Source: a virus
Lineage: Duplodnaviria; Heunggongvirae; Uroviricota; Caudoviricetes
Length of the DNA: 64,000 nucleotides
Direction: 5' to 3' (one strand)
Virus record (IMG/VR): IMGVR_UViG_650377940_000003
Location: 23,323 to 87,322 of that record
Shown here: positions 1 to 64,000 of the stretch, one piece after another
How the letters are laid out: each line of letters begins with the position of its first letter
Position numbering within the stretch: the stretch's first letter is position 1
The notes under the pieces: model-generated
The model's database searches: none
What the model was told of the DNA's origin: nothing
The model's input: the letters and a program-made list of their open reading frames with translations, nothing else
Translations under genes and position numbers: made by a program

Positions 1-3000
1 AACTACGGCTTTGTATCATAGAAGCAGAGCTATTCTTTGCCAGCTGGTCACTGAACCACTTATCAGGATTTCCACCCATCTCAAATAGGCGAGATGTAAT
101 ATCAGCAGGAATTACGCCATCACCAGTTTCAAGATAAGTGTAACGACCAGAAGCAGGCTGGCGTACCAACATTTCAGGACCAACTTCATCAACGTTATAA
201 GTGCCGTCGTGTTTGATTTTCTTATCGCCAGATGCCTTCTTGCCCCAATTCCAGAACCAGAATTTAGAACCCCAGAATTTATCCCATGCGGATTGTTTCT
301 TTTCCTCTGGCTTATTCTCTTCGGCTATAGTACCCTGTGTGGCATTTACTGTAAGATTCGTAATGCCAGTGGCTTTCTTTGTGTTTTCGGCGGTTTCAGA
401 ACTACTATTCGCAGTGTCTTTTGTATTTTCAGCGGTTTCTTTACTCTTGCCGAAAATGTCTTTACATAGATTTACGATTCCACCAATCGGACTGATGTCC
501 CAGAAGAACGATGCAACAGACTTTATTGCTTTTTTGCCAAAACCGTCTTCTTTGTTAGACCAGATTTCTTTTTGATGCTTTATACCCTTTACACCGCTAT
601 AAATACCAAGACCAGCCGCTGCAGCAAGACCACCAACAACAGGGATTGCAGAAGCGCCAGCAGCACCTATAGCACTAACAGCACCTTTGATAAGTCCGCC
701 AGCACCAGTGACTAGTTTTCCTGCGCCTTTAATAAGAGTGGAACCAATCTTGCTCTTACTAACAGCATTACCGACAGCTTTGAATCCATCCACAACCGTG
801 GAAACAATACCGCCGCCTTCGCCAGAACCGTTAAATAGGCTCTGAGCACCAGCTTTGATTTTCTTCCAGATGCCACTAAATGTTTCAACAAGTCCGTTTC
901 CTGAAGTCTGAACTTTACTCCTTAAAACGTTGAAGAAATTCTCGACTACATTAGCGGACTCGCCAGTCGCTTCTTCGCCACCCTTATTGAAGAATCCTTT
1001 TATCGTATTCCACAGACCTTTTGTACCGAGGTCTTTGTACTCGCCAGTCTTAATTGCAGAATACAGATTATTTACCTTCGTGAGCGTATTGATCAGTGAT
1101 TCAAGGTTTGTGATCAAATTCTGGATGCCGGTGATCGCGCTGCCAGTATTCAAGCTTGCAATAATCTTATTGTGATAGCCGTCCAGTGAGCCCTCCATCT
1201 GAGATAAACTCATCTTTTGAATCTGCGCAGTGTACTCAAGCTCCTTCTGGTAATCCTTCCAGCTCTTGCCGATATCATCCATGACCTCAGACAACTTGTC
1301 CTTGAACTCATTGTACTTTTTGATCTGGTCGTCAATAGCCTTTTCAGCATCCTTGTTATTCCACTCGCGCTGCTTATCCGCAAGGTCTTCACGTGCAGTA
1401 CGCACATCTTCGGCGTTTGCCTGCCACTCGTAGCCATTCTCAGTGTACACACGGGTCGTGCGCTGTTGCTGGGCGCGGGCGAGAGCATCTTGTGCCTTGG
1501 AAAGTTCAATAGCACGTTCGGTAGCTTCGTTGTTTTCTTCCAGAGCTTCCTTCTGCTTATTCAGGGCTTCAATCCGCTTGTCGATGACTTTGCCCATAGC
1601 ATCGCCCCAAATTTTGAGGTCGTTGTTGGATTTATCATTTAAGCCGGAGAGGAGAGAAAGGAAAGAAGACAGAACGTCTTTTGCATCGGATAGAGCGGAC
1701 TTGAATTCCTCGATTACCTTTTCGACACCATCCCAGTGCTTTTTCAGTTTTGTTGTAACCTGTGCGTCGGTCTCTTGAACTTCGAGAAGAGCCTTTTCCA
1801 AAGCGTCATCAAGTTCCTTCTGAACTTCGGCTTTTTGCTTGAGAGCTTCGTCTTCTGATAGATCCTTGTTAGAATCAATGGCAGACATTTTCTTTGTATA
1901 TTGTGCTAAGACTTTCTGATACGTTGCAGTCTTCTTTGCAAGCTCCACATACTCATCATGGGTTGGCTCACGCACATCATCAATCATTGCCTGAACTTGA
2001 ATACCAATCGGACTACCTTCAAACTCTTTTGCAAATGCACTCAGTTTATCAACGTAGCTTTGGCGAAGCGCCTTTACGTCAATTTTAGCGTTACCATCCT
2101 CATCGTAAGTAAGTAGATTAGAAAACTCTTCAGGAAGTTCCTGCAGCTTCTGCATGGTATCCTGTGTCAGCTGGCCGGTAGTATTCCACTCGTCCATCGC
2201 ATCTTTTAGCGTGCTCCAATTAGTCTGGTATTTGTCCAACTCGGTATTTACACGCTCAAGGTCAGTTCCAAGACCAACAAGATAATCACTAACAGAAATT
2301 TTGCCACTTTCAATATTTGCCTTATCAGAACTTAACGAGTTTGCAAGCGCAGTAGCCGCAGCACCACCGGTTTCGTTTGCAGCTTTTATGCGCTTATCCA
2401 ATTCATCAAGAGTCGCTTTCTTAAACGCCTCAGTGTTGAGATTGATGTTCCCGTTTTTGTCAACGAGATTATCCATCAAATCCTTGTTATCACCAAAGAA
2501 CTTGCTCAGTTGCAAGATAGACTCTATCTTACTTTCTGTTGCATCAAGGTCACCAACACCGAATTGACTATTCTTGATTTTCTGCTGAATATCATATAGC
2601 CCAGAAAATGCGGATTTTATAGCGTCCGTCTTTTCCTTGGCTTCATCCATCGCGGTGCCGTAGCCCTTGATGGCATCAGTAAGTTGCTCAAAAGAAATGG
2701 TTTCGGAATCGACACTAGAGTTCAACCAGTCGAGAATCTTCTTCATCTCGCCAGCAGACTTGCCACCATCATTAGCTGCATTCGCTTCCTCAAGCTGCGC
2801 TCTGACAAAAGTGCGGAATTTTGCGGTGTTAAGCTCAAGTTTTCCATTTTGCTCAGTTAAGCAAGCAGTAAACTTATCATCAACACCGATTAACGACTTC
2901 ATGGTGTCTGCACTAATATAGCCATACTGGTTATATTCTTTCATCGCTTTTGTTAACGTATCAAAAGCAGATGACAGGTCAGCAACAGATTTAGAAGTTG

Positions 3001-4936
3001 TACTAGATGATTTTCCAGCATTTTTAGAAGATGAGCCGAATCCATTCAACTGATTTGTTAATGCTTGCCCACCCTTTAAAGCGGCATTCATATTGGTGTA
3101 CAGCAAAGAAAGCTGAGTATTTGTGCGATTCGTGATTTCCTCTAGTTTTGCAGGATCTACGCCGCGTTCGCCGGCCTTCTCTACTTCATTTGCAAACTCC
3201 TGAGCCGCACTGTATGTCGCAGTAGCCGCAGTAGCATTTTTCAAGGCAGGAAGAAGATTTTCCAGAGCAGTCTTTTCAGCCTCTGTTTTTTCTTTTAAAT
3301 CATCAGTGCTTTCAGCCGTATCATCGGCAGTAAGGTTTGCGACCTCATGTTGTGCGTTAGACAGAATTGTTGCCGCAGCTTCTGCGTATTCAGCAGCAAG
3401 TAACTCGGCATAACTCTGTTTATTTATCTGAAGCCTACCATTAACAAGCTCAAGGCAATTCAGATACTCGGTGTTCATCGTCAGTAAAGACTGAAGAGAA
3501 TCGAGACTCATGTAGCCATACTGATTGTACTCTTCCATTGCACTGGTAGAAGCTTTATACGCAGACTGGATTTCATCCATTTTGGAAGAAATATCCTCCA
3601 TCTTCTGTGCGCCAGCAGCCAATGCGTCAACACCATTTGCAGAAGACTGAGCTACAATACCAACTTGAACAAGTGCTTGGATAAACGCATTTACACCGTT
3701 TGTGTCAGCAGAGAAGTCCATGTCGGTCAAAGCTTTACGAAGATTTGTGAGAGCTTGCGCTTGCTCGTCTGATAATCCTTCGTTTGTGCCCCATAAGAGC
3801 TCGTTTAACTTACTTGCATCAAACCCATCAATGGTATTTTTTAGAGTTTCGATTGCAGAATTGACCTTATCGAAACTATAGCTTACGTCCATACCATTGC
3901 TTTTGCCGTCGCTCCAAAAGTCAATAGCTTGAAGCTTTCTACGAGCGTTTACATTCTCGTTAACAGCATCCGTTGAGTCGTTGTAAGAATCTACATCATC
4001 ACGGAGAGCAGATTGCTCATCCATTAAATACTTATAAACGGTATTGTACGCACCGCCTGCCGCTCTCTGTGCTTCTGTTGTGTTTTGTACAATATAATCC
4101 AGTGCTCGTCCAAGTTCAGAATAATACTTTGCGATAGAATCTGGATCATTCAAGTCCTTCGCACCAAAACTACCATTCTTATTAAAAACATCAATACCAG
4201 CATCTTTTAACTCGTTCATAATACCACGATTGGTATTGGCGGAAACAGAACTAAAGAAATGTGAACGATTGTTGTCTTTTGCGGTTTTAACTAGCTTATT
4301 GCTTTGAGCATCCTTGGATTGAATCAACTTCGATTCGGAAGCTTTGAGCTGTTCTTCTGTGATATCCTTCAGCAAACCAAGCTGTTCTTCATATTTTCCA
4401 TTTTGAAGATCAAGCTGATTTGCTTTATTTTCGTCAAGAGTGCCTTGTTCTTTTGCAAGAGCCAAAAGTTCCTCTTGGATATCCGTTGCTTGGTCAAAAT
4501 CTTCTGTACTCCAACCAGACTTGTCGCCAAGTTCTTCGTAGGCATCAACTAGATCCTTTAAAGAGGAAGTGGCATTTTTAGCTGCGTCAGCTTCCTCTTT
4601 AGTCTTTGTAGCCGCAGTATCGATTCGCTGTGCGTAATCAGCTATGGCGGAAACGACTCCGTTTATTGCCATTCCAATTAACGCACCAACAGCCATCGAC
4701 AAAGCGAGATTTAGTGCTTTTGCCGCGAATGTTGCTGCCCTCATCGAGAGAGTCAAACCGTCAGTTGAGGCTTTACTTCTTATTGAATATTTGATAAAAT
4801 CAAAGAAAGAAGTCCCAGCTCCACGCTCTGCTACATCTAGCGATAAAAATTCCCTGTAAAGATTTCGTATTTTTGTTATTAGGCCAGTAATATGATTATT
4901 GTCATCAACGTCAAAAACGTTCATGAAAGATAATAT
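1..4936 (-). CDS. Tail tape measure protein, exon 2 (runs off the window start; spliced protein >2680 aa)
   Basis: Missing from the ORF track because no stop lies in the window. Manual translation of sampled stretches is open: ILSFMNVFDVDDNN... at the start, repeats like AMKEYNQYGYISAD / AMEEYNQYGYMSLD, and the C-terminal motif YNVDEVGPEMLVRQPASGRYTYLETGDGVIPADIT. Confidence 0.85.
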   Translation of the reverse strand, partial: MLSFMNVFDVDDNNHITGLITKIRNLYREFLSLDVAERGAGTSFFDFIKYSIRSKASTDGLTLSMRAATFAAKALNLALSMAVGALIGMAINGVVSAIADYAQRIDTAATKTKEEADAAKNATSSLKDLVDAYEELGDKSGWSTEDFDQATDIQEELLALAKEQGTLDENKANQLDLQNGKYEEQLGLLKDITEEQLKASESKLIQSKDAQSNKLVKTAKDNNRSHFFSSVSANTNRGIMNELKDAGIDVFNKNGSFGAKDLNDPDSIAKYYSELGRALDYIVQNTTEAQRAAGGAYNTVYKYLMDEQSALRDDVDSYNDSTDAVNENVNARRKLQAIDFWSDGKSNGMDVSYSFDKVNSAIETLKNTIDGFDASKLNELLWGTNEGLSDEQAQALTNLRKALTDMDFSADTNGVNAFIQALVQVGIVAQSSANGVDALAAGAQKMEDISSKMDEIQSAYKASTSAMEEYNQYGYMSLDSLQSLLTMNTEYLNCLELVNGRLQINKQSYAELLAAEYAEAAATILSNAQHEVANLTADDTAESTDDLKEKTEAEKTALENLLPALKNATAATATYSAAQEFANEVEKAGERGVDPAKLEEITNRTNTQLSLLYTNMNAALKGGQALTNQLNGFGSSSKNAGKSSSTTSKSVADLSSAFDTLTKAMKEYNQYGYISADTMKSLIGVDDKFTACLTEQNGKLELNTAKFRTFVRAQLEEANAANDGGKSAGEMKKILDWLNSSVDSETISFEQLTDAIKGYGTAMDEAKEKTDAIKSAFSGLYDIQQKIKNSQFGVGDLDATESKIESILQLSKFFGDNKDLMDNLVDKNGNINLNTEAFKKATLDELDKRIKAANETGGAAATALANSLSSDKANIESGKISVSDYLVGLGTDLERVNTELDKYQTNWSTLKDAMDEWNTTGQLTQDTMQKLQELPEEFSNLLTYDEDGNAKIDVKALRQSYVDKLSAFAKEFEGSPIGIQVQAMIDDVREPTHDEYVELAKKTATYQKVLAQYTKKMSAIDSNKDLSEDEALKQKAEVQKELDDALEKALLEVQETDAQVTTKLKKHWDGVEKVIEEFKSALSDAKDVLSSFLSLLSGLNDKSNNDLKIWGDAMGKVIDKRIEALNKQKEALEENNEATERAIELSKAQDALARAQQQRTTRVYTENGYEWQANAEDVRTAREDLADKQREWNNKDAEKAIDDQIKKYNEFKDKLSEVMDDIGKSWKDYQKELEYTAQIQKMSLSQMEGSLDGYHNKIIASLNTGSAITGIQNLITNLESLINTLTKVNNLYSAIKTGEYKDLGTKGLWNTIKGFFNKGGEEATGESANVVENFFNVLRSKVQTSGNGLVETFSGIWKKIKAGAQSLFNGSGEGGGIVSTVVDGFKAVGNAVSKSKIGSTLIKGAGKLVTGAGGLIKGAVSAIGAAGASAIPVVGGLAAAAGLGIYSGVKGIKHQKEIWSNKEDGFGKKAIKSVASFFWDISPIGGIVNLCKDIFGKSKETAENTKDTANSSSETAENTKKATGITNLTVNATQGTIAEENKPEEKKQSAWDKFWGSKFWFWNWGKKASGDKKIKHDGTYNVDEVGPEMLVRQPASGRYTYLETGDGVIPADITSRLFEMGGNPDKWFSDQLAKNSSASMIQSRS

Positions 4937-4956
4937 CATTTTTGAGGAGAATAAAT

Positions 4957-5370
4957 ATGGATAAATATGTACGCTACTGCCCGTTATGTGACAAGTATTA
5001 TCCCCAAAATCAAATGCTGTGCGCATTTTGCTTTAGAGATGTCATATTATCGCCTAAGTGGAATAGTATGAGCCAGCAAAAGAAAATCAATTGGAAGTTT
5101 GAGCATCTGCCGCAGGTTGACATTTCAACACTTAGCGAAGATTCGCTCAAAAAAATGCAAGATAAAGCCAACGCCTTTGATGCTCAATATAGAGCCGAAT
5201 TAGAGGAGAAAGAACATCCGAAATACGTTCCTACCTGCCCAACCTGTCATTCGCCTGATATTGAAAAGATTAGCGGGACCAGTAAGGTTGTTGATGCAGT
5301 AGTCTGGGGCATTTGGTCCAAAAAGGCAGGGAAGACATTTAAATGCCGGAATTGCGGTTACGAATGGTAA
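4957..5370 (+). CDS. Zinc-ribbon (CxxC) hypothetical protein, antisense cargo inside TMP intron
   Basis: ATG at 4957 after GAGGAG; CPLC..CAFC at the N-terminus and CPTC..CRNC at the C-terminus. Confidence 0.75.
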   Translation: MDKYVRYCPLCDKYYPQNQMLCAFCFRDVILSPKWNSMSQQKKINWKFEHLPQVDISTLSEDSLKKMQDKANAFDAQYRAELEEKEHPKYVPTCPTCHSPDIEKISGTSKVVDAVVWGIWSKKAGKTFKCRNCGYEW

Positions 5371-5391
5371 GGTGTATCTAACTAAAATGAC

Positions 5392-5424
5392 ATAAATAAA
5401 GCCCCTGCTAAAATCTAGCAAGGG
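5392..5424. terminator. Terminator-like hairpin between convergent cargo genes
   Basis: CCCCTGCTA-aaatc-TAGCAAGGG, followed by a U-rich tail on the minus strand. Confidence 0.6.
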
Positions 5425-5443
5425 TGTGTTTACTATATTCAAT

Positions 5444-6061
5444 TTACCGCAAACACCATCTAGCAAGATGAGAATTCTTGTTATCGTACAGAAATTCAAA
5501 ACGCTTAACGTGGCACATCGGAACACACATTACTGTGCTTATAGGATGCCTTGATGCTTCGTCCATATCTTTTCCATCTGGCGTAGTTGCAGAAGAATGA
5601 TGGCTTAAAGTGATGTATTCATCATCAACGGTGTCAATACGTCCAAGAATATATGTTCCATCATCCAAATAAAGAAGAACATTAGTTTGCCCTTCTGCAT
5701 CAATATGTCTTGTCCAAATATTATCGGCAGTATCTACACCAAAATGTTTTGACGCCTTCCAGCGAACCCATACACAATTCTTTAATTTAAAATATACAAT
5801 TGCTGACAGGATACCAACAACAGAGTAGACCACAACAATAGGAAAACCATTGAGTCCAATGTGTGCTTTCGATAAAAACGTGTCGATATAGTCAACGATA
5901 TATTTTATTACAAAACCGATTGATACGCTAAGTGCTAAGAAACTTTGCGTTTCGATTTTCTTTAATGCCAATTTAGTGTATAGCGAAACACATAACACGC
6001 CAGGCACAAAGACACTAAAAAGCATAGTAACATTATTTATTAGTTTTATCAGTTCTGTCAT
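5444..6061 (-). CDS. Membrane protein (DUF6338-like), intron cargo
   Basis: ATG at 6061 after GGAGG; three hydrophobic segments then a soluble beta-rich domain (LLYLDDGTYILGRIDTVDDEYITL). Family assignment is from memory. Confidence 0.6.
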   Translation of the reverse strand: MTELIKLINNVTMLFSVFVPGVLCVSLYTKLALKKIETQSFLALSVSIGFVIKYIVDYIDTFLSKAHIGLNGFPIVVVYSVVGILSAIVYFKLKNCVWVRWKASKHFGVDTADNIWTRHIDAEGQTNVLLYLDDGTYILGRIDTVDDEYITLSHHSSATTPDGKDMDEASRHPISTVMCVPMCHVKRFEFLYDNKNSHLARWCLR

Positions 6062-6230
6062 TTGCACCTCCAGTAGTTTTATTGTTATTCCGTGTTGCAC
6101 TTCTGTCTCTAAAATAAGAAATTAAAACTGATGTGTCTGCTTTTGGCTGATTCGGAGAATAGGTGAAATTACCGTCTCTTTGATAAGTTGAAATTTCATA
6201 ATCCGGCACATGCTTCTTATTGTTTTCCAT
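6033..6230 (-). CDS. Small hypothetical protein overlapping the membrane gene, intron cargo
   Basis: AAGGAG RBS; upstream TTGCTT-N17-TACACT promoter-like sequence. Confidence 0.55.
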   Translation of the reverse strand: MENNKKHVPDYEISTYQRDGNFTYSPNQPKADTSVLISYFRDRSATRNNNKTTGGANDRTDKTNK

Positions 6231-6289
6231 GATTCAACACTCCTTTTATAAGAGTGTATCACAGGATGTCGTAAAAAGCAACGCAAATT

Positions 6290-6333
6290 AAAAACGCCCG
6301 GCCTCCCAGCAGTAGGGAAGTCGGGCTTGTTTT
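6290..6333. terminator. Bidirectional intrinsic terminator
   Basis: GCCCGGCCTCCC-agcagta-GGGAAGTCGGGC, flanked by AAAAA and TTGTTTT. Confidence 0.75.
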
Positions 6334-6344
6334 ATGATGATGCC

Positions 6345-6677
6345 TTACTTCAGTTTTTCCAGAATCTCGTCTGCGCTCACACCGCTAGACAGCAACTTCT
6401 TGAGCACATCTTCGGCTTCGGCCTTCTTTGCAGCTTCCGCAACCTTTGCGTCGGCATCAGCCTTTTTCTTTTCGAGCTTGGTGATCTCTTTGTTGAGTTT
6501 TTTCAATTCTGCTTCTTTTGCTTTACGCTGGGCGTTCAGTGTAGCGATATCATCACTAATAGTTGCAATCTCCTGAGCAATAGATTCTGCGGCAGTATTC
6601 TTTTCAGCGATCTGTGCCGCGTAATCAACGCCGTCGAGAACCTTTGCTTTATTCTTGCTTCCTTTAGGACGTGCCAT
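6345..6677 (-). CDS. Small coiled-coil protein with AT-hook-like N-terminus, intron cargo
   Basis: MARPKGSKNK start then K/A/E-rich heptads; GGAGG RBS; own promoter TTGCTT(6749-6744)-N17-TATAAT(6726-6721). Confidence 0.75.
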   Translation of the reverse strand: MARPKGSKNKAKVLDGVDYAAQIAEKNTAAESIAQEIATISDDIATLNAQRKAKEAELKKLNKEITKLEKKKADADAKVAEAAKKAEAEDVLKKLLSSGVSADEILEKLK

Positions 6678-6786
6678 AATAAAATACCTCCGTATATTTT
6701 GAATACGCGATTGTACTTATATTATAGCCAGAAAATTTCAGAAAAGCAACCTCTTTTTATGTATTATAAATTACATTATAGAAATA

Positions 6787-6816
6787 TTGACATGATATGA
6801 CAGACGGGTGTATAAT
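6787..6816 (+). promoter_or_regulatory. SigA-type promoter of the putative toxin mRNA
   Basis: TTGACA-N18-TATAAT with TG just upstream of the -10. Confidence 0.75.
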
Positions 6817-6963
6817 AATGGAGCAATCAGGAGTTCCACATCGAACTTGTCCAACCATAGATGTAAAAAATAGGCGGTCACCCTCCCAGTAGCCGGAAGG
6901 CAAGAAGGAGCGTGTATTTCTTTAACTGCCTTCCGGCAATATTGTCGGAAGGAGGATGTTGCC

Positions 6964-7089
6964 ATGAATTTTGACATTCAGACTGTCTACTATGTCGCAA
7001 TGCTGTTCTTCGGTTTTGCTGGCTTTGTTAAGACTGTTCTTGAGATTTTCAAGATGCTACATCATCACAGCGAGAGCCGTGATAAGTAA
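6964..7089 (+). CDS. Putative type I toxin-antitoxin membrane toxin (41 aa)
   Basis: MNFDIQTVYYVAMLFFGFAGFVKTVLEIFKMLHHHSESRDK: one TM helix plus a charged tail; GGAGG RBS; ~140-nt structured 5' UTR. Not in the ORF track. Confidence 0.7.
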   Translation: MNFDIQTVYYVAMLFFGFAGFVKTVLEIFKMLHHHSESRDK

Positions 7090-7200
7090 AAGAGCCGCCT
7101 ATGTCCAGTAGGCAGCTCTTCATTGGGATTGAAATTGTCCAGATTTTAATTCCATTTGTTTGATGCTAACCGAGGGAACCGTCTATTGGAACTCTTGGTT
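7088..7200 (-). ncRNA. Putative antisense antitoxin sRNA (~115 nt)
   Basis: Consensus promoter TTGACA(7235-7230)-N17-TATAAT(7212-7207); ends at hairpin AAGAGCTGCCTA..TAGGCGGCTCTT-UUUU (7120-7088); convergent with the toxin gene. Confidence 0.7.
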
Positions 7201-7733
7201 GCTTTTATTATACACTTTTTAGAGTACGCTGTCAACGAACAACAGTGTACTTTTTCTTTTTATTCAATTATTCAATCATTTTTCTCTTTCTTATATCGCG
7301 CCAGAGAATAGCGCGTCTCCTCATTTCCACCTACTTCTTTAAGTCGTCTGGTTACGTCTGAGGTGGACTTCTGAACTTTCGTCCAGAACTGACTATCCTT
7401 CCAGTGGTTGCTCACTGACCCTTTTTAGTCGATGAACCTTCCACCCTCCTACATTATATAATAGGGGAGTGAATCGGCTGCTGACCGCCCATTATAAACG
7501 CTACTTAGCACTCGATTATTACCATATTTTGACAATACGATAAAACCGAGCTTTTATCTCAGCATATAGCATCCATATCCTTGTTTCTATCTTTCGATTC
7601 CTACATTATATAAATATAACAATAGGCGATATGGCTCTTAGGGTTTCCCAGCACTCTAGGGGCTATTTTATTTTTACATGGTGCCGCATCCTATATTTTA
7701 TACGCAACAAATATAAGAGGGCATATTAACTTT

Positions 7734-10700
7734 ACCCGCACCATTTTTGAGTTTTCCGCTCATCTGCATTACAGACAACACACCAGAGATGGCAGCTGTC
7801 AAAGTGGGTAATGCACCAGCAAATTTTACAGCGTTATCTGCACCGTCAACAAAAACCGTTGCAAGATCTACGAAAAACTTCGGAATATCTGACTTCATCA
7901 AGTCCGTACTGAACTTCTGGAATGCAGAATCAAGCTGATTAAGCTTCGCCTGCAATGAATCCATGTACGTCTGGTTCTCACGCATTGCGCTTCCGCTAGA
8001 ATTAAGAGCCTGTTTCATAGCATCTTCTGCAACGCTAAAATTATTCAGCAGGGCAGATGTACTCTGACCTCCACGCTTACCGGCGATCAATTCTGTAATA
8101 TTTGCCTGAGTGGTATCAGAAAGGTCTTTCCAAACCTCAGAAAGCTCCTTCATAATCTGATAGGTTGATTTGAAGGTATTATCATCCTTCATGATATCAA
8201 CCCCAGCAAGTTGCTTCAACTCAGAGCGAAGCTCAGATACGGAACTCGCCATTCCATCCGTAGCAATACCGGCATTTTCTGCATCAGTCTTTGAAGCACG
8301 AAGGTACATACTCAAAGTTTTTAGGTAAGTGCCACTCGCTTCGCTGTCCTGAAGTACGCCATTTACAGCGGCTGCAAGGCTAAGAGTCTCTTGATATGTA
8401 TTTCCGGCGGCAGACATCGCAGCAGAACTTTTCTGCATGATAATTCCGAGATCATTCATACTGACAGGCTCTGTATTCGCGATTTGGTTCATGCAGTCCA
8501 GAAGATGTTCTGCGTCGTCTGCAACCAGACCAAAGCCTTGCATTGTAGAAATCAGGTAAGAGGAGGCAGTTGTTGCGTTATCAATCTGATCTCCAACGTT
8601 AGCCATAAGCGCAGACACACGAGCAAGCTCTTCAGAGTCTTTGTCCGTATATCCGAGTCGTTTCCAGTCAGCAGTACTACTTACAAGGTCAGAAATATTC
8701 GCACCAAGCTCACGAGCATTTGTTGCAGTTCTGTCAAGATATTCATTCATCTCGTCGCCAGTCATTTTACTGACCTTTTTGAGTTCAGTTACAGCCGTAT
8801 CAAGCTCAAGAACGTTATCATAAACCTCTCGCAGACCTTGTTTGACCATTGCAACGCCAGCCATAGCGATAGCAGTCTGAAAGTGCTCTTTGAATAGACG
8901 AGACAGTTTTTGACCAAGAGTTTCAGTTTCAAGGCCAGCTTGGTGGCAAGCATTTTGGAATTTGCTGACTTTCATTTGAGCTTCTTCAAAAGAATAACTA
9001 CCATTTTTAATCGCATCAAAAAGCTCATTATATTCTGCTTCAAACTTTGAACCTTCAAATCCATGAAGTGTTTCTTTATACTGATACAGAGTACGCATAA
9101 GATTTTCTATCTTATCTGTATCAGTATTTGCTGTCTTTGTCTGACGGCTTTGCCCCAAAGCATCGTCAATATGTTTTCTCACCTGAACAAGTAAATCGTC
9201 AACTTGACTAAGTGTTGCTTTAAACTCTGTTGGACCTTTATTTTCATCCAACTGTTTCATAGCAGCATCTAGCTCTGCCAATACTTGTTGCCCAGTTTTG
9301 CCATCATCCAACACGCCTGTGTTAAATTGCCCTAAAGCAACACTATTTTTTCTTGTGAATTCCGTACTACTTAATCTATTTTGAATAGTGTTATAGGCAG
9401 CTTGCTTTGAACGGACTTGACCGTGCTTCTGTTCGGCTTCTTTCTGCAAATCCTCTTCTGATTTCAAAGCTTGCTCAATTTGAATTTTTACCTTTAGCCA
9501 CTCGTCAACAATATCACTTACTCGTTGTTTGTACGTAGCAGATTGAGTATTCATTCCCTTTAAAGAATTAAGTTGGCTTTCAAGACTACCATCAAGAGAA
9601 TTCGTCTTACTATCGCCAATAAGAACACTGTCAAAACTGTGGTTTCCGGCCTGCTCTAATTCTAATTCTTTTTTACGGATTTCAGTTAATGTTCTTCTCG
9701 CAGTGGATTCAAGGTCTTTGTATCCATCCGTGTAAACAGACATGGACGCTTTTGCACTAATAAAAGCATCATCTAAGTCTTTTACGCCTTTCTTGTATGC
9801 ATCTGAACTATGGTCTGAATCCAACTTTTTAGACGCATCAATAATACCGTCAATGGAATCTCTCAATTCTTGCGAAGCAGTGTCGCTGTCCTTAATGGAT
9901 TCCTTCCATTTCAGCGCCTGTTCCGTCATGCTCTTGACATGATTTTCAGCTTTCTTCTGAGCTTCATCAAAAGTACTCATCTGGCGAGTGGCGTCAGCCC
10001 ATGTATCAGCGACAACCTTTAATTGATTAACATAATCTTGCGTTCCGGTTTCAAGCGTGTTAAGAATATCAATCTGCTTTTGAACATCCGCAAGAGAAGA
10101 TTTTACATCAGAAGCTCCAGAAAAATTCTTATATTTATTATTGGCGTCAGCAAGATTATTTAAGTACGTATTAGTTTGATCGCTTTGTGATTTTTTTAAA
10201 GCCTTTAACGCTCCATCATTCGCGGCATTCTTTAACCCTTGAAGCCGAGCCTCAAGCCTAGAAATACTATTAGTTGTTGCTCGTTCAATTTCGGAAATTT
10301 TGCTAAACTCTTCCGTCGGAAGAATGTTTACAAGTTCTGTACGCAGCCGACCAGCTTCATTTCTAACAGCTTGAAGTTGACGTAAAACCTCTTCTAACTC
10401 TGGCTGATTCTTACCAGACGATTCAAGTTTGAGAGCATCCTTATAAAGAGAACCTTTTTCTTGAACCCTTCGGTAAAAAGCATCTAGTTTTTGTTTCGCT
10501 TCATTAGTGTTTAAGTTTACTTTGACTTCGGCTTTCGCATTTTTCGCGCCAGACTGTGCTTTATCAACAGCCTTTTTTACAGCAGCATCAATATTAGATT
10601 CATCTATTTTCAAAGTGAGTTTTGGAGACTCTACCTTTTTAATGATTCGCTTCAATGCGGCATTAACATTGCCGATGGTTGCGCCTTCGTTTACACCAAA

Positions 10701-10853
10701 AGCAATCTCCACAGGAGCCTTTTTAAAACTGTTTTGAACTCCTTTAAATTGATTTTTTAACTCCTCGGTAGTAGTATCAAGAACGACCTTGACCTTTATG
10801 GCCGTTACAGAGGAAGTATCAGCACTACTTGCGTTGTTTGTATTATCCGCCAT
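7734..10853 (-). CDS. Tail tape measure protein, exon 1 (~1040 aa)
   Basis: ORF 7698..10865; likely ATG at 10853 after GAGGTG. Long helical protein with a TP901-type TMP core (ELDTAVTELKKVS...SADWKRLGY...ITELIAGKRG). Coding ends ...KNGAG at a GGU| group I 5' splice site. Confidence 0.88.
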
Positions 10854-10983
10854 ACCGTTGGTCACCTCTCTTTTCCATTTTCAACATTCCTTTCAAAACA
10901 AAAAAGAGAAGCGGCCAGCTCCTTAAAGCCAGCCCTCCTCTCATTGAATTTTATTCCAAATAAATCCTCATAAAAGATGGCTT

Positions 10984-11517
10984 TTACAATCCATGTAAAG
11001 CCGTCTTAACAATCATCGCCGCCTCGAGTTGAACAGGTTTAATGAATTCTCTTTTTGGACGTTTCATTTTTGCACCTTCGCTTCTGAAATACCATTCCAA
11101 ATCCATCCACAATCCATGCTCAATCCAATTTGCGAACATAGTTCCACCAACAGCCTCGTCTTCTTCATCGTTGAATCCAATATTAACGGCTCTTGGATCG
11201 TCATTAAGCCCATTTCGCTTATCTATTCCATACTGAACCTCAGAACGATCTGTGCTATGAGTAAGGAAAACTGATGGCTCTGGTTTGGCAATATCCTTAA
11301 CAATCAGTGAAATTACGTTTCCATCGCGAGACACATTACTAACAATATTTTTTGCGTCAGTAATACCTGATATCCCGTATTTTGGATGGATGTTTTGTTT
11401 TGCACTTTCTTGCAATCTTTGTTCTAGCTGTGGTGCAACATCATCACGGACAATACGCTCCACACCATCTGCCACATCACTCAATAAGTCATCGAAGTTT
11501 GTGTATGACTGTTTCAT
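10984..11517 (-). CDS. Putative tail component (neck/tail completion protein)
   Basis: 177 aa; just upstream of the TMP; ends in ...PKREFIKPV as HK97-gp10-like proteins do. Mainly positional. Confidence 0.45.
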   Translation of the reverse strand: MKQSYTNFDDLLSDVADGVERIVRDDVAPQLEQRLQESAKQNIHPKYGISGITDAKNIVSNVSRDGNVISLIVKDIAKPEPSVFLTHSTDRSEVQYGIDKRNGLNDDPRAVNIGFNDEEDEAVGGTMFANWIEHGLWMDLEWYFRSEGAKMKRPKREFIKPVQLEAAMIVKTALHGL

Positions 11518-11527
11518 TCACTCCACC

Positions 11528-12517
11528 TCAAATCTCAAACCGATCCTTTGCGGACTGAATCTTTGTCGTATCCTTTTTGATGTAATACTTGTTGGTCACA
11601 TCCGTGCCAGCATGGTTGAGCAGGGAAGAGACATCTTCCAGACTCATACCCGCATTCTTCAGCAGGGTAGCACCACTATGCCGGAAATCATGCGGATGCA
11701 GCGTAGGCTCATCAATCATCTCACCTATCTTCTTACACCAGTCCCCGGCAGTGCTTGAGGTAATCGGCATCCATACACCATTGATTTTCGTACCAACAAA
11801 CACATAGCCGCCATCCTCAATATCATGCTCAGTACGGTATTCCTTCAGCTCTTTCAAAAGCTCAGAAACCTCCTTGCTGAACATCAGATCAACAATTTTT
11901 CCTTCCTTCTCCAGAACGTCATGCACCATACGGTTCTCATAATCGATAGACTTCCAGAGTGTATTCCGCACAGCGTTAACACGAGCCATCGTGGATAGCG
12001 AGAACAGTGCGTACAGACGCAGTGTCATCGCATTATCCTTCATGTGAACTGTGGTCGCAGATTCAACCAGAGTGTTCAGCTTCTCTCGCATCAATTTAAC
12101 CTCATCCGGCGTAAGGTATGTCTGCTTCACAACAGCCACATCCTTGGTCGGTCGGTCAATGAACTCCATCGGATTCTCTTTGATGATTTTTTTCTTGCGA
12201 AGATACCGATATAGCGCAGAAATCGTGCTCATGCGCCGCTTCATACGAGCAGAGTTGTTTCCGTGCTTCTTACAGTAGAACAAAAATTCCTCAATATCCT
12301 CTTCTTCAAGTTCCGTCACAGGAGCATTACCCTGATTATCCAGAACATAAATCATCCACTGCTTGAAATCCGATTCATAATTGTAAACAGTAGACGGGCT
12401 GAGGTCGCGGATGCCCATATCAGTCTCATATCTATCCCAGTATTTCAAAGACACTGAATTTACGTTCTTGAACTTCTCAGCATCCCATAACTTCAGCGGT
12501 TTACTTCTTGTAGCCAT
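11528..12517 (-). CDS. Tyrosine recombinase (XerC/D-like) in the tail module
   Basis: SAM-like core-binding N-terminal part; catalytic R (TMAR), HDFR, LNH and Y (TNKYY) present. Confidence 0.9.
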   Translation of the reverse strand: MATRSKPLKLWDAEKFKNVNSVSLKYWDRYETDMGIRDLSPSTVYNYESDFKQWMIYVLDNQGNAPVTELEEEDIEEFLFYCKKHGNNSARMKRRMSTISALYRYLRKKKIIKENPMEFIDRPTKDVAVVKQTYLTPDEVKLMREKLNTLVESATTVHMKDNAMTLRLYALFSLSTMARVNAVRNTLWKSIDYENRMVHDVLEKEGKIVDLMFSKEVSELLKELKEYRTEHDIEDGGYVFVGTKINGVWMPITSSTAGDWCKKIGEMIDEPTLHPHDFRHSGATLLKNAGMSLEDVSSLLNHAGTDVTNKYYIKKDTTKIQSAKDRFEI

Positions 12518-12551
12518 ATTAAAATTCCCTCCAACCCACCTCTAAAAGTGT

Positions 12552-13061
12552 TTATTCCTTTTTATCTTTTGCCAGCACAGCAGAGATCTCCTGCTTATTG
12601 TCCAGCAGAGCAGAAGTCACTTCAGAAAACTTCTCGACGTCAAAGTCATTTAAGTTACCCTTCACATCATTCAAATAGTTCTCCATAAAGTCAACGAAAT
12701 CAGAAATAGGGTCAGGCTTCTCAATAATCTCGTTGAGCTTGCCACAGAGACCAAGAACAAGCCATTCCTTATGAGAACGGTCAATCTGCTCGTGGACAGC
12801 CTTCTCCAGAGAATCGTACTGGTCCCAGAATGCAGAAGTATCACAACCAGCCTTGTTAATCTTGAAGTTAAAAGACTCGTAAGCAATACGCGGCCACTCA
12901 CTCTGCGGCTCACTACGATAATCATAATCCGCAAAATACTTTAGAACGGTCAGCCGAAACACCACATCAAGCAGTGCGGGCTGATAATCACCGTCAATAG
13001 TACATGCCTTAACTACTTCATCAAGAAACTCATTTCGCTCCTGAAAATTTAAAACCTTCAT
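12552..13061 (-). CDS. Hypothetical protein (possible tail assembly chaperone)
   Basis: 169-aa acidic helical ORF with RBS; positional. Confidence 0.45.
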   Translation of the reverse strand: MKVLNFQERNEFLDEVVKACTIDGDYQPALLDVVFRLTVLKYFADYDYRSEPQSEWPRIAYESFNFKINKAGCDTSAFWDQYDSLEKAVHEQIDRSHKEWLVLGLCGKLNEIIEKPDPISDFVDFMENYLNDVKGNLNDFDVEKFSEVTSALLDNKQEISAVLAKDKKE

Positions 13062-13062
13062 T

Positions 13063-13536
13063 TTATCTCCCTTTCGTCTGTGCTTGCTTTAATTTCTTTC
13101 GCTCTTTTCGAGCTTTTTTTAGGTCGTCATAATCGACCCAGCCTCCATCAATTTTGGAGTATGTAATCCAGCGGTAATCTACATCAGGATACTTGAACCA
13201 GAACATCTTGCGCTTCATCAGCGCAACACTATCAGCGAATCCCTTCGTATCAATCACTTGTTTGCTGCCATCTCGATATGTAATTTCATAGTCCGCCACA
13301 TAATCAATCTTCCGCACCGCTACGTCCTTTCCGTCCTTATCGACCCGGCGGAACGCTTCCTGCAGAATAAAGGGGACTTGCTTACGACACTCTATAATTT
13401 CACCGCTTGCCAGCCTTGGCAATACAATATCTCGATAAAACAACATTTCTGCCTTACTATCATAAACTACGCCGTCATATGTTCTATCTGCTGGATTCTT
13501 ACTGACATTAAACTTTGTTCTGTTCTTTTTCTCCAT
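13063..13536 (-). CDS. DUF1064-like PD-(D/E)XK endonuclease
   Basis: YDGVVYDSKAE...QVPFILQ...YVADY...VIDTKG motif pattern. Confidence 0.7.
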   Translation of the reverse strand: MEKKNRTKFNVSKNPADRTYDGVVYDSKAEMLFYRDIVLPRLASGEIIECRKQVPFILQEAFRRVDKDGKDVAVRKIDYVADYEITYRDGSKQVIDTKGFADSVALMKRKMFWFKYPDVDYRWITYSKIDGGWVDYDDLKKARKERKKLKQAQTKGR

Positions 13537-13564
13537 AAAACCACCACGAAAAACGAAGGGGCGG

Positions 13565-13948
13565 TTATGCCCGCCCCTTACGATTTGATGTTTTCTTAAC
13601 TACCGGCTTCACGGGCGTCTCATCCTTTACATCACTAGATGATTCATTTTCAGCCATTACAGGCTCATCCATGATCTCATGGAAAACATCACGAACAGCA
13701 GGGATAAAAGTTTCTACCTCGGCTTCCGTAACATTCTTATACTTGCGCATCAAAAGAGTAGTCAGGTCTGCCTTTGCAGTCTCTTTTGAAATAATTCCCT
13801 GACGATACTGATTTACGGCAGTCCACACAAGAAAGTGCGGCTCAGTGTCGCAAATCATTCGCCAAGGATTAAGACGCGCATCCTGCTCGCAATGCGGGCA
13901 AACCGGATATTCTTTTCCGCAAGTACGGCACCAATTCAGATTTGCCAT
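13565..13948 (-). CDS. Hypothetical protein with N-terminal Zn-finger
   Basis: CRTC...CPHC...C..H; in the tail operon. Confidence 0.6.
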   Translation of the reverse strand: MANLNWCRTCGKEYPVCPHCEQDARLNPWRMICDTEPHFLVWTAVNQYRQGIISKETAKADLTTLLMRKYKNVTEAEVETFIPAVRDVFHEIMDEPVMAENESSSDVKDETPVKPVVKKTSNRKGRA

Positions 13949-14748
13949 TAGGCAGCTGCAGTCTCGATGCGGAACAGACGCTTATCGTCAGAGCAGTACT
14001 CCTGAGTTGCGCTGATCTTAACAGGGTGAGTCAGCTCATTATTCAGAGTCATGTCGATTGCGTTGTCCATCTTAGCGTTCGGGAAGATGATACGCATCAG
14101 TTTCTTGTTTGCCTTATCGCAGGGATTGTAGCAGAATGCCTCAATCACGAACTCGCCCTCGGCAGAGAACTTGTCGGCGCTATCATTGATAGCAACACCC
14201 TCATCGCTCTCGTACTGATACTTCACAACAAAGCGGTCGCCAGCCTTCAGATCTGCACCAGTGGGCAGAGTGACCTCAGTACCAGTAACAGAGAACTGAG
14301 ACTCTGCGGTCTCACCCAGCTCAAAGGTCTTCAGTGCATTGCCCTGACCATCGACCAGATCGATGTACTTAAAGGGGGCATTTGCAACAGCAGTCTTGGG
14401 GGTATGGGTCAGAGTCAGCTTCTTGCCGTCAGCAGAAGTCAGGTACTCAACAGTGGTAAAGACCTGCTTTGCCTCAGAGGAAGCAACCTCCTTCTTGGAG
14501 CCCATCTGCTCTGCCAGAGCACCCAGATGCATCAGAGCATTAGACCAATCTGCCTCTGCAGTCTTACTCTTATCGAATGCCATGATGTTAACGCCCTGTG
14601 CATCCTGAGCGTAAACGGTCTCGCCGCCCAGAGTCAGCTTGAAATCCTTAACCTGATTCATGGTCCACAGACGCTTGCCGTTCAGATCATACTCGTGAAT
14701 GCGATGAACGCGGTCAATAACGACCTCATTAAAATTAAAATCGCTCAT
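13948..14748 (-). CDS. Major tail (tube) protein
   Basis: 266 aa, beta-rich and acidic, in strongly biased late-gene codon usage; after the head-tail joining genes. Confidence 0.6.
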   Translation of the reverse strand: MSDFNFNEVVIDRVHRIHEYDLNGKRLWTMNQVKDFKLTLGGETVYAQDAQGVNIMAFDKSKTAEADWSNALMHLGALAEQMGSKKEVASSEAKQVFTTVEYLTSADGKKLTLTHTPKTAVANAPFKYIDLVDGQGNALKTFELGETAESQFSVTGTEVTLPTGADLKAGDRFVVKYQYESDEGVAINDSADKFSAEGEFVIEAFCYNPCDKANKKLMRIIFPNAKMDNAIDMTLNNELTHPVKISATQEYCSDDKRLFRIETAAA

Positions 14749-14797
14749 AATATTCTTCCTTTCAATTTATTTGGATAAAATAAAAGAGCAAGGTCAA

Positions 14798-15544
14798 TCA
14801 ATCAACCTTGCTCGTCCAATCCAGTTGTGCTTTTGGAATCTTTCCAAATTCCACGGTGCCAGCGTAAACGCCATGCATCGTATTGTCGTATTTTTTTATT
14901 TGCTGAATCTTTCTTACATGATTCATAAATACACTCATAGGGTAGTCCATGGCCTTGAAGTAATCCGCTTTAAAGCCAGATGAACACGCCATCGAGAGAA
15001 CAAGCTCCGCAAGGTGTGGTTCATAATGCTTTGTTTTCTGATACTCCAAGTTATCTTTGGCTTCCTCTATCATTGCAATTCTTGTCGGTTCGTCAGCAGC
15101 AAATTCAGAATGCTTTTCAATTCCATTTGCGGCACATAGGTACTGAGAAATTGTTTCATACACCACATGGTCAATACGAGTATCCGTAAGTCTGTTGTGC
15201 AAGACAATCTCACCACTTATGTTATCTTTTGCCATCATAAACCCAGAAGTATCCATATTGCCAAGCAAAATAGACATGTCCTGATTTTTATTGCCTATAA
15301 AAAGTTGCCGGAACATTTCAAAATCCGAAACCTTCTGCCAATCAACCCCAACAGAGTCAAGCTGTGCTTTATAATCGCTTGATGTAGAACAGAATAAGTA
15401 AACCAACTGAAAATACTTTTGCTCACCATAATCGATAATATCACCGACCGATGGCATATGAATCGTAATCTTGTCATTGATTTTAAAATCTCTTCCACGC
15501 ATCAAACTTGGCTCATACAGTTCTCGAAGTTCCATCAACCACAC
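14798..15544 (-). CDS. Conserved phage structural-module protein
   Basis: 248-aa ORF overlapping the neighbouring gene in the operon. Confidence 0.55.
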   Translation of the reverse strand: MWLMELRELYEPSLMRGRDFKINDKITIHMPSVGDIIDYGEQKYFQLVYLFCSTSSDYKAQLDSVGVDWQKVSDFEMFRQLFIGNKNQDMSILLGNMDTSGFMMAKDNISGEIVLHNRLTDTRIDHVVYETISQYLCAANGIEKHSEFAADEPTRIAMIEEAKDNLEYQKTKHYEPHLAELVLSMACSSGFKADYFKAMDYPMSVFMNHVRKIQQIKKYDNTMHGVYAGTVEFGKIPKAQLDWTSKVD

Positions 15545-16014
15545 CCCACAAGGTCATCCAGATCCTGCGTCTTAAACGTCATGATTCTCACACGATGGTG
15601 TAAATCCATGTTATCCTCGATGTTGGATGTGATTTTAAGTTGCTTGATTCCAAAAATTGTACTGCCGTGTAGTTCTTTTTCCACAAGGCCACTCAGATAG
15701 TCAACTCGTGTTGCGCCGCCATGACCCTTCATCTTCATCAACGCTTGGTTCACAATAACCCACACAGTAAGCGTGAAGTTTTCATACCAGTCGTTGACGT
15801 TACTGCGGTCGGTCATGTTTACCTTAAAACAAATATAGCTGTGTGCCGCCTCAATCGTGTCTGGAATATGAAAGTAAGGGAAGATGTATGTATAAATTGC
15901 CTCGTCAGGCTCTTCAATATCGTCATTACCCATTGCTTCAACAAGTCCTTCTGTATTGACCAGCTTTAAAGCCAATTTGTTTTTGTAGTCAGTAATCAAT
16001 TCACTCGTTGTCAC
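15535..16014 (-). CDS. Putative tail terminator / head-tail joining protein
   Basis: 159 aa; positional. Confidence 0.5.
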   Translation of the reverse strand: MTTSELITDYKNKLALKLVNTEGLVEAMGNDDIEEPDEAIYTYIFPYFHIPDTIEAAHSYICFKVNMTDRSNVNDWYENFTLTVWVIVNQALMKMKGHGGATRVDYLSGLVEKELHGSTIFGIKQLKITSNIEDNMDLHHRVRIMTFKTQDLDDLVGCG

Positions 16015-17036
16015 AGCAAACTCACCACCTTACATTCGATAGATGCATTTGCCGTGCCATCCGCATTTGCAAGAGAAATCCTAACAGTTGCGCCGTCCAT
16101 AATACTATTATTCAAGATACGAATTTTAAAAGTACCATCGTCGGCAGTCTGTGTCTCAACAAATTCCTTGAACTCATCAAGGCAAATGAAACTCCACTTT
16201 GCAACCTCCGCAACCTCTTCGCCAGTAATGCTTGTGAATACCGGAGTAAACTTCTTCCAAGAGCCACCAACACGAACTTCCGGCTTTCCGGCATACTTAA
16301 TAGTAGCAGTCACCTGAGAATCCGCATCCGGCTCATCACTCTTATTCGGCTCAAAATAATCACAAATCATCTTCTCGGCATTATCCGTCTTACTGTTGTA
16401 CTGATCCTGCCGGATATTCAATACAAGGAATCCCTGTGTCTTACCATGCAGTTCATAACGCTCTGTACTCTGGTCAACAGAAGTCGTAACATACGTTTTC
16501 GGCTCGCCGTTGATGATTTCCAGCATAAAGCGCTTATCAAGGTCGATCAGTGCTGTCTCATCATCAAAAGGCATCTGCACTTTATACTCACGTTGACTCA
16601 ATGAAGTCATAACAATCTCCTTATTATTTGCGTAATAAGGCTTACTCAGCGTTGCCCAGCGAGAGACTATCTCACCAGTAATCGGATTTTGCCATTGAAT
16701 CTGACGATTACACAACTCCATTTTTCCACGAAGAAAAATCTCATCATTTGGTTCTATCTCAGTTACCAGCCATTTACAGTTGTAGCAGTCAACAATATCA
16801 CCAAGATTTAAAGAATCACCGGGATAAGCCCAGATTTTCTTTTCCTTAACAATACTATTACTACGACTAACGACTAGTTTCTGAGGTAAACCATTCACTA
16901 GAGTATTATCCTCGTAATCAACACTATCCTTGAAGTGTGCAGCGAAGTCTCGTTTTGCAAAAGCAATTTTGACATCTTTTTTATTAGACATCTTTGCTGC
17001 ACCGCCGACAGCTCGTGCCCTCGAATAAAAATCCAT
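16011..17036 (-). CDS. Putative head-closure protein with C-terminal Ig-like domain
   Basis: 341 aa; LNLGDIVDCYNCKWLVTE beta-barrel pattern; positional. Confidence 0.55.
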   Translation of the reverse strand: MDFYSRARAVGGAAKMSNKKDVKIAFAKRDFAAHFKDSVDYEDNTLVNGLPQKLVVSRSNSIVKEKKIWAYPGDSLNLGDIVDCYNCKWLVTEIEPNDEIFLRGKMELCNRQIQWQNPITGEIVSRWATLSKPYYANNKEIVMTSLSQREYKVQMPFDDETALIDLDKRFMLEIINGEPKTYVTTSVDQSTERYELHGKTQGFLVLNIRQDQYNSKTDNAEKMICDYFEPNKSDEPDADSQVTATIKYAGKPEVRVGGSWKKFTPVFTSITGEEVAEVAKWSFICLDEFKEFVETQTADDGTFKIRILNNSIMDGATVRISLANADGTANASIECKVVSLL

Positions 17037-17048
17037 CGGTACACCTCC

Positions 17049-17549
17049 TTACTCAGAGTAGGAAGCGTATGTATCATAGTCGATGGTCTTACGCTTACGA
17101 GTCGAGCGGTCTTTTGCCATATAGTTGTCCAGCATTGTCATATTCTCCTCGTGGATATCTTTCACAAGGGCACGAATACTCGCACGCTCATTAGCAGGGG
17201 AGAATACCTGTAAACTTGTAGGAAGGTCTTGTGCACTAAATGCTTTCAGCTTTCCAAACTCTCGCTTGAAATGCTGCTCCAGCATTAAATGTGCAAGCAT
17301 ATCAATTTCGTCGTATGTAAGGTCTGAATTAAATTCCTCTAGCTCAGAATCATAATCATCAAAGCTAAAATTCTCTTCAGGCTCAATATTTCTGAAAATA
17401 ACAGAAAGCGACTCCATTAAATAACTCTTTGCACGGTCATGCACAAGGTTTCTTACTTCATTCTCGCTCAGGTCAAAATACTGAAAGAAATTACTATCAG
17501 TTTCGACCAGTTCGCAGAACTTGTCGTATATTTCCGAAAATGCGGTCAC
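17049..17549 (-). CDS. Putative head-tail adaptor
   Basis: 166 aa, helical; MTAFSEIYDKF start; downstream of the capsid gene. Confidence 0.55.
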   Translation of the reverse strand: MTAFSEIYDKFCELVETDSNFFQYFDLSENEVRNLVHDRAKSYLMESLSVIFRNIEPEENFSFDDYDSELEEFNSDLTYDEIDMLAHLMLEQHFKREFGKLKAFSAQDLPTSLQVFSPANERASIRALVKDIHEENMTMLDNYMAKDRSTRKRKTIDYDTYASYSE

Positions 17550-17564
17550 ATTATCCCTCCAGTC

Positions 17565-18266
17565 TTACTCGGCGGGAATGACCTCCGCCTTTTCTGCCTC
17601 TGCCTTCTTACGTCCACGCTTAACAGCAGTCTTTTCCGCAGAGCTATCCTGTACAACAGTCTGTGCGCCAGCCATCATAGACTGCATCTGTGCCATCATA
17701 GCCTGCATCTGCTTCTGCATTTCAGCCATCTGATTCTTTGCAGTTTCAAGTTCGGCCTTAACATTATCAACAGGCTTGGTCGCAGGTACAACAGACAACT
17801 CACTATTACGCTTGCCAGCACGGAGCTCCTTATAACGCTCGTCAATCAGGCGCTTGACCTTAGTAGACAGGTCTTCACCAGCATTGGTCATACGATAAAA
17901 GCGACCACGAATACGCTCAAACTGAGCACTATCCTTAATGTCAATCATACGCTGAAGATTCTCGACAGTGGGATTCAGAATCGCATCGTCGATATCTTCA
18001 ATGAATAGGACATCGTCGCCCTTAATGCCAATAGCCTTAAAGATTTCATTCTGCTCTTCAGGGCGAAAACGCAGAACACCATTCTTGAACGCAGAACCAG
18101 TGCTATTCATATACATAATCTCCTCCGGCGGAATAGGAATCACACAAGGCTCTTCCACACTGCCTGGCTCGAAAGTATAGCCCTTACCGTTCAGTGACGA
18201 AATGGTAACCACGTTATCGTCGCAGTTCAGAACGTCAATAAACTTCTTTTCCATCACGGAACTCAT
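17565..18266 (-). CDS. Head-module hypothetical protein with coiled-coil C-terminus
   Basis: 233-aa ORF right after capsid exon 2. Confidence 0.6.
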   Translation of the reverse strand: MSSVMEKKFIDVLNCDDNVVTISSLNGKGYTFEPGSVEEPCVIPIPPEEIMYMNSTGSAFKNGVLRFRPEEQNEIFKAIGIKGDDVLFIEDIDDAILNPTVENLQRMIDIKDSAQFERIRGRFYRMTNAGEDLSTKVKRLIDERYKELRAGKRNSELSVVPATKPVDNVKAELETAKNQMAEMQKQMQAMMAQMQSMMAGAQTVVQDSSAEKTAVKRGRKKAEAEKAEVIPAE

Positions 18267-18333
18267 AATTTGTCTCCTTTTCTATAAAAGCGGAGACCGC
18301 AAAGTCCCCGCCCAGATTTGCCTTTGGTAAAAA

Positions 18334-18507
18334 TTACTGCAGAACAATCTTAGCAACACGCTCGATATGATCAATGCTGTAGCCGAAGGTAAAGTCCTTG
18401 ACCGTCAGATGAATCTTTTCGTTGTTGTTGTCGTGATCCTCGTAAGTATGAGTCTCACCCTTCATATCAAGTCTTCCGATCTTGCCCGCAATACCATAAA
18501 TACGTTT
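18334..18507 (-). CDS. Major capsid protein, exon 2 (57 aa)
   Basis: KRIYGIAGKIGRLDMKGETHTYEDHDNNNEKIHLTVKDFTFGYSIDHIERVAKIVLQ*; too short for the ORF track. Confidence 0.88.
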   Translation of the reverse strand, partial: KRIYGIAGKIGRLDMKGETHTYEDHDNNNEKIHLTVKDFTFGYSIDHIERVAKIVLQ

Positions 18508-20094
18508 CCAAAATTTTTAAGAAAAATGTTTATCTAAAATATTTTCCACATTATCAAAATCCGTGTAGGGAATTCTGATAAGTTTTATTCCGTTATTTTT
18601 ACAATAACTTGTTTTCAAAGAATCTTTCTTTTGCTGATTTTTATATGTAGCAATAGAATCAGACTCGGTTATACTTTTACAAAACCTAACTGGTATAAAA
18701 TGTTGCTGTCCATCATATTCAATGCAAGTATTTTGCGACGGAATATAAAAATCAAAAGGAAGCTGTCTCTCGTTTTTGCAATCTTTAAAGCGATATTCGC
18801 GAATATATGCAATTCCTTTTTTGTCAAGATATTCACATATCTTTTCTTCACCATGTGAGGACCAACACTTAGGACACCCGTGCCCACCGAGTATTGAGTT
18901 GACTGCGGTGTTCCATTCGTAACCGCACTTCTTGCAACGAAAGTTGGCGTGAGATAAAATAGTTTTATACCCGTTCAAATACTCTACACTTGGAGAAGAT
19001 TCCTTTATTCGTTCAATTATTTCAGACTCCATAATATGTGCTTTACCTGCACATTTTGGACAGCCGGAATTTTTATTATTAAGTATCGTATCAGGAATTG
19101 CGGTCCAATGGTAACCGCAAACATCACATGCAAAATCCACTTTCACAGCAACACGGACATATTTTGAAAGAACATGAATAGTAGGAAATCGTTCACGCAT
19201 TTCTTTTAAGAATTCATCTTCCGTTCGTCTGTTTGCAATCCGTCGATAACATTCTGGACACCCATGTCCATCAAGCAATGTATGAGGTATGCCATTCCAC
19301 TCATGCCCATCAAGTTTACAACGACAATGCACTCTCGAATTGTTTGTTGTGTATTCAGATAACAACTCAATATTAGGATTTACTTCAAACAGCTCCGTGG
19401 AAAATTGTATTGGCGACTTTCTTTTTTCTGCTCCACGCTTAGAGGCAACACATGCTTGACACCCACGATTATCAAGCAACATTCTTGCCTGTACTTCACG
19501 TACATCACCGCATACTTTACATTTCCTGGTAATCTTTTTTCGAAGACCATTATATTCGGATAAAATTTCAAAATTTGGGTTTACATCAAACACTTCTTTT
19601 TTGAAGTCTTCTGTCGTTCTCATTGGTGTCATCCATGCTACCTCCTTTCTTGCAAAATAAAAGCCAGACATTCTACACAACATCTGGTCAAATTAAATAT
19701 TAGATAAACATTATATCGGACGCTACTCCGTTCTTGTTGCATCTAGCAACCTCGTACTCTCATACGAGTGAAGACTATATCTTCACCCAGTAAAAACACT
19801 GGGGCACACTACTTTGGATGCCAAACACTTGCATCCTAACCGCTCCCACGCGGATAGTCGTTGAACCTTTTCCTTTTCGGAACTTGGCTGCTGATTGCCC
19901 ATTATTTCAGCGTTTAGGATTTAACCTTGCGCCATCTACAATTTTCTTTCTACTTTCGTAACCGTCCATCTAGGCATATTTCATCCTTCTGCTTTGGTAA
20001 TTGTAGTTTTAGGGTTTTCCAGCAATTCAATGTGTATTTGTTATCGTGACTTACATCACGACTGGACTATATTACGTAAATTTACATAAATTTA
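18508..20094 (-). ncRNA. Group I intron in major capsid gene (1587 nt) with endonuclease ORF
   Basis: P AAUUGCUGGAAAACCC (~20012-20027), Q AAUCAGCAGCC (~19886-19896), R UUCAACGACUA (~19856-19866), S AAGAUAUAGUC (19773-19783). U before the 5' site; terminal G at 18508; in-frame join GAT|AAA. Confidence 0.92.
18517..19632 (-). CDS. Intron-encoded homing endonuclease (Zn-ribbon repeats plus EDxHD/vsr-like PD-(D/E)XK domain)
   Basis: Repeated CxxC...GCPxC units; C-terminal FDFYIPSQNTCIEYDGQQH; likely ATG at 19632 after AGGAGG. Confidence 0.85.
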   Translation of the reverse strand: MTPMRTTEDFKKEVFDVNPNFEILSEYNGLRKKITRKCKVCGDVREVQARMLLDNRGCQACVASKRGAEKRKSPIQFSTELFEVNPNIELLSEYTTNNSRVHCRCKLDGHEWNGIPHTLLDGHGCPECYRRIANRRTEDEFLKEMRERFPTIHVLSKYVRVAVKVDFACDVCGYHWTAIPDTILNNKNSGCPKCAGKAHIMESEIIERIKESSPSVEYLNGYKTILSHANFRCKKCGYEWNTAVNSILGGHGCPKCWSSHGEEKICEYLDKKGIAYIREYRFKDCKNERQLPFDFYIPSQNTCIEYDGQQHFIPVRFCKSITESDSIATYKNQQKKDSLKTSYCKNNGIKLIRIPYTDFDNVENILDKHFS

Positions 20095-20916
20095 ATCCGG
20101 GATCAGCAGAGAACCATCACCCAGCTTCTTGGCAGAGCTAATACCAGTGATAGCAACACCATCGTAAGTCTTAACCAGACCATAACGGTTAAACTCATCC
20201 TTAGCTGCGTCAGACAGATACTCAGCGTAACCGGTCATACGACGCATCTTAGCACAATACTTCATCAGGCTGACAGTGAAGGGATTACCACCATCTGCGT
20301 ACTCATTCAGATATAGAGCCAGAGCGTCCATATCCTGCATAGTGGGCTCCTTACCCTGTACATCAATCTTCTGCTCACCACCAGTGATAGCGTCATCAAC
20401 CATACTGAAGATGTCATAGAACATCTGGTTCTTCAGAGCCTCAGTCATAAAGGTGGTCAGAGTTGCCACACTCTTCCAAGCATTACGTCTTACTTCCACA
20501 TAGCTAAGATCAGCCTCGATCTGCTTATTACGCCAGACGGGCTTAATGGTCTCGTAGTGCAGGTAAGACTTCGGCACGTTGCCGCCCTTAGCTGCATCAT
20601 AAGCTTTCAGAGTGTTCTTAACAGTACGACCTGCCTCGTAGTCATCAAACTCACCAACATTACCACGTTCAAACATGGAGTCCAGCAGCTCATCAGGTGC
20701 ACCATACAGCTCATCAGTCACAGTGCGGTTAACAAACTGAGCAATCTCCTTGTTGGGGTCGCCCTTATCAATCAGCTCCTCAACATGAGCGCCAACAACC
20801 TCAGCAATTTCCTTGTCCTCGGCATCCATAGCGCGATTGTACTGAGTCTTCTCAGCAACTTCATAAACACGACCAGGCTGCTTCATCAGCTCGGCCACTT
20901 CAATATCCAGTGCCAT
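20095..20916 (-). CDS. Major capsid protein, exon 1
   Basis: 274 codons ending ...GDGSLLIPD at GAU|; follows the scaffold and decoration genes; HK97-like size once spliced (331 aa). Confidence 0.85.
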
Positions 20917-21012
20917 AATTCATTTCCTTTCTCTTCGCGCAAAATAAAAGAGCTACCGCCAAAAAACGATAGCCTTAAATTTCACGTATCATATTCAAGA
21001 TTTTTCTCTTAA

Positions 21013-21510
21013 TCAAGCAACAGTCTTTGCCTCGGGCAGCACACTGATCATAATCAGCTTGTGGCCGTTGTCGTCCATCACACCAGCAAACTCAAAACGA
21101 GAAGCACCAGTAGTAGCAACCTGCCACTTACCGTCAGTGTTGACCTCCAGCAGCTTGCCAATATTGGTATCCTGTGCATCATCAGCCTTATACTGGTCGG
21201 TGCCGTACAGCTCGCCAGCATACAGAGGAACGCGCTTCACCAGCACACCTGCCTTAATCTCGGTGACCATCTTGTCATAGTCATCAAAATTAGTCTGGCT
21301 TGCATAGATGCCCTCCGGGATAAACTCATGGGCAACCATCTCGATGCCCTCGGCGGTAGCTGCGTCAGGGAACTTAACCTGACCAGCCTTGTGGTCAACC
21401 TGAACACCCATACCTGTGACCATATCGACCTTTGCGGCATAGTTAGCGGGAATATTCTTCGCGCCGTTCACCATCAGTTCACGAATCATAATATTTTTCC
21501 TTTCTCTCAA
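21013..21510 (-). CDS. Capsid decoration / accessory head protein
   Basis: 165 aa between scaffold and capsid; late codon bias. Confidence 0.6.
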   Translation of the reverse strand: MRERKNIMIRELMVNGAKNIPANYAAKVDMVTGMGVQVDHKAGQVKFPDAATAEGIEMVAHEFIPEGIYASQTNFDDYDKMVTEIKAGVLVKRVPLYAGELYGTDQYKADDAQDTNIGKLLEVNTDGKWQVATTGASRFEFAGVMDDNGHKLIMISVLPEAKTVA

Positions 21511-21516
21511 ATGTTA

Positions 21517-23088
21517 TTACTTACCCAAATATTCCCGCCATGCGTCACGCTTGTTAGCGTTAGTGGTGTTATACTTGGTTTCATTCAAATTCAACTTGAT
21601 ACTCTCAGGCTTATGTACCTCAGAGGTCTCAATCTTCTTTTCAGTAGGAGCCTTCTTGGCGGCTTCAACGCAACGCTCAGCAATCACACTCTTGATGCCG
21701 GTCTCGTCCAGATTCTCAATCAGACTTGCGTAATTGCCACCCTCAGAAACTTCAGCTTCAGTAATCATCTTGCTGGAGATTGCGTACTGACGCAGATCCT
21801 CCTTCTTCTGTGCAAGCTCTGCAGCCGCCTTTTCTGCTTCTGCCTTCTCAGCCTGATCCTTATATGGAGCCAAAGAAGCAACCTCTTCCTTTGCACTCTG
21901 CAATTCAGTATTCAAACTTGCAATAGTGCTATTCAGCTCCGCAATCTTAGTGTTGACCTGAGAAATAGAAACAACCAGAGTGATATTTTGCGGCTCGCCC
22001 AGAGAAACCTCATTACCCTCAACGGTGTAAGGGAACATAATGTAATCAAGGTCATTGATAGGACCATACTTCTTACACCAAATAGTGTGATCTTCTGGGA
22101 ACATCTCGACCAGATACATATCAGAATTAAACTTCACAACAGCCTCATTCAGCTTCTCGTACAGGTCATGACCGGTCAAACTGGAAGTCTCAGTGGTAGA
22201 CTCCGGCTCTGGCTCACCAGCAGGCTCAGTACCGGTTTCAGGCTCAGTCGGGGGAGGGGTTTCACCGCCTTCCTCGGAAGTCTGAACATTAGGCTCTGCC
22301 GGAGTGGTGGGCTCGGTGGTAGACTCAGTAACGGTCTGCTCTGCCTGCTCAGTCTCGGTTGGATTCTCAACCTGTGCGGTCTGAGTCTCCTTGTCCTTAT
22401 TCAGTTTCAAATTTTTTGCCTCCTTTTCATTAGATTCTATATTTGAAATCTCTTTTGTATCCTCGATATAGGCATTTGCCAATTCAAGGCCAAAATCGGT
22501 TTCAGCGACTTCAAGCAGTTTAGAGCACTTATATGCTGGTTCAACATTTGCACCAAGCAAGCAATGTGCAGTAAACACGCCATCGTCAATAATTTTTGCC
22601 ATGCGGCCACCAACGATTCCCTTATGAGCTTTCAGCACATCAATTTCCCAACTGGTGTTTAATGTGCCGCTCTCAATACGGCGCAGAATCGTCGCACAAG
22701 CCTTTGGATATCGCTTCCAGATCTTACAAGAGGCAACAATAAAGTCGGTATCGTCAATTTTCTCGATACCGACCGACTGAAAACTACCGAACGCATCAGT
22801 GTCAAATTCGGCAGTCTTATATTCATTGCCATCATCGTCTTTTCTGGTGACGACTTTCATATTGTGACCGGAAAAATCCAGTTCACCCTTTGGAGCTACG
22901 ACCAACTTACCAACAAGCGGGTTGCCAACCAGTGTGCTCATCCAACTTTCAATGGTGTCACGGTTCAAAGCAACCTGATTCCCATTTACTGAGAAGTCAC
23001 AGATGACAAACTTGGCAAGATAGTGGTCTGGATGCTCCGTAATCTCAGAGCAACAGATATTTCTACTATAGAAATACTCCTTACTCAT
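21517..23088 (-). CDS. Prohead protease-scaffold protein
   Basis: N-terminal protease-like domain (SWEI...FTAHCLLG..PA), P/T/E-rich linker, coiled-coil C-terminus. Confidence 0.75.
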   Translation of the reverse strand: MSKEYFYSRNICCSEITEHPDHYLAKFVICDFSVNGNQVALNRDTIESWMSTLVGNPLVGKLVVAPKGELDFSGHNMKVVTRKDDDGNEYKTAEFDTDAFGSFQSVGIEKIDDTDFIVASCKIWKRYPKACATILRRIESGTLNTSWEIDVLKAHKGIVGGRMAKIIDDGVFTAHCLLGANVEPAYKCSKLLEVAETDFGLELANAYIEDTKEISNIESNEKEAKNLKLNKDKETQTAQVENPTETEQAEQTVTESTTEPTTPAEPNVQTSEEGGETPPPTEPETGTEPAGEPEPESTTETSSLTGHDLYEKLNEAVVKFNSDMYLVEMFPEDHTIWCKKYGPINDLDYIMFPYTVEGNEVSLGEPQNITLVVSISQVNTKIAELNSTIASLNTELQSAKEEVASLAPYKDQAEKAEAEKAAAELAQKKEDLRQYAISSKMITEAEVSEGGNYASLIENLDETGIKSVIAERCVEAAKKAPTEKKIETSEVHKPESIKLNLNETKYNTTNANKRDAWREYLGK

Positions 23089-23099
23089 CGTTCATCACC

Positions 23100-24725
23100 T
23101 CACTTACTATCTTCATTTCTCTGCTGGTCATAAATTTGTTTTTCAGTTTCCTCGCCCTTTGGACGGCCTGTTTTTTTATCACTGTCACCACCGCCGGAAC
23201 TACCGGTCGATGTATAAGAGGTCTGGCGAGCCACAAACACATCGTCATAACCTTCTTCGGTTTCGGCCTGACGCTTGCGTAGTTCGTCCTCGGCATGAAG
23301 TCCCATATACTCGTAAGCAGTCTTGTAAGAACAGTTCAAAGTGGTAAACAGGAACTGAGCAATCGCCTTCTTCATCTCCATACCCATCATTTCAGTAGTA
23401 GAGACCTTCACATCAGGGCAGTACATTGGGTCTACACCTGCGTCTTCAAGGCGAATACGATACCAGCGTTTTAATACATCTTCAATCTGCTCTGCAATCT
23501 TACCAATATTTTTCATCAACTGGTCAAGAGACACTTTTGCAGTTGAAACAGTCTGCTGACCATCAGTATTCAAGAAACTAATACCCAAAGCAGCCATCTC
23601 TCTGTTGCGATACTGCTTGACAGTCTCGATATTTGTCATCTCGACCTTCGGCTCAACATACTTAATATCCTTGACATAGGGAGCGGTCGTTACAAGTACG
23701 GTATTTTGCTTCCATGCACGCAACAGGTTGTCATGTGCTGTCACCTGTTCAGAGAAACCCTTCTTGTCGTTGTTTGGTCCCATCAACGCAGGATCAAGTT
23801 GCTGCCAGATTATTTTCTTAGCCTTTGCCTTAGCGTTCACACGGTCTGAAGTATCAAAGGTCTCAAGCATCAATGCCGGACGTAAGGCGCGGAACAGGGG
23901 AGAAACACCATATTTTTGCCCCATATTGCCAATACGAATTACGCCACAATGGTCAACATCCAATTTTGCATATGTATCACCATTCTTAAACGCCTGATAC
24001 ACCTCGTCTGGATAGTTGCTCTGAATCTCGGTCTCCTGATTTTCAAAGAATAGTGCTTTATTCTTCTTATCCTTCAGCATAGATTTGCTCAAAGCGGATT
24101 TCAGCTTAGACATATTAATAAGCACAACAGGCTGTCCATTTGATAAGTAATCACTTATCTCAGCAATACCAAGAGGGTAGTAGTCTACAATGTAGTTCTC
24201 ATCCTTCTGACGCAGATATGTAATGTAAGTGCCCTCTGCATAAGTCATCGGAATGGCGGCACGAAGCAGACTTCGCACATTGATTTGTGTATTGAAGTCA
24301 TCAATCACTTCACGGGCATAATTTACCTGTTTTGTCTTATTACGCTGCTCGGGGAACTGCGCGAAACTGCATTTGAACTCCGTATTAACATTCGCCTCAA
24401 TCGCATCATAAGTAATGCCAATCAGGTCATCCTTATTGATGTAATTACGGATGATGCCATTGACCGTCTGCACATTCGTCAGGCTTGACTGTAACCCTCG
24501 TGCAAGTTCATCAATTCTGTCAACCGTCAGCGTTTCAGAGGAGGCTGAAATTTTCAGGTATGTACTATATTGCTTATTTTCAGGATCATAGGATGCGATA
24601 GCATGGCGGATAACATTGTCCATTCTTTCTTCTGAAAGCTCGTTTACAGATGTAAGCACAACAGTACCATCATCTGTCTGTGAAGCAGTCACGACATCAA
24701 AATCTTCCTTTTTCTTTCTTGCCAC
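23100..24725 (-). CDS. Portal protein
   Basis: 541 aa directly after the terminase; KYGVSPLFRAL; C-terminal GRPK motif. Confidence 0.75.
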   Translation of the reverse strand: MARKKKEDFDVVTASQTDDGTVVLTSVNELSEERMDNVIRHAIASYDPENKQYSTYLKISASSETLTVDRIDELARGLQSSLTNVQTVNGIIRNYINKDDLIGITYDAIEANVNTEFKCSFAQFPEQRNKTKQVNYAREVIDDFNTQINVRSLLRAAIPMTYAEGTYITYLRQKDENYIVDYYPLGIAEISDYLSNGQPVVLINMSKLKSALSKSMLKDKKNKALFFENQETEIQSNYPDEVYQAFKNGDTYAKLDVDHCGVIRIGNMGQKYGVSPLFRALRPALMLETFDTSDRVNAKAKAKKIIWQQLDPALMGPNNDKKGFSEQVTAHDNLLRAWKQNTVLVTTAPYVKDIKYVEPKVEMTNIETVKQYRNREMAALGISFLNTDGQQTVSTAKVSLDQLMKNIGKIAEQIEDVLKRWYRIRLEDAGVDPMYCPDVKVSTTEMMGMEMKKAIAQFLFTTLNCSYKTAYEYMGLHAEDELRKRQAETEEGYDDVFVARQTSYTSTGSSGGGDSDKKTGRPKGEETEKQIYDQQRNEDSK

Positions 24726-24742
24726 ATTTTCACCTCCTCTGC

Positions 24743-26077
24743 TTAGAAGTCAATGTTAGAAATACAAATCGGCGGAGCAGTCATTGTCTCCACCGCAGAC
24801 TGACGCACTTTATCTTTACGACGTAATTCGTATAGACGATGAGCAAGCAAAATCGCAACGTAGAACCTATCATCGTGAATTTTATTGGCAACATCGGGTG
24901 CCAAAGCATATGTTACGGTCGTATTTTCAGAGTTTGTTGTTTTCTGAATACTTGTAATCTCGTTCTTCATCAAGTCGATATTAACCCACGCAGTCTGTTC
25001 CTCTAAGGAGAGTTCATGCGTCTTCAAAATTTCTTGACCAGTTGATTTGTCCACACCATCCACTACCTGAACGTAATCTCCGCCGTTATATTCAAGAGGA
25101 AAGTGAATGACGCCAAGATTCATCAGCTCAATAAATTCCTCAACCATTGCAGTACGGAATTTACGAGGACTAATTAGACGTAGCTTATCAACAGCATCTG
25201 GGTAACGGGCATCATATCCTTCATATAATTCATGATTTGCGTCGATAAAACCACGATGTTCTACGCCTGTTTTATCAGTCCAATTGTTAAGCAAACCGTC
25301 CGCATATGTGGAAGTACCACCGCCGCCAGCGCCTTGGTCAATCATCAATCTATCAATGTACTCGTAATCAGGATTTTGACCATTGTAATGTAGAATCAAC
25401 TCATGCAACTGCTCAAGCTGACGATTAGAATCGAGCTTGAATTTTTTCTCATTCGCAAGGTCAACCATGTTCACGCAATTTATAATGTCGCCACACATGC
25501 CATTTTCTGGATCGTTATAAATACGCATAACGCCAACAATAGAATTATCCATTGTGCGGGCAGGATCAAACGCAAGAATATACTGATAGTTCTTATCCCA
25601 ATAAAGCTGTGGGATATACTTTCGCTCATTGCGACGAACCGTACCCCATTTGATGATCTGGTTTACGCCACCGTCACGGCTTGGGCGATTATAATATTCA
25701 CGCAACGCCTTCATTTTATTTGACTTTAGAGCCGCATCTACCTTGTCTTGCGTCAATAGTGCTTTATATGGCTTACCCTTCATATAAACTTTGATTGCAA
25801 CGTCACAAATCATATCACAAACAAAATAATCTCGATCTCCTGCAATCATGCGCTTTGCAAATTGCTTGTAGTATTTATAAAAAAGCTTGTCCATCGTGTC
25901 CTGACTTGAAGCATAAACTAGCTGAGTAGGAACCTGACGAGGCTGCATTTCGGGATTATAGTCAGTGTCAGTGTCAGTGACGAAATCCGTATTCTGTGTT
26001 GCAAAAGCTTCACAGACAACAATCAGTTCGTCTGAGCAGAATGCCGCCTCATCAAAAAACACAAGTGTAGCACGTCT
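24743..26077 (-). CDS. Terminase large subunit, exon 3 (spliced protein ~616 aa)
   Basis: Walker B LVFFDEAAF; nuclease-domain motifs LAFDPARTMDNS and HDDRFY. Confidence 0.9.
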   Translation of the reverse strand, partial: RRATLVFFDEAAFCSDELIVVCEAFATQNTDFVTDTDTDYNPEMQPRQVPTQLVYASSQDTMDKLFYKYYKQFAKRMIAGDRDYFVCDMICDVAIKVYMKGKPYKALLTQDKVDAALKSNKMKALREYYNRPSRDGGVNQIIKWGTVRRNERKYIPQLYWDKNYQYILAFDPARTMDNSIVGVMRIYNDPENGMCGDIINCVNMVDLANEKKFKLDSNRQLEQLHELILHYNGQNPDYEYIDRLMIDQGAGGGGTSTYADGLLNNWTDKTGVEHRGFIDANHELYEGYDARYPDAVDKLRLISPRKFRTAMVEEFIELMNLGVIHFPLEYNGGDYVQVVDGVDKSTGQEILKTHELSLEEQTAWVNIDLMKNEITSIQKTTNSENTTVTYALAPDVANKIHDDRFYVAILLAHRLYELRRKDKVRQSAVETMTAPPICISNIDF

Positions 26078-27371
26078 CATATGTTATCGTTTGGGCTTTT
26101 TATCCCAAACTTCTTACGATTATTATTTTCGTAAGGTCGGCATATCTTTTCACCTTCAGTTTTACCTGTTAAGGGGCGAGGACTCGTGGAGAGATTATAT
26201 TCTATTGCTAGTTTCACTCTCTATGCTCTGCGTGTGACTATATTTTTAAATATAGCCTTCCACTCTGATTAGCTTCTCAGCCTTCCAGTATTCTTCCTCA
26301 CTTAATAAATTAACCTGCCATTTCTGACAGGCGAAGCAAACGTTGTGCTAAATTGTATTCTTCATACAAGCGGTTCTTCTTTTCTAACTTCCTATCAAGA
26401 TAAATTGTTGCATCTTCAAACATATAGTTCCACATACGATCTGCGTTTTGAACGCCACGGATATACAATCTATATGTGCTTCTTCCTTTTTCATCTGTTA
26501 TATACGAACAAATTCCAGCATTATATAATATCGTTCTCATTTGTTCCAACATTTTTAAACTGGCGGAACAAAAATTGATAGCAATGGTTTTCTTTGTTGA
26601 ACTATCAGTACAAATGCAACCATCTCCATCAAAAAAGCCCCTGATAAAATGATGCATTAAATTAGCATCAATATCAGGGACTTCGATAATGAATGTTTTA
26701 TTTTGTACACATCCATGCGACTCTAAATCATGAACCATTTCTTTTGAGTAGCATCGGATATTACACGATTCTTGTGGTTTTCCATTAAAAGAACATATTC
26801 TGGTTTCAAACGTTACTTGAAGATTTCCGTTGATGGATTTATTGAACTTCTTTAAATGTTTGTAATCTCCTTTATAAAGTTTTATTCCAGCTTCATAATT
26901 CCTTGAATAAGAATTTGAACTATCTAAAACGAAACCATCTGCATAGAAAAAACCAAGCCAATAAGCTTTTTCTTCTGTGTCAATATTTTTAAAAAATCTA
27001 AAATCAAACACATTTTTTCTTTCCGTGATTCCAAGCTTACTTGCCTTGAGTTGTATCGCATTTCGATTTCGTCCAGGAAGAATCTCCATAAGTTCTTTAA
27101 AAGAATGTGTTGAATAGTTTTCTTTTAATTTTTGAATTTCTTCTTCTGACCATCTCTCGTCTTTACTTACGCCCATTTCATGAGCTTTAAATATAACACT
27201 TTTTCTTGTGCGTTCAAGATGATTTGCTATTTCTTGCGGAGACAAAATATAATAGTTGTCTTTTAAATATAGCTCTTCTTCTTTTGTCCATCTTTTCATA
27301 AAATACCTCTTTGATTATTGTCCCGTTCATCAATGATTTATTTAGAACAATAATACGTAATTAAAAAATTT
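26078..27371 (-). ncRNA. Group I intron 2 of terminase (1294 nt) with endonuclease in L1
   Basis: P1 GAAGU|AAA pairs with UUUGCUUC (26340-26333) across the ORF; P10 AGACGU/ACGUUU; P2 CCUGUCA-GAAA-UGGCAGG; P7 GCAUA/UAUGC; terminal G at 26078; in-frame join AGT|AGA. Confidence 0.88.
26310..27299 (-). CDS. Intron-encoded LAGLIDADG homing endonuclease with N-terminal HTH/Myb-like repeats
   Basis: YWLGFFYADG and FIRGFFDGDG motifs; RWTKEEELYLKDNY / RWSEEEIQKLKENY repeats. Confidence 0.9.
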   Translation of the reverse strand: MKRWTKEEELYLKDNYYILSPQEIANHLERTRKSVIFKAHEMGVSKDERWSEEEIQKLKENYSTHSFKELMEILPGRNRNAIQLKASKLGITERKNVFDFRFFKNIDTEEKAYWLGFFYADGFVLDSSNSYSRNYEAGIKLYKGDYKHLKKFNKSINGNLQVTFETRICSFNGKPQESCNIRCYSKEMVHDLESHGCVQNKTFIIEVPDIDANLMHHFIRGFFDGDGCICTDSSTKKTIAINFCSASLKMLEQMRTILYNAGICSYITDEKGRSTYRLYIRGVQNADRMWNYMFEDATIYLDRKLEKKNRLYEEYNLAQRLLRLSEMAG

Positions 27372-27580
27372 ACTTCTGTTAGAATCCGGGTTTGAGTTCA
27401 ATGTGTTAATAGAACTACCGTTGTAAAATTCGACAACATACCCGGCGGGATTATGACTAAAACCACTCTTGTTAGTTGCAGACTTTTTGGTTTCCTTTTC
27501 TGCAATATCTTGCAGACTACGAATAGAAGCTGCTGTCTTGCCAACACGAGTGACAATTTCTTCGATTTTATTAAAAGTTT
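27372..27580 (-). CDS. Terminase large subunit, exon 2
   Basis: (E/V)TFNKIEEIVTRVGK...VEFYNGSSINTLNSNPDSNRS; different frame from track ORF 27398..27703. Confidence 0.82.
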
Positions 27581-27975
27581 CTGAATGTATTTAATGCACA
27601 TCGCAACTGTACATTGCCGTATAAACGACCACACAATTTCTTGTCGTGAATAGACTATTTCATCATCCAAATATAATTTGGAGCTTGATTTTTCCTCCGC
27701 CATAAGCTTGCGGTTTTACTCTCCCACAAGGAGATAGTCGTTGAACCTCACCCTGTCATATAGACGTTACGGGCAGTGGCTGCATGAACATGGATTGTTG
27801 CGAGCTTTAGCACGTCATAAGACGATTTTATTTCAGCATAACTCATCTCTACGTTTTTTCTGCTTTCGCACATTTACGTTTACCGTTTCCGGTTCCGCTT
27901 TAGTGTAGAGCTTTACCAATTACCTGCAATTAACCAAGAAGCACACACACATCTCTGTATATGTGAGGCAACTTA
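27581..27975 (-). ncRNA. Group I intron 1 of terminase (395 nt, ORF-less; junction non-canonical)
   Basis: P-like AAUUGCAGGUAA, Q UUCAUGCAGCC, R UUCAACGACUA (~27735-27745), S GAUGAAAUAGUC (~27653-27664), P7 GACUA/UAGUC. Confidence 0.8.
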
Positions 27976-28282
27976 CCTTACTCTGATCACCAACGCTACT
28001 TACAATATAAATAGCTTGATTCTCATATAGGATAGCCTTTAGTAGAATGAAAACAGAACCTACAAAAGACTTACCAAAGTTTCGACTACACGCCCAAAGA
28101 ACATGACTTGCATTCCAGCTTTGCTCCAGCATGTATGCCTGTGCATCGAATAGTTGGATGCCCAACAAATCTCTGGCAGCAATAACAGGATTCCGACGAT
28201 AGAATGCAATCGTTGCCGCATCACACTCGTAAATCTTACGTTTTACGGCTGTGATAATAGGCGCTCTTTGCTTCATTCTCAT
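27976..28282 (-). CDS. Terminase large subunit, exon 1
   Basis: Walker A-like CSRNFGKS; ends ...VGDQSK; boundary uncertain by 1 nt (27976 or 27975). Confidence 0.85.
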
Positions 28283-29409
28283 ACGGCATCACCATCCGTA
28301 TCTTTTGCGCTTGCGTCAATACCGGTATCTTCCAACAGCTCCTTAAGCCGCTGATTCTCGATAAGAGACAGCCTGTATTTTTCCTTAGCGTCATCACTTT
28401 CTTTCTGGAACTTATCAATTAGTTCTCTTTGTGTATCGAAAATTTCCTGCATGTCATTTTCGTCAAAGAAAGCATTTTCCTTGATTGCCTTAACACTCAT
28501 ATCTGCCGCCCATTGAGTGCCTGGAGACCGTAACTGGTCGTAGAAATTTGCTTCTGCGCCAGCAATATCCTTTTCACGCATATCCTTCATCAAGAATGTA
28601 AGAGTATTACGTCCGGCATCCTTATTGGAACGATTCTTGACAGAGATCTCATTTTCCTTAGCAATCTTATCGTTATTAGAAACTAGCTTGACCTTAATGT
28701 CATTCAGACTCTTGATTGCTTCAGCCGAGTTCATCGGGTTTAAGCGAGCAATCTGCAAGTCGATTTGTCGAATTTGATTATTATTGTTCACGACTTGAAC
28801 AATCTGGGATAACTTGAACGGGTCATCCTCAATACCATCCTCAAAATACTTGATGAGTTCACTAAACAAATAGCGACGGTCACCCTCGTTATAACCATCA
28901 AATGGGTCGTACCCAACAACAGAAATACAATCATCCTTTGCTTGAATCTCTGCCTTCGACCACTTCTGTTCCTTCTCTTCCTGTAAATCGAGAGCGTTTT
29001 TATTGAGTTCACCATTCACAAGAGTGTTGGTAAACGTCTGGAACTGGAAGTTCTTCATGTTCACCACGAGACGGTTATAAGTTCCTGGCCTACATGTTCC
29101 AGAATTGCTCACAACGGAATCGTAAAGACTATTATAAAAAGGAACGTCCAGAACATGACACATTAGCATACAAGCAGTTCTATCGCTTCCAAAGCGTCTT
29201 GAAAAATCATCAAACATTTCATTAACGCATTCTTTACAGATGGGAGCGTATCCGTCATTTGCCTTGAACAATGGAGAATATGTTATTCGGTAAAAATGCC
29301 CCATAGCGACATCATATTCTTTACCACAACGCAGGCATTTGAATGTCTTTTTGTTTTCGGTTCCTTCAAGAATAACGCCATCTTCAACAACCTTTTTCTT
29401 TCTAGGCAA
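28279..29409 (-). CDS. Zn-finger protein upstream of terminase (possible small terminase)
   Basis: TTG start after GGAGG; CLRC...CKEC; stop overlaps the terminase start (ATGA). Confidence 0.65.
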   Translation of the reverse strand: MPRKKKVVEDGVILEGTENKKTFKCLRCGKEYDVAMGHFYRITYSPLFKANDGYAPICKECVNEMFDDFSRRFGSDRTACMLMCHVLDVPFYNSLYDSVVSNSGTCRPGTYNRLVVNMKNFQFQTFTNTLVNGELNKNALDLQEEKEQKWSKAEIQAKDDCISVVGYDPFDGYNEGDRRYLFSELIKYFEDGIEDDPFKLSQIVQVVNNNNQIRQIDLQIARLNPMNSAEAIKSLNDIKVKLVSNNDKIAKENEISVKNRSNKDAGRNTLTFLMKDMREKDIAGAEANFYDQLRSPGTQWAADMSVKAIKENAFFDENDMQEIFDTQRELIDKFQKESDDAKEKYRLSLIENQRLKELLEDTGIDASAKDTDGDAV

Positions 29410-29775
29410 ACAAACACCTCCAATCAAAATCAAAAATAAAGCCGTAGAACGTGCGCACATCCTACGGCAGCAAATACACCCTCTAATGTGCTTGTAAAAC
29501 AGAGGCCGAGAGTGTTTCCTTCTATAAAAGACCTATCATGATACGCATCGTTGAGAGGCTTAATAGGTTCTGTTCTTAAAAAGCGTCCCTCACATGGTAC
29601 GCACTGTAAATAGGCGAGTGAGAGACTAATCATCTATATAAGCTTGCTATGTTCACGACATTTATGTCGGTAACATACCTTGCCCTGCCAGCGAACCGGC
29701 ATAATAATCAAAATAAACCTACCGCCAGAGGGAGTAGAAAACTGACGGCAGGCTTGCAAAAGGGGAGATGCTGGG

Positions 29776-29847
29776 TGCAGGTGTGGGAGTCAAACCCACC
29801 CAAACACAGCTTATGAGGCTGGTTAGTACATCGGCACTATCACCTGC
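29776..29847 (-). tRNA. tRNA-Met/Ile2 (CAT), atypical
   Basis: Acceptor GCAGGTG/CACCTGC; loop CTCATAA; T-loop TTTGACT; no encoded CCA. Confidence 0.65.
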
Positions 29848-29914
29848 GTTATAAAACCTACCTTTTAGCCGGTGGTAGGGAACCGGTATAATATAGGCCC
29901 TCCGGGAGAAGGAC

Positions 29915-30006
29915 TGGCGCGGTCTCAGAGATTCGAACTCTGGCATCGGATTTACCGACCTAACGGTTTTCAAGACCGTTCTCTTCAACCACTTGAGTAA
30001 GACCGC
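29915..30006 (-). tRNA. tRNA-Ser (TGA)
   Basis: Full cloverleaf with long variable arm, TTCGAAT T-loop and CCA end. Confidence 0.95.
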
Positions 30007-30209
30007 ACAACAAAAACAAGCATCCATCAAGCATCCGAGCTAGTTGAATTGTTCTCGTGTCGATAAAACGCTTGTTTTAGACTTTTAAAGCTTCGCATTA
30101 ACGTAGCGAAACACGAATAGCTTATCATTTCGTTCCACAGAACTACTTTGCATCCAACCATCCGTAGATTGAGTTGGTCTAGGCGGTAGCAGCTATTGAC
30201 CGCACAACT

Positions 30210-30285
30210 TGGAGCCACTTGTAGGAATCAAACCTACGACATATGTGGTACGAACACATTATTCTATCTACTGAATTAAAGTGGC
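30210..30285 (-). tRNA. tRNA-Thr (CGT)
   Basis: 76 nt; acceptor GCCACTT/AAGTGGC; loop TTCGTAC; CCA end. Confidence 0.85.
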
Positions 30286-30286
30286 A

Positions 30287-30362
30287 TGGAGCCAATGACA
30301 GGACTTAAACCTGCGATATCGGGAGTACAAAACCCGCGTTCTATCAACTGAACTACACTGGC
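30287..30362 (-). tRNA. tRNA-Thr (TGT)
   Basis: 76 nt; acceptor GCCAGTG/CATTGGC; loop TTTGTAC; CCA end. Confidence 0.85.
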
Positions 30363-30486
30363 ACATAAAACCCGTAGACACTAACCTACGGGCATAGAAA
30401 AGGAGACAACAAATGATGTCCCAAAGCAGACCTTGCGGTCGTACTTCTTTTTTAATTACCCACTTATTGGTAGGGTGTCACCGCTT

Positions 30487-31485
30487 TTAATTCAAACGCA
30501 CGATACGTGTTTTATCTTCATTCAACCTTCCGAATTTATCCTGATAAACCAGAATAAACCCTTCTCGCTGAGATGGGGTTAATTTTCCATCTGCATAATC
30601 CATTTTTGACGTTTCACAACAACAGCCCTGCTCATAAATTACAGAATTACCGATATCATAGTGCCCTGTTTTATGAGTGTGTGCCATTACGATATTGTCA
30701 AAGAAATAATCATTATCCTTGAAATACCGATATGCCTTTTCTGCCGTTTTCAACATACCGCTGGAGTAAGCAAGTGGATGCACAAAAATTGTTTCACCAA
30801 CAAAACTAAACCAAGTATCGTTATAAACAATCTCAATACCACTGTCCTTGAAAACATCAATCAAAGGGTCGTAATGAACCTTAGTATGAAGCTCCTTGTT
30901 GTAATGGTTAAAACCATCAACAAAAATAAGCTCCAACGATGTCTTTGGCATCAGTTCAAGCAAGTCGGTGTCCAGATTCTTAGCAAGATAATTCTGAAAA
31001 CGCAAGTCATGATTGCCATAATTGATAACAACCTTCTTGGGCTGAAGCATTTCAATCAGGTCAATCATATACTGACGAGCAATCAGGATTTCCTCCATTG
31101 GACTTTTACGATATACTTTTAAGAAGCGAGAAATGGAGCTGCAGTCTACTAGATCCCCGTTTATCTGAAGGATATCAATCTTTCCAGCATACTCACTAAA
31201 AGTCTCGATGGGCTTCTGGAATGGAATATGTAGGTCGGAAATAGACAGAATGCAGGTTCCTACATCTCTATTAGATAAGGACTCCTGATATTGCATACCC
31301 GCACGGAATGCCTTAAAACGCTTGCGATATGCGCACTCACCAAAATTCTTACCCAACTCATCATTGAGCACCTTGGATGCGCCATCCCAAGTTAACTCTC
31401 TAGCCAGAACGGCATTCCCGATTCTTACAAAGAAGTCATCGCTCGTTTCTTCTGGCCGTTTATTATAGCAACCCATTGGCATCAA
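30487..31485 (-). CDS. Calcineurin-like metallophosphoesterase
   Basis: ISDLH, NGDLVD, YGNHD and AHTH motifs. Confidence 0.9.
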   Translation of the reverse strand: MMPMGCYNKRPEETSDDFFVRIGNAVLARELTWDGASKVLNDELGKNFGECAYRKRFKAFRAGMQYQESLSNRDVGTCILSISDLHIPFQKPIETFSEYAGKIDILQINGDLVDCSSISRFLKVYRKSPMEEILIARQYMIDLIEMLQPKKVVINYGNHDLRFQNYLAKNLDTDLLELMPKTSLELIFVDGFNHYNKELHTKVHYDPLIDVFKDSGIEIVYNDTWFSFVGETIFVHPLAYSSGMLKTAEKAYRYFKDNDYFFDNIVMAHTHKTGHYDIGNSVIYEQGCCCETSKMDYADGKLTPSQREGFILVYQDKFGRLNEDKTRIVRLN

Positions 31486-31670
31486 GCCGGGTCGCCCAGC
31501 AGCTCATCAGAAGTGGAAATATTGATGGTGACACCCTCAATGCCATCCCACTTTGCCAGAGCCTCCTTCAAATTGAAGACATTTTCACCGTCCTTTGTAA
31601 TCTCGGTGATAGTACCCTCGGCAGTATCAATAATAGCGTTCTTAAAAACAACACTCTTCTTAGCAACCAT
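31482..31670 (-). CDS. YonK-like small protein
   Basis: 62 aa; resembles the SPbeta YonK family as I recall it; next to the phosphoesterase as in SPbeta. Confidence 0.55.
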   Translation of the reverse strand: MVAKKSVVFKNAIIDTAEGTITEITKDGENVFNLKEALAKWDGIEGVTINISTSDELLGDPA

Positions 31671-31702
31671 AATTTTATTCTCCCTTATATTTTATTTCTG
31701 TA

Positions 31703-32674
31703 TTAGAAATCTAACATTGCTGCCCATTTACTAATCCAGCTATTATGCAAACTTTCAAACTGCTCAATTGCTTCATCAACAGTTTTTATATGACGTAAAT
31801 CAATTTCGATATACCGACCATGCTTATCAGCGTATTTTTCTTTGATATTATCTCGCTCAAATTGCTTCTCAAAGTCGTTATCATTCCTCTGAAAATATGG
31901 AATTCTCTTATAGTGCTGTTGCCCCATAACTTCACAAAAAATATTTTCCGATGGAATGTAAATATCATACGGCATATAGCGGTCGGTTTCGGGATTCTTA
32001 ACTACTTTATATTCCGTGATGGTATCAGGATACATTTTTTTACAGTATTCTTTTAGACCGATAGCGACTCTACTGTCATTTTGATGAACTGCACATTCTG
32101 GGCATCCCTTGCCAGCTCGAAAATTACTCCAATCAGTCTGTTGCTCACCATGAATAGGACAAAGATATCTAAGTTTCTCAAAAGCTCCGTGATATTCGTC
32201 CTTAGTTGAAAGCAATGTGTACCCACGCTTCTTGAACTCTTCAGAAATCATATCGAAATCCGCATACTGACGTTTAGCAACTTCTTCAGTTGCACACTTA
32301 CGGCATCCAGCTCCGCGAGAGAAATTGTTCCAAAGCATCTCCATTTCGCCATGAATAGGACACAAATAACGAACTCGATAATATGAATCAGACTCTCCTG
32401 TAAGTAACGTGTATCCTCGTTTTTCAAACGCAGTTTTTACATCATCATACTTCAATTTGTTCTTCCTAGTTCTTGCTAAGTCTTTCGCGGCACAAAATCT
32501 ACATCCTTTTCCACTAAGAACACTTTGCGCTGGAGTGAAATACTCTTTCCCACATCTGTTGCAACGCACCAAAATAGAATCTCTCATCTTTGTGTACGTT
32601 CCAAGAACTGTTACTTTTGAGTTTTTCTGTTTTACATCAGCCTGAAATATTTCATTTGTAATAATTTTAGACAT
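31703..32674 (-). CDS. Free-standing homing-endonuclease-like protein
   Basis: Repeated YLCPIHG...GCxxC units and a C-terminal YDIYIPSENIFCEVMGQQH nuclease motif. Confidence 0.75.
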   Translation of the reverse strand: MSKIITNEIFQADVKQKNSKVTVLGTYTKMRDSILVRCNRCGKEYFTPAQSVLSGKGCRFCAAKDLARTRKNKLKYDDVKTAFEKRGYTLLTGESDSYYRVRYLCPIHGEMEMLWNNFSRGAGCRKCATEEVAKRQYADFDMISEEFKKRGYTLLSTKDEYHGAFEKLRYLCPIHGEQQTDWSNFRAGKGCPECAVHQNDSRVAIGLKEYCKKMYPDTITEYKVVKNPETDRYMPYDIYIPSENIFCEVMGQQHYKRIPYFQRNDNDFEKQFERDNIKEKYADKHGRYIEIDLRHIKTVDEAIEQFESLHNSWISKWAAMLDF

Positions 32675-33393
32675 TAGCTCACGTCCATTTCGTCAGCCCA
32701 CTGGCTAATCCATCCACGGTGGTTCGTAGTCAACTGACATACGGCCACGCGATCATGCTTTGCAAAATGCTGGAGACAACGCATAAAGCCAGAGTCGGAC
32801 GGCTTATCAAGATCACACTGCAAATCGTGACCAATGATAATCAATTTTACCTTCTCTCCATCACTACCGTCACAACGAGAAATAGTCTTCTGTAACTCTT
32901 TTGGAGTATAGTTCTGACTCTCATCCAACAAAATTATTCCACTTAGGTTCGTACCACGAAGGAAAGTATGAGTTAAACAAGAAATATAACCAGTACCATT
33001 CTTCTGGTTTACCATAGACTCGTCATTGATAACCTTGTTAGGGTCAACGTTGCATTTAATCAGAGCCTGATAAAAAGGTTCAAAGAAAACTTCCGATTTT
33101 TCCGTAATAGATCCAGGAAGATAACCCTGACGCTTCTCACCATAACTAGACACGACATAAGTCAGTTTATCAAAATAGCCAGCCTGAACAAGCAGATTTG
33201 CAGTCGCAGTCGCAATAAGCGTCTTGCCAGAACCAGCTGCAGCGTTGCAGATCACAACATCAATGTTTGGATTCCAAATTGCATCACGAAACACACGCTG
33301 TTCAGGGTCCAAAGAAATGCCGTAAAAACCATACTGATCAGGATCAGTAATCTTCTCCATAGGAATCTCAGTGGGAATCTTTCTCTTAGCCAT
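32674..33393 (-). CDS. phoH: PhoH-like ATPase
   Basis: AAGSGKT P-loop, GYLPGS, FLRGTN, LDESQN, GHDLQCD. Confidence 0.92.
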   Translation of the reverse strand: MAKRKIPTEIPMEKITDPDQYGFYGISLDPEQRVFRDAIWNPNIDVVICNAAAGSGKTLIATATANLLVQAGYFDKLTYVVSSYGEKRQGYLPGSITEKSEVFFEPFYQALIKCNVDPNKVINDESMVNQKNGTGYISCLTHTFLRGTNLSGIILLDESQNYTPKELQKTISRCDGSDGEKVKLIIIGHDLQCDLDKPSDSGFMRCLQHFAKHDRVAVCQLTTNHRGWISQWADEMDVS

Positions 33394-33411
33394 ATCTGTA
33401 TTTACTCTCCC

Positions 33412-34035
33412 TTAATTGAACTCATCCACATCATCGCAAATCTTATCTACGATACCAAAGTTGACCTGTTCATTAGCATCTAGATACCAATCCTTAGCCT
33501 TATTCTTGGTCATGGTCTTCTTGTCGATAGTAGAGTGAGCCATAATATACTCGCGCATCTTCACAACCTGCTTCTCGTAGTAGTCCATAGCCATCTTAGA
33601 TTGCTCGAAAGTACCCTGCGCACCGCCAGATCCACTGTGAATCAGCGCGGTAGAGTGAGGCAGAGCAAAACGTTTCTGACCGAACAGAAGCATCACAAGA
33701 GCAGCACTCATCGCAATACCTGCATTGATCGTCCAAACAGGAGTCTTACTCAGCGCAACAACATCAATAAAGCTAAACATTGCGTCCAACTCGCCACCAT
33801 AGCTGTAAATAAACAGCTTAATAGGCTTACGCTGCTCAACAGGAGTGTCCTTATCAATACGGTTGTACTGCAGAATCTTGCGCTCAATTTCAATCAGAGA
33901 CTGGTCAATCTCAAAGTCAATAAAGAAGATGCGATCCTTCTCATCAACGTAAAAGTTCATCATCTCAGGAGAGGGAAGACCGCCACCATTCATCAGGTTG
34001 GTGATATCTTCTGGCAGTTGAATTTCAAAGTCCAA
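33412..34035 (-). CDS. clpP: ClpP-like protease subunit
   Basis: IYSYGG, AMSAA (Ser), LIH (His), KDWY (Asp). Confidence 0.88.
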   Translation of the reverse strand: MDFEIQLPEDITNLMNGGGLPSPEMMNFYVDEKDRIFFIDFEIDQSLIEIERKILQYNRIDKDTPVEQRKPIKLFIYSYGGELDAMFSFIDVVALSKTPVWTINAGIAMSAALVMLLFGQKRFALPHSTALIHSGSGGAQGTFEQSKMAMDYYEKQVVKMREYIMAHSTIDKKTMTKNKAKDWYLDANEQVNFGIVDKICDDVDEFN

Positions 34036-34061
34036 TAGTCTATACCTCGTTCTTTCAAAGA

Positions 34062-34241
34062 TTAGTAACGTGCGTTACACTGCATCTGCTTCAGCATCTC
34101 GACAGCTGCAATATTAAAAGGAAGCAACTCAAGATATCGAGCAGACTCTTCCAGATACCGCTTGTGACGGGTCTTTGCAATGCAAGCATGAGGGAAGACC
34201 TTTCGTACAGCCTTCGCTTCGGACTTAGTGATTTCAATCAT
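34062..34241 (-). CDS. Small hypothetical protein
   Basis: Likely start ATG at 34241 (MIEITKSEAKAV). Confidence 0.5.
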   Translation of the reverse strand: MIEITKSEAKAVRKVFPHACIAKTRHKRYLEESARYLELLPFNIAAVEMLKQMQCNARY

Positions 34242-34388
34242 TAGGTAAAACACCCTTTCAAAATAAAATAGGTAGGAAGAAAACAAGCGTCCTCGCTCTC
34301 TCCCTACCATAACTTTCCGCACTATGTTTTGCTCTACATACGCAAAATTATAACGTATCTACGTTGAAATGTCACACTTTTTCGCATT

Positions 34389-35144
34389 TCATAAATCAAA
34401 CATTTTTCTATTTTGTGCGGTTTTCTCAATATTTACGTTTTTAGCGCACTTACGGCAGTATTTTTGTCTGCGTCCGGTGCGAGCAACCATCTTTCCGCAA
34501 CAATCACACTTGATATATTCTTTCCCGCAATACTGGCTCCAGAGAATACCAGCATTCTCAAAATCGTCCACGAAAATCTCATGAGGAGAATCCGGTTCCG
34601 CGATCAAAATATGGATATTCAAGTTGTCAATCTTTTTCAAGCTAGCAAACCCAATAAAGCCAAGATTATGTAACTCACAGATCATCTCGTTCTGTTTTTT
34701 CTCGTTTACAGATACGTTTGCCATCCTGAAAATATCAGCCGTATCTTCCGTGATCCAGTAGTTGCATTTTTCATTAACAGCAATATGGTATTTTGCCAGA
34801 CACAGCATCGTAAACATCAGGCGTTGCATCTGCTTGCCTTCAAGTGCTTGAATCTTCTCTACCTCAGCCTTCGTAATGCACACACCATCAAGTTCCACCA
34901 TAGGACGACCCTTTGCAGAAGCAATTGCTTTATCAATCAGCTCTCTATCTAGAACCTTGTTGTACCCTTCAAAATGACGCAGCATATACTCGTTAAGCTT
35001 TTCTCTTACGTCATCCTTTGAGTATCCCTTATAGAAATAATACTTCGCTACATAATGCAAAACATGCCCCGCTTTCTTCCAAGGCACATCCTTCTCTAGC
35101 CACTCTTCAGCGTAAAGAACTTCATTCAATACAATCATCCGCAT
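34389..35144 (-). CDS. Hypothetical protein coupled to the RNA polymerase gene, C-terminal Zn-finger
   Basis: Overlaps the RNAP stop; CDCC...CRKC. Confidence 0.65.
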   Translation of the reverse strand: MRMIVLNEVLYAEEWLEKDVPWKKAGHVLHYVAKYYFYKGYSKDDVREKLNEYMLRHFEGYNKVLDRELIDKAIASAKGRPMVELDGVCITKAEVEKIQALEGKQMQRLMFTMLCLAKYHIAVNEKCNYWITEDTADIFRMANVSVNEKKQNEMICELHNLGFIGFASLKKIDNLNIHILIAEPDSPHEIFVDDFENAGILWSQYCGKEYIKCDCCGKMVARTGRRQKYCRKCAKNVNIEKTAQNRKMFDL

Positions 35145-37905
35145 CCTCCTTGCTATTCATGTCAACCAACACATCCTTGAAACGCTTGCCGTCATATTCA
35201 ATATCGCCATTCTCATCCTGCACAAGAGAATGCACCATACCATTATGGCGTTCCAATAAGCGTTTAATCAAAGTATCATGAAACAACTCCCAGACGATTG
35301 CAATACTGGATGCATTCTTTTTACAAAGATCAAGCAGAATGTCGCAAAGCACATCGTCATTAGAACACTTGTCATGAAGATTGCGGAACATACTTTCCTG
35401 ATACAGCGCAATGCGCTCCTTGCGATCTGCGCCGGTTTCTTTATTATTGTTTCCGTTGCCAGAATGGATTGCGTTACCACGAGCAAACCTCAAGTAGTCC
35501 TTAAAGATAGAGCGGATGCCATAATACTGAGAGTTGGTATACTCAACACCAGACTTGAGCGAGTCGTAATCAAACTTGCGCTTTATCTTGAGTTCTTCTT
35601 CAAAATCTTCCAGCTCGTCCTCAACAGTCCAGCATAGGCGGTTCATGGTACAAGAATTGATTCCGACCGGCATCCGATAGAGGTAATACTGGATAACCAT
35701 TTCATCCACATCGTCCTTGACGGTCTTTTGCATAATCTCATCCAGACCGGCAAATCCATCCCACTTAATACGCTTGCGAGCTGCGGCCACATACTGCTTG
35801 TAATCACGCATCTGAGCAGGGTAGATGTAGCTCATAAAGTATGGCTTACGCCATGCGCAAATACTACTCCAGAACTTCTTATCCTCGATAGTATCAGGAT
35901 TATCATCGTCTTTAACGGCGCAAGCTTTATTGTCATACCAGTATTGCGGCATATCTGTCGTAGCTACGCCTTTTATTTTGTCGATCGCGTTTTGTTGATA
36001 AAGCTGTCCGCAGATAATGCGATATGTAAGTTCATCGTACTCTTTACTACCTTGCTCAAATTTACTTCGCACATCAAACATCGTTGTAATTCGGTTTGTT
36101 GTACGTCCAATATTATCTCCAAATCCGCTGATATTAGATTCAATAAAATCCTTTTCGGTCGGAACTTTTTTCTCGCATTTGCGCTGAACACAAAGAACGA
36201 CCGGCTCATTTACCCATTTATCAATGAGAACTCTATTGTCGGTAGAAAATGTAAGGTCGGCATCGAAATCTTCACCGTTAAGTGCTGCACACATATTATC
36301 CCACGCATTGGTGATAAACACGGACTTCATATAGCGATACCAGTATTGGCAATCATCAGATACATTCAAATTCATGCACCGAATATTTGCCATCTGACTC
36401 ATAGGAGCTCTAAAACAAGCAACCCTCTTGACGTCTCTATCATTCCAAAAACGACTGTAAACCTCACCAGCCTTCAATAGTCCGGTTACCTCCATCCGAA
36501 ACATAGACTGGCAAAGCGCATATGGATCGCCACTCGCAACTTGAAAATTCCCTCGTACCTTTACAACACCCGTTTTTGCCTGAGAGATTCGCTTTTTAAT
36601 AAAGTATCGAATCCGATTCTGCACATAAGGGTCGTTAATCATTTCCGGCTCAATCATAAGAGCCTTAATATAGTCGTTTTCCAGACTGTTTATGTAATTC
36701 GGGTCATCACGCATTCCACTACCACGCAAATACAGCAACGCATCACGCCAATCACCGCCCATGACGCCCTTGATTTCGTCCAAAGTCGGCTTTACAAGCT
36801 CACGAATCTCATCATTCGTAAGCTGATAGCTTTGGATAAACTGATAATTCAGATTACGCTCCTCATCAAGCTCCAACTCACAAGTCTTGGTTACAGAGAA
36901 GTGATAGTGGTTCTCTCTACAGTTTTCAAGATAGTCCTCACAACTATGGTAACTATCCCACAGCTTCAACATAGAGGTACTAAGAACTACTTGAATCCTA
37001 TTTATATCACGATAATCTCCCCATGCGTCTTTTAGCATATTCTGTTTCGCAACCTTCTTGGCAAACTCACGGAAAGGGAAAGGGAACAACATACCTTTAC
37101 AAAAAGCATTCCGTACACAGAAGCCAGATGCGGTAGCAGGGAGTTTCAAATCTTCACTCCACTGTTGTGCAAGATCATAACTAATAAGTCCAAACCCATC
37201 ATTCGCACACAGCTCACAATCGTGTTCCTTATCTTCAACTATCGTAGGTTCTCCAGACACTCCATCGTCCAGAACAACAATATGGTCTTTAAAGCGCGTG
37301 TAGCAATCATCTATAACAAGTACACCATCAGGGTCAGTGACCGGAATAGAAGCAGAGCAAGCAAGGGCTCTATAAGCCTCTAACTTTGCAGGCACAAATT
37401 CCATACCCTTGTTACGGCCATTATCAATTCGCTTGCGGATCTCGTCAACAAGACGGTCGCTCACAAATACAATCGTACTATTCTTAACGCCACCAGTTGT
37501 TCCAACCAAACGGCGATACGTGATTCCATTGATTTTAAACCCCTTGGGAGAACACGCCCGGCGGTAGTCGTTCTTCTTGTCAACCACCAGACACATATAA
37601 TCCGGCTTAAACTGAACTGCATCCAGCTCAGTGTATAATCTCCGAATTTCCCGGCGGTTCTCTAAGCAAGAAGGTTCATTCCGTAGCATTTTGATTCTAC
37701 GCTTGATACTCCGTGCCTTAGCCTCTGCGTCCGTAACACCATTCAACTCATCAATCCATCGTAGAACAGTGCTATCAGCCAGCGAGATGATCTCGTGGTT
37801 TCGTCTGGCTTCATCTAATGGTAGGGTTAAATCCCATTTTGCTTCAACCAGACGCTTCGTATGGATCTTAAAAACAAACTTCTGGCAAGTTTGCTGTTTT
37901 GCCAT
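35122..37905 (-). CDS. YonO-like single-subunit (RdRP-family double-psi-barrel) phage RNA polymerase
   Basis: 927 aa; NDGFG, VRNAFCKG, FRAP and LNGEDFDAD motifs typical of the cellular RdRP/YonO family; SPbeta-like context. Confidence 0.85.
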   Translation of the reverse strand: MAKQQTCQKFVFKIHTKRLVEAKWDLTLPLDEARRNHEIISLADSTVLRWIDELNGVTDAEAKARSIKRRIKMLRNEPSCLENRREIRRLYTELDAVQFKPDYMCLVVDKKNDYRRACSPKGFKINGITYRRLVGTTGGVKNSTIVFVSDRLVDEIRKRIDNGRNKGMEFVPAKLEAYRALACSASIPVTDPDGVLVIDDCYTRFKDHIVVLDDGVSGEPTIVEDKEHDCELCANDGFGLISYDLAQQWSEDLKLPATASGFCVRNAFCKGMLFPFPFREFAKKVAKQNMLKDAWGDYRDINRIQVVLSTSMLKLWDSYHSCEDYLENCRENHYHFSVTKTCELELDEERNLNYQFIQSYQLTNDEIRELVKPTLDEIKGVMGGDWRDALLYLRGSGMRDDPNYINSLENDYIKALMIEPEMINDPYVQNRIRYFIKKRISQAKTGVVKVRGNFQVASGDPYALCQSMFRMEVTGLLKAGEVYSRFWNDRDVKRVACFRAPMSQMANIRCMNLNVSDDCQYWYRYMKSVFITNAWDNMCAALNGEDFDADLTFSTDNRVLIDKWVNEPVVLCVQRKCEKKVPTEKDFIESNISGFGDNIGRTTNRITTMFDVRSKFEQGSKEYDELTYRIICGQLYQQNAIDKIKGVATTDMPQYWYDNKACAVKDDDNPDTIEDKKFWSSICAWRKPYFMSYIYPAQMRDYKQYVAAARKRIKWDGFAGLDEIMQKTVKDDVDEMVIQYYLYRMPVGINSCTMNRLCWTVEDELEDFEEELKIKRKFDYDSLKSGVEYTNSQYYGIRSIFKDYLRFARGNAIHSGNGNNNKETGADRKERIALYQESMFRNLHDKCSNDDVLCDILLDLCKKNASSIAIVWELFHDTLIKRLLERHNGMVHSLVQDENGDIEYDGKRFKDVLVDMNSKEDADDCIE

Positions 37906-37982
37906 TCAGCAGTCACCTCCGTATTCTTCTAAAACGTATCCTGTATTGTATAGCTATAAAGAAAAAATATAAAATTAGGCTT

Positions 37983-38159
37983 TTACAGATAGCAGCTCTC
38001 GCCATCTTCCATAGCCTTGAGCCAAAGTCGTTCACGCTCCTGATAGAGCTCATCCAGCATATCGTCAGCAGTTTCGTACTCGCTGCGAGTCAGGCTGTTA
38101 CTGTTCATATCACGCACAAGCTGCTTGATATCTACATCAACATCCTCATAAGTACGCAT
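37983..38159 (-). CDS. Small acidic hypothetical protein (58 aa)
   Basis: Manual translation MRTYEDVDVDIKQLVRDMNSNSLTR...ESCYL*. Confidence 0.6.
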   Translation of the reverse strand: MRTYEDVDVDIKQLVRDMNSNSLTRSEYETADDMLDELYQERERLWLKAMEDGESCYL

Positions 38160-38171
38160 CATTCATCAACC

Positions 38172-38510
38172 TCAATAGTCTTTAACCTTAATCGTCTGCT
38201 CGTCCATAATAGCACCACAGGCACCGCAGAACAGTGTACAGTCAATTCCAGTAGAGTTATGACAACTTGAACACTCACAATACAGTGATTCTCCAAAATC
38301 CGCCTCATGTTCAATCCAATGAGCATGAACCACTCGACGGAACTCACCGCCAGCAGACATTTCTTTTTCAAGAATGCTCTTTGTGTATTGCATTGCCATA
38401 TCGCACCACATACCACCAATAGACTTTGCATTACCTCTGACCCTAGGACGAGCGAGGGCACTATCGAGGACGCCAATCAATCGTGTTGCATTTACAAACT
38501 TATCCATCAC
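38172..38510 (-). CDS. Hypothetical protein with C-terminal Zn-ribbon
   Basis: HAHWIEH...CSSC...CGACGAIMD; a common phage family. Confidence 0.65.
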   Translation of the reverse strand: MMDKFVNATRLIGVLDSALARPRVRGNAKSIGGMWCDMAMQYTKSILEKEMSAGGEFRRVVHAHWIEHEADFGESLYCECSSCHNSTGIDCTLFCGACGAIMDEQTIKVKDY

Positions 38511-38785
38511 TTGACCTCCTCAGCCACCCGGCGAATCGTCTCATCAATCTGTTCAAGCTCTGCCAGTAAAACGTCCACTGTATCAGCATCACTTTCGGAA
38601 ATATTCAAATCCTTGATCTTATGTAAAGCCCATTCAAGGTTCGGGTAATAGCCGACCGTAACCTCCTTTACGCCGGTGCCAATCTCACCAGTCTTTGGAT
38701 TCTTGCCAGCTGGCCGCTGCTCAACGATAACGAGATTCCGCTCGTCGCAGTTTTTAATAATGTATTTACCAATTTGCACTCGCAT
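38507..38785 (-). CDS. Hypothetical protein (DUF5405-like)
   Basis: GYYPNLEWAL motif; family call is tentative. Confidence 0.55.
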   Translation of the reverse strand: MRVQIGKYIIKNCDERNLVIVEQRPAGKNPKTGEIGTGVKEVTVGYYPNLEWALHKIKDLNISESDADTVDVLLAELEQIDETIRRVAEEVK

Positions 38786-39048
38786 CTCTTAGCCCTCCTT
38801 AAATATTTCTAGCGGCCTCAAATGCAGCCACATCGTTCATGAAATCATTGATATGTAAATACTTGTCAGCCTTCCGCACAGTCTTAGGCTTAAACTCTTG
38901 ACATTTGCATCGCACCTCATCACAAGTGGTGAAGCACGGGATCTCATACTGGCATTTTGTGCAGACATGCTTCTTATAAAACTCCGGCAAGCGTCCAACC
39001 GCTTGGTAACACTCATAAGTTACCTTTAAATCAATCCAGTAGGGGTTA

Positions 39049-40167
39049 TCAAAATTCATTGTTAGATACCTCATTATAAATATAATTCTCACATGGAATT
39101 TTTTGTTCGTTTGGAATGTAGATCAATGCATACACTAATTTTTTAATAACAGTTTTACTTAAAGATTTCTCAACATAATCACTACACGTCTCCGCACCAT
39201 TTTGAGTGTATACGATGTATTCTTCTCGTACTTTTCTTCCGCGCTTTATATTTGCTAGTTTCGGAATGTTCTCGCAAATAGCGTCATTTAAACGGTGAAC
39301 ACACTCTAAACAGGTTTCCTCATTTGTATTATTCCGCATACGTTTAATAGAAGTTGTATCAATTATAATATGATACATAGAATAAACTGTATCATACGGA
39401 AATATATCTGTAAATTTATTTTGTAATTCATTATAAAAATACGATGATTTTCCACTCAAGAAAATGTCTTGCTCGTTCTCACATTCTTCACCTGAAGATT
39501 TTTTAAAACTATGGACAACCTTGCTGAACAAATTATTATAGTCTCGTAGCTCTACTTCTGTAGGAACATGAAGCTTATCGCAGCCTAACTCTTTACTAAT
39601 AAAAACGGGAGTATAATTGCAAGAGATGAACTCTTTATTTTTCTTCATTTCTTCCAATGCATAATAAATGTATTCTTTAAATGAACTGCGTACCTTTCTT
39701 TTAAAGTTAATAATATCCGTGACTCTTGCTTCATTATCATAGACTTGAGTGTAAGGCTTGTCGAAATCTTCATTTATCATTCCGCAAGCTTTTGCTATAT
39801 TATCCAATGTCCAAAATACATCAATATTACCATTTTCTACTTCCGGTGAAATTTTAGATAATTGATACCGAATGATTTCTTTGATGTTTGAACCGTATTT
39901 ATTATTCCCACTCTTTGGTCTAGGAGATAAAATTTCAGTCTTTGGACGAATCTTTTTTACAGTGTAGCAGAAGCTTCCTTTTTCTTTTTCTAGTACAACA
40001 TATCTGTTTAATTCAGCCATGACCTGTCTTTTGCTGCTACCGCATACTGCACATCCATTCTTGTCCAAAATATTTAAATATTCAGACAATGCACGGAAAT
40101 TTTTAAAAACCTGGCCTTCATGTAATTTATCAGCCATATCTTGTGTTATGTTATAAATTTTATTCAT
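39049..40167 (-). CDS. Hypothetical protein, paralog of 40177..41346
   Basis: Shared N-terminus YNITQDMADKL.EGQVFKNF..LSEYLNIL. Confidence 0.75.
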   Translation of the reverse strand: MNKIYNITQDMADKLHEGQVFKNFRALSEYLNILDKNGCAVCGSSKRQVMAELNRYVVLEKEKGSFCYTVKKIRPKTEILSPRPKSGNNKYGSNIKEIIRYQLSKISPEVENGNIDVFWTLDNIAKACGMINEDFDKPYTQVYDNEARVTDIINFKRKVRSSFKEYIYYALEEMKKNKEFISCNYTPVFISKELGCDKLHVPTEVELRDYNNLFSKVVHSFKKSSGEECENEQDIFLSGKSSYFYNELQNKFTDIFPYDTVYSMYHIIIDTTSIKRMRNNTNEETCLECVHRLNDAICENIPKLANIKRGRKVREEYIVYTQNGAETCSDYVEKSLSKTVIKKLVYALIYIPNEQKIPCENYIYNEVSNNEF

Positions 40168-40176
40168 AAACTCTCC

Positions 40177-41346
40177 TTATCTTTTATAAGAGCCATACCA
40201 TTTAAATCCAGCACGAGGAATTCCAGAATTCGCAGGAACACGAATCATTCCATCTATAAAGAGCTGAAGAACCTCATCACTTAACTGTCTATGCACAAAG
40301 CGAAACGGTGGTTGAGAAGCATCATTATAATATTCTGGATTTTCTTCCAACACCGCTCTACCTCTTCTGACGGTAGAAAGCGTTGGAATATTCTCACACA
40401 TAGCATCATTCATCTCGTGAAAACTTTGCTGTTGCAATTTATATTCCGTCCGTGCCGCAGATCGCTTCAACGAGTTCGGCTCAATCGTAATATGATACAT
40501 TGGCCGTGCTAGGTCATATGTAAAAATTTCCTTGAATCTATTATCTAGCTCTTCATAAAACTCATGAAGTCGTCCGGTCAAAAATACGTCTTGCTCACTC
40601 TGACACACTCGCCCAGATGACGTGTAAAATTCATGAAGCACGTTCGTATACATCTTCATATAAATTGCCTTTTGGTCTTCAGAAGGAATGTGGTACTCTT
40701 CTGGGTCATGGTTTATAAACACAGCAGGGCAGTCCTCAAAAAATATTTCCTTATTTTTTGCCATAGATTTAAGCGCAGACTCAATGTACCCAACCATTGT
40801 AGATTTAGTACATTGTTGAAACGTCTCAGCATCCGCTGCTAAATTCTCTCTGAACTCATCCATTTGCTCACGAGCAACACTTTCTAATGGTGTACCAACT
40901 ATCTCAGCCCAGAAGGTATCCTCGCCATGTAAATCCTCTGAATATTGATAAAAATTTTTGTTAGTCATTCCACATGCTCGTAGTATTGCAGTTGGCGTCC
41001 AAAAGAACTCCATCCAACTACTGCCGTCACATTCTTTAAGTAAGTGGTAAGCAATCTGGTTCTGCAGACGCAATGAGAACTTTCCTTTATTTCTTGTCGG
41101 TAGAGGAGGAAGTACCTCATTGTCTGGACGAATCTTTACTATGACAAAGCGTTTTCCTTCCTTTTTAAACTCAACAAAACGATTCAACTCTTCAAGGAAG
41201 TGTTTTTTACTATTCCCACCCAACGGTTTTCCACTTTTATTAAGGATGTTGAGATAAGTAGATAGTTCCAAGAAGTTTGAGAACTTTTGTCCATCACTTA
41301 ATTTGTTGACCATATTCTGCGTAACATTATAATTATTCTGCTCCAT
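40177..41346 (-). CDS. Hypothetical protein, paralog of 39049..40167
   Basis: YNVTQNMVNKL.DGQKFSNF..LSTYLNIL; GGAGG RBS. Confidence 0.75.
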   Translation of the reverse strand: MEQNNYNVTQNMVNKLSDGQKFSNFLELSTYLNILNKSGKPLGGNSKKHFLEELNRFVEFKKEGKRFVIVKIRPDNEVLPPLPTRNKGKFSLRLQNQIAYHLLKECDGSSWMEFFWTPTAILRACGMTNKNFYQYSEDLHGEDTFWAEIVGTPLESVAREQMDEFRENLAADAETFQQCTKSTMVGYIESALKSMAKNKEIFFEDCPAVFINHDPEEYHIPSEDQKAIYMKMYTNVLHEFYTSSGRVCQSEQDVFLTGRLHEFYEELDNRFKEIFTYDLARPMYHITIEPNSLKRSAARTEYKLQQQSFHEMNDAMCENIPTLSTVRRGRAVLEENPEYYNDASQPPFRFVHRQLSDEVLQLFIDGMIRVPANSGIPRAGFKWYGSYKR

Positions 41347-41605
41347 ATTGCCTCCAGTTCTAATTTAGTTGTACTGACGAGTCTGTATTATATATATGTA
41401 TGAAGATACATAGTCGTCAGTCCAAGTACAACTCTCACAAAATATCTAACAATGGTTTACTCGACTTGAAGCTATGCCGCGCAAGCGGCATAGATTCAAT
41501 TTGAGTAAACCTACGAGCGTCCGCAGACGCGAGATCCATCTCCCGCCCTGTCTGGAAGACTACTATAAACATCCACCACAATCATCCTAACACAATCTCT
41601 TAGCA

Positions 41606-41685
41606 GTATCCTGTATTGTATAGCTATCTACATTCATTATACCATGAGATTGCCAAAAATTCAATAGCTATCTAATACAGGATAC
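41606..41685 (-). promoter_or_regulatory. Leftward promoter flanked by inverted 21-bp operator-like repeats
   Basis: TTGAAT(41664-41659)-N17-TATAAT(41641-41636) lies between GTATCCTGTATTGTATAGCTA (41606-41626) and its near-inverse (41665-41685). Confidence 0.7.
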
Positions 41686-42489
41686 GAGCATTTCTAGCGC
41701 CTATTATAATAAGGTATGGTTCTGGGAGGTATTGTTCTCTATGAAGGACATCCAGATGCTCTATATGTTCTATGTAAGCTGCCAAAGGCTACAATCATGC
41801 TCCTTGTAGGTCTTTGGAGCCTCTGAGAGTGCTGCTCGGATGCCAGATCAGTCTATTTATGGTGATAGGGGAGTACAGATTGGTACAAATAGGCACTTTA
41901 TGCTCCGAAGAATGGTCATTTTCGGTACATTTCGGGTACACATCGGAAAAAACCGCATGAATCCTAGGTTTTTCAGACTTTATTGGGCCAAAAAGGAACA
42001 AAATAAGTGGTAAAAAGGTACAAATAAAAAGAAAAACTAGCCAAAATATAACGCAAATACGTTAAATTCTAGCTAGTTACCGAATGAGCTACCGATTGAA
42101 AAATAGCGATTTTAAGCCATTTTTAGGTATTTTAGAGGGGAAAGTAAATGATTTATGGGTGTATGTAGGAGAGGGTATAGGAGTGTATTTTTGGATATTT
42201 TTGTCAGGGGAAAGTGTACCCCGGGTAAGGGAGAAGGTAGAGAGTGTGATGGAGTGCCGGGATGGGATAAGATGGAGATTAGGAAGGTTTGATAGAAATT
42301 AGAAAGAAGGTAATTTTTGTGGAGATTATTGTGCAAATTATATAGTAATATGGAATATAACAAATTTATAATTGGTGATTATGAATAAGAAAGATGTACT
42401 GGGGGCTCGGTCTGCTGCTGGGAACGTCCAAAAAATGGAAAGTATGCCCCATTCCATCCAGTGCCGGAAATGCTCATTTTCCGACACTC

Positions 42490-42611
42490 ATTCCTAGCAC
42501 TTTACTAGGAATTTTTTGGTGTAGATTCAATCCCTAGTATTTTACTATGATATCAACAAGTTGCAATTCCTAGCACTTTGATATGATATCTGATTTAATT
42601 CCTAGCAACTT
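42490..42611. repeat. Iteron-like direct repeats ATTCCTAGCACTTT
   Basis: Copies at 42490, 42530 (variant), 42566 and 42598 (variant). Confidence 0.65.
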
Positions 42612-42804
42612 GCTATGAATTGTTCGATATCAAAACGATATCAAATGTTGCACAGGCAACATAAAGTAAAGTAGAAATACTTTACACTTACTCCATTCCG
42701 CCTATATTGTAATAATATTATTATTCCATATCGCGCACGCGCACGCACCCATCCGGGACTCTAATAGGTACACAAAAATCCATTTGTTGCGTGTGCAACT
42801 TTTT

Positions 42805-42871
42805 CGGTTTAACCGCTTGACATTTACGGTTTAACCGACTATAATAAAACCACGCTCAAGGGCAACAGCCC
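42805..42871 (+). promoter_or_regulatory. Consensus early promoter 1 with two CGGTTTAACCG operators
   Basis: TTGACA 42817-42822, N17, TATAAT 42840-42845; palindromes at 42805-42815 and 42827-42837. Confidence 0.85.
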
Positions 42872-42965
42872 AACAGCCTAGCATGGTAGACGGTTCTGGA
42901 ATACCATTCATTCCAGCTTGCGAAAGTTGTTGGTACAACGTCCAAAAGCAAAAACAAAATAGGGC

Positions 42966-43020
42966 TTGACAAAACGGTTAAACCGTGATACAATACAGTC
43001 AAGCTCAAGGGCGAAAGCCC
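42966..43020 (+). promoter_or_regulatory. Early promoter 2 with CGGTTAAACCG operator
   Basis: TTGACA 42966-42971, N17, TACAAT 42989-42994; palindrome at 42975-42985. Confidence 0.8.
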
Positions 43021-43423
43021 AAAAGCAAAACCCAAAACCCAATAGCACATTGACAAGTCAAGACTTCTGATTTTAGCCTGTTTGGTTTAACTCTTGTTTA
43101 ATTACAAGAAAAATCATGCAACAAAAGTCGAGATTAGAAGTTTACCGTATCGGCAAACATTTACTTGTTTTGTCGGTTTGGTGCGACAAGTCACAAAAAA
43201 TCGTACCTTGAATTTTGATAACACTATCTTTGCGGTAGGGGCGGAAACGCATAACCAAAAGCAAGAAAAGCGCATATTGGCAAACAAGATGTTTTAGACG
43301 CAAGTCTTTCACTGGTCCCTAGGTAAACTATACCTAAGAGGATCAGCAAGGATGGTCAACAGTATGCACCTTGTATCAAAAGCGTACTGTACCAGAACAT
43401 AAACAGAAAAGAGGTGGATTCAA

Positions 43424-43609
43424 GTGTTCAAAGAAAAGCTCAAAGCCGTTCTTTTTGTAGCTCTTTTTACTATCGGTTTCATCCTTATTACCGCTGGTAT
43501 GCTGGTTAGCTTTTGCGGATTAGCATACATGGGATATGCGGTTGTTTTAACCGTCTACGGCGGTTGTTCACTTCTTGCAACAGCTCTTGTTGAGGACATT
43601 CTCAAGTAA
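43424..43609 (+). CDS. Small membrane protein
   Basis: Two hydrophobic helices; GAGGTG RBS. Confidence 0.55.
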   Translation: MFKEKLKAVLFVALFTIGFILITAGMLVSFCGLAYMGYAVVLTVYGGCSLLATALVEDILK

Positions 43610-43674
43610 GTCTATCCGGCAAAAGCCGTCATGTCAATACACAATAAGTATAGCACAACAAAGGAGATAATACT

Positions 43675-44532
43675 ATGTCTAACCTGTCTAACGTCTGTCT
43701 GTCCATCCGTAGCTCTAACAACAAGACTTCTACCGCAAGGGGCTATGCAAGTAACGGCAAGGCTCTTGTTAGCTTTACCAACAAGGGCGGTGTTAATACG
43801 CTCAAGGCATACCCCAAGGCCGATAAAGTGCCGTCTTATCTGTTGATGGACGAAAAAGAATACACGGCATACGGCAACGCAATCAAATACGTTTACAATT
43901 CCGCTTGCCACGTCAACGCAAGCACTACCAACAAAGAGGATGAAAGCATTATCAAAGTTTACACTACCGACTTCCATTCTTGCCTGTCTGATCTTGCAAC
44001 TATCGTTTTTGGCGACACGTTCTCTATGCAAGAGTATCCCTCTTTTGGCACAGAAGTCCTTGCAATAGCAAAGACTTACCTTACCACCACTATGGATGGT
44101 GACGTTTCCCCGGCAAATCTTCCGATCAATCGTTTTGTCAAGGCTCTTGAACCTATGCTTTTGAGCGTAGCAGCACACAGCGTTTTCCTGAAAGACTATG
44201 AACGGGACTATAACCTTGCTTGCAAGCGTTGCAATTCCCGTATCAACAAGGCAACGGCACAGCTTGATAAAGCACAGGCAGAGTATGATAAGGCACTGTC
44301 TGAACTGGATAAGGCAAAAGAGCAGATTGTCAAGGACAAGAGCGACAACACCATCAAAGCGTCTACTAAGAAAACCCACGAAAACAATCTTGAAAAGGCT
44401 CAGAAAGAATTTGATGCAAAAAAGAGCGTCCTTGACACCATCAAAAACACTATCAACACCTGGACCATCAAGTTGGCTGATGCTCAGAAAACCTTTGAAC
44501 AGGCAAAAGCAGAGGATGAAAAGAACTCTTAA
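43675..44532 (+). CDS. Hypothetical protein with C-terminal coiled coil
   Basis: 285 aa; AAGGAG RBS. Confidence 0.7.
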   Translation: MSNLSNVCLSIRSSNNKTSTARGYASNGKALVSFTNKGGVNTLKAYPKADKVPSYLLMDEKEYTAYGNAIKYVYNSACHVNASTTNKEDESIIKVYTTDFHSCLSDLATIVFGDTFSMQEYPSFGTEVLAIAKTYLTTTMDGDVSPANLPINRFVKALEPMLLSVAAHSVFLKDYERDYNLACKRCNSRINKATAQLDKAQAEYDKALSELDKAKEQIVKDKSDNTIKASTKKTHENNLEKAQKEFDAKKSVLDTIKNTINTWTIKLADAQKTFEQAKAEDEKNS

Positions 44533-44670
44533 AGTCAAACCCAAGAAGTTAGTCTAAACATACCAGAATGCAATACATAATACGCCTGACGACTAGAGGT
44601 ACAGGGGAAGAAGTAACCTCTACCAACGGCAAAACGCCGTCACAAGATACCATAAAAGAGGTGAAATATC

Positions 44671-45342
44671 TTGAAATCCTATCAAAATACGATGGGAGAA
44701 GTGCGTCAGAACACTTCTGGACACTCTATCATCTACAACGGAACAGAAGTCAAAGAGCTTGATCTTTACGGCACATTTGACGGCGTTGTGTTTGTCAGTC
44801 GTCCGTTTATCGCAATGGAAACAGGCTTTATGCCTATGTACGTCAAAACATCTATGGGATGGACTTCTATCCATCCTTGCAAGATTGTTGACTTCCTCAA
44901 AGAAGCATACAAGGCAAGAAGTATTTCCCTTTATGACTGGAATGCCTATCAGCAGAGCAAGAAAGAAAAGCGTCTTGCAATGGAAAAGGTCAAACAAAAG
45001 CAGAGTGAAACGGCTTTTCTCAGAGCGTCACAAGCTAATGCAGAAGGTTCTTTGCGTTACCATAAGAGCAAGAAACGTCTTGATGACCGCTATAATGAAG
45101 TGGGTAAACCAGTTCAGAAAAAGCGTTCTCAGCGTGTTGTATTTGGCTCTAGTGAATACATCACAGTTTCCGGCTGGATCTACGGCAGAGAAGTCTTGAT
45201 GAATAATCATAGCTTCCGCATGGATGAAAGAATGTCGTATTATATGGACGGCACTGGATGCTGTGCCCGTGATTTCGATAACAGAGATATGCGTCCTTTG
45301 AATGACGTGTTTCCTGTGAAATCTGGCAAGAAAGCAAGGTGA
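44671..45342 (+). CDS. Hypothetical protein
   Basis: 223 aa; GAGGTG RBS. Confidence 0.6.
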   Translation: MKSYQNTMGEVRQNTSGHSIIYNGTEVKELDLYGTFDGVVFVSRPFIAMETGFMPMYVKTSMGWTSIHPCKIVDFLKEAYKARSISLYDWNAYQQSKKEKRLAMEKVKQKQSETAFLRASQANAEGSLRYHKSKKRLDDRYNEVGKPVQKKRSQRVVFGSSEYITVSGWIYGREVLMNNHSFRMDERMSYYMDGTGCCARDFDNRDMRPLNDVFPVKSGKKAR

Positions 45343-45353
45343 TAACTTTGGGT

Positions 45354-45382
45354 TTGACAGCAATTCGTCAGAATGATATAAT
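45354..45382 (+). promoter_or_regulatory. SigA-type promoter
   Basis: TTGACA-N17-TATAAT. Confidence 0.8.
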
Positions 45383-45410
45383 TGTACCATCAAGAAAAGG
45401 CGGTGCAATT

Positions 45411-45626
45411 ATGGCAAATCGTGATTATAAAAAAGAGTATCAGCAAAGCAAAGATAAGGCAAAACTGATTGGCCTGAAAGTTGATGCTGATTTCTTTGAT
45501 GCTTTTACCGCTAAGGCAGAGCTGAACGGAACAAACAAAAATGCGATTTTGAAAGCCTGTGCGGAAGCGTACACTTATGGAAATCTCATCATTGATGAGA
45601 ATGGAAAACCTCAGATTGTTGGCTAA
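45411..45626 (+). CDS. Ribbon-helix-helix-like DNA-binding protein
   Basis: KLIGLKVDADFFDAFTAKAELNGTNKNAILK pattern. Confidence 0.6.
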   Translation: MANRDYKKEYQQSKDKAKLIGLKVDADFFDAFTAKAELNGTNKNAILKACAEAYTYGNLIIDENGKPQIVG

Positions 45627-45768
45627 CCACAATAACTCCGGCAACAACGTCTTGTGAATTTATCGCAAGGCGTTTTCTTTATGCCTTGTTTTGCATAATT
45701 ATGCAAATAATATGCAGAATATGCAAAATGGAAACACGAAAACAACACGATAAAAGAGGAGATTTATT

Positions 45769-45957
45769 ATGAAATTTGTCAGAATCAACGGAGAGAATCA
45801 CGCCGGTTATGCTCTGCTTGATATCATCGAGCACAAGACAACCAGCATGACCGTATCAGAATTGATTGAAACTCTGTCCAAGTGCAGCCCGGACGCATAC
45901 GTTACGTTCGGAAATCAATATGACGATTATATCGTCGAAACCGTTAGAGAGGTGTGA
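45769..45957 (+). CDS. Hypothetical protein
   Basis: GAGGAG RBS; MTVSELIETL motif. Confidence 0.6.
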   Translation: MKFVRINGENHAGYALLDIIEHKTTSMTVSELIETLSKCSPDAYVTFGNQYDDYIVETVREV

Positions 45958-46207
45958 TACAATGGCAATCTTGGCTATTGAATCGGCTCTTGATGTTGCC
46001 GTAACATTTGGTGATACAGAGCTTGTGAAAATCTATCAGGAAGCCCTTGAAGAGGCGGGCGTCCACTATGAAAGCTCTGCCAAGTGCTGGGCATAATGAA
46101 AGAAGCGCAAACAGTATGAAAATATTATTATAGCCTTAACTATGATTGTAGTGTGGGCTGTGGTATAATAAGGGAAGAAAACCCTTAAAGAAAGGAGAAG
46201 AATCATC

Positions 46208-46570
46208 ATGGATGCAAGAATGATTAGTTTTTGGGGTTACGAAACTAACCCATGTGCAAACCCCGATACGGCAAACAACGGAGGTGGATACTCTCAGCCG
46301 TCCGGTGGCATCCTTGTTGCTCTCGAAAACGGTGAGTATCTTACCGTCACAGTGGATGATATGTCTTGCGGCGATTTTGGCAGCAGAATCGGTTGGACTA
46401 TTGACAGTTCAGACAGTCGCAGATGGGGCGGCTGTTATGGCACCATGAACGATGCTATGGTGGATAACGAATGGACGGAGGAATCTCTGGATTCCGTGTC
46501 TGGTGTGTACGGGATTGATGCCCGTGCAATGTTGTCGGATGCGGTTTTGGCTGTGCATATTGCCGCATAA
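46208..46570 (+). CDS. Hypothetical protein
   Basis: AAGGAG RBS; followed by terminator-like hairpin ~46586-46620. Confidence 0.6.
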   Translation: MDARMISFWGYETNPCANPDTANNGGGYSQPSGGILVALENGEYLTVTVDDMSCGDFGSRIGWTIDSSDSRRWGGCYGTMNDAMVDNEWTEESLDSVSGVYGIDARAMLSDAVLAVHIAA

Positions 46571-46746
46571 AGGTTTCCGTCAAGAAGAGTCTTGTAAGTT
46601 AATTCTTACAAGGCTCTTTTTATATGCAAAAGAAAGGGTGTTTGTTATGGATTATTTCACCGCAAAAGAAATGTTTGTCCTTGGTATCGTTCTGGGTGCA
46701 AGCCTTGTTTTGATTTTCACGCTGATTTTGAAGGGAGAAATGTAAG

Positions 46747-47028
46747 ATGGCAAAAATGAAACTCGATCCTATTTATCCTGATATCGTTAATCGCTTTCAG
46801 TATGTGAAAACGACTAACGCAGACGCTTGGCAGAAACATGTTAAGAATGTCATTGCAGAGAATGAGTACAATGACCTGTTGACCCGGATTGCGTGGGATT
46901 TACTCATGTATGTGTATACTTCTGATACGATTTCTGGGTGGTACGATAAGTATAATGTACATGATTCGCATATCACAACGGCAGTCAAAAAGGCTTACAT
47001 TGAAGTCTTTGGAATGCCGTCAGAATAA
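46747..47028 (+). CDS. Hypothetical protein
   Basis: 93-aa ORF with RBS. Confidence 0.6.
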   Translation: MAKMKLDPIYPDIVNRFQYVKTTNADAWQKHVKNVIAENEYNDLLTRIAWDLLMYVYTSDTISGWYDKYNVHDSHITTAVKKAYIEVFGMPSE

Positions 47029-47054
47029 AAGATATGTTTTAAGGAGAGCTTGAT

Positions 47055-47312
47055 ATGACCGCAAGAGAATATTGCAAGAGCCATCCTGTAACCGCTTATG
47101 ATAGCAGCTATGGCCGTTGTGGTGGTTTTCAGATTCATGGCGATATCGAATACGGCATTGACGATTACCTTTATGGTATGTCTGGTGTGTTGTGTGATGA
47201 TGAGAAGTATTTTCACTATCACCATTTGAAGATCATCTATGCACCGTCTGGCAGAGCATACGTCAAGTGTTTCGGTAAACGAATCTATCTTGATGAGTGC
47301 TTGAGAGTGTAA
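47055..47312 (+). CDS. Hypothetical protein
   Basis: 85-aa ORF with AGGAG RBS. Confidence 0.6.
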   Translation: MTAREYCKSHPVTAYDSSYGRCGGFQIHGDIEYGIDDYLYGMSGVLCDDEKYFHYHHLKIIYAPSGRAYVKCFGKRIYLDECLRV

Positions 47313-47487
47313 AGGAGAACACAATATGAAAAAAGGTCAATGGTTCATGAACGATGAAACAGGTGTTATCACTAACATTCATCGTGAAGCTGTCGAGTGG
47401 TATCGGCAGGGAATTGATGTTTCTATCTGGATCAATGGTGTTATCGTGTGCCGTTGGGGTCACTAAAAAGAAAGGAGAGTACAAAAA

Positions 47488-47847
47488 ATGAAACTTACTC
47501 AGAATAAGCTGTCCGTCATCCTGGCTACTGTTGTGGCTGGTGTTTCCATTCTGGCAAACTGTATGACTGCAAATGCGGCAGAGCCTATGAAAACTCGCCT
47601 GGAGAATCGTTATGTCCTGGCCGGTAGCGTGGATGAAATCGAAGTATTCCGCAACGGAATTAAGACCATCCATGTTATCGATGAGAACGGCGAGGAATGG
47701 TTATACTCCTACGCAAGCATGGAAGAAACCCCGGCAGATGGTCAGAAAGTGACCATGATCATGAACAACAATGGAACAAAAACCATTCATGATGACATCA
47801 TCGAGGATGTCTTGTGGGCACGGCCTGATGAAGTGAATGTTGATTGA
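47488..47847 (+). CDS. Putative secreted/membrane-anchored protein
   Basis: Signal-peptide-like N-terminus ending ANA-AE. Confidence 0.6.
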   Translation: MKLTQNKLSVILATVVAGVSILANCMTANAAEPMKTRLENRYVLAGSVDEIEVFRNGIKTIHVIDENGEEWLYSYASMEETPADGQKVTMIMNNNGTKTIHDDIIEDVLWARPDEVNVD

Positions 47848-47924
47848 TGTTCACAAAATGCTTACAAATAAACAACGTATCAACGCATTAAAATGTGACG
47901 TTAATAAAATCTACATTTTAGTGC

Positions 47925-48021
47925 TTGACAAAAGCAATAGTATCCTGTATTATGTAGCTAGAAAAAAACAGTCCTTCAGAGGACTTTTATTTTTACCATA
48001 TAGATATATAATACAGGATAC
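47925..48021 (+). promoter_or_regulatory. Promoter overlapped by inverted 21-bp operator-like pair
   Basis: TTGACA 47925-47930, N17, TATTAT; motif copies at 47940-47960 and, inverted, 48001-48021. Confidence 0.7.
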
Positions 48022-48038
48022 GAGAGAGGGGCTATAAA

Positions 48039-48272
48039 ATGGAACGGAATTGGAAACTTGGTGACGATATGGTTGTGAGCGACAATCTTCTGGATGGTAT
48101 CACGTTTGATGATTTGATTCTGACAGTGCATTGCAACTGTCCCAAAATTACAGAACAGGCTGTAAAAAAAGAGCTGAAAGAAATTCTTGCGATTCGTATG
48201 CAGGATATGGAATTTTTACTCGAAAACAATATCGACAAGATAATTGATATGGCAAGTAAAAACAGAGAATAA
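48039..48272 (+). CDS. Hypothetical protein
   Basis: 77-aa ORF directly after the promoter. Confidence 0.6.
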   Translation: MERNWKLGDDMVVSDNLLDGITFDDLILTVHCNCPKITEQAVKKELKEILAIRMQDMEFLLENNIDKIIDMASKNRE

Positions 48273-48278
48273 GGAGAT

Positions 48279-48782
48279 GTGAGTATGAAATGCAATAACT
48301 ATAATTACGAGAATTTTCACTACACAAGTGATAGTTGCCTGATTCTTATGAGTGAGGTTCGTTATAAGAAAAATGATTTTGGGGAGATGGTTCTTGTACC
48401 GGAAGAAACAAAGGAAGAAGTGGTTTCGTCTACGTTTTACACAAACTACATTACAGCAATTCCGTTCTTTGATGATGATTTCTTTGGTCCTCATGCTTCT
48501 TGTGAAGCTGAATGGGATAGAACACCGGCAGGAGCTGTGCCTACTGTAATAACGACAATCAATGGCGCAGGTGACGAAAAGATTGTTGCAACATTTACAT
48601 TCCTTAGCAAAAGTAATCTTTTGAATACTGCTGGTTGGCGTGAAAAGGAAATTGTCAAGAATGCAAAATACTTTCACATCGAAAAAGCTGATGGTGCAGA
48701 TATGATTTATTTCTACACCGAAAGTGATGGCGATACGTCAGAGGGTATTTTTGACACTAAGAGATCTATTTGGAGGGGGTAA
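48279..48782 (+). CDS. Hypothetical protein
   Basis: 167-aa ORF with RBS. Confidence 0.6.
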   Translation: MSMKCNNYNYENFHYTSDSCLILMSEVRYKKNDFGEMVLVPEETKEEVVSSTFYTNYITAIPFFDDDFFGPHASCEAEWDRTPAGAVPTVITTINGAGDEKIVATFTFLSKSNLLNTAGWREKEIVKNAKYFHIEKADGADMIYFYTESDGDTSEGIFDTKRSIWRG

Positions 48783-48924
48783 ACGATGACTGATGTTCAG
48801 AAAAAGATGTGGGATGCACTGGTTAAAATGTCTGGTGAGGACGTTGCAAGATTATTTGTAAATTGGTGTGGAGAACAAATTCTGGATGATGATTTCTATA
48901 AAAATATGATTGATGAGGGAGTGA

Positions 48925-49365
48925 TTGAAAATGAAGAATGATTTTTACTGGAACAGGAACTATATGACTATTGCAAAAAGTATTAACGAAAAGCACCGTA
49001 CAAAAATTATAATACATAAAAATTGGCAGTGGTATTTAGCTGAATTTGATTCATTGGAACAACTGCATTTCTTTGAAAACGTAGTTGGATTCAGAACTTG
49101 CTATCTTGGAATGGAAAATGGAATCGCAAGATTTTCTTTGAGTCATGAGTTTGAAGAAGAAAAATATTTCTGGAAATTGTCTGAACTTCCGGCTGGTGTA
49201 AAACCGATTAAAGCATTATGTAATGGTAGTATTGTTACTTGCTATTTTTTGAATGATGGGAAAATTATTCATTGGTATCGTCCGAATCCTAATGCAAGGA
49301 ATGTTTATAAACCAATGACGTTGCAACAGCATATTAGGCATCATGAAGTGTTTGGTTCATATTGA
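48925..49365 (+). CDS. Hypothetical protein
   Basis: 146-aa ORF. Confidence 0.55.
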   Translation: MKMKNDFYWNRNYMTIAKSINEKHRTKIIIHKNWQWYLAEFDSLEQLHFFENVVGFRTCYLGMENGIARFSLSHEFEEEKYFWKLSELPAGVKPIKALCNGSIVTCYFLNDGKIIHWYRPNPNARNVYKPMTLQQHIRHHEVFGSY

Positions 49366-49634
49366 AGAACAGGAAAATCAGGAAGGTGAAAACTTTGATT
49401 ATTGATTCTATTCTTGACCGTAAGGACGGCAAACACTACAGTGCACATGATTTCTATAATGAGGTCAGGAAATATGAGCGTCTAGGTGTTGGTACGCACG
49501 GAGAAGATATTTCTATCGCGATGGACTACGGTGACAACCGTGATGTCCAACGTGTTATGTGTCAGTACATCCAGCGCAATGGATACCCGGCAGACATTGA
49601 GGACTACATAAGAAGTCAGATTTGGGTAGTGTGA
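49362..49634 (+). CDS. Hypothetical protein
   Basis: 90-aa ORF. Confidence 0.55.
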   Translation: MKNRKIRKVKTLIIDSILDRKDGKHYSAHDFYNEVRKYERLGVGTHGEDISIAMDYGDNRDVQRVMCQYIQRNGYPADIEDYIRSQIWVV

Positions 49635-49918
49635 GCAGTAGATGCTAGGTGATTAGCGGTACTAGGGCAGACATAACCGCTACCAGAATGCGAAAACACA
49701 AAAATATTAAAAGGAGTGTTAGGTATGAAATATTTGAGTGCAAAAAAGTTTTCAAGGGACGCACATCCATCAATCCATTACACCGGCAGCGTCCGAGGTA
49801 TGAAAAAGCTTGGATTATGGGGAAAACATGATAAATGTGTTCGTTGTGGTAATTATATTTATAATTTATCTATCTGGATTGGTGGATACGATTTTTGGCA
49901 TTAAAAGGAGCGATTGAT

Positions 49919-50134
49919 ATGGAAACAATGTACGACCGCATTAAGCGAATGGATAAGCATGAGCTTGCTGAGTTTATCTATGTTGTTTATCAAGCTGGTG
50001 TTAAAGATGGTGAACAGAATCTTTGTGATTCTCCTGCTGGATTTTTTGGTTGCGGTTACTTCCTTAATGATAATGCAAAAGTATGGATGCCGAATGATAA
50101 GCCAGAAGATCTTTATGATGCTTTTTATATTTAA
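49919..50134 (+). CDS. Hypothetical protein
   Basis: ATG at 49919 after AGGAG. Confidence 0.55.
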   Translation: METMYDRIKRMDKHELAEFIYVVYQAGVKDGEQNLCDSPAGFFGCGYFLNDNAKVWMPNDKPEDLYDAFYI

Positions 50135-50155
50135 ATATTAAAAGGAGTGTTTAAT

Positions 50156-50395
50156 ATGAAGCGTTTCACCTTGTATGACATTCGCACCGTTGATGATGGT
50201 TGCGGTGTACAGGTTTGTAAGTCAGAGCGATACGATTCCATTGTTTTGCTTGATTCTGATGATTCCAAGAAGAAACTGGGTGAATTTGATACGATTGGAG
50301 AGTTGAAGGAGCTCCTTTATAAGTTTGGCTTACAGTCTTCTTTAGAGAATATCTTAGATGATATTGAAGCGGAAGAAGATTATTATGAGGATTAA
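50156..50395 (+). CDS. Hypothetical acidic protein
   Basis: ATG at 50156 after AGGAG. Confidence 0.55.
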   Translation: MKRFTLYDIRTVDDGCGVQVCKSERYDSIVLLDSDDSKKKLGEFDTIGELKELLYKFGLQSSLENILDDIEAEEDYYED

Positions 50396-50423
50396 AAATC
50401 ATGCTTTTATAGGAGATGAAAAT

Positions 50424-50729
50424 ATGAAAACTGTATATGTTATTGCCGTAAAGCATTTATTCGACTACGAAGGAAACACTCTTAATCGTTGGGAGTATGT
50501 TCAATTTGGTGAGTGTGGGTACACATTTTTTACTGAATCCGTTGATGGTGCGCAGCACTTTTATTCTATTGATAAGGCTCAAAAATGGTTTGATGAAATC
50601 GGTCATGGACTTATCTTTTACGGAAATTGTAAAGGTCAGTATGATTTGGAGTCTCTTTGTATTAAGAGCGTTGTTTTCCGAGACCCTATTGTGAATTTTG
50701 TAAGAGATTTGGATTTCAAAAACTGCTAA
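50424..50729 (+). CDS. Hypothetical protein
   Basis: ATG at 50424 after AGGAG; bracketed by (T/A)AAAA-N6-TTTTA motifs. Confidence 0.6.
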   Translation: MKTVYVIAVKHLFDYEGNTLNRWEYVQFGECGYTFFTESVDGAQHFYSIDKAQKWFDEIGHGLIFYGNCKGQYDLESLCIKSVVFRDPIVNFVRDLDFKNC

Positions 50730-50762
50730 AACAGATATTTTACAATGATTGAGGTGATAAAT

Positions 50763-50996
50763 ATGACTGAAAAAGATAAGCGTGTTTTGAAGTATGCGAT
50801 TGATAATTTGATTGCAAGAGAAAATAACTTGTGCGAAGGATCTTGTAAAAACAATCCAGTACATAGAGCAGAACGTGAACGAGATCGTGATTTGATTATC
50901 TTTGGCATTCGTGATGTTTTGTGCGAGGTTGAGCGTCTTGAAGAACAAGAGAAAGAGATGCTGGAAAAGGCAAAACATGAAGTGGTTCAGTTTTGA
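50763..50996 (+). CDS. Hypothetical protein
   Basis: ATG at 50763 after GAGGTG. Confidence 0.55.
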   Translation: MTEKDKRVLKYAIDNLIARENNLCEGSCKNNPVHRAERERDRDLIIFGIRDVLCEVERLEEQEKEMLEKAKHEVVQF

Positions 50997-51011
50997 TTGA
51001 GGTAATAGAAA

Positions 51012-51320
51012 ATGTATACTAGCGAAACTGTAAAACAAGTTACCGATTGGATGATTAACAGTATTTCTGACTGGATGGTCGAAAGTGGAACAAGAAGCAC
51101 CACAGAAGGTAATTGGATCATCTATATTTACGAGATCACCAGAAAATTCAATGTAACAAAAAACTGGGTTACGGCATTCCGTGACGAGATTGTAGATGCT
51201 CTTTATAAACACGAAGCGGTTGCAGATGTGCTCTATGATTTTTCTCCTGATGGCACTGTGGAGGATTTCGACATTGATTTTTATTTAAGTTTTTGCCAGA
51301 ACCTGAGCGATGAAAATTGA
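51012..51320 (+). CDS. Hypothetical protein, paralog of N-terminal part of 55609..56103
   Basis: ITRKFNVTKNWV vs LTEKFGVTKQWV; FCQN vs FCPN. Confidence 0.6.
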   Translation: MYTSETVKQVTDWMINSISDWMVESGTRSTTEGNWIIYIYEITRKFNVTKNWVTAFRDEIVDALYKHEAVADVLYDFSPDGTVEDFDIDFYLSFCQNLSDEN

Positions 51321-51463
51321 GGTGATAGAAATGGATACTAACATAAACCATCTTAACAGTAGAAAAGAATACATGGAGCTTGTTCATCACAATTCTAGTC
51401 CGTTTGATTTTTGGGAAGAAGTGCGAAAATTTCACAAGGAACGTGAGCAGGAGGAAAAAGAAC

Positions 51464-51649
51464 ATGACCAACATTGAAAAGAATATTATTCTCGCAGCTC
51501 TTTCTTCTTATCGGCGCAAGCTGATGGATCAGAGTGTTTCATTCCTTAGAGCTGGTAACCATGAGGATGCAAAGCAGTCAACGATGGAAGCAGCCAATGT
51601 GAATGCACTGGTGATTAAGTTCACAAGAGAAAAGGAGTTTGCAATATGA
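51464..51649 (+). CDS. Hypothetical protein
   Basis: ATG at 51464 after GGAGG. Confidence 0.55.
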   Translation: MTNIEKNIILAALSSYRRKLMDQSVSFLRAGNHEDAKQSTMEAANVNALVIKFTREKEFAI

Positions 51650-51933
51650 GAAACCTGTCTAAACAGAGCCGTAAGAAAATTTTTGATTTGATCAAACGTG
51701 ATTGCACATTTGTTGGCTCTTACGATTTGGAACATTCTGAAGAAAGTGTTTTGACTTATCTCCCGAAGCCAGGCACACAGATTCACAAAGATGTTGAAGA
51801 GGTTCGTGTCATAAAGAACCGCAAGACTGGAAACTGGGTTGAATCCGTTGTTGATGTGCGTTGGTATTACGGTATGACTTGCGCTGATGCAGAGATGATT
51901 GAACGCAAATATCAGTGCAAATCTAACAAGTGA
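51646..51933 (+). CDS. Hypothetical protein
   Basis: ATGA overlap with the previous ORF. Confidence 0.55.
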   Translation: MRNLSKQSRKKIFDLIKRDCTFVGSYDLEHSEESVLTYLPKPGTQIHKDVEEVRVIKNRKTGNWVESVVDVRWYYGMTCADAEMIERKYQCKSNK

Positions 51934-51944
51934 GGGTGTGGAAT

Positions 51945-52265
51945 ATGAATAGCAAAAATAAGATTGTTGTTACTAGCTGGAATGGTAAGTCTTGGGAAAT
52001 GACACCTGAACAGATTGAAGCAGCGTACCGTTACAAAGAGCATCAGTATCGTATTGAAGATGCAGAGAATCAGCTTGATGGCAATGCTGATTGGATTGAG
52101 GAAGAATACGGTTATTCTCACGATGAGATTATGGATTTTGCTGACGAATTAGCAGAACGATTCGAGGATAAATTTGATTGCAATGTATCAGAAAATGATG
52201 ATTGGGTAGCACGTATCATAGAGATGTTTGACGCCGCAGGTAGAAAGGAGAGCAACGATGACTGA
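51945..52265 (+). CDS. Hypothetical acidic protein
   Basis: ATG at 51945. Confidence 0.55.
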   Translation: MNSKNKIVVTSWNGKSWEMTPEQIEAAYRYKEHQYRIEDAENQLDGNADWIEEEYGYSHDEIMDFADELAERFEDKFDCNVSENDDWVARIIEMFDAAGRKESNDD

Positions 52266-52494
52266 TCCTTGCCGTTATTGTGTAGCACCGGAGCGTTATC
52301 CTGGTTGCCACGACCATTGCGAAAAGTTAAAAGCCCATCGTGAAAGTGATGAGTATAAAAAGCTGTGCGAATATAAGAATACATACCTGAAAAGTCATTC
52401 GACAGCAAGCTCTACTCAGATCAACAAAGCGATGCGGTATTTCAAATATAAAGGTTATAGCCTTTATGGATTCAAGAATGTAGGGAGTGTTTGA
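52258..52494 (+). CDS. Small Cys/His-rich protein
   Basis: PCRYC...GCHDHC motif; AGGAG RBS. Confidence 0.6.
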   Translation: MTDPCRYCVAPERYPGCHDHCEKLKAHRESDEYKKLCEYKNTYLKSHSTASSTQINKAMRYFKYKGYSLYGFKNVGSV

Positions 52495-52668
52495 TATGAG
52501 AGAAAGATACGATGAAGTATTAGAGGGCTATACCATACTTGAAGATGAATTAAAAGAAGAATCGGAATTTGATCGGTTGATGGAGAGTTCGTATCAAAAG
52601 TGGCTTGATACACTTGATGAAAGAGTAAGCGATTCATTAAGAATAATGGATATGGAGGTTTAATAAAA

Positions 52669-53181
52669 ATGAAAGAATTTGAAGGTTTTATTTTTCCTAA
52701 CGGAAGAATTGTAGCGATTCCTGAAGAGGAATATATGGCAGCTATCGAAGCGGGAAAAGAAATTCTTGTGTTTTGTGGTGGATGGGCTGGTGGATACGCT
52801 AGAGCGTTTGGTGCAGATAAGGAACAGGATATTTATGAGCCTGATAAAACTTGTTACATGGTCTATTCGTATGATGTTATGGATAAGACCTTTACGCCAG
52901 AAGATATGAAGCGGTTCGCTAAAGTGATTGTCACAGATGGTATCCGTGTGTACATGAAAACAGGTGAGTCGGCCAGTGATTATTGTTCTGGAACCTTCTG
53001 TGACTGTGATACGAAAGACAGGCTCGAAGAACATTACCCTGACACTTGTAGCAACGATATTGAACAATACGATTTCAGTGATTGTCGGACAGTTGATTTT
53101 GATATGACGGTTCGTATGCTAGGCGCAGATGATAAAGATTATGAAGGTATGGTAAAGATGCTCAAGGAGATTTTGAGGTGA
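52669..53181 (+). CDS. Hypothetical protein
   Basis: 170-aa ORF; GGAGG RBS. Confidence 0.6.
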   Translation: MKEFEGFIFPNGRIVAIPEEEYMAAIEAGKEILVFCGGWAGGYARAFGADKEQDIYEPDKTCYMVYSYDVMDKTFTPEDMKRFAKVIVTDGIRVYMKTGESASDYCSGTFCDCDTKDRLEEHYPDTCSNDIEQYDFSDCRTVDFDMTVRMLGADDKDYEGMVKMLKEILR

Positions 53182-53185
53182 TAAA

Positions 53186-53407
53186 ATGTGGGATTTAGTT
53201 GAAAATGAATATTCTAAAAAATATGGAATTGGGTGCGCAACCTTTTTTCGTGACAAACAATTAAAAACAGCAATGGTTATGTATAAATATAATGGCCGTA
53301 GCGTTATGTTTTGCTATTCCGAGTACGATAATAAGATTCTATCTGACGGTGATAAAGACGAAATTGAGATGACAATCAAAAAGAATCTCAACTTTTGGGA
53401 GGATTAA
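53186..53407 (+). CDS. MWDL-family small protein 1
   Basis: Paralog of the next ORF. Confidence 0.6.
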   Translation: MWDLVENEYSKKYGIGCATFFRDKQLKTAMVMYKYNGRSVMFCYSEYDNKILSDGDKDEIEMTIKKNLNFWED

Positions 53408-53409
53408 CT

Positions 53410-53646
53410 ATGTGGGATTTAATGGGTAACAATTATTCAGAAGTATACGGTATTGGATATGCTTTACTGAATGGAATTTCAGCTGGATTTTATGTGAGTG
53501 TCATGTACAAGGATCTTGGAGATGAAATTTACTTCTATTATCTTGATAATGCTCCTTACGGAGAACTTGATGATAATACCAAAAATAAAATTGAGGATAT
53601 TATCCGTGATGACCTTAACAAGCGTCATATTTTTGGGGAGGACTGA
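53410..53646 (+). CDS. MWDL-family small protein 2
   Basis: ATG at 53410 after GGAGG. Confidence 0.6.
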   Translation: MWDLMGNNYSEVYGIGYALLNGISAGFYVSVMYKDLGDEIYFYYLDNAPYGELDDNTKNKIEDIIRDDLNKRHIFGED

Positions 53647-53648
53647 TT

Positions 53649-53897
53649 ATGTGGGACCTGAGGGAAGTTCACGCTTGTTTTGATGGTGAAGGCTGGGTTT
53701 GGAATGAATCTTTCCATCACAAGAATGTGTTCGTAGACGCGAATGAAGATCCGAAAGAAATCTTTTGGCAGGAATGTCAGATGTTCTTTCTTCAGGATTA
53801 TCTAAGCAAGTGTGAAATCGTGGATGACGGCGATATTCTGGAGCTTCAGTTGAAAGATTCCGGTGAACCGGTTCTTGCTATGATGATTGCAGAGTAA
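53649..53897 (+). CDS. MWDL-start small protein 3
   Basis: GGAGG RBS; shares only the start with the two preceding genes. Confidence 0.6.
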   Translation: MWDLREVHACFDGEGWVWNESFHHKNVFVDANEDPKEIFWQECQMFFLQDYLSKCEIVDDGDILELQLKDSGEPVLAMMIAE

Positions 53898-53910
53898 AGG
53901 AGAATAAATT

Positions 53911-54231
53911 ATGAAAATTCACCCTAAATATATTGATGTTTTGGAATCGCTGGATTGGCGCGTATGTGACTATACAGGTGATGGCAGAGTTGAAATTGAA
54001 AATTATTCTCCAGCAGGAGAGGACTTAATCGTTTGTGTGGAGGTTGAAAATTTTCCTGAATCAGTTTATGAGTATGCCTGTGATTTTGATGCTGATGAGC
54101 ACGCAGAGATGTGGGTGGGACATCGTGGGGAAAGAGGTTGTCCTTCTAGTGTCAGAGAACTTATTGACGATGCTGATGCTATTAAAGAAATGTTGGAAGA
54201 ATTAGCTAATAGACTTATGGAGGTGGAATAA
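53911..54231 (+). CDS. Hypothetical acidic protein
   Basis: AAGGAG RBS. Confidence 0.6.
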   Translation: MKIHPKYIDVLESLDWRVCDYTGDGRVEIENYSPAGEDLIVCVEVENFPESVYEYACDFDADEHAEMWVGHRGERGCPSSVRELIDDADAIKEMLEELANRLMEVE

Positions 54232-54234
54232 ATT

Positions 54235-54507
54235 ATGACTCGTTTTTATCTTAATGCGGGTGCTCTTGGCCGTTGGATGCACCAGAATAAAGCACAACAC
54301 ACTGGTGCTTATGTTGAAGGTGTTTTGGTCGATAGCTTTGTTGTCGAAACAAAGCGTGGTGTTGCAGCTATCTATGAACACTACCTGAATGAGTGGACAA
54401 GCAACTATTATGTTGAGTTCACCGATTACAAGAACGGTTTTAAGAATGGAGAGGTCGATAAGATTTGGTCTGATTGGTACGCTTTTGAAGAAAAGGCAAG
54501 CGCATAA
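54235..54507 (+). CDS. Hypothetical protein
   Basis: GGAGG RBS. Confidence 0.6.
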   Translation: MTRFYLNAGALGRWMHQNKAQHTGAYVEGVLVDSFVVETKRGVAAIYEHYLNEWTSNYYVEFTDYKNGFKNGEVDKIWSDWYAFEEKASA

Positions 54508-54514
54508 GAGGTGA

Positions 54515-54706
54515 ATGGATATGAGCGACACTGAAAAGATTATCAATGCGTTAAAAGATGAATATTCTTATTGGCAGAATACCGCTTATAAAGCACAAAA
54601 AGAAGGCAATGAAGAGAGAACGATATGGTATTATGGCAAAGCAACAGGAATAAAAAAATCTATCGAAACAATCAAAAAAATGAAGGATTACGGAATCATT
54701 TTATAA
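54515..54706 (+). CDS. Hypothetical protein
   Basis: GAGGTG RBS. Confidence 0.5.
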   Translation: MDMSDTEKIINALKDEYSYWQNTAYKAQKEGNEERTIWYYGKATGIKKSIETIKKMKDYGIIL

Positions 54707-54722
54707 AAGGGAGATTTTAGAT

Positions 54723-55589
54723 ATGGAAAACCTGTATTGCTATGATAATGAAATCATAAAGTGGACTTACGGCGACAATCTGTACTGCTTACATATTCAG
54801 CACGATGACATTGCAGACAATAATCCTCGCTGGTGGGATGATCATGATTCTGTAATGGCTTGTTTTCATCCTCGTTATCATCTTGGTGATAAGATCGATG
54901 CGAGTACGGCAGAAGATTTTTGGAATAATCTTGTTTACGAGTATTGCTCCGATGAAGAAGTTTTAGATGCACTTTTTAACATGAAGTTGGAAGATACCTG
55001 TGCCATTGTTGATGAAAATTATAGTGACGAAAAACGATACGCCATCTGTGGTATCGGAACTCTTTTTGATGAAAAAGTTTCTGTAAATCCAATGTATGTT
55101 GGTCTGAAGTATAACGAAATCGTTATTTATGTCCATGGTGAATTGTCTATTCGTGATTGTCAGATTCTTCTTGATAAGCATATTGCATGGCTTCCTCTTT
55201 GGCTGCATGACCATTCTGATTTGTCTATGGATTGCGATACGCGGTTCAGAGGTTCATGGGATGATAGTAATGTTGGCTGGATTGTAACAGCTATTACGGA
55301 TGGTTTGGATAATACCAAAAATGAAGCAGAACGAATCATGCGTGATGAGGTGAAGGAATACAGTGACTATCTTTCTGGTGAGAACTATGGCTATACGCTT
55401 TATCGAGAAGAGCACGGAGAATGGAAAGAGATTGATAGAGCATTCGGTTTTATCGGTTCTGACGTGTTTGAAAACGGTATCACATATAGCGTTGGTTGTG
55501 GCCTTGAAACAGCATTAAAGGAAGATCGATGCCGTATTGGTGACGCTGAGAAAGTCGTTACCGTCACTTATAACTTTGATAAATGTTGA
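54723..55589 (+). CDS. Conserved phage/ICE hypothetical protein (PLWLHDHS...WD...VGWI...EV..Y..YL.GE.YGY family)
   Basis: 288 aa; motif pattern familiar from mobile-element early regions; function unknown to me. Confidence 0.65.
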   Translation: MENLYCYDNEIIKWTYGDNLYCLHIQHDDIADNNPRWWDDHDSVMACFHPRYHLGDKIDASTAEDFWNNLVYEYCSDEEVLDALFNMKLEDTCAIVDENYSDEKRYAICGIGTLFDEKVSVNPMYVGLKYNEIVIYVHGELSIRDCQILLDKHIAWLPLWLHDHSDLSMDCDTRFRGSWDDSNVGWIVTAITDGLDNTKNEAERIMRDEVKEYSDYLSGENYGYTLYREEHGEWKEIDRAFGFIGSDVFENGITYSVGCGLETALKEDRCRIGDAEKVVTVTYNFDKC

Positions 55590-55608
55590 ATTTTAGGAGG
55601 AAGATATC

Positions 55609-56103
55609 ATGGATGACAATATGATGGAACGTCAGATTGCTGATTATATGGTGAAATACGGCACTGAGAATACAAACTATGGAATGTGGTCATTTGAAGT
55701 AGATGAGTTGACAGAGAAGTTTGGCGTAACAAAACAATGGGTACAAGAACACAGTGATGGAATTCTTAGCGAGTTATATCTTCGACAAGAAGTAGAAGAT
55801 GTTGAACGGCAGTTTGGCGGAAGTGATTTTCATCTCGAAAATATTTTTATTTGGTATTTTACCGATTTTTGCCCTAACTACATTGAAGACGAACAGGAAA
55901 AAGATGATGGTGTAGATCAATATTGGTTTGCACCAACGTGTTGGTGTACTGATGATGTTATCGAAGCAGCAAAACGGAACGGGATTGTGTTGACTCCGCA
56001 ACAGGCTGAACAGTGGTGGCAGAAGAACGAAAAGTGGTTCAAGGATACTCTTACTGAATACGGTAATGAGATTCTTTTCAATGCGAATTTTAGTGAGGTG
56101 TAA
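55609..56103 (+). CDS. Hypothetical two-module protein
   Basis: N-terminal part paralogous to 51012..51320. Confidence 0.6.
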   Translation: MDDNMMERQIADYMVKYGTENTNYGMWSFEVDELTEKFGVTKQWVQEHSDGILSELYLRQEVEDVERQFGGSDFHLENIFIWYFTDFCPNYIEDEQEKDDGVDQYWFAPTCWCTDDVIEAAKRNGIVLTPQQAEQWWQKNEKWFKDTLTEYGNEILFNANFSEV

Positions 56104-56118
56104 AAGGAGAGTTTTATT

Positions 56119-56277
56119 ATGAAGTATCAGGTAACTGTAGCTCGTACTGGCTATGTTGAAATTGAAGCCGATAATGAGCAAGAAGCGATGGATATTGTTG
56201 CAAACGATATGAATTCAAAAGATATTGAATGGACGTGTGATTTTACAGTAACGGATTGTGAAGAAAGTGAGGAATAA
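56119..56277 (+). CDS. Small DpnD/PcfM-like protein (52 aa)
   Basis: MKYQVTVARTGYVEIEADNEQEAMDIV pattern; manual translation. Confidence 0.5.
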   Translation: MKYQVTVARTGYVEIEADNEQEAMDIVANDMNSKDIEWTCDFTVTDCEESEE

Positions 56278-56280
56278 ATT

Positions 56281-56844
56281 ATGGCTATCGTAAATGGATT
56301 TGATACTAAGGAACTGCGATATATCCTCTTTGGTGATAGAGGCTATGAGATATACAAGGAAAACGATTTTTACTACCTAAGTAATGGATATGTTCTTGTA
56401 AAATGCGATTTTGATGTTATCGTAAAAACGTTAGCAGATTTGCCAGAGTTAAAGATTCCTAATAACGGATATGGTTACAAGTTTAATGAAGAAGATGGCT
56501 GGTCTAATTCTGATATTACAATGCTCCACAAATATTTTGAATACGTAAATCCTAGTCGTTGTTCATATTGGGAAAAATTTCATGATGTAAAAGAGTTTAG
56601 ACGAATTCAACACAAAGAAATCAGAGGTTGTTGTGAATATAGTTATCCGTGTATCGTTTGCGAGATGGATAATAAAAATAAGGCTTTACTAAATGAGAAG
56701 TATACAAATATTCTAGCAAAAGCGAAAAAATGGGGTTGGTTTGCAGAGTGCAAGGATAGTTTAAGCTGCGTTCACTTTATGAATAAACAGAACACTCTTG
56801 AAGCATGGATTTGCCCGATTCGTTACAAAGAAGGTGCTATCTAA
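56281..56844 (+). CDS. Hypothetical protein
   Basis: 187-aa ORF; GAGG RBS. Confidence 0.6.
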   Translation: MAIVNGFDTKELRYILFGDRGYEIYKENDFYYLSNGYVLVKCDFDVIVKTLADLPELKIPNNGYGYKFNEEDGWSNSDITMLHKYFEYVNPSRCSYWEKFHDVKEFRRIQHKEIRGCCEYSYPCIVCEMDNKNKALLNEKYTNILAKAKKWGWFAECKDSLSCVHFMNKQNTLEAWICPIRYKEGAI

Positions 56845-57243
56845 TGTTCTATCATCTTGAATATTCAGTTAGACACTTTATGTACGGCGATACATATAGA
56901 GGGCATGAAATCTATCCCACAAAAGAGCTGCGTGATGCAGAGATTGATTGGATGAAAACGTGTTACAGCAAGCCGACAGAACTTGTCTATACAACATATG
57001 AAACCGAAACACTCAGTGAAGATAAGATAATAATATAATGAGGAATTAAGGGAGTGAGAGTTATGATTATCCAAAATTGCGGATGGAATCATTCAGTGGA
57101 CGAAGTTAAGGAAGCTCTTGATACACTTTCATATTGGTTAAGAGAAGGTGTGACAGTTGGGATTTTTAATGAAGAAACCAACAAATGTGAGTTACTAAAA
57201 CCTTTTGATTCAGAAAAATCTTTTATTTTGGGGGCATTAACTT

Positions 57244-57537
57244 ATGACGGCACGTGAGATTGCAGAAGATTTTATTTCTAAGATGAATCCGTCTAGGTGG
57301 GCTGGCGTAGGTCAAAAACCTGATAACTTTGACACTAGAATTAAAACATACACCATTGATGGTTTTTATGAATATGAGCTTGATGTTTCATATGATGAAG
57401 ATGAGCTTGGTTACGTTGTTATGCTTGAAATAAGATGGGCAGACGATGGAGAGTTAATTTACGTTCTTGACACTCAAAGGGTTAATTCTGAAGATGCAAT
57501 CGAATACTCAATCAATTCTCTTATTGATAATCTTTAA
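57244..57537 (+). CDS. Hypothetical protein
   Basis: 97-aa ORF. Confidence 0.55.
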   Translation: MTAREIAEDFISKMNPSRWAGVGQKPDNFDTRIKTYTIDGFYEYELDVSYDEDELGYVVMLEIRWADDGELIYVLDTQRVNSEDAIEYSINSLIDNL

Positions 57538-57757
57538 TAGAATAATATAAAGGAGAATGAATATGACAAAATTTGAGAAACAGACGGTTATTAACGCATT
57601 GCATTTTTATAGCGAATATTGTTGCAACCACAGTGAAAAATCTGCGAATATGATAGCACAGAAATGTACGGCTGAAGGATTGCTTTATACGTTTCAATCT
57701 ATTCTGGACGAAAAGGCAGGAAGTGTAAAAATCTAAATAGAATCGAGGTTTTAGAAA

Positions 57758-57958
57758 ATGGAACGAACTATGAACGATAAACTTATGGAAGCAGCACAGG
57801 TTCTTATTGAAAATGGAATGAGTGCAGATGATGCGTATGTTGCTTTGCAGGCGCAGTGTTATATCCTTTTGAATATAGAGACTGATGATTACATCTCGCA
57901 AGAAGATTACGATGAACTGGAAGAATACGAGCAACAATTGAATAAAAAGGGAATGTGA
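57758..57958 (+). CDS. Hypothetical protein
   Basis: GAGG RBS inside a TAGAA-N6-TTTTA motif. Confidence 0.55.
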   Translation: MERTMNDKLMEAAQVLIENGMSADDAYVALQAQCYILLNIETDDYISQEDYDELEEYEQQLNKKGM

Positions 57959-58182
57959 CCATGATTACAGTTGTTTATGACGATACGATGTGTAATGGGC
58001 CTTACCGTGTAGAGCACAAAACAATGGAAGATGCGGTAGAGTCTGTTAATAATGATTTTGAAAGTCTGATGAAAGAACTGCGAGATGAAGGCTATGAACC
58101 TGAATGGATTCGTGACGGCCATCATATGCTTGAGGTTTATGTTCCGAATACGTCTATTAACGCATGGTGGGATTTTGAGTAA
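57955..58182 (+). CDS. Hypothetical protein
   Basis: Coupled to the previous ORF. Confidence 0.55.
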   Translation: MTMITVVYDDTMCNGPYRVEHKTMEDAVESVNNDFESLMKELRDEGYEPEWIRDGHHMLEVYVPNTSINAWWDFE

Positions 58183-58193
58183 GGAGAATTGAA

Positions 58194-58532
58194 ATGAAAA
58201 TCAAACTTGAAATCGAAAATGATTGTGGGCTCTTTAAAGCAAACAATAATGAAGAACCTGATCGATTGAAAATCTATGATAGTAATGGCGAGTATACCGA
58301 ATATATAGATGTAAGCGATGTTATTACAGAGGAAATGGATGATCTTTATTTGGCTGCAACAAATAAGGATTCACATTATGTAGCTACTCGCTTGGCAAAA
58401 CTACTTTACAATCAAGGGTCTGAGATTGTAGGCGTTATTGATAATGCAGATTTCGGCCACCTCTATGAATTGTATGGGGAAGAATTTGTGAATCGTATTG
58501 GAAACTGTGCTTTGGTATTTAAGGAGGTTTAA
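58194..58532 (+). CDS. Hypothetical protein
   Basis: AAGGAG RBS. Confidence 0.55.
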   Translation: MKIKLEIENDCGLFKANNNEEPDRLKIYDSNGEYTEYIDVSDVITEEMDDLYLAATNKDSHYVATRLAKLLYNQGSEIVGVIDNADFGHLYELYGEEFVNRIGNCALVFKEV

Positions 58533-58534
58533 AA

Positions 58535-58741
58535 ATGGATATCAACGAAATTAAGATGTTTGAGCAGAAGATGATTGATAGTGCATTTATTGATGCTGTT
58601 GATTATGATCCAAAGGTGGCTGCACGAGCTGTAGGAGCACGCAAGATGAAAATGAAGGGCGTATGCTCTTTTAACGAGTACATTGGATATTTGCAGACAA
58701 TCACTGGCAATGCAAAGTTGTTCTGGAAGTATCAGTTTTGA
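58535..58741 (+). CDS. Hypothetical protein
   Basis: GGAGG RBS. Confidence 0.55.
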   Translation: MDINEIKMFEQKMIDSAFIDAVDYDPKVAARAVGARKMKMKGVCSFNEYIGYLQTITGNAKLFWKYQF

Positions 58742-58750
58742 GGTGACGAT

Positions 58751-59011
58751 ATGGTTTTGAAGCTTGAGTTTACAGATGGTCACGAGCCTTGGATATCATT
58801 CCCTATGAATAGAGAAGAGGCTCTAAAACTGTGGAATAGTCTAAGTAAGATGCCAACGATACGACCGGAGTTTAGATTTGGCAAATTGAAGTGTCGATGT
58901 GATTGTCTTGGCAACTGGTATGTTGCTCAGTGGTTTGATGGAATGCATAAGAGTAAGACATTCAGATATCTTGCCAATGCCTTGAAATACATGGAAAAAG
59001 AAACGGCTTGA
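58751..59011 (+). CDS. Hypothetical protein
   Basis: GAGGTG RBS. Confidence 0.55.
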   Translation: MVLKLEFTDGHEPWISFPMNREEALKLWNSLSKMPTIRPEFRFGKLKCRCDCLGNWYVAQWFDGMHKSKTFRYLANALKYMEKETA

Positions 59012-59041
59012 TAAAACAGTTCTTCTAGGAGGGAAGATAAA

Positions 59042-59287
59042 ATGAATGAAAAGCAATTTGCAATTGATACACCTATCGGAAAGATTATCGCAGAAGGCAT
59101 TACAGAGCCATATCCTGAGATTGTGATTTACCTTAAAAGAAATGATGGCGAAACAATTAACCTGTCCAGTATCAATTACGAAAGTTGTGGTGATATTGAA
59201 AGTTATCTTTGGATGGATGTGTTCAGTGATGAGTACACGAATCATAAGAGCTGGCCGTTTGAAGATTTGACCGCAGATTTTTCTTAA
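59042..59287 (+). CDS. Hypothetical protein
   Basis: GGAGG RBS. Confidence 0.55.
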   Translation: MNEKQFAIDTPIGKIIAEGITEPYPEIVIYLKRNDGETINLSSINYESCGDIESYLWMDVFSDEYTNHKSWPFEDLTADFS

Positions 59288-59310
59288 TAAATATAAAGGA
59301 GTAAAACAAA

Positions 59311-60627
59311 ATGACTACCAACAATCCTATGACCGTAATAACCTCAAAGTCCTTTGGCGCACTGAATGTGGATGTGTACCAGAATGACAAGCACCAGTAT
59401 TACATGACTCGTGAACAGATTGGTGCAGCGCTAGAGTACAATAATCCTAATAAGGCAATTCAAAACATCCATGTTAAGAATACGGATCGTCTTGACCCTC
59501 TTTCAACATTCCTCAAACTGAGGAAAGTTGAGGGCGGAATCACGAAGGAACGTGAATATATTGTTTACAGTTTGCGTGGTGTTATGGAAATCTGCCGTCT
59601 GTCACGTCAGCCGAAAGCAGATGCGTTCATGGATTTCTGCTGGGACATTATGGAATCTCTGATGCGTGGTGATTCTGTTTTGGCTACTCCTAAGATGGAT
59701 GCTGCACTGAGCAAAGAATTCATTGATGTAAGACTTCACGCTCTGTTTGATAGTATGAAGAACCTTCAGAATGAACTTAATTCCACCCGTAAGGATCTCA
59801 GTGAACAGATTGAGGAGGCTCGCGCCACCAGCAATGAAGCGCTGAATGTGATTAGCAGCGTATCTCAGTGTGTCCATCAGATTAAGGACAAGCAGATGGA
59901 TGATGCGATTCGTTCTACTAGAAACTTCACTCCTCGTAAGGATGTGATGAGTGACTGGCGTAAGAAGATGTATGAACGTATCAATGTGATTGCCGCAATC
60001 AATGAAATGAAGGTTCAGGATGTGTTCCGTGATATTTACGAATATATGAATCGTGTCTATACCTTCGTTATTGAGGAAGAGCGCAGAAAGTATTGTGCAA
60101 GAACCGGTCGCACTGGTCATATTCCTACGATTGATGTGGTTGAAGCAAGTACGATGTATAAGTCCATCTTTGGTGCCTTGGTTGAAGATTCGTATACTGA
60201 AGCAATCAATAAGAAGAAGGAAGAGACCGCTGATCAGAAAGCTCTGCCTGAAGCTAAGGCTGTTGAAGCAGCTCCTGAAGTGGATGTTTGTGTTGCTCCT
60301 GTGATTGATGTAGAAGCCAAGGAAGTTGAACCTGAGCCGGTTGTAGAGGAGAAGCCTAAGAAGCAGACTGAGACGGCAAAGATTCTTTTCCCTATTATGC
60401 TTCCTCTGGCAGAAAAGCTTGGTGATAAGCCGCAGTACAAGCACACTTACACTCTGATTTATGAGCGTATTGGCTATAAGAAAATGAATAATTTGTTTGT
60501 GGCTTACGAAAAGGCACACGGTAAGGCACCTCATCCGAAAACTAAGGTGTTTATCGAAAATGAAAAGAGCCTCGCGCTGTTTAAGAAGACTGTAAAGCAG
60601 CTGATGAAGGAACAGGAGAATAAGTAA
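59311..60627 (+). CDS. BRO-N domain protein (antirepressor-like)
   Basis: MTREQIGAALEY.NP..AI...H...YSLRGVMEICRLSRQPKADAFMDF; coiled-coil middle. Confidence 0.82.
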   Translation: MTTNNPMTVITSKSFGALNVDVYQNDKHQYYMTREQIGAALEYNNPNKAIQNIHVKNTDRLDPLSTFLKLRKVEGGITKEREYIVYSLRGVMEICRLSRQPKADAFMDFCWDIMESLMRGDSVLATPKMDAALSKEFIDVRLHALFDSMKNLQNELNSTRKDLSEQIEEARATSNEALNVISSVSQCVHQIKDKQMDDAIRSTRNFTPRKDVMSDWRKKMYERINVIAAINEMKVQDVFRDIYEYMNRVYTFVIEEERRKYCARTGRTGHIPTIDVVEASTMYKSIFGALVEDSYTEAINKKKEETADQKALPEAKAVEAAPEVDVCVAPVIDVEAKEVEPEPVVEEKPKKQTETAKILFPIMLPLAEKLGDKPQYKHTYTLIYERIGYKKMNNLFVAYEKAHGKAPHPKTKVFIENEKSLALFKKTVKQLMKEQENK

Positions 60628-61248
60628 ATGTATGTAATATCGAATGGTCACAACTACATTATGAAACGGAAGGGAGGTCGAATCTGCGCCACCTGTGATA
60701 TCAATCTGGCATTACAGTTTGAATCCAAGGGACTGGCGATTTGTGAAATCAACAAACTTCCCGCCGGGTATAAGAACGGGCGCTACGCACCGAAGTCTAT
60801 GGATGAAGCTACCATCGCAGGCAAGAGTCCAAATATAACGGCTCCGGCTGTAAAGCCAAATACATACGCATTTCACATGGAAGATTCTGAATGGCTGGCG
60901 GAACTTAAAAAGAATTTGGTTATCACAGATAAAACTATGTGTAATCTGAAAGAGATGTATTCAAAAGTGTACGGTGATTTGACTGCTGCAAGTGATGAGA
61001 TTGATGATCTTGAGCACGCTATTGAGTTCAAAACTGTGAATGCAGCACAAGGTTATCAGCTTATGGCAGAACTCAAAAGAGCTCGCCGGAGGCGTAGAGA
61101 AGCTAAGGACGCAAAGCTTTTGCTTGAGATCGTTATGAATACAGAAACCAGAGAATGGGGAGATGGCAAGCTAGAGACTGCTATTGAGCAACTTGGCACT
61201 CGTCAGTTTACTCCGAAGGTTCGTAATGATCTATTTGAAAAGAATTGA
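60628..61248 (+). CDS. Hypothetical coiled-coil protein
   Basis: 206-aa ORF abutting the BRO gene. Confidence 0.6.
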   Translation: MYVISNGHNYIMKRKGGRICATCDINLALQFESKGLAICEINKLPAGYKNGRYAPKSMDEATIAGKSPNITAPAVKPNTYAFHMEDSEWLAELKKNLVITDKTMCNLKEMYSKVYGDLTAASDEIDDLEHAIEFKTVNAAQGYQLMAELKRARRRRREAKDAKLLLEIVMNTETREWGDGKLETAIEQLGTRQFTPKVRNDLFEKN

Positions 61249-61508
61249 GGTACATAAAAATGAAGGTCTATATTTTGCACGAATGTATTGATTCTAGCGA
61301 TTTTTACGCAGAAGATAATGTGATTATGGTCACAAAGGATAGAGTCAAAGCAATTGATAAAATGGTATTCCTGTTCAATGAAAGCAAGGATGACCTACAG
61401 CCTGTGAGCGATGATGAGACGTGGTGCGAAGCTGCGGAAGCATCTGTTGTTTGTAGTGGTGAAAGTTATTATCGTCATCACTGGAAGATTAATGAATTCG
61501 AGGTGTGA
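61245..61508 (+). CDS. Hypothetical protein
   Basis: 87-aa ORF (likely start ATG at 61260). Confidence 0.5.
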   Translation: MRYIKMKVYILHECIDSSDFYAEDNVIMVTKDRVKAIDKMVFLFNESKDDLQPVSDDETWCEAAEASVVCSGESYYRHHWKINEFEV

Positions 61509-61511
61509 GTT

Positions 61512-61694
61512 ATGCTCAAATATGGAAATATAACGTGTAAACGTTGTGGTATTACATGGTATGGACCAAAATGCGGAAAGCTTTACTGTGAAGAGTGTCG
61601 TAAGGTTGTAAACAACGAGAAGAGTCTCAAATGGTACAGAAGTAATAGAGAGCTTGTTGCAAGGAATCGTGCAGAGAGAAAGGCAATGAGGTGA
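61512..61694 (+). CDS. Small Zn-finger protein
   Basis: CKRC...CEEC. Confidence 0.55.
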   Translation: MLKYGNITCKRCGITWYGPKCGKLYCEECRKVVNNEKSLKWYRSNRELVARNRAERKAMR

Positions 61695-62518
61695 ATGTGA
61701 TGAGTGCAGTTGTTGAAAGAAAAGAAGAACAGATATCTAAATTGATCTATTTTAATCCGAAGCCTTCTGTTCCGGCTAAAAAACGTGGTGTTACAAAAAG
61801 TAAGCAGAAGCGCAAGCGTAATATTTCTCCAATTAGAAGCTTGGATGATGTTCAAATGATTTCGGAATACTTCTGGGATAAAAAGCAATATCGCAATTGG
61901 TGTCTATTTAATGTCGGTATTGCAACTGGGTTGCGTGCTAGTGACTTGCTTAAATTGAAAGTTTCTGATATGTCTTACTGTCTTTATAATGGAAAAATTG
62001 AGGTGGTTGAGGACGCAGGAACTTGCATCGTCGAAGAAAAGACTTCTAAATATCGTGAAATCATTCTTACTCCAGAAGCGAGAGACATCGTTGAAACGTA
62101 CATCAGGATTGCGAATCTTGAATATGACGATTGGATGTTTCCGTCTCGGCAGGGGAGTTGGAAAAAGTCGTTGAGGACAAATGGTGGGGATGGGAAAACC
62201 GGTATTCCTCATATTGCAGAACCCAAAAAGGCCGGTGATCCTATTGATGTTGATTCTTTTGCTCGTATTCTTCGTAATGCTGGTAAGGATTTAGGTCTTA
62301 ATTATAAGATTGCATCTCATTCTTGTCGTAAGACATTTGGTTATCGTGAGATGTGTCTTAATAAGGATGATAACCAGGCATTGTCTTGGATTCAGGGTCA
62401 GTTGAATCATAGTAGTCAGGATATTACATTACGGTATGTTGGTTTTGATGATGATAAGGCAAAAGAATATTATAAGAAGACTTTTTATGGTGTGAATACA
62501 CACAGCTTGGAAGACTGA
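61691..62518 (+). CDS. Tyrosine recombinase (catalytic domain only)
   Basis: TGLRASDLL, SHSCRKTFGY, LNHSS and ITLRY: full R-H-R-H-Y set. Confidence 0.92.
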   Translation: MNVMSAVVERKEEQISKLIYFNPKPSVPAKKRGVTKSKQKRKRNISPIRSLDDVQMISEYFWDKKQYRNWCLFNVGIATGLRASDLLKLKVSDMSYCLYNGKIEVVEDAGTCIVEEKTSKYREIILTPEARDIVETYIRIANLEYDDWMFPSRQGSWKKSLRTNGGDGKTGIPHIAEPKKAGDPIDVDSFARILRNAGKDLGLNYKIASHSCRKTFGYREMCLNKDDNQALSWIQGQLNHSSQDITLRYVGFDDDKAKEYYKKTFYGVNTHSLED

Positions 62519-62523
62519 GGCGT

Positions 62524-63201
62524 ATGATGGCTGATACTTATATTAAGATCTGGGATACTTACGAGAGCTACTTTGAACCCCTTAGTGCTGCCGAGGTAGG
62601 GCGTCTGGTACTGGCGATGATGAAATATAAATCGTCTGGAACGGAGCCTGAACTCAACGGAAATGAGCGGTATGTGTGGCCTGCTGTGAAGAGAGATTTG
62701 GATAAAGATGCCGAATACATCGAAGGTAAGAGAATTTCTGGTAAAGCTGGTGGCTCATCAAGCAAGCGTAAGCAAAACGAAGCAAACGCAAGCAAAACAA
62801 AGCTAGAAAAAGAAAAAGAGAAAGAAAAAGATAAGATATCGTCTTCGTCTTGTTGTGAGACGACAACGACGAAACCTATCGAAGATGTTTTCCGAGAGAA
62901 TATCGGGAAGCTTGGTGCTACTAGTCAAAAGGCTTTAGCAAAATATGTTGATCGCATGGGTGACGAACTTGTGCTTGCTGTGATTGGTAAGTGTTCGGAT
63001 CTGGGTGGTAGTACATGGGCTTATGTGCGAAAAGCTTTGGATGAAGCAGAATCTCTTGGTTGCAAGACTGCTGATGATTATCGCCGGGCTTGTCCGATAG
63101 GGAGTGGTCGTAATCTTAGAGTGAGTAGGGAGATGCCTAGCGGTGGTGATTGGCTGAAGAACGCAACGCATAGACGTCCGCTAATAAAGAAAGACGCTTA
63201 A
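62524..63201 (+). CDS. Replication initiator-like protein (DUF6291-like N-terminus plus DnaD-like domain)
   Basis: SYFEPLSAAEVGRLVLAMMKY; C-terminal MGDELVLAVI...TWAYVRKALDEA. Confidence 0.75.
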   Translation: MMADTYIKIWDTYESYFEPLSAAEVGRLVLAMMKYKSSGTEPELNGNERYVWPAVKRDLDKDAEYIEGKRISGKAGGSSSKRKQNEANASKTKLEKEKEKEKDKISSSSCCETTTTKPIEDVFRENIGKLGATSQKALAKYVDRMGDELVLAVIGKCSDLGGSTWAYVRKALDEAESLGCKTADDYRRACPIGSGRNLRVSREMPSGGDWLKNATHRRPLIKKDA

Positions 63202-63224
63202 AAGTAATATTTTAGGAGGAGCTT

Positions 63225-63416
63225 ATGGGTAATTGGTACAAAGTATCAGGTCAATACGATGACGGTTGTAAGGTGTATAAGAAAGACTATATCGTCTTTG
63301 CAGAGTCTAGCTCTGATGCAGAACAAAAGATTTTTCACTTGAAATTGCCGTATGATTGTTCTTTTTTCCCTTGCACGGTAACTCAGTTGATTAAAAATAT
63401 TATTTATGAATTTTAA
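63225..63416 (+). CDS. Hypothetical protein
   Basis: Bracketed by two perfect TAAAA-N6-TTTTA motifs. Confidence 0.55.
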   Translation: MGNWYKVSGQYDDGCKVYKKDYIVFAESSSDAEQKIFHLKLPYDCSFFPCTVTQLIKNIIYEF

Positions 63417-63436
63417 TAAAAGAGTGATTTTAGGAG

Positions 63437-63631
63437 ATGAATGCGATGAATGAAGATATCGTTTTGCGAGGCGATGAAGCAAAGCAGCTTGTGTATAATC
63501 TGCATCATCCCAATGTTGCTAAAATAGTGGAAGAGAATAGACGACGGGATAAGGCACTTGATGAAGTGAACTATCAGGAAACAGATGATGGTTTTATGTT
63601 TGATATTGATAAAAATAAATTGGAGGTTTAG
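63437..63631 (+). CDS. Hypothetical protein
   Basis: AGGAG RBS. Confidence 0.55.
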   Translation: MNAMNEDIVLRGDEAKQLVYNLHHPNVAKIVEENRRRDKALDEVNYQETDDGFMFDIDKNKLEV

Positions 63632-63634
63632 ATT

Positions 63635-64000
63635 ATGGGACTGTTACTTGGTTTGGGTTTGCTTGGAGCGGCATTTGGCATTGATGCAGCAAAGCAAGCA
63701 CCGTTTGATAGAGCGTATCGCCGTCTTGAAAATGAATGGGGGACTTGTACATCGGAAGAGAGTAAGCGATGTGATGCTCTGAAGTATGCTGTGCAGAATG
63801 GTTTGTGTTTCGAGGATGAAAGGAAACCTGTGATTGAGTGGCAGAAGCTGAGAGATCTTCAGTGGAAATATCAGCTGGCTGGTATCTCTTGGCCGAGAGA
63901 ATCTGCGATTCGAGATGTATGCCGTCTGGCGGCTCGTGACCGTGGATTTGAGTACAAAGGGTATCTGCGAAACACACTGACCTTTGGTTATATCACTGAT
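63635..64000 (+). CDS. Hypothetical protein with hydrophobic N-terminus (partial)
   Basis: MGLLLGLGLLGAAFGIDAAKQAPF...; GGAGG RBS; open to the window end. Confidence 0.6.
   Translation, partial: MGLLLGLGLLGAAFGIDAAKQAPFDRAYRRLENEWGTCTSEESKRCDALKYAVQNGLCFEDERKPVIEWQKLRDLQWKYQLAGISWPRESAIRDVCRLAARDRGFEYKGYLRNTLTFGYITD

Follow-up and report, generated by a model that had tools for sequence, protein, structure and literature searches.

A predicted group I intron with a variable gene cargo splits the tape measure gene of an SPbeta-like gut prophage

Results

Organization of the tape measure locus

The window, i.e. the whole stretch of 64,000 nt analysed here, carries part of an SPbeta-like prophage of a gut bacterium, probably Faecalibacterium. 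On its minus strand, the tape measure open reading frame (ORF) runs into a stop at 7698 and resumes in frame at 4936, with a gap of 2,797 nt. Exon 1 (7734-10865, minus strand), delimited from the ORF list and its translation, comprises 1,044 codons from a GTG at 10865, with an ATG at 10853 as an alternative start, and ends in ...KLKNGAG, its last codon being GGU (7736-7734). The ORF to which it belongs (7698-10865, minus strand) stops 11 codons beyond the GGU at 7734. Residues 716-927 of exon 1 match PhageMin_Tail (Pfam, E 1.2e-22). Exon 2 (2-4936, minus strand) begins with AUAUUA (4936-4931), reads ILSFMN... and extends past the edge of the window; the ORF in which it lies (2-5026, minus strand) is a coiled-coil, glycine-rich tape measure continuation. 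The first-pass annotation, made from the sequence alone, had proposed that the frame stops at 7698 and resumes at 4936, and that splicing would yield ...KNGAG|ILSFMN. The ORFs, the PhageMin_Tail match and the content of exon 2 confirm the former, and the same predicted junction is read from the translations.

Ribozyme core

The 5' part of the gap is a conserved shell of about 455 nt (7280-7733, minus strand) with a P1-P9 core, a P9.1 hairpin, the motif GAGGAGA (7322-7316) and a P9.2 hairpin (7315-7297). A group I core at 7391-7660, with P7 formed by GACUA (7430-7426) and UAGUC (7395-7391), had been proposed previously, with a search against group I models as a suggested check. In an Rfam search of 3.3 kb, the stretch 7370-7743 (minus strand) aligned with the full RF00028 model (1-253) at 26.9 bits (E 4.3e-4), and P7 was confirmed, but the gathering score of 50 bits was not reached; a scan of the whole window at the gathering threshold did not list the intron. 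The score is lowered by large extensions of P5 and P6a. Two relatives scored 21.7 bits (L140) and, at the same gene site, 48.9 bits (L167, E 1.3e-9), while no group I core was found by Rfam in the distant L001/L163 lineage.

An RNAalifold consensus structure mispaired P3 and P5 because the pseudoknot cannot be drawn. The structure used for counting pairs was therefore built manually, starting from the Rfam alignment, and the counts come from an alignment of 74 sequences (A1). Helices P1 to P9.2 consisted of 93-100% canonical pairs, with 99-100% in P3, P4, P5, P6, P7, P8 and P9, and compensatory changes occurred in six helices, namely P2, P5b, P5c, P6a, P8 and P9.2. P3, P4 and P7 are invariant and thus give no covariation signal. 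An insertion of about 400 nt in nine relatives falls exactly in the terminal loop of P6a and leaves the other parts of the core intact. Median nucleotide identity was 96% in the 5' part of the intron and 68% in the nearby exon; the last 60 nt of exon 1 (95%) and the first 12 nt of exon 2 (92%) likewise exceed the 62-68% of the flanking exons. At the sequence level, the exons have diverged around islands of conservation formed by the core, the guide, the final G and the P10 partner. The same genome contains further group I matches, as separate Rfam matches inside other genes.

Splice sites and intron 3' end

P1 and the internal guide lie at 7719-7737 (minus strand), where exon GGGU (7737-7734) pairs with GCCC (7722-7719) and U7734.G7722 marks the predicted 5' splice site. 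P1 is 98% canonical in the 74 sequences, and the 5' junction GGT|AAAGTTAATATGCCC is invariant across all relatives. The guide UAAUAU (7728-7723), likewise invariant across relatives, is the exact complement of the first six bases of exon 2, AUAUUA (4936-4931), and would form P10 with them. The last intron base (4937) is a G, as it is in all of 58 distinct contexts. In these contexts, the first codon of exon 2 is ATA (46), GTA (8) or ATG (4) and never ATT or ATC, with ATA accounting for only 12% of the Ile codons there; TTA (54) or TTT (4) follows as the second codon. The P10 variants GUAUUA and AUGUUA keep G.U pairing, and the sole mismatch is at the terminal position (AUAUUU, 4 contexts). The earlier proposals of a 5' site after GGU (7734) set by P1, and of a 3' site set by AUAUUA/UAAUAU pairing and a final G, therefore both hold, and the elements concerned are conserved among relatives. 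In the L163 lineage the guide differs (GAUUGU), and an in-frame G|ACAAU opens the downstream open frame. An alternative 3' splice site close behind P9.2 (GCGCG|AUAUAA, giving GGU|AUA UAA), with a P10 match of 5/6, is not conserved in the relatives and was for this reason rejected as the regular site.

The 3' end of the intron (4937-4951, minus strand) consists of UCUCCUC (4950-4944), followed by AAAAAU and the final G at 4937. Together with GAGGAGA (7322-7316), UCUCCUC could form a long-range duplex of 7-8 bp in all relatives, with folding energies of -10 to -14.9 kcal/mol in 52 of 52 distinct combinations, versus -7.9 kcal/mol for shuffles. The 5' and 3' modules of the intron recombine freely with each other, and a search for covariation of the bases flanking GAGGAG and CUCCUC found none. 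Since the UCUCCUC strand doubles as an antisense ribosome site, this closing helix remains a candidate.

Cargo genes

The ribozyme occupies intron nt 1-455, and the cargo nt 456-2797 contains five ORFs and a small RNA unit running from promoter to terminator, as the first-pass annotation had claimed, including its statement that several have promoters of their own: two promoters match the consensus at 12/12 positions. The small RNA unit (7090-7235, minus strand) has one of them at 7235-7207, a predicted transcript of about 117 nt and a terminator hairpin at approximately 7121-7089 (-19.9 kcal/mol, z -4.9 by folding). Convergent with it, and sharing this hairpin, is a toxin-like unit (6787-7089, plus strand) with the other 12/12 promoter (6787-6816) and a 41-aa hydrophobic ORF (6964-7089), for which no family match was obtained. 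The module as a whole (6787-7235) is laid out like a type I toxin-antitoxin pair and is present in 33 of the 95 relatives described below.

Downstream on the minus strand follow a coiled-coil gene (6345-6677; 110 aa, starting MARPKGSKNK) with a terminator hairpin at approximately 6326-6296 (-21.1 kcal/mol), a small ORF (6033-6230; 65 aa; 32/95 relatives) and a gene for a membrane protein (5444-6061; 205 aa; 59/95 relatives) with a bidirectional terminator hairpin at 5402-5424 (-14.1 kcal/mol). The coiled-coil gene is a resident of the intron, being found in 94 of the 95 relatives at 46-100% identity, and it also occurs in the distant L001. The membrane protein has a weak match to DUF6338 (E 0.0017) and to nothing else in Pfam. 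The second resident, a zinc-ribbon gene (4957-5370, plus strand; 137 aa), is antisense to the tape measure gene, has its ribosome site GAGGAG at 4944-4949 and is present in 95/95 relatives, invariably antisense at the intron 3' end. An AlphaFold2 model of its product (pLDDT 78) comprises two zinc ribbons plus helices; it gave neither a PDB match below E 0.1 nor a nuclease-like match, and the protein was assigned to no Pfam family or PHROG. For the zinc-ribbon, coiled-coil and membrane proteins, searches of PHROGs, Pfam, the ESM Atlas and Foldseek returned no function.

The absence of an endonuclease gene, stated in the first reading, withstood all searches: homing endonuclease families (LAGLIDADG, GIY-YIG, HNH, His-Cys box, PD-(D/E)XK) were not detected in the intron ORFs of the window by Pfam, PHROGs or fold search, nor among 57 representatives of the cargo ORF clusters of the 95 relatives. 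Pfam scans detected no transposase family in the cargo.

On the sense strand, the three hairpins named above are strong and terminator-like, with U tracts, and host RNA polymerase would be halted by them ahead of exon 2. A gene for a YonO-like RNA polymerase (36076-37551) lies on the same strand of the phage. [quoted passage not shown]

Conservation and cargo turnover among relatives

All of 95 distinct relatives in IMG/VR, where at least 95 distinct variants exist, many of gut sample origin, have a gap of 1.9-6.2 kb at the same tape measure codon, a pattern far beyond chance. Intron lengths range from 1,870 to 6,167 nt, and the cargo (1.4-5.7 kb) differs among relatives, with Panacea, PemK, DUF3800 and aspartyl protease genes in some of them. 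The variable modules occur in 32-59 of the 95 relatives, and cassette gains and losses are seen; one relative has 27 nt in place of 6734-7279. A comparison of tape measure loci for the same intron shell with different cargo had been recommended at the outset, and this is what the 95 relatives display. The proposal of a moron hotspot within a self-splicing intron is supported by this variable cargo with its own predicted promoters and terminators; the splicing part of that proposal we infer.

Uninterrupted homologues

The tape measure genes of L164, L165, L166 and L169-171 are uninterrupted, as are those of phages PMBT24 and Sundance. In blastp, a single segment (36.6% over 541 aa, E 1.5e-86) aligned the predicted spliced protein with its L165 homologue across the junction, and the single alignments to L165 and L169 have no gap at the junction. 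Ligation of the exons would thus restore a frame collinear with the uninterrupted homologues. When the start of exon 2 was searched against 5.8 billion proteins, the matches listed were all near-identical exon 2 products, and consequently no close relative without the intron was obtained; a DNA search of a phage collection gave only three short matches, and tblastn with the exon 2 start none. The empty-site comparison therefore rests on homologues of 26-49% identity.

Discussion

Proposed mechanism

The anatomy of the locus, its conservation and the empty-site homologues are direct observations. Taken together, they are best explained by a single 2,797-nt group I intron (4937-7733, minus strand) that splits the tape measure gene, a reading to which we assign a probability of roughly 0.8. 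The data support a functional intron with a remote 3' splice site. According to this model, the ribozyme in the first approximately 455 nt would define the 5' splice site by means of P1 (GGGU/GCCC with its U.G pair) and would use the final G and the 6-bp P10 (UAAUAU/AUAUUA) to select the 3' splice site at a distance of 2.3 kb. The GAGGAGA/UCUCCUC helix may hold the cargo as a closed loop. KNGAG would be joined to ILSFMN in a single tape measure protein with a length of 2,689 residues or more, with NGAGILSFMNVFDVDDNNHITGLITK as the predicted tryptic peptide across the splice junction. Several aspects count against this explanation: the sub-threshold Rfam score, the internal terminators, the convergent antisense gene over the last 430 nt, the restriction of the empty-site comparison to homologues of 26-49% identity, and the closing helix, which shows no covariation and whose 3' strand can also be explained as a ribosome-binding site.

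Contigs of the only two RNA runs that contain the sequence (X15 and X16, labelled as metatranscriptomes of a synthetic metagenome, in which it is identical) were considered as evidence of splicing and rejected, as they match annotated gene bounds. They span only 4958-5370 and 7704 to about 10845, with exon 2 uncovered, and we read them as built from, or filtered to, annotated genes, which makes them uninformative on splicing.

The stretch between ribozyme and 3' splice site would serve as a slot for accessory genes, with the coiled-coil and zinc-ribbon genes as residents and the remaining cassettes, such as toxin-antitoxin-like modules, as exchangeable. With their own promoters and terminators, the cassettes could be expressed independently of the tail gene in the prophage state. 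The differing cassettes support the view of the intron as an accessory-gene (moron) hotspot. More tentatively, and on balance with somewhat less than even chances, the intron might be an integron-like cassette platform. Recombination anchors would be provided at one end by the highly conserved ribozyme and at the opposite end by the zinc-ribbon gene together with the beginning of exon 2; between them, related prophages would exchange accessory or defence cassettes while splicing spares the tail gene any load. The terminators would part cassette expression by host polymerase in the lysogen from YonO-like read-through in the lytic state, and the two resident proteins could be intron-specific factors instead of cargo.

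Alternative readings

In a different account, splicing would occur only with the help of a protein: one of the resident zinc-ribbon and coiled-coil proteins would act like a maturase or an RNA bridge and draw the remote 3' splice site towards the core, so that the universal presence of the resident genes would reflect dependence and not cargo status. Their retention in 95/95 and 94/95 relatives, when all other cargo is variable, fits this account, as do the absence of a known family for either gene and the distance of 2-6 kb between core and 3' splice site. However, neither protein resembles known maturases, the position of the zinc-ribbon gene, antisense and abutting the splice site, may by itself account for its retention, and IStrons splice with a 3' cargo and without such a factor (PMC4227781). 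We regard this account as improbable.

The three sense-strand terminators between core and 3' splice site could also mean that the tape measure transcript ends at one of them and that a second transcript brings the 3' splice site and exon 2 in trans, associating for example through GAGGAGA/UCUCCUC, a duplex that could form in all relatives, and P10. Against such trans-splicing, a scan of the sense strand from the last terminator (5402) to 4937 revealed no promoter-like site. This region is antisense to an expressed-looking gene, and the YonO-like polymerase offers a simpler route past the terminators. The probability of trans-splicing is low.

Equally slim are the chances of a dead relic, in which the gap is a mere intergenic island of accessory genes and two separate tape measure polypeptides are made, the N-terminal half ending 11 codons into the intron and the C-terminal half being started internally: gene callers do report exon 2 alone as a protein of approximately 1,680-1,790 aa in all close relatives among the matches listed, where the tape measure gene is annotated as two proteins, and the internal terminators and the sub-threshold Rfam score would agree with a relic, but an in-frame exon 2 start codon with a Shine-Dalgarno site occurs in 0 of 58 distinct 3' contexts, many of which lack any start, the guide, the final G and the P10 codons are constrained at the nucleotide level, the core is conserved at 96% with compensatory changes against 62-68% in the exons, and the homologues are single ORFs across the site.

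Relation to known systems

Phage morons and prophage hotspots typically carry toxin-antitoxin-type content in cassettes with a promoter and terminator of their own, and they vary among similar phages. To our knowledge, the known accessory-gene and defence hotspots of prophages are intergenic. In contrast, the slot proposed here interrupts the coding sequence of a virion gene that is essential, and only RNA splicing would render it harmless.

In the T4 nrdD (sunY) intron, the ORF follows the catalytic core, which leaves the 3' splice site hundreds of nt downstream of the core. The intron described here shares the remote 3' splice site, whereas that of T4, about 1 kb in all, contains one sense-strand endonuclease ORF and is not known to have multi-gene cargo, an antisense gene or internal terminators. 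The hexacoral ND5 intron is an example of a giant intron that holds genes. Giant organellar group I introns holding other genes reach up to about 20 kb (PMC4227781). Like these, the prophage intron encloses ordinary genes unrelated to intron mobility, but those introns are fixed, reside in mitochondria and contain core organelle genes, whereas the cargo here differs between close relatives.

The IStrons, CdISt1 of Clostridioides difficile and BcISt1 of B. cereus (PMC4227781), share the layout, with a 5' ribozyme, a long protein-coding cargo on the 3' side, a 3' splice site far from the core and Firmicute hosts. An IStron is spliced out as a whole unit, and removal as one unit would apply here as well. 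In IStrons, the cargo consists of an insertion sequence whose transposase genes, of the IS200/IS605 type, carry the element to many genes (PMC4227781). Here no transposase was found, all 95 distinct copies sit at one tape measure codon, and the cargo is a changing accessory set.

The group I introns TMP-IVS1, IVS2 and IVS3 were described from prophages of the Bacillus cereus group, where they likewise occupy tape measure genes (Tourasse and Kolsto 2008, PMC2504315). As here, the tape measure gene of a Firmicute prophage is interrupted, splice sites are set by P1 and P10, and a complete homing endonuclease gene is missing, in their case from some copies. The accessible part of that report describes these introns by ribozyme structure and endonuclease gene and does not mention multi-gene cargo. 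The intron analysed here differs from that description in that 1.4-5.7 kb of variable genes, on both strands and with their own predicted promoters, lie behind the ribozyme, and in being fixed in all sampled close relatives. The first-pass remark that such an arrangement was not known for phage tape measures must consequently be corrected: tape measure introns and the IStron layout were both known.

If the proposed reading is correct, a self-splicing intron in an essential virion gene would provide exchangeable accessory genes with a stable slot, and phage morons as well as toxin-antitoxin or defence-type cassettes with a new location, in a clade that is common, with at least 95 distinct variants in IMG/VR. 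It would also offer a natural setting in which to test how a group I ribozyme reaches a 3' splice site at a distance of 2-6 kb, past terminators and antisense transcription, a question tied to YonO-type single-subunit polymerases. The splitting of the tape measure gene into two proteins in the annotations of the close relatives listed calls for caution with such gene calls.

Probable group I intron in the tape measure gene

The window lies within an IMG/VR provirus record of 151 kb and carries the tape measure gene as two open reading frames on the minus strand: that of exon 1 (7698..10865) encodes a PhageMin_Tail domain (Pfam, E 1.2e-22), and that of exon 2 (2..5026) goes on with the coiled coils and glycine-rich stretches usual in tape measure proteins. 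Judging from sequence, we consider it likely, with a probability of roughly 0.8, that the intervening element (4937-7733, minus strand) is a functional group I intron with cargo. In the group I model search proposed in the first-pass annotation, the Rfam model aligned over its full length to 7370-7743 (minus strand), between the two open reading frames, with a score of 26.9 bits (E 4.3e-4 for 3.3 kb searched). This is under the curated gathering cut-off of 50 bits, so that the intron is unlisted in a gathering-threshold Rfam scan. The structural elements named in that annotation were all recovered, namely P1 between exon GGGU (7737-7734) and GCCC (7722-7719) with U.G at the splice site, P7 between GACUA (7430-7426) and UAGUC (7395-7391), a terminal intron G (4937), and the hexamer UAAUAU (7728-7723), immediately 5' of the guide G and exactly complementary to the exon 2 start AUAUUA (4936-4931), with which it would form P10. 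Joining 7734 to 4936 gives the in-frame junction ...KLKNGAG|ILSFMNVF..., as predicted. Exon bases -10 to -4 (AUGGUGC, 7743-7737) are also complementary to intron nt 52-58 (GCACCAU, 7682-7676, minus strand), a pairing that is 98.8% canonical in 74 sequences and represents either an extension beside P1 or an alternative pairing hiding the exon end.

Conservation of the junctions and ribozyme core

Two scans of IMG/VR returned 155 related loci, 135 of which had both exon ends and 95 of which were distinct across the gap. The gap, always at the same codon of the tape measure gene, measures 1.9-6.2 kb in all of these relatives, and the suggested comparison of related loci revealed a conserved core with differing cargo in the 95 distinct ones. 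The 5' junction GGT|AAAGTTAATATGCCC is invariant, even where the exon 1 end has just 57% protein identity, and the junction of the window is also present in a metagenome bin (L168). With the window as reference, the median nucleotide identity of the relatives was 68% at -300 to -60 of exon 1, 95% in its last 60 nt and 96% in the first 255 nt of the intron, and then 70% in the last 60 nt of the intron, 92% in the first 12 nt of exon 2 and 62% in the next 48 nt. Pairs were counted in 74 distinct aligned cores, using a structure derived from the Rfam alignment. In the helices from P1 to P9.2, 93-100% of the pairs were canonical, with compensatory double changes in P2, P5b, P5c, P6a, P8 and P9.2 and without any variation in P3, P4 and P7.

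In nine relatives (L087 and eight other loci) an insertion of ~400 nt (intron nt 261-664) lies exactly in the P6a terminal loop, a place where a folded ribozyme can take an insertion, and the core continues past it. Within the insertion, an antisense ribosome site accompanies a small ORF, hydrophobic by eye, whose frame runs on as a longer ORF in the ORF listing; the core may harbour a second, nested toxin-like gene here.

At the 3' end, 58 distinct contexts were examined, and the final intron base was G in every one. The first codon of exon 2 was ATA (46), GTA (8) or ATG (4) and never ATT or ATC, while ATA makes up just 12% of the isoleucine codons in exon 2; the second codon was TTA (54) or TTT (4). 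The changes seen alter the amino acid yet retain pairing with UAAUAU via G.U, and synonymous changes that break the pairing were absent from the 58 contexts, which points to a constraint on RNA pairing rather than on protein at the start of exon 2. An in-frame start codon with a Shine-Dalgarno sequence between the upstream stop and codon 30 of exon 2 was found in none of the 58 contexts, and many lack any start codon in this interval. Directly 3' of the P9.2 hairpin, the motif G|AUAUAA (7297-7291, minus strand) agrees with five of the six positions of the P10 guide. Use of this site would yield GGU|AUA UAA and cut the tape measure protein short at 1,045 aa. Not all relatives conserve the motif, which may be a vestige of an older, compact 3' splice site.

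Cargo and transcription

The conserved intron shell ends near 7280 and includes the P9.1 hairpin, GAGGAGA (7322-7316) and the P9.2 hairpin. The accessory cargo reported earlier was confirmed as five ORFs and a small RNA unit. The latter (7235-7090, minus strand) runs from promoter to terminator and is convergent with a 41-aa hydrophobic ORF (6964-7089, plus strand; in 33 of 95 relatives); both have 12/12 consensus promoters. In DNA contigs of another organism this module (6734-7279) is replaced by 27 nt. A 65-aa ORF and a 205-aa membrane protein occur in 32 and 59 of the 95 relatives, a 110-aa coiled-coil gene in 94, and an antisense double zinc-ribbon gene of 137 aa (4957-5370, plus strand), with its ribosome site 8 nt from the 3' splice site, in all 95. 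SocA/Panacea, PemK/MazF, DUF3800 and aspartyl protease genes are found in other relatives, and weak matches to candidate defence families occur in four. Consistent with the earlier statement that no endonuclease is present, family searches of the window intron ORFs and the relatives' cargo detected no homing endonuclease or transposase family. The zinc-ribbon protein is modelled as a pair of zinc ribbons with helices joining them; a fold search with this model gave no nuclease-like match.

The intron contains three sense-strand hairpins, each with a U tract after it (-19.9, -21.1 and -14.1 kcal/mol), and these would be expected to halt the host polymerase. A homologue of SPbeta YonO (36076-37551, minus strand; 927-aa open frame, 28% identity, E 1.6e-24) is encoded by the prophage and shares the strand of the virion genes, including the tape measure gene. 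SPbeta late genes are transcribed as one operon by YonO, and the flap domain, which has a part in hairpin termination, is missing from this enzyme (PMC5467207). We infer that the YonO-like polymerase would read through the intron terminators. A GAGGAGA/UCUCCUC duplex, possible in 52 of 52 distinct combinations (-10 to -14.9 kcal/mol), would close the cargo as a loop; it shows no covariation among the relatives, and its 3' strand, UCUCCUC, doubles as an antisense ribosome site. Contigs of two "synthetic metagenome" metatranscriptome runs match the window exactly at 4958-5370 and 7704-8600. They end at annotated gene bounds, behaviour expected of gene-derived sequence, and were rejected as real transcripts.

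Uninterrupted and distant tape measure genes

No intron-less close relative was found among the IMG/VR relatives or by a protein search with the exon 2 start. Scanning prokaryotes with a single genome for each species yielded distant homologues, and in six of them (L164, L165, L166 and L169-171) the tape measure gene is uninterrupted at the intron site. The spliced window protein aligns to those of L165 (541 residues, 36.6% identity, E 1.5e-86) and L169 (595 residues) as one segment each, spanning the predicted junction and gap-free there. The gene is also continuous in Enterocloster phage PMBT24 and Brevibacillus phage Sundance. In an Oscillospiraceae metagenome bin (L167, 49% identical), a group I match (9628-9941, 48.9 bits, E 1.3e-9) begins right at the intron site; this gene may hold more than one intron, because exon 1 looks fragmented.

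In a more distant lineage, represented by L001 and L163 (exon 1 ~60% identical), the gene is interrupted at the same codon, after ACGGGU (L163, 9838 to ~13640; L001, 5069 onward). P1 is similar (GGGU...GCCC), the guide is different (GAUUGU), an antisense gene again begins just upstream of the resumed frame, and L001 has the coiled-coil gene too. About 3.8 kb downstream, L163 has an in-frame G|ACAAU ahead of the resumed frame. Its pairing with GAUUGU as P10 covariation is only a lead, because Rfam detects no group I core in this lineage.

Known systems and other interrupted genes

Group I introns have already been described in prophage tape measure genes of the B. cereus group (PMC2504315), and for this reason that part of the novelty claimed in the first-pass annotation fails. 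Group I introns can hold other genes and reach up to ~20 kb, and in IStrons a 5' group I ribozyme and long 3' coding cargo, a layout shared by the tape measure intron, are spliced as one unit (PMC4227781). A full-text literature search found no description of a phage intron with variable, independently transcribed accessory genes.

Two further group I matches were observed in the same prophage, at 19751-20095 (minus strand; 79.8 bits, above the cut-off) and ~27630-27952 (minus strand; 25.3 bits). In the SPbeta-like Bacillus phage vB_BsuS-Goe11 (16369-20166), the annotation divides yonO into yonO_1 and yonO_2, separated by a hypothetical gene, which suggests that this polymerase gene holds an intervening element.

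Follow-up and report, generated by a model that had tools for sequence, protein, structure and literature searches.

Background

In the moron concept of temperate phages (HK97/HK022), independent promoter-gene-terminator units are inserted in late operons. The nrdD (sunY) intron of phage T4 carries a homing endonuclease. Its ORF reportedly lies 3′ of the ribozyme core, and its remote 3′ end is said, in work attributed to Michel et al. in 1992, to be needed for core activation. Type I toxin-antitoxin pairs of Bacillus subtilis prophages include txpA/RatA, bsrG/SR4, and yonT/SR6. The IStrons CdISt1 and BcISt1 combine a 5′ group I ribozyme with a 3′ IS element in one fused unit (PMC4227781, PMC4430133). 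One survey describes the group I introns TMP-IVS1 to IVS3, which interrupt the tape measure genes of prophages in the Bacillus cereus group (PMC2504315). The late region of phage SPbeta is reported to be a single operon transcribed by the phage polymerase YonO, a polymerase without the flap domain (PMC5467207).

We analysed a window of phage DNA, the whole stretch of 64,000 nucleotides, in which a tape measure gene is interrupted by a predicted group I intron containing three terminator-like hairpins (T1, T2, and T3). In the reading that we consider likely, T1–T3 are intrinsic terminators of autonomous cargo units inside the intron, and the late precursor must read through them.

Interrupted tape measure gene

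The tape measure gene was found in two parts on the minus strand. Exon 1 (7734..10865, 1044 codons, ending ...KNGAG) matched phrog_4211 of the PHROGs (E 2.5e-69) over profile positions 28–949 of 2625, and is colinear with residues 56–443 of the uninterrupted tape measure protein of Enterocloster phage PMBT24. Exon 2 (2..4936), which runs off the window end, is colinear with residues 799–1455 of the same protein. It begins with ILSFMNVF, with no start codon behind a ribosome-binding site at that place, and its start motif G|AUAUUA(U/A)CUUUC is kept in relatives. An insert of 2.1–6.1 kb was present in all 59 of the 59 relatives having both tape measure halves on the available DNA.

The 2797 nt between the exons (4937..7733, minus strand) form a predicted group I intron with its core at the 5′ end and its cargo in a 3′ peripheral loop. 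The full Rfam model Intron_gpI (RF00028) gave 26.9 bits (E 4e-4), which is below the gathering score of 50; in this sub-threshold match a J8/7-like region aligns to the model, and the P7 pairing GACUA/UAGUC is present. In P1, the exon sequence GGGU (7737-7734) pairs with GCCC (7722-7719), which places a U.G pair at the 5′ splice site, and in the L064 group of relatives the exon strand of P1 and the guide sequence have changed in step. In P10, AUAUUA of exon 2 (4936-4931) pairs with UAAUAU (7728-7723) over 6 bp. The terminal G of the intron is position 4937, and P10 with the terminal G is kept as G|(A/G)UAUU(A/U) among divergent exon 2 variants. The predicted joint is in frame (...KNGAG|ILSF...).

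The ribozyme core, which extends from P1 to a P9.2-like hairpin (7297..7733, minus strand), showed 93–100% identity in nearly all relatives and 74% in L066. Its identity stays high even where the exon 1 protein is just 68% identical, and the core is more conserved than the flanking exon. Twelve pairs in P2, P8, and a P5-type hairpin were changed on both sides, and the CGCGC/GCGCG hairpin showed a compensatory change in L049. A candidate long-range helix may close the cargo loop, with its 5′ strand UGAGGAGA at 7316..7323 complementary to its 3′ strand UCUCCUCA at 4943..4950 (read 4950-4943), both on the minus strand. The reverse complement of the 3′ strand is the ribosome-binding site of an antisense zinc-ribbon gene. 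Both helix strands are kept in relatives with G.U-compatible variants, a pattern short of decisive covariation, and the 3′ strand stays 4–17 nt ahead of the terminal G among highly divergent exon 2 and cargo variants.

A shorter intron, ending near 7370-7290 and followed by a short exon, was ruled out: 4937/4936 is the place of the conserved P10 and terminal G and of the in-frame joint, and the exon 2 homology in relatives also begins exactly there. The 55-aa junction peptide was compared with proteins of at most 2000 aa, which are too short for a full-length fusion, and none of the 120 matches listed covers both halves. A degenerate 24-mer of the predicted joint retrieved one contig from the metagenome and viral collections, and this was a chance match (an unrelated 608-aa ORF with different flanks). 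No Rfam family was matched by MT837120, whose tape measure N-half is 58% identical and also interrupted, or by the 555-nt insertion within the core of the L010 group. The phage collection gave no match in a search for near-identical DNA, and the genome collection held distant relatives only (28% identity). On the sequence evidence the premise of an intron holds, and splicing of exon 1 to exon 2 is predicted.

Terminator-like hairpins T1–T3

The preliminary description of this DNA placed three hairpins with U-rich tails on the minus strand. All three are present, far above the shuffle expectation. T1 (7080..7120) has a 13-bp stem (hairpin 7120-7090, dG −18.1 to −19.9 kcal/mol) and the U-rich tail UUUUACUUAU, in which only four U's are consecutive. 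T2 (6286..6326), located 3′ of a coiled-coil gene, consists of a hairpin at 6326-6296 (dG −19.7 to −21.8) and a U tract with the tail sequence GUUUUUAAUU, and it is terminator-like on the plus strand too. T3 (5392..5424), located between convergent genes, is a modest hairpin (5424-5402, dG −13.0 to −14.1) with the U-rich tail CUUUAUUUAU. Compared with shuffles of its own short stretch, T1 had a z-score of −5.3, T2 of −3.2, and T3 of −3.6.

A uniform scanner accepted single hairpins of up to 38 nt with dG of −12 or lower and at least 5 U within the next 8 nt. It returned exactly three sites on the sense strand of the intron, and these are T1–T3. The intron shuffled 80 times with dinucleotides preserved gave a mean of 0.11 sites and a maximum of 1, and the same strand outside the intron gave 12 sites in 61.2 kb. 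A simpler terminator scan lists T3 only; its loop and bulge rules leave out T1 and T2.

T1–T3 all lie 3′ of the ribozyme core (end ~7297) and 5′ of the 3′ splice site (4937/4936), and they share the orientation of the tape measure transcript; their arrangement relative to the predicted intron is thus as earlier described. Each has a stable G+C-rich hairpin, an adjoining U tract, and an end-of-unit position, and we annotated them as predicted intrinsic terminators at which transcription may stop. At least one same-sense terminator-like hairpin was found in 57 of 61 intron variants. The T2 hairpin sequence is nearly invariant 3′ of the coiled-coil homologues, down to 46% protein identity. It is kept as a sequence and not by compensatory change, so T2 may serve a different purpose, for instance as the boundary of a cassette or as a binding site for a protein. 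T1 was seen only in relatives with a 510-nt toxin cassette, and the conservation of T1 and T3 is not unusual.

Proposed cargo units inside the intron

We propose that each hairpin belongs to its own host-polymerase-type unit, or moron, oriented like the tape measure gene. A perfect consensus promoter (TTGACA-17-TATAAT, 12/12 match) at 7207..7235 on the minus strand would start a non-coding RNA of ~115 nt, an antitoxin-like sRNA whose unit is closed by T1. This promoter is homologous to the coiled-coil gene promoter in relatives without the toxin cassette. On the plus strand, antisense to the tape measure gene, a gene for a type I toxin-like hydrophobic peptide of 41 aa was found at 6964..7089, with a GGAGGA ribosome-binding site and a consensus promoter at 6787-6816. 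The gene was called in independent assemblies, and the peptide has one hydrophobic helix and a charged tail. NCBI assembly GCA_041328415.1 shows the arrangement described here as well. A terminator-like site lies on the plus strand at 7165-7202, so the peptide mRNA and the sRNA would overlap by ~115 nt at their 3′ ends, with the sRNA antisense to the end of the mRNA. A small hydrophobic peptide with a convergent, overlapping antisense RNA is the layout of type I toxin-antitoxin systems, and the two predicted products may form such a pair. The peptide had no match to a described toxin family in Pfam or PADLOC; the same check gave a single weak match (E 0.007), to a PHROG of unknown function. 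Together with its promoters and T1, the toxin cassette forms a presence/absence unit of 510 nt inserted within the promoter of the coiled-coil gene.

The coiled-coil gene (6345..6677, minus strand) encodes a protein of 110 aa with a basic N-terminus, and T2 probably ends its mRNA. The predicted promoter of the gene is TTGCTT-17-TATAAT at 6721..6749 on the minus strand. Relatives without the toxin cassette have a TTGAC(A/T)-17-TATAAT promoter directly 3′ of the core, and its −10 element aligns with that of the promoter at 6721..6749. The gene is a near-universal companion of this intron family: it was matched in every tabulated locus except L013, and also in MT837120. The protein has 3189 homologues, none with a known function.

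T3 would end a two-gene unit at 5444..6230 on the minus strand, in which a 65-aa ORF (6230-6033) and a 205-aa membrane protein ORF (6061-5444) both have ribosome-binding sites. The promoter of this unit is weak by consensus, and relatives differ in this part of the cargo; a weak match to DUF6338 (E 0.0013) was under the cutoff. Searches of the cargo proteins against Pfam and PADLOC gave only coiled-coil noise and sub-threshold matches. The gene that converges on T3 from the plus strand (4963..5370) encodes a zinc-ribbon protein of 135 aa; it is antisense to the tape measure gene and has the ribosome-binding site GAGGAG and a start that adjoins the 3′ splice site. The protein has a weak double zinc ribbon match. 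In relatives, a divergent antisense gene begins at the same place.

The window contains four 12/12 consensus promoters, of which two are in the cargo, and the late cluster is otherwise without promoters of at least 11/12, save one at its head. Expression of the cargo by host polymerase in the lysogen, as suggested earlier, is therefore plausible, the sigma-A-type promoters of the cargo being strong. The predicted elements are those of morons: units with their own promoter and terminator that lie in a late operon and occur in only some of the relatives. The main job of the terminators would be to close these units and to keep cargo transcription from entering exon 2 and the tail genes that follow. 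The opposite-strand hairpins before the 5′ splice site (7222-7252 and 7631-7666, in addition to 7165-7202) may play the equivalent part toward exon 1.

Late transcription and alternative explanations

A gene for a YonO-like single-chain RNA polymerase was annotated at 35122..37905 on the minus strand. Its tblastn alignment to SPbeta yonO showed 24% identity over ~490 aa (E 4e-16 to 2e-20), and the product is 37% identical to those of Enterocloster phages. Residues 546–550 form the motif DFDAD, of the DxDxD metal-binding type. Outside the intron, the late cluster has eight comparable same-sense terminator-like sites. One such hairpin, a strong one on the minus strand, lies just upstream of the tape measure start (10905..10941, dG −22.5, tail UUUUUUGUUU), and further same-sense sites on the minus strand are at 13582-13554, 14813-14786, 18311-18290, and 20974-20951. 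The SPbeta late region has nine sites by the same scanner, so read-through appears to be a general need of the late operon. Since T1–T3 lie between the core and a 3′ splice site 2.8 kb from it, the full-length tape measure precursor must pass all three, and the sequence evidence bears out the earlier reading on this point. For the late precursor, the hairpins would be obstacles to pass before the remote 3′ splice site is made. A late transcription mode insensitive to terminators would be the simplest solution, and the polymerase would probably be the YonO-like one. The YonO-like polymerase named in the preliminary description is encoded, and its read-through of terminators is a prediction. Our literature search found no published test of whether YonO-type polymerases ignore intrinsic terminators.

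The same description saw in the intron a polymerase-specific gate, in which the terminators make the tape measure precursor and tail assembly YonO-dependent, while host polymerase stops in the intron and transcribes only the cargo. The encoded YonO homologue, the lack of a flap domain in YonO (PMC5467207), the scarcity of strong sigma-A promoters in the late cluster, and the three same-sense terminators before a remote 3′ splice site are all consistent with such a gate. However, similar terminators throughout the late cluster and the SPbeta late region leave nothing specific to the intron, a qualifying same-sense site is absent in 4 of 61 intron variants, and the gate would be superfluous unless host polymerase initiates 5′ of exon 1. 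We consider the gate unlikely. It is likewise doubtful that the intron, through its terminators and a remote 3′ splice site held by the long-range helix, is a conditional switch, with a terminator-insensitive phage polymerase alone completing and splicing the tape measure message and host polymerase expressing the cargo in the lysogen. The insulation and ending of cargo units is a simpler role for the hairpins than a gate. Leaky terminators might also adjust stoichiometry by lowering the transcription of exon 2 and the tail-tip genes relative to the head and tail-tube genes, with either polymerase. Few copies of the tape measure and tail-tip proteins are needed per virion, several upstream structural genes also have same-sense terminator-like sites 3′ of them, and T1 and T3 look moderate in strength. 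Three such sites in series would nevertheless cut a host-polymerase transcript very strongly, and the cargo cassettes to which the sites belong are found in some relatives and missing from others, a pattern that suits a cargo origin better than the tuning of tail genes; attenuation is rather improbable.

The hairpins, T2 above all, could primarily be recombination or cassette-boundary sites, protein-binding sites, or RNA-stabilising 3′ structures, and T2 does lie at the border of conserved and variable cargo and is nearly invariant where the adjacent protein is just 46–50% identical. We give this little credence as a primary role: all three hairpins have correctly placed U tracts and come after transcription units, the conservation of T1 and T3 is unremarkable, bidirectional terminators are common at cassette borders, and the roles are compatible with one another. 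It is very unlikely that splicing does not occur and that the two halves are separate genes or a split, decaying tape measure gene, with ordinary terminators of an accessory island between them. The sub-threshold Rfam score would agree with this, as would the fact that neither an intron-less allele nor a spliced sequence was found in the collections searched. Against it, exon 2 has no start codon and ribosome-binding site where its homology begins, the P1/P10/terminal-G geometry gives an in-frame joint that is kept across very divergent exon 2 variants, the core covaries and outdoes the flanking exon in conservation, and one uninterrupted homologue, that of PMBT24, spans both halves. Trans-splicing, which had also been suggested, would join an RNA of exon 1 and the core, stopped at a terminator, to a second RNA of the 3′ strand and exon 2, and the 8-bp long-range helix with the 6-bp P10 could in principle hold the two RNAs together. 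This pairing is short, however, and the sense strand has no promoter-like site in the interval from T3 (5392) to the 3′ splice site (4937), and the suggestion appears hardly credible.

If the predictions of the cargo-terminator reading are right, large gut phages of a widespread family have, within an essential late gene, a protected bay for host-transcribed accessory genes. Genes would be exchanged in this bay and switched on in the lysogen, and late transcription would have to disregard the stop signals of the cargo before the entire bay is spliced out. Should the conditional switch be true, one stretch of an essential gene would carry two polymerase-specific programmes, and the cargo products in the lysogen would be the toxin-antitoxin-like pair, the coiled-coil protein, and the membrane protein. 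The locus offers a natural test bed for whether YonO-type single-chain polymerases disregard intrinsic terminators, and for how a group I ribozyme copes with a 3′ splice site that lies thousands of bases and several terminators past its core. For annotation, the locus is a caution: the tape measure gene of these phages gets called as two genes separated by an "island".

Comparison with described systems

As in SPbeta, the gene for a YonO homologue lies upstream of a long late cluster on a single strand, with stem-loops or terminator-like sites, which in SPbeta are annotated on both sides of the tape measure gene, among other places. Unlike the gene studied here, SPbeta yomI, which encodes the tape measure protein, carries no interruption in its annotation, and the two polymerases share only ~24% identity. 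A prophage tape measure gene interrupted by a group I intron is also the situation of TMP-IVS1 to IVS3; cargo with promoters and terminators was found here, whereas the text search of that survey met none (PMC2504315).

The intron resembles IStrons in its 5′ ribozyme core and in the kilobase-scale coding load before a remote 3′ splice site, and IStron hosts are likewise Firmicutes. Pfam and PHROGs showed no transposase or IS element in the cargo of the window. In contrast to IStrons, the load consists of accessory genes that can be exchanged and that bring promoters and terminators of their own, and the element occupies one fixed site in a phage gene.

The toxin-antitoxin-like unit resembles the B. 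subtilis prophage pairs in having a small hydrophobic peptide gene and a convergent, 3′-overlapping small RNA on a large SPbeta-like prophage. It differs from them in that the putative toxin has no sequence homology to known toxin families and is nested in an intron.

The core at the 5′ end, the long insert, and a distant 3′ segment that pairs back, here through the candidate helix, are shared with sunY. The intron differs from sunY in holding same-sense terminator-like sites; we know of no internal same-sense terminators in sunY. The cargo resembles morons in organisation, with sigma-70/sigma-A-type promoters and predicted intrinsic terminators of its own, a location in the late structural region, and presence or absence among close relatives. 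Unlike morons, its units lie within a group I intron of an essential gene and not between genes; three of them follow one another in sense orientation, and two others are antisense.

Tape Measure Gene and Its Predicted Intron

The tape measure gene on the minus strand is divided between two reading frames. The upstream frame (10865..7698, minus strand, 1055 codons) carries the tape measure core region (PHROG phrog_4211, E 2.5e-69), the match being limited to profile positions 28-949 of 2625. The downstream frame is open from about 5026 (minus strand) for at least 1675 codons and runs off the window end. About 2.8 kb separates the two frames, and small genes occupy both strands of this stretch. 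Enterocloster phage PMBT24 has an uninterrupted tape measure protein (1508 aa), which aligns through residues 56-443 with the end of the upstream frame and then, without a change of order, through residues 799-1455 with the downstream one; a single gene is thus split into these two frames (exon 1 and exon 2). Just upstream, inside the tail cluster, is a tyrosine recombinase/integrase gene (11528-12517, minus strand; phrog_1, E 8e-50). A Holliday junction resolvase-like gene is at 13063-13536. The SPbeta late region likewise has a site-specific integrase gene (yomM).

Splicing of a group I intron (7733..4937, 2797 nt) between the exons is well predicted from the sequence. The Rfam group I model matched full-length at 7743..7370 (E 4e-4), but its score of 26.9 bits is below the gathering score of 50; another intron in the window scored 79.8 bits with Rfam. 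Read by hand, P1 pairs the exon end GGGU (7737-7734) with GCCC (7722-7719) and places a U.G pair at the splice site. In the guide, the adjoining UAAUAU (7728-7723) can pair perfectly over six bases with AUAUUA (4936-4931), which is preceded by G at 4937, giving P10. The 7734-to-4936 joint is in frame and yields ...KNGAG|ILSFMNVF...

Comparison with 76 related IMG/VR loci showed an insert of 2.1-6.1 kb between the halves in all 59 loci with both halves on the fetched DNA, and none was uninterrupted. The first 456 nt of the insert were 93-100% identical in nearly all relatives (74% in locus L066), and this high identity extends to a group in which the exon 1 protein has fallen to 68% identity. 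The exon 2 protein is highly variable (34-100% identity), and despite this its homology starts at the same codon across relatives. The 3′ motif ...UCUCCUC(N)-N4-17-G|(A/G)UAUU(A/U)... is also retained. Compensatory changes were found in the core at three pairs each in P2, P8 and a P5-type hairpin, and also in the CGCGC/GCGCG hairpin; a change in the P1 guide was coupled to a synonymous exon change. A candidate 8-bp helix of UGAGGAGA (7323-7316) with UCUCCUCA (4950-4943), conserved with no decisive covariation, would close off the small genes 3′ of the core (the cargo) as a loop. The UCUCCUCA strand doubles as the ribosome-binding site of an antisense gene. No intron-less allele or spliced sequence was found with the junction peptide among proteins of up to 2000 aa (120 listed) or with the joint 24-mer in metagenome and viral collections.

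A second motif resembling a 3′ splice site, G(7297)|AUAUAA(7296-7291), directly follows the CGCGC/GCGCG hairpin on the minus strand and agrees with the P10 guide at 5/6 positions. Splicing there would yield ...GAG-I-stop, a truncated N-half. The motif GCGCGAUAUAA is retained by most relatives. It could serve as a decoy, or transcripts ending at the hairpins T1-T3 described below could use it as an alternative, proximal splice site. The ribozyme core is split after about 273 nt in ten relatives (L010, L011, L013, L026, L028, L034, L047, L051, L058, L059) by an insertion of about 555 nt (L010:11296-11851), which has no ORF >60 aa, no Rfam match and a strong antisense hairpin; it may be a nested non-coding element. 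The 58%-identical relative MT837120.1 (L001; region 5050-5530) has a tape measure N-half that likewise stops about 60 codons past the conserved core, followed by about 330 nt without an Rfam match and then a perfect TTGACA-17-TATAAT promoter and a coiled-coil gene homologue. The intron of this relative is probably homologous to the one described here, in diverged form.

Terminator-like Hairpins and Cargo Units

Three terminator-like hairpins lie on the minus strand between the core and the 3′ splice site: T1 (7120-7090, dG −18.1 to −19.9 kcal/mol, tail UUUUACUUAU), T2 (6326-6296, −19.7 to −21.8 kcal/mol, tail GUUUUUAAUU) and T3 (5424-5402, −13.0 to −14.1 kcal/mol, tail CUUUAUUUAU). Their presence at the coordinates given in the preliminary description is confirmed. 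A uniform scanner counted these 3 sites in the intron (2797 nt), where 80 dinucleotide shuffles gave 0.11 on average and 1 at most, and 12 sites in the remaining 61.2 kb of the strand. At least one same-sense hairpin of this kind was present in 57/61 distinct intron variants.

Each hairpin follows a predicted cargo unit. A 12/12 consensus promoter (7235-7207) is followed after about 115 nt by T1, with no plausible ORF between. Convergent on T1 is a gene for a 41-aa hydrophobic peptide (6964-7089, plus strand) with its own 12/12 promoter (6787-6816) and a terminator-like site at 7165-7202 (plus strand). The putative T1 RNA and this gene have the layout of type I toxin-antitoxin pairs; Pfam, PHROG and PADLOC searches showed no homology of the peptide to known toxins. 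The 510-nt toxin cassette is restricted to some relatives, and alignment placed its insertion point inside the promoter of the next gene; in relatives without it, the core is directly followed by TTGAC(A/T)-17-TATAAT and that gene.

The next gene, upstream of T2, encodes a 110-aa coiled-coil protein (6677-6345, minus strand), which was matched in all tabulated loci except L013 and also in the more distant MT837120. None of its 3189 homologues has an assigned function. Its N-terminus is basic (MARPKGSKNK). Because nearly every relative with the intron also has this protein, it may belong to the intron itself and not to the ordinary cargo. T2 hardly varies in sequence behind coiled-coil homologues down to 46% identity. 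The hairpin GCCCGACUUCCC...GGGAGGCCGGGC (6296-6326) is far more conserved than the preceding gene and lies at the border of conserved and variable cargo, so T2 may be a recombination or cassette boundary. Two ORFs precede T3, one of 65 aa and one for a 205-aa membrane protein, and T3 faces a convergent zinc-ribbon gene (4963-5370, plus strand). Two of the four 12/12 promoters in the whole window are in the cargo; apart from these, the only promoter of at least 11/12 in the 34-kb late cluster is at its head.

Late operons classically contain morons, each equipped with a promoter and a terminator of its own. We propose that the intron houses units of this moron type and that T1-T3 are their terminators, keeping cargo transcription out of exon 2 and the tail genes. 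The plus-strand sites 7165-7202, 7222-7252 and 7631-7666 would stop antisense transcripts ahead of exon 1. The last arises where the P3-P5 region of the core, read in reverse complement, folds into a terminator-like hairpin (dG −17.2) followed by a long U tract; it is found in nearly all relatives and may be a stop for antisense cargo transcripts before exon 1.

Proposed Read-through in the Late Operon

The preliminary description proposed that full-length tape measure precursor may need read-through by the phage YonO-like polymerase or an antiterminator, or that splicing may occur in trans, and that the intron could act as a polymerase-specific gate on tail assembly. This interpretation is partly supported. 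The late precursor must indeed pass T1-T3 before the 3′ splice site exists. The requirement is not special to the intron, because eight same-sense sites lie elsewhere in the late cluster (30393, 29468, 24795, 20974, 18311, 14813, 13582 and 10941), most directly following genes and one just ahead of the tape measure start, and the same scanner found nine in the SPbeta late region, where they also flank yomI, the tape measure gene, on either side. The SPbeta record itself carries stem-loop annotations there, and YonO reportedly transcribes the SPbeta late genes as a single operon (PMC5467207). Trans-splicing is disfavored, as no sense-strand promoter-like site was found from T3 to the 3′ splice site.

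The YonO homologue of the window (37905..35122, minus strand) has the DFDAD motif. YonO lacks the flap domain, which is implicated in hairpin-dependent termination (PMC5467207), and our literature search found no test of termination by YonO in that paper or later. It is therefore reasonable, though unproven, to infer that the phage polymerase reads through such sites, and this concerns the whole late operon. The strongest terminator-like hairpin of the window (34308-34271, dG −25.9) comes about 40 nt after an 11/12 promoter (34375-34347, minus strand), and both are located between the late cluster and the YonO-like region. This pair is reminiscent of a non-coding RNA, not annotated, at the late promoter of SPbeta (PMC5467207). 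In Enterocloster phages OP172753-OP172757, the YonO-like gene matches in 2-3 pieces over about 3.5 kb, annotated as several hypothetical proteins, which suggests that it is interrupted by introns too.

Comparison with Known Systems

Prophage tape measure genes with group I introns are already known (PMC2504315). In IStrons, too, a group I intron carries a load of kilobase size ahead of a distant 3′ splice site (PMC4227781, PMC4430133). Unlike IStrons, the cargo here has no transposase in Pfam and PHROG searches of its proteins. What is new is the combination: a ribozyme loop in an essential gene holds multiple units, in both sense and antisense orientation, that bear predicted promoters and terminators, and this is seen across a large family of gut phages.

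Follow-up and report, generated by a model that had tools for sequence, protein, structure and literature searches.

A candidate type I toxin–antitoxin cassette carried as optional cargo of a probable group I intron in a gut-phage tape-measure gene

[quoted passage not shown] Faecalibacterium is a major human gut commensal, and its phages are little studied. Whether two facing promoters in a gut provirus enclose a complete system of this type, and whether the locus lies inside an intron as a first-pass annotation had proposed, are the questions addressed here. The window, that is, the whole 64-kb stretch of DNA that was analysed, is part of a 151-kb provirus record. For comparison, 84 related loci were collected by back-translated scans of gut viral contigs, gut metagenomes, and one metagenome-assembled genome (MAG). 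Sequence comparison upheld the locus as it had been annotated, with facing promoters, a 41-aa gene, and a structured toxin mRNA. The data give good support to a candidate type I TA cassette with a new peptide family, carried as optional cargo of a probable intron (Table 1).

Table 1. Coordinates of the features of the candidate cassette and its surroundings in the window
Feature	Position	Strand	Description
Toxin promoter	6787–6816	+	TTGACA-N18-TATAAT, 12/12 match
Antisense promoter	7235–7207	−	TTGACA-N17-TATAAT, 12/12 match
41-aa peptide gene, candidate toxin	6964–7089	+	ORF; hydrophobic helix and polar tail
Closing helix, 5' strands	6822–6837 and 6869–6878	+	Small conserved hairpin between them
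Closing helix, 3' strand	7178–7203, then UUUUAU to 7208	+	Predicted 3' end of the toxin mRNA
CCCUCCC anti-Shine-Dalgarno-like element	6881–6887	+	Invariant in alignment A3
Three-part switch	6892–6955	+	Segment B pairs with A or C
3' UTR stem-loop, loop UCCAG	7123–7155	+	Strand-specific
Two-strand-readable hairpin	7089–7119		Predicted antisense terminator on −; no U-run on +
Predicted antisense (antitoxin) RNA	7202–7084	−	From promoter position and fold; ~120 nt
Optional cassette extent	6734–7225		Indel in comparison with sister phages lacking the cassette
Probable group I intron of the tape-measure gene	4937–7733	−	Core 7733–7371; long 3' cargo region

Promoters, peptide gene, and distribution

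The convergent promoters had been annotated as near-consensus; both are in fact perfect. Four perfect sigma-70 promoters occur in the 64-kb window, compared with 0.08 expected from its composition. The other two lie at 42817–42845 (+), with a two-helix membrane ORF of 61 aa (43424–43609) approximately 600 bp further downstream, and at 45354–45382 (+), directly upstream of a 95-aa ORF (45339–45626). Both cassette promoters were perfect in 81 of the 84 related loci. The spacer sequences diverged between clades, whereas the hexamers were kept; the antisense spacer was wholly different in L048 and altered in L043 and L044. Spacer length did not vary across the relatives: the toxin promoter always had 18 nt and the antisense promoter the optimal 17 nt. 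This spacing would fit an antisense promoter that is the stronger of the two. Transcription would start near 6822–6823 on the toxin strand and near 7202–7200 on the antisense strand.

The single-transmembrane peptide of 41 aa proposed in the first-pass annotation is present as an ORF, is predicted to form a single helix, and is under purifying selection. An AGGAGG motif (6950–6955) is located 8 nt upstream of its ATG. The hydrophobic stretch covers residues 7–30, and the polar, His-rich C-terminal tail (HHHSESRDK) is His/Ser-rich rather than lysine-rich, with a net charge near +1. AlphaFold2 predicted one continuous helix from residue 2 to residue 40 (pLDDT 87). The peptide thus has the size (<60 aa) and the hydrophobic membrane helix of a type I toxin. 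Among the relatives, dN/dS was 0.06–0.58, indicating purifying selection, and the variable sites were distributed over the three codon positions as 15/6/22, with the third position varying most.

The peptide ORF was intact in 83 of 84 relatives and truncated only in L084. In this locus (L084:3900–4230), the 5' half of the toxin ORF, the leader, and the promoter have been swapped for unrelated sequence, and the final 25 codons remain together with an intact 3' UTR and antisense promoter, which makes it a natural toxin-less, antitoxin-retaining copy. Frameshifted copies of the peptide gene were also found (P0004–P0006), and inactivated copies in which the antisense part is kept occur occasionally.

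Searches of Pfam and NCBIfam returned zero matches to the peptide at E ≤ 10, and PADLOC assigned it to no family. Profiles of known type I toxins in Pfam and NCBIfam (Fst/Ldr, TxpA/BsrG, Hok, TisB, Ibs, ShoB, and Hol_Tox) gave no significant match. Only two leads were obtained, phrog_23825 (E 0.007), a family of unknown function, and an Atlas cluster scoring 0.82 in which 23% of the members are Hol_Tox, and both were within the range of chance. Few relatives of the 41-aa peptide turned up among 5.8 billion proteins, and HMMER, run exhaustively against 1.84 billion representatives, yielded only 3 clusters. The sole match in a named genome was an uncultured Faecalibacterium MAG, and the cassette was found in 1 of 91 Faecalibacterium species genomes. 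A DNA-motif scan for remoter cassettes produced a single match, L107, attributable to chance, and blastn against the phage GenBank collection produced zero matches. On the sequences searched, the cassette is restricted to one gut-phage lineage.

Predicted structure of the toxin mRNA and the antisense RNA

The predicted toxin mRNA (6822–7208, plus strand) is approximately 385 nt long. Its minimum free energy was −150.4 kcal/mol, compared with −102.3 ± 5.1 kcal/mol for shuffled sequences (z −9.5). RNAalifold on an alignment of 39 distinct sequences gave 93 pairs, 15 of them with compensatory changes, and this covariation derives mostly from a few clade splits (4–5 lineages) rather than from many independent events. 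The two ends of the mRNA are joined by a closing helix of 26 bp, which was 99.1% paired with 9 compensated pairs in 35 distinct sequences, whereas slid-partner controls were 35–51% paired with 0–2 compensated pairs.

Two pairs of complementary blocks had been noted in the first-pass annotation. The first, CAGGAGTTCCA (6828–6838) with TGGAACTCTTG (7187–7197), is real and belongs to the 26-bp helix. For the second, TAGGCGG (6871–7) and CCGCCTA (7094–7100) are indeed complementary, but they were assigned the wrong partners. Their pairing was rejected because covariation places AAUAGGCGGU (6869–6878) with ACCGUCUAUU (7178–7187), and CCGCCTA forms the 5' arm of the 7089–7119 hairpin. Directly 3' of the closing helix is UUUUAU, a U-run complementary to the −10 box from which the antisense RNA would be transcribed. 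Since the closing helix is followed by this U-run, the toxin mRNA must reach at least 7203 and would overlap the antisense RNA by approximately 120 nt.

Ahead of the ribosome-binding site, the switch consists of segments A, GCCGGAAGGCA (6892–6902), B, TGCCTTCCGGC (6927–6937), and C, GUCGGAAGGAGG (6944–6955), the last of which includes the Shine-Dalgarno (SD) sequence. A:B was 95.3% paired, and B:C was 99.0% paired with 2 compensated pairs. In the L025 clade, one position was altered in A, B, and C together (G>A, C>U, and G>A). The hairpin between A and B that had been annotated before the ribosome-binding site therefore holds, at 95% pairing, as one state of a three-part switch. In constrained folds, the CCCUCCC element paired with the SD in some clades only. 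An SR4-like model, in which antisense binding frees CCCUCC to shut the ribosome site, was supported by these folds in the window, L038, and L043, but not in L025, L028, and L048; the effect of antisense binding on SD access was inconsistent between clades. SD sequestration and 5'–3' closure, the marks of a structured, self-limiting toxin mRNA, were both found.

The clades differ in sequence at the 7123–7155 stem-loop, yet its predicted energy on the toxin strand was −12 to −18 kcal/mol in each of them. On the antisense strand it reached only −2 to −6 kcal/mol, because G.U pairs turn into A.C mismatches there. This strand asymmetry indicates that selection acts on the plus-strand RNA. In the predicted folds, it leaves an open region of the antisense RNA facing the target loop of the stem-loop.

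The predicted antisense RNA (fold z −3.0) spans the entire toxin 3' UTR and ends at the toxin stop codon. Its predicted fold begins with a stem-loop at the 5' end, leaves the middle open, and ends with a GC-rich hairpin of 13 bp, after which comes UUUUACUU. The arms of the 7089–7119 hairpin were nearly invariant in 39 sequences. The U-tract of the antisense terminator is interrupted, the L025 clade has an A.C mismatch in the terminator stem, and a simple terminator scan flagged the 3' end of neither RNA. Rfam returned only RNAI, at chance level (18.9 bits, E 0.87), and no type I antitoxin or toxin-leader family. We infer both transcripts and their ends from promoter positions and predicted folds.

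Probable intron setting and mobility of the cassette

The proposal that the cassette is nested in an intron is probably correct, as the cassette is flanked by a predicted group I core on one side and, on the other, by a 3' splice site (4937/4936) that the relatives support. A local Rfam search matched Intron_gpI at 7743–7370 (−) with 26.9 bits and E 2e-4, against a gathering score of 50. The match starts at the end of a 1,055-aa tape-measure ORF (PF10145, 82.9 bits). Among the relatives, the intron core was 95–98% identical and the end of exon 1 was 75–100% identical. The 5' splice site is GGU/AAAG, with a U.G pair in P1, and the base preceding the 3' splice site is G in all relatives. The start of exon 2, AUAUUA (or GUAUUA), pairs as P10 with the guide UAAUAU beside the U.G pair, and one clade preserves P10 through a G.U change. 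Exon ligation would be in frame, with phase 0 on both sides. On the minus strand, an open frame with tape-measure character continues from 4936 for >1,650 aa and lacks a start codon in every relative, and TAG immediately precedes exon 2 in L091–L095. The features by which the splice sites were judged (U.G pair, terminal G, P10, and in-frame ligation) were thus all found.

A shorter intron, ending at 7371 and followed by an exon at 7370–7272, was considered and rejected. No P10 complementarity exists there, whereas the distal site has the terminal G and P10 in all relatives; the startless tape-measure-like frame begins at 4936; and the stretch after the core acts as RNA, with a compensatory change from CGCGC/GCGCG to UGCGC/GCGCA in L091. 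The long intron was accepted as probable because of the startless frame, the constant G, P10, and the post-core RNA hairpins. The cassette then sits in the 3' cargo region, beside self-promoted genes of unknown function. The tape-measure transcript crosses it in the antitoxin sense and must read through the antisense terminator. No intron-less tape-measure homologue was found among database tape-measure ORFs, 120 of 120 of which end within the intron, and a genome search found no contiguous one.

Several further observations concern this region. The 135 nt past the Rfam core (7236–7370, −) contain conserved hairpins, with the compensatory change in L091. An in-frame ORF running from the 5' exon into this stretch would end the protein after 32 codons; it looks coincidental, and would matter if splicing used the proximal site. 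No Rfam group I core was detected in L048. The approximately 366 nt that follow its tape-measure ORF (L048:2283–2650, −) show no similarity to the intron core of the window, and the ORF reaches GGGU at the equivalent place, which may represent a different intron or type of interruption. Elsewhere in the window are a second, strong group I intron (19751–20095, −; Rfam 79.8 bits), three tRNA genes (29918–30362, −), and a 329-aa tyrosine-recombinase-like ORF (11528–12517, −). The last lies upstream of the tape-measure gene, at a distance of approximately 660 bp that includes a 177-aa ORF; this is an unusual location among tail genes.

With the downstream part of the tape-measure gene as the anchor, 19 sister loci were fetched. 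Nine of the 19 lacked the cassette, yet had the intron core and a 110-aa coiled-coil gene (6677–6345 in the window). The boundaries of the cassette fall within the promoter spacer of this gene. TA-less phages have TTCGTTGACT-N17-TATAAT at the 110-aa gene. In TA-plus phages, the −35 box of the antisense promoter uses the TTCGTTGAC context of that TA-less promoter, and TTCTGGCTATAAT is retained as the −10 box of the 110-aa gene. The promoter of the 110-aa gene itself reads TTGACT-N17-TATAAT in TA-less phages and TTGCTT-N17-TATAAT in TA-plus phages (window 6715–6760 (−), L087, L091, and L101). In L048, the most diverged relative, the peptide is 56% identical, the cassette lies on the opposite side of the 110-aa gene, and homology to the window runs exactly from −35 box to −35 box. 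Its absence from nine of the 19 sisters and its different site in L048 indicate that the cassette is a discrete, relocatable unit.

Proposed mode of action and relation to known systems

We read the locus, with a probability of about 0.7, as a ~450-bp type I TA-like cassette with the −35 boxes of two convergent sigma-A promoters as its limits. This reading is supported by the conserved promoters, the selected peptide, the closed, SD-sequestering, and covarying mRNA, the predicted cis-antisense RNA, and the presence or absence of the cassette as a unit. The plus promoter would produce an mRNA of ~385 nt for the 41-aa membrane-helix peptide. Closure by 26 bp between the first 57 nt and the last 30 nt would shield both ends from exonucleases, and translation would be low with the SD held in a helix whose upstream segment can switch to a decoy partner. 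The minus promoter would produce an antisense RNA of ~120 nt that is complementary to the toxin 3' UTR at every position, the 3' strand of the closing helix included. Pairing may begin where the unstructured middle of the antisense RNA meets the strand-specific hairpin of the 3' UTR, and the duplex could spread to ~120 bp and open the closing helix. The opened toxin mRNA would be exposed to RNase III and other nucleases. If the prophage is lost, or another phage shuts off the host, and the cassette is no longer transcribed, the short RNA would be expected to decay first, and the stable toxin mRNA could then be translated and the cell harmed. The toxicity of the peptide, the involvement of nucleases, and the physiological role, either prophage stabilization or abortive defence, are inferred.

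The peptide could instead be a non-toxic small membrane protein acting in superinfection exclusion or lysis timing and tuned by the antisense RNA, so that the locus would be a regulated moron and not an addiction or suicide module. It has no homology to any toxin family, its tail is not rich in lysine as is typical of type I toxins in clostridia (PMC7699646), and the neighbouring cargo genes likewise resemble self-promoted morons. However, a closed mRNA, SD sequestration, a better-spaced antisense promoter, and 3' overlap together form a type I signature (PMC6562991) that would be unusual for ordinary small membrane proteins, and inactivated copies retain the antisense part (L084 and the frameshifted P0004–P0006). 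We therefore consider a non-toxic peptide unlikely. It is very unlikely that the minus promoter mainly serves the downstream 110-aa gene, with the antisense RNA as a leader or terminated by-product. The same TTCGTTGAC −35 context does drive that gene directly in TA-less sisters, and in the window the gene has only a weak −35 box of its own (TTGCTT). But a conserved 13-bp GC-rich hairpin and U-tract lie between the promoter and the gene, and in L048, where the cassette is downstream of a 110-aa gene with its own full promoter, the antisense promoter is still perfect. Such a role would also be compatible with the TA reading, as read-through transcripts would carry the antitoxin sequence too. A chance coincidence of promoters, ORF, and complementarities in an AT-rich intergenic stretch with no function, to which only the small size of the ORF lends itself, is almost certainly wrong. 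It is refuted by the hexamers kept among diverging spacers, the purifying selection, the 9 compensated pairs, and the z of −9.5.

Beyond the TA reading itself, the cassette and the intron might be functionally coupled, through lytic antitoxin supply, pre-mRNA cleavage in the lysogen, and addiction that holds the intron allele; we regard this as distinctly unlikely. The tape-measure pre-mRNA and the excised intron would carry the cassette in the antitoxin sense, so that late lytic transcription could supply antitoxin sequence. In the lysogen, the abundant and stable toxin mRNA, antisense to the intron, could mark leaky tape-measure pre-mRNA, and cleavage of the duplex would fall between the core and the 3' splice site. 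If coupling were true, the intron would be a safe harbour for host-expressed accessory genes in an essential gene and a switch point joining lysogeny to tail production, and an addiction module rather than a homing endonuclease would prevent the population from losing the intron allele that bears the cargo, or the prophage.

Sequence comparison was enough to delineate a complete candidate system, comprising promoters, RNA architecture, and a probable recognition hairpin. This system forms an optional unit among the cargo of a probable group I intron that interrupts an essential tail gene. An intron with self-promoted accessory genes and not a homing endonuclease is a layout that was not found in the literature searched. 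Likewise, we found no paper on a type I module as group I intron cargo, or on a type I module in Faecalibacterium phages. If functional, the cassette could serve as a compact, portable stabilization or counter-selection module for the genetics of Faecalibacterium and related anaerobes.

The likeness of the layout to txpA/RatA and bsrG/SR4 that the first-pass annotation had drawn was borne out in the 3' overlap, the sequestered SD, and the prophage location. All features of a 3'-overlapping Firmicutes-style type I layout that sequence can test were present or, for the antisense RNA and its terminator, predicted, and we regard this layout as supported. In those systems, an antisense RNA and the mRNA of a small hydrophobic peptide are transcribed towards each other and pair at their 3' ends (PMC6562991). 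Both are from Bacillus subtilis, bsrG/SR4 on SPbeta and txpA/RatA on the skin element, and they resemble the present locus in having a structured, SD-sequestered mRNA on a prophage or its remnant; by analogy, duplex-triggered decay would be the expected mechanism, as proposed here (PMC6562991). Unlike in these systems, the entire 3' UTR is covered and the extreme ends of the mRNA are paired here, the U-run of the toxin mRNA and the −10 box of the antisense promoter share the same base pairs, a clostridial gut anaerobe serves as the host, and the cassette probably lies within an intron. There is also no peptide or RNA sequence similarity to them.

The modules of the Clostridioides difficile prophages phiCD630-1/2, such as CD0977.1/RCd11, are likewise convergent, reside on Clostridia prophages, and use sigma-A promoters (PMC7699646). 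They share AGGAGG at 7–8 nt upstream of the start codon and a hydrophobic N-terminal region ahead of a polar tail (PMC7699646), and prophage maintenance has been shown for them (PMC7699646). The candidate toxin described here is unrelated to theirs, and its tail is His/Ser/acidic and not lysine-rich. In hok/sok of plasmid R1, long-range 5'–3' pairing keeps the full-length toxin mRNA closed and stable, similar to the closure predicted here. However, Sok binds the 5' leader and acts via the mok frame, whereas the antisense RNA predicted here pairs with the 3' UTR, and the toxin mRNA shows no evident leader ORF. In prophages of the Bacillus cereus group, tape-measure genes are known to be interrupted by group I introns, TMP-IVS1–3 (PMC2504315). 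There, as here, P1 and P10 set the splice sites (PMC2504315). TMP-IVS1–3 are ORF-less or bear homing endonucleases (PMC2504315), whereas the probable intron described here carries at least 2.4 kb of self-promoted genes on both strands, including the candidate TA cassette.

Follow-up and report, generated by a model that had tools for sequence, protein, structure and literature searches.

Introduction

The attC sites of integrons are long imperfect palindromes of at least tens of bases that fold as single strands, occur one per cassette, and travel with the cassette. The dispersed KorB operators of IncP plasmids are a precedent for reading a scattered repeat as an operator. Xer systems have one site per replicon for dimer resolution, and the sites dif, difSL, and difH (PMC5357621) consist of 11-bp arms around a 6-bp centre, with A4/T4 runs beside the centre in the difSL and difH arms. 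The pdif/dif modules of Acinetobacter plasmids have many short sites, each made of inverted but distinct XerC and XerD arms around a 6-bp centre, in the accessory part of a mobile replicon; host recombinases act on these sites, and small modules carrying adaptive genes, variable between relatives, move between plasmids (PMC6449649).

Among phages, cluster A mycobacteriophages carry stoperators, asymmetric 13-bp sites that follow the direction of transcription and are recognized by an immunity repressor in monomeric form; tens of strictly conserved copies lie in short intergenic gaps and within operons (PMC9283540, PMC6550527). The PeSL cassettes of T4-type phages sit in hyperplastic small-gene regions and are repeated intergenic elements that mark module shuffling between related phages; they are promoter-plus-terminator units, tens of bases long, that undergo homologous recombination, also intragenomically, to give mini-circles (PMC2839356). 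In SPbeta, about ten promoter-proximal copies of the 15-bp SPBRE box are bound by MrpR (YopR), a protein of tyrosine-recombinase fold that has lost catalysis (PMC10516654).

Here we analyze a window of 64,000 nucleotides of phage DNA in which the palindrome TAAAA-N6-TTTTA recurs, an element for which we found no describing paper in the literature. Inverted arms around a 6- to 8-bp centre are the architecture of a tyrosine-recombinase core site, and the palindrome has this architecture. The form in SPbeta is 11-6-11, as in the Xer sites, and 5-6-5 here, and the A4/T4 runs beside the centre are shared with difSL and difH; in contrast to the single Xer site, there are 20 to 37 copies per genome, with differing centres. 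Like pdif sites, the copies are numerous and flank small modules that vary between relatives, but their arms are identical and symmetric and thus without C/D polarity, their cores are unique and bound to position, the replicon is a phage, and no recombinase could be tied to them. Like stoperators, they are strictly conserved in short gaps and within operons, but they form a dyad whose core is variable and specific to the site, and they have no known repressor; the dyad does not match an oriented asymmetric stoperator, and the SPbeta repressor MrpR is reported at SPBRE only.

The palindrome was likewise rejected as a PeSL: only 10 bases are shared, the unit has no stable stem or promoter, and in the early arm only the copy at 47905 abuts a strong promoter. 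Unlike with PeSLs, its unique cores should prevent exchange within one genome. It was rejected as an attC site, being 16 bp long (28 bp in SPbeta), with weak folding, no stem covariation, and position-bound cores. SPBRE boxes are also dispersed, repeated intergenic elements of the same phage family, but differ in sequence, and the 34 palindromes of SPbeta lie mostly away from promoters, adjoining SPBRE at aimR and yorE rather than lying within it. Upstream of aimR and yorE the palindrome adjoins a different, shared A-rich sequence, which yopM has without the palindrome.

Results

Count, spacing, and placement of the palindrome

The window holds 13 copies, against an expectation of 0.25 from 100 dinucleotide-preserving shuffles (maximum, 1), a control that the first-pass annotation had proposed and that agrees with its estimate of fewer than one copy per 64 kb. 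All 12 perfect copies that it had located are present, and the copy at 13050 is added as the 13th. The large (~135-kb) gut prophage has 21 copies, and the 151-kb record 21 versus 1 in a reversed control. N6 is the sole enriched spacing (21 copies versus 0 to 3 at each other spacing from N0 to N15), one-mismatch variants are enriched slightly or not at all, and the palindrome ranks first in an unbiased scan of all gapped palindromes with 5-mer arms in the prophage. The enrichment being specific to N6, a context of stop codons and A-rich ribosome-binding sites (RBSs), raised in the first-pass annotation as a possible trivial source, is unable to explain the palindrome, and the observation is real.

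Perfect copies in the window (no strand assigned):
7541..7556, intergenic, late (minus-strand) arm; promoter-like minus-strand sequence after it
10971..10986, minus-strand TAA ends ORF 10984-11517, which lies directly downstream of the Xer-like recombinase gene
13050..13065, spans a stop/start overlap (stop of ORF 13063-13536, ATG of ORF 12552-13061); absent from the first-pass annotation
29852..29867, 3' of tRNA-Ser; the sequence directly after differs in relatives
30064..30079, between tRNA-Ser and tRNA-Thr
37970..37985, stop of ORF 37983-38162; 64 nt upstream of the YonO-like RNA polymerase gene
47026..47041, stop of ORF 46747-47028; RBS directly after
47905..47920, ends 4 nt before the -35 hexamer of a strong early promoter at 47925-47953
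50727..50742, stop of ORF 50358-50729
54704..54719, stop of ORF 54515-54706; RBS of the next gene inside the core
56101..56116, stop of ORF 55609-56103; RBS inside the core
63199..63214, stop of ORF 62524-63201
63417..63432, abuts the stop of ORF 63225-63416; relatives carry another downstream gene

Decayed copies with one arm mismatch (no strand assigned):
50394..50409, orthologous site perfect in five relatives
53182..53197, perfect in three relatives
55580..55595, perfect in two relatives
57738..57753, perfect in three relatives
59012..59027, perfect in one relative

The copies are nearly all intergenic and are present in both genome arms, most of them within operons and 2 to 30 nt before the next start codon, and no fixed geometry relative to any promoter was seen. 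A scan of 44001-64000 gave two strong plus-strand promoters in the early arm, and one of the seven copies there (47905) abuts one of them. The TAA is a stop codon in eight of the 13 copies and directly follows one in another, making nine where seven had been counted before; the copies without such a role are 7541 and 47905, upstream of promoter-like sequence, and 29852 and 30064, beside tRNA genes. Every 6-bp core in the window is distinct, as had been noted. Three genes had been described as bracketed by palindromes: ORF 63225-63416 has a perfect copy on each side, 50424-50729 is bracketed only provided that the one-mismatch copy at 50394 counts, and in the case of 55609..56103 the copies at 54704 and 56101 enclose two genes rather than one.

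Spread among phages and hosts

The palindrome is also the top-ranked gapped palindrome in SPbeta (34 copies), BUCT082 (37), Clostridium phage c-st (31), and phiCD211 (26), and its arms are common to phages of Bacillus, Clostridium, Clostridioides, and gut Clostridia. Five Clostridia host genomes had no excess over control, Enterocloster relatives had no enrichment, and there are related phages of similar hosts without the palindrome. Its distribution is family-wide and phage-specific and extends to distant relatives, among them the model Bacillus phage SPbeta. It is conceivable, though quite improbable, that the sites are recognized by a conserved Firmicutes host factor, for example the host's own Xer recombinases or a nucleoid protein, rather than by a phage protein. 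The arms are kept across the phages of these hosts, the architecture is dif-like, and no phage protein follows the palindrome, but a host target fits poorly with host genomes that lack enrichment, with palindrome-free relatives in similar hosts, and with arms unlike those of B. subtilis dif (PMC5357621).

Symmetry, core, and arms

The dyad widens to 28 bp in SPbeta, has 5 conserved bp per arm here, and places its half-site centres about 11 bp apart, with mirror-symmetric base preferences along the core's borders, where no A follows the left arm and no T precedes the right one. Five bp per arm is short for a recombinase arm, which counts against the reading favoured below. Flank and core positions showed no covariation beyond column composition, and predicted RNA hairpins range from 0 to -3.8 kcal/mol, with half near 0, so that a double-stranded protein site fits best. 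Judged from these sequence properties, the palindrome is most likely a double-stranded DNA site for a protein.

An RNA element at cistron ends, acting in processing, stability, or termination-reinitiation coupling through a hairpin or a protein-bound sequence, would account for the stop codons overlapped by eight of 13 copies and for sites immediately before, or around, the next RBS. Its stem would consist of five A-U pairs, though, and four of eight tested copies fold at 0 to -0.1 kcal/mol, like shuffles, with no compensatory stem extension; moreover, the copies that precede promoters or neighbour tRNA genes misfit a cistron-junction role, and the inner-edge symmetry is what duplex DNA would give. 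We consider this explanation very unlikely, and the RNA-processing hairpin that the first-pass annotation had offered as an alternative is disfavoured by the weak folding and lack of stem covariation; its other alternative, a protein-binding site, stays fully viable.

At orthologous sites, seven of 66 core columns are variable, compared with 10 of 110 arm columns and 157 of 660 flank columns (core versus flank, p=0.008). The full 16-mer at 30064 is identical in 66 of 71 relatives, the other five having a gap at the last base only, and its flanks are variable. SPbeta and BUCT082 have 23 cores in common, in collinear order, and no duplicated or palindromic core occurs within any of 11 genomes. 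The core is tied to genome position rather than to neighbouring genes and persists where flanking genes have been replaced by unrelated ones. Being distinct at each position of a genome and retained there in related phages, the core can be read as an address. The copy at 37970 is the only site with core and arms variable among relatives, and this counts against the reading favoured below.

Link to mosaic boundaries

One or both flanks are nonhomologous in 102 of 216 same-core pairs between relatives, and the ORFs flanking same-core sites belong to unrelated, reassorted groups. Ahead of the copy at 54704, the ORFs of relatives belong to four unrelated groups; the modules on both sides of 56101 are reassorted among relatives, and homology to three relatives begins or ends at the edges of 47026. 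In SPbeta, 19 of 29 motif gaps contain a homology breakpoint versus 41 of 152 motif-less gaps (p=1e-4); the early arm of the present phage gives nine of nine versus 77 of 127 (p=0.014), and the whole phage 10 of 13 versus 95 of 179, which is not significant (p=0.08). Whether gene gain and loss break at the motif had been suggested as a check, and breakpoints are indeed more frequent at motif gaps than at other junctions; however, about half of the motif-less junctions are likewise breakpoints, and more than half of all breakpoints lie at junctions without the palindrome.

In blocks that are 100% identical between SPbeta and phi3Ts, six of 12 ends abutting unalignable DNA lie at most 10 nt from a site, and two such blocks extend between successive sites. 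No module turned up at another address. In phi3Ts x SPbeta hybrids made in the laboratory, the crossovers fall within shared stretches of 39 to 18,235 bp, inside which the junctions are not resolvable; three of these stretches are short (39 to 55 bp) and motif-free, indicating that ordinary homologous recombination suffices. Boundaries that are precise to the edge of a site are weak evidence of causation, since the site fills the gap between stop codon and RBS and a replacement that leaves both neighbouring genes intact has to end at its edges. Promoter/operator and RBS elements, too, survive the swapping of their flanks as islands.

Candidate partners and the integron analogy

Two tyrosine recombinases are encoded in the window, both by intact ORFs, as the first-pass annotation had held:
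11528..12517, minus strand, Xer-like tyrosine recombinase, 329 aa, in the tail-gene module; catalytic residues present; candidate partner of the sites
61691..62518, plus strand, second tyrosine recombinase, 275 aa, in the early arm; N-terminal core-binding domain not detected; weaker candidate

The record contains three PF00589 ORFs, none at the array head. One intact orphan tyrosine recombinase of the phage shows 99% conservation among relatives and 55% identity in c-st, and the product of 61691..62518 is just 48% identical in four of five relatives. The Xer-like 329-aa family occurs in c-st and phiCD211, both with the palindrome, and is absent from five motif-less prophage hosts; it also occurs, at 42% identity, in Sundance and KKP_3916, both without the palindrome. 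In YomM, the positional counterpart of the Xer-like recombinase in SPbeta, and in YopP, a lysine replaces the second catalytic arginine. A comparison of protein profiles between motif-bearing and motif-less phages gave no candidate protein that tracks the palindrome, and neither recombinase in the window could be tied to the sites. The present phage also encodes a Sak4-like annealase.

The palindromes had been interpreted as an integron-like array, in which a tyrosine recombinase would excise small genes as circles and insert them at palindromes in the role of attC or attI. Several intact tyrosine recombinases, sites that bound small genes, and gene content that differs between sites among relatives speak for such an array. 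Insertion of circular cassettes would, however, put the same core on both sides of a cassette, and flanking sites never share a core; in addition, the sites span 16 to 28 bp with no foldable extended stem, the core is bound to position and not to a cassette, and no recombinase lies beside the array start or is tied to the sites. An integron-type mechanism is thus largely refuted and now appears extremely unlikely. What stands of the recombinase-cassette interpretation is the core-site architecture, the excess of breakpoints, and the persistence of cores through swaps.

Discussion

The main rival to the reading that we favour is that the palindrome is a purely regulatory or architectural operator, stoperator-like in action, at which a phage-encoded dimer, e.g., a small helix-turn-helix protein of the Cro/C1 type, shuts down or modulates transcription along long operons. 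The link to mosaic boundaries would then be a by-product of a conserved element filling the intergenic gap, and islands of promoters, operators, and RBSs do survive in the same way. A dyad without covariation and with this half-site distance suits an operator, as do strict conservation, phage specificity, intergenic positions in both arms, the copy at 47905 next to the -35 of the main early promoter, and the temperate lifestyle of all four palindrome-bearing lineages (prophage or plasmid prophage). Stoperators, as numerous strictly conserved intergenic repressor sites that halt elongation (PMC9283540), and SPBRE with MrpR, as a dispersed repeated operator in SPbeta (PMC10516654), are precedents. 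On the other hand, at each orthologous site the core is as conserved as the arms, whereas the free spacer of an operator should drift like the flanks, and a core that differs at every site is not a shared contact. The operon-internal positions without promoter geometry also argue against an operator, and the arms are kept between phages that have only 24% identity in their RNA polymerases and do not share the repressor operator. MrpR ChAP-seq, moreover, is reported to have given ten peaks, all at SPBRE promoters (PMC10516654). We regard a pure operator as possible but doubtful.

Our tentative preference, to which we assign a probability of roughly 45%, is that the palindrome serves both for docking and as an addressed recombination joint. 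Two identical protein subunits, possibly of a tyrosine-recombinase-fold protein or a small helix-turn-helix dimer, would dock on the double-stranded palindrome at the upstream edge of gene modules, with the two 5-bp arms as the recognition element common to all copies and the 6-bp core as an address, distinct per position and kept among related phages. In an encounter between related phages or prophages, same-address copies would exchange, and the genes on either side would be replaced. Reading frames would stay unbroken, as the left arm would provide the TAA stop and the core or right flank would bear the next RBS. The exchange might be catalyzed by a Xer-like recombinase acting across the 6-bp core, or the conserved 16 to 28 bp might be used by the phage's own annealing recombinase. 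The binding of a protein, the kind of protein, and a causal role of the site in exchange, as opposed to simple survival of it, are our inference.

For this family of phages, the palindrome probably marks the joints of gene swapping, and probably helps to make them.

A palindrome with one spacing at gene ends

The 16-bp palindrome TAAAA-N6-TTTTA, in which two 5-bp inverted arms enclose a 6-bp core, is present in 13 copies in the window against 0.25 expected, and in 21 copies in the whole record. These counts bear out the enrichment reported in the first-pass annotation, whose list did not include the copy at 13050. When the spacing between the arms was scanned across the record from N0 to N15, 21 copies were found at N6 and 0 to 3 at each other spacing, and since the enrichment is confined to this six-base spacing, neither base composition nor stop codons nor A-rich ribosome sites can be its cause. 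The artefact that the annotation itself had raised, in which a context of stop codon plus A-rich ribosome-binding site (RBS) accounts for the enrichment, is ruled out by the N6-only peak together with host-genome controls. In a scan of all gapped palindromes with 5-mer arms, this palindrome ranked first, far ahead of the others.

In 8 of the 13 copies the upstream ORF takes its stop codon from the left-arm TAA, and in a ninth this TAA adjoins the stop, while the other four lie 5' of promoter-like sequence or beside tRNA genes. Because two of the three reading frames on each strand could hold the motif inside a gene, this near-exclusive intergenic placement is informative. A subclass of the palindromes (window 7541-7561, minus strand; record positions 101292 and 125415) has an identical run of five bases immediately after it and then AT-rich promoter-like sequence, and may mark a distinct promoter class.

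The phage and its layout

Five relatives of ~135 kb align to record positions 1 to ~134,500, and their ending there indicates that the phage itself is ~135 kb; the remaining stretch of the 151-kb provirus record is richer in G+C and presumably host flank, and an integrase gene sits at the junction of phage and presumed flank. The minus strand up to ~41 kb carries late genes, and beyond it lies a long plus-strand array of small early genes; a scan of 44001-64000 found only two strong plus-strand promoters, at 45354 and 47925.

Features referred to in the text (record positions follow the numbering of the whole record)
11528-12517, minus strand: 329-aa Xer-like tyrosine recombinase
18517-19683 and 31703-32674, minus strand: two paralogous proteins with matches to treble-clef zinc-finger (DUF4379), CapR and DUF723
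29915-30362, minus strand: three tRNA genes, Ser-TGA, Thr-CGT and Thr-TGT, in the late arm
35122-37905, minus strand: YonO-type single-subunit RNA polymerase, matching RdRP family PF05183, to which SPbeta YonO belongs
47925-47953, and near 37935, 41606 and 41673 (reverse strand), and record positions 93158 and 114766: conserved block of the early promoters
61691-62518, plus strand: 275-aa tyrosine recombinase
Record 92196-93122, outside the window: 308-aa protein with a sub-threshold match to the MrpR N-terminal core-binding domain
Record 93194-95413, outside the window: kinase-phosphatase-RNA ligase fusion of the tRNA-repair type
Record 101379-102515, outside the window: Sak4-like AAA_24 annealase, adjoining an SSB-like gene

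The polymerase shares 38-44% identity with its counterparts in Enterocloster phages and Clostridium phage c-st, and 24% with SPbeta YonO. The conserved block, which lies just 5' of the -10 hexamer and is common to the early promoters, is the most frequent isolated repeat among the relatives. It probably serves the MrpR-like repressor of this phage as operator and would correspond to SPBRE, the MrpR operator of SPbeta. The gene for tRNA-Ser has a palindrome on both sides; the sequence after the first differs among relatives and in two of them resembles the start of another tRNA. The two paralogous proteins may be free-standing nucleases within the late operon: the product of 18517-19683 also has weak DUF559/DUF2726 (endonuclease-type) matches, and that of 31703-32674 matches the SPbeta yomD region, annotated as an endonuclease, by tblastn.

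Distribution across phages and hosts

Five close relatives carry 19-27 copies of the palindrome each, and in SPbeta, BUCT082, c-st and phiCD211 it is likewise the top match and peaks at the same spacing.

Palindrome copies in four further phages, each with its comparison value
SPbeta: 34 copies; 2.4, from arm frequencies
BUCT082: 37 copies; 2.4, from arm frequencies
c-st: 31 copies; 10, from arm frequencies
phiCD211: 26 copies; 6.7, mean at other spacings

In five Clostridia host genomes the counts were at or near control (four below, one slightly above). The palindrome is a phage-specific family signature, and no description of it was found in the literature searched, where for SPbeta only the SPBRE element is described. 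It differs from SPBRE in sequence, so it is not the MrpR operator. At aimR and yorE the palindrome adjoins a different shared A-rich sequence, which yopM has without the palindrome.

Nor is it a promoter for the YonO-type polymerase, as YonO uses one late promoter in SPbeta and starts the late operon at one site (PMC5467207). Moreover, the motif is present in phiCD211, where no YonO match was found, and is missing from the Enterocloster phages, which do bear YonO, and from 22 kb around the polymerase gene in each of 15 intermediate prophages.

The Enterocloster phages PMBT24 and CB473P3 have a 17-bp AT palindrome whose 5-base centre is AT-only, in about ten copies that often adjoin terminators or promoter-like hexamers. 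In KKP_3916 a related dyad occurs five times, and these copies may be nothing more than gene starts.

Anatomy of the site

The arms are all-or-none, as one-mismatch variants show no enrichment in SPbeta or BUCT082 and a slight one in this phage. The window has 18 one-mismatch copies, five of them decayed versions of orthologous sites whose sequence is perfect in relatives; individual sites can therefore be lost. A hardly ever directly follows the left arm and T hardly ever directly precedes the right arm, a mirror-symmetric rule. The SPbeta dyad reaches 28 bp (11-6-11), and in this phage conservation ends with the 5-bp arms.

Pairing between flank and core positions was no greater than column composition gives, and folding of the copies gave 0 to -3.8 kcal/mol, with half of them no better than shuffles; an extended hairpin is rejected on account of this absence of covariation and these weak folds, and we give RNA-level readings little weight. 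The simplest reading of the sequence is a duplex site, predicted to be read by two identical subunits.

Cores that behave like addresses

The first-pass annotation had noted that the spacers all differ, and this holds more widely: within each of the 11 genomes examined no core is repeated and none is palindromic, which at these numbers is a hint and not significant. Relatives retain both the identity and the order of the cores. This phage has 13-15 of its 21 cores in common with each relative, and SPbeta has 22-23 of 34 in common with phi3Ts and BUCT082. Cores common to different lineages (for example, three with c-st) are chance matches whose flanks have no homology.

At orthologous sites with both flanks alignable, variable columns numbered 157 of 660 in the flanks, 10 of 110 in the arms and 7 of 66 in the core (core versus flank p=0.008); the counts come from related sequences, which overstates their independence, but the pattern recurs site after site. 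Most of the core variation comes from the site at 37970. The core does not drift as the flanks do and as a spacer unread by any protein should, which suggests that the cores behave like addresses, each marking a position in the genome.

Sites and mosaic boundaries

Among 216 pairs of same-core sites between relatives, both flanks were homologous in 114, the downstream flank only in 44, the upstream flank only in 24 and neither in 34. The ORFs beside the sites fall into unrelated, reassorted groups, and one address has four such groups upstream and five downstream.

The proposal that breaks between relatives fall at the motif was upheld in part. Over whole intergenic gaps, breakpoints in SPbeta versus phi3Ts and BUCT082 were found in 19 of 29 motif gaps and 41 of 152 others (p=1e-4), and in the early arm of this phage in 9 of 9 and 77 of 127 (p=0.014). 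The association was weaker for whole gaps throughout this phage (10 of 13 versus 95 of 179, p=0.08) and for a window around the stop codon, where BLAST breakpoints occurred at 13 of 21 sites versus 48% of other junctions (p about 0.13).

Among blocks that are 100% identical in SPbeta and phi3Ts, 6 of the 12 ends abutting unalignable DNA fall within 10 nt of a site, and two blocks span site to site. One of the two is the multispecific methyltransferase gene mtbP (SPbeta record 113664-115059), which lies between two palindromes, is identical in both phages and is bordered outside both sites by sequence that differs. Among the relatives of this phage, the same analysis had too few informative ends.

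Several points qualify the link between the sites and exchange. Of the junctions without the motif, about half are breakpoints as well, and promoter/operator and RBS sequences too persist as islands between swapped flanks. The space from stop codon to RBS is taken up entirely by the site, and a replacement that leaves both genes intact can only end at the edges of the site. In three phi3Ts x SPbeta hybrids evolved in the laboratory, crossovers map to intervals of shared sequence 39 to 18,235 bp long; no site lies in three short intervals, and the longer ones are site-bounded and not resolvable further. The site-free crossovers indicate that ordinary homologous recombination yields hybrids without need for the palindrome.

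Candidate protein partners

The record encodes three PF00589 proteins and the Sak4-like annealase, and the 308-aa protein, judged by its sub-threshold match, would be a fourth recombinase-fold protein and the likely master repressor. The gene for the 329-aa Xer-like protein lies in the tail module, 5' of the tape-measure gene, in the region where SPbeta has YomM. The protein keeps its catalytic residues. Its identity is 99% in relatives in which that of the polymerase is down to 83%; homologues are found in c-st (55%) and phiCD211 (37%), and five genomes whose YonO prophages lack the motif gave no match. The same family also occurs at 42% identity in Sundance and KKP_3916, both without the motif. 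YomM and YopP have lysine in place of the second catalytic arginine, and the 275-aa recombinase is only 48% identical in four of the five relatives.

When the proteins of this phage were profiled against four phages with the motif and four without it, the only shared ones were replication enzymes and dUTPase, and no candidate binder emerged. The CapR/zinc-finger endonuclease-like proteins (YomD homologues) were rejected as binder because, being absent from phiCD211, they do not fit this profile. The binder may be a helix-turn-helix protein that is small and evolves fast, or it may come from the host, a reading of the site to which we give little weight.

Comparison with known systems and significance

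The geometry of the palindrome matches that of tyrosine-recombinase core sites. In dif a 6-bp centre separates 11-bp arms, which in difSL and difH end in A4/T4 beside the centre (PMC5357621). On Acinetobacter plasmids many pdif sites flank accessory modules (PMC6449649); unlike these, the palindrome has symmetric arms and cores that are unique and position-bound. Stoperators are many strictly conserved intergenic sites within operons (PMC9283540), from which the palindrome differs in being a dyad, and PeSLs are repeated regulatory cassettes that mediate shuffling (PMC2839356), from which it differs in having neither promoter nor terminator. The integron-like system proposed in the first-pass annotation is excluded on several defining features and retains only a small weight.

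We favor the reading of the palindrome as a duplex protein-docking site (probability about 0.75). That this site doubles as an addressed joint, a point of module exchange between same-core sites of related phages, has in our estimate somewhat less than an even chance; that it is purely regulatory is the less probable of the two readings. More specifically, and in our judgment improbably, the sites could form a natural recombinase-mediated cassette-exchange system run by a phage Xer-like tyrosine recombinase, which would bind the invariant arms and exchange strands across the 6-bp core. With a different non-palindromic core at every position, copies within one genome could not recombine, while same-position copies of two related phages could, so that whole gene modules would be swapped in register. 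The palindromes would then be natural counterparts of the heterospecific lox or FRT sites of genetic engineering.

SPbeta has been a model phage for 50 years, and its most over-represented motif is common to prophages of Clostridium botulinum, Clostridioides difficile and human-gut Clostridia. Should the sites prove to be addressed joints, they would offer a testable mechanism for why phage mosaic boundaries fall exactly at gene ends, and would explain the reshuffling of accessory, toxin-linked and anti-defence genes among large temperate Firmicutes phages. If the palindrome is instead a genome-wide operator, it would reveal an unknown global regulator of the SPbeta-like family.
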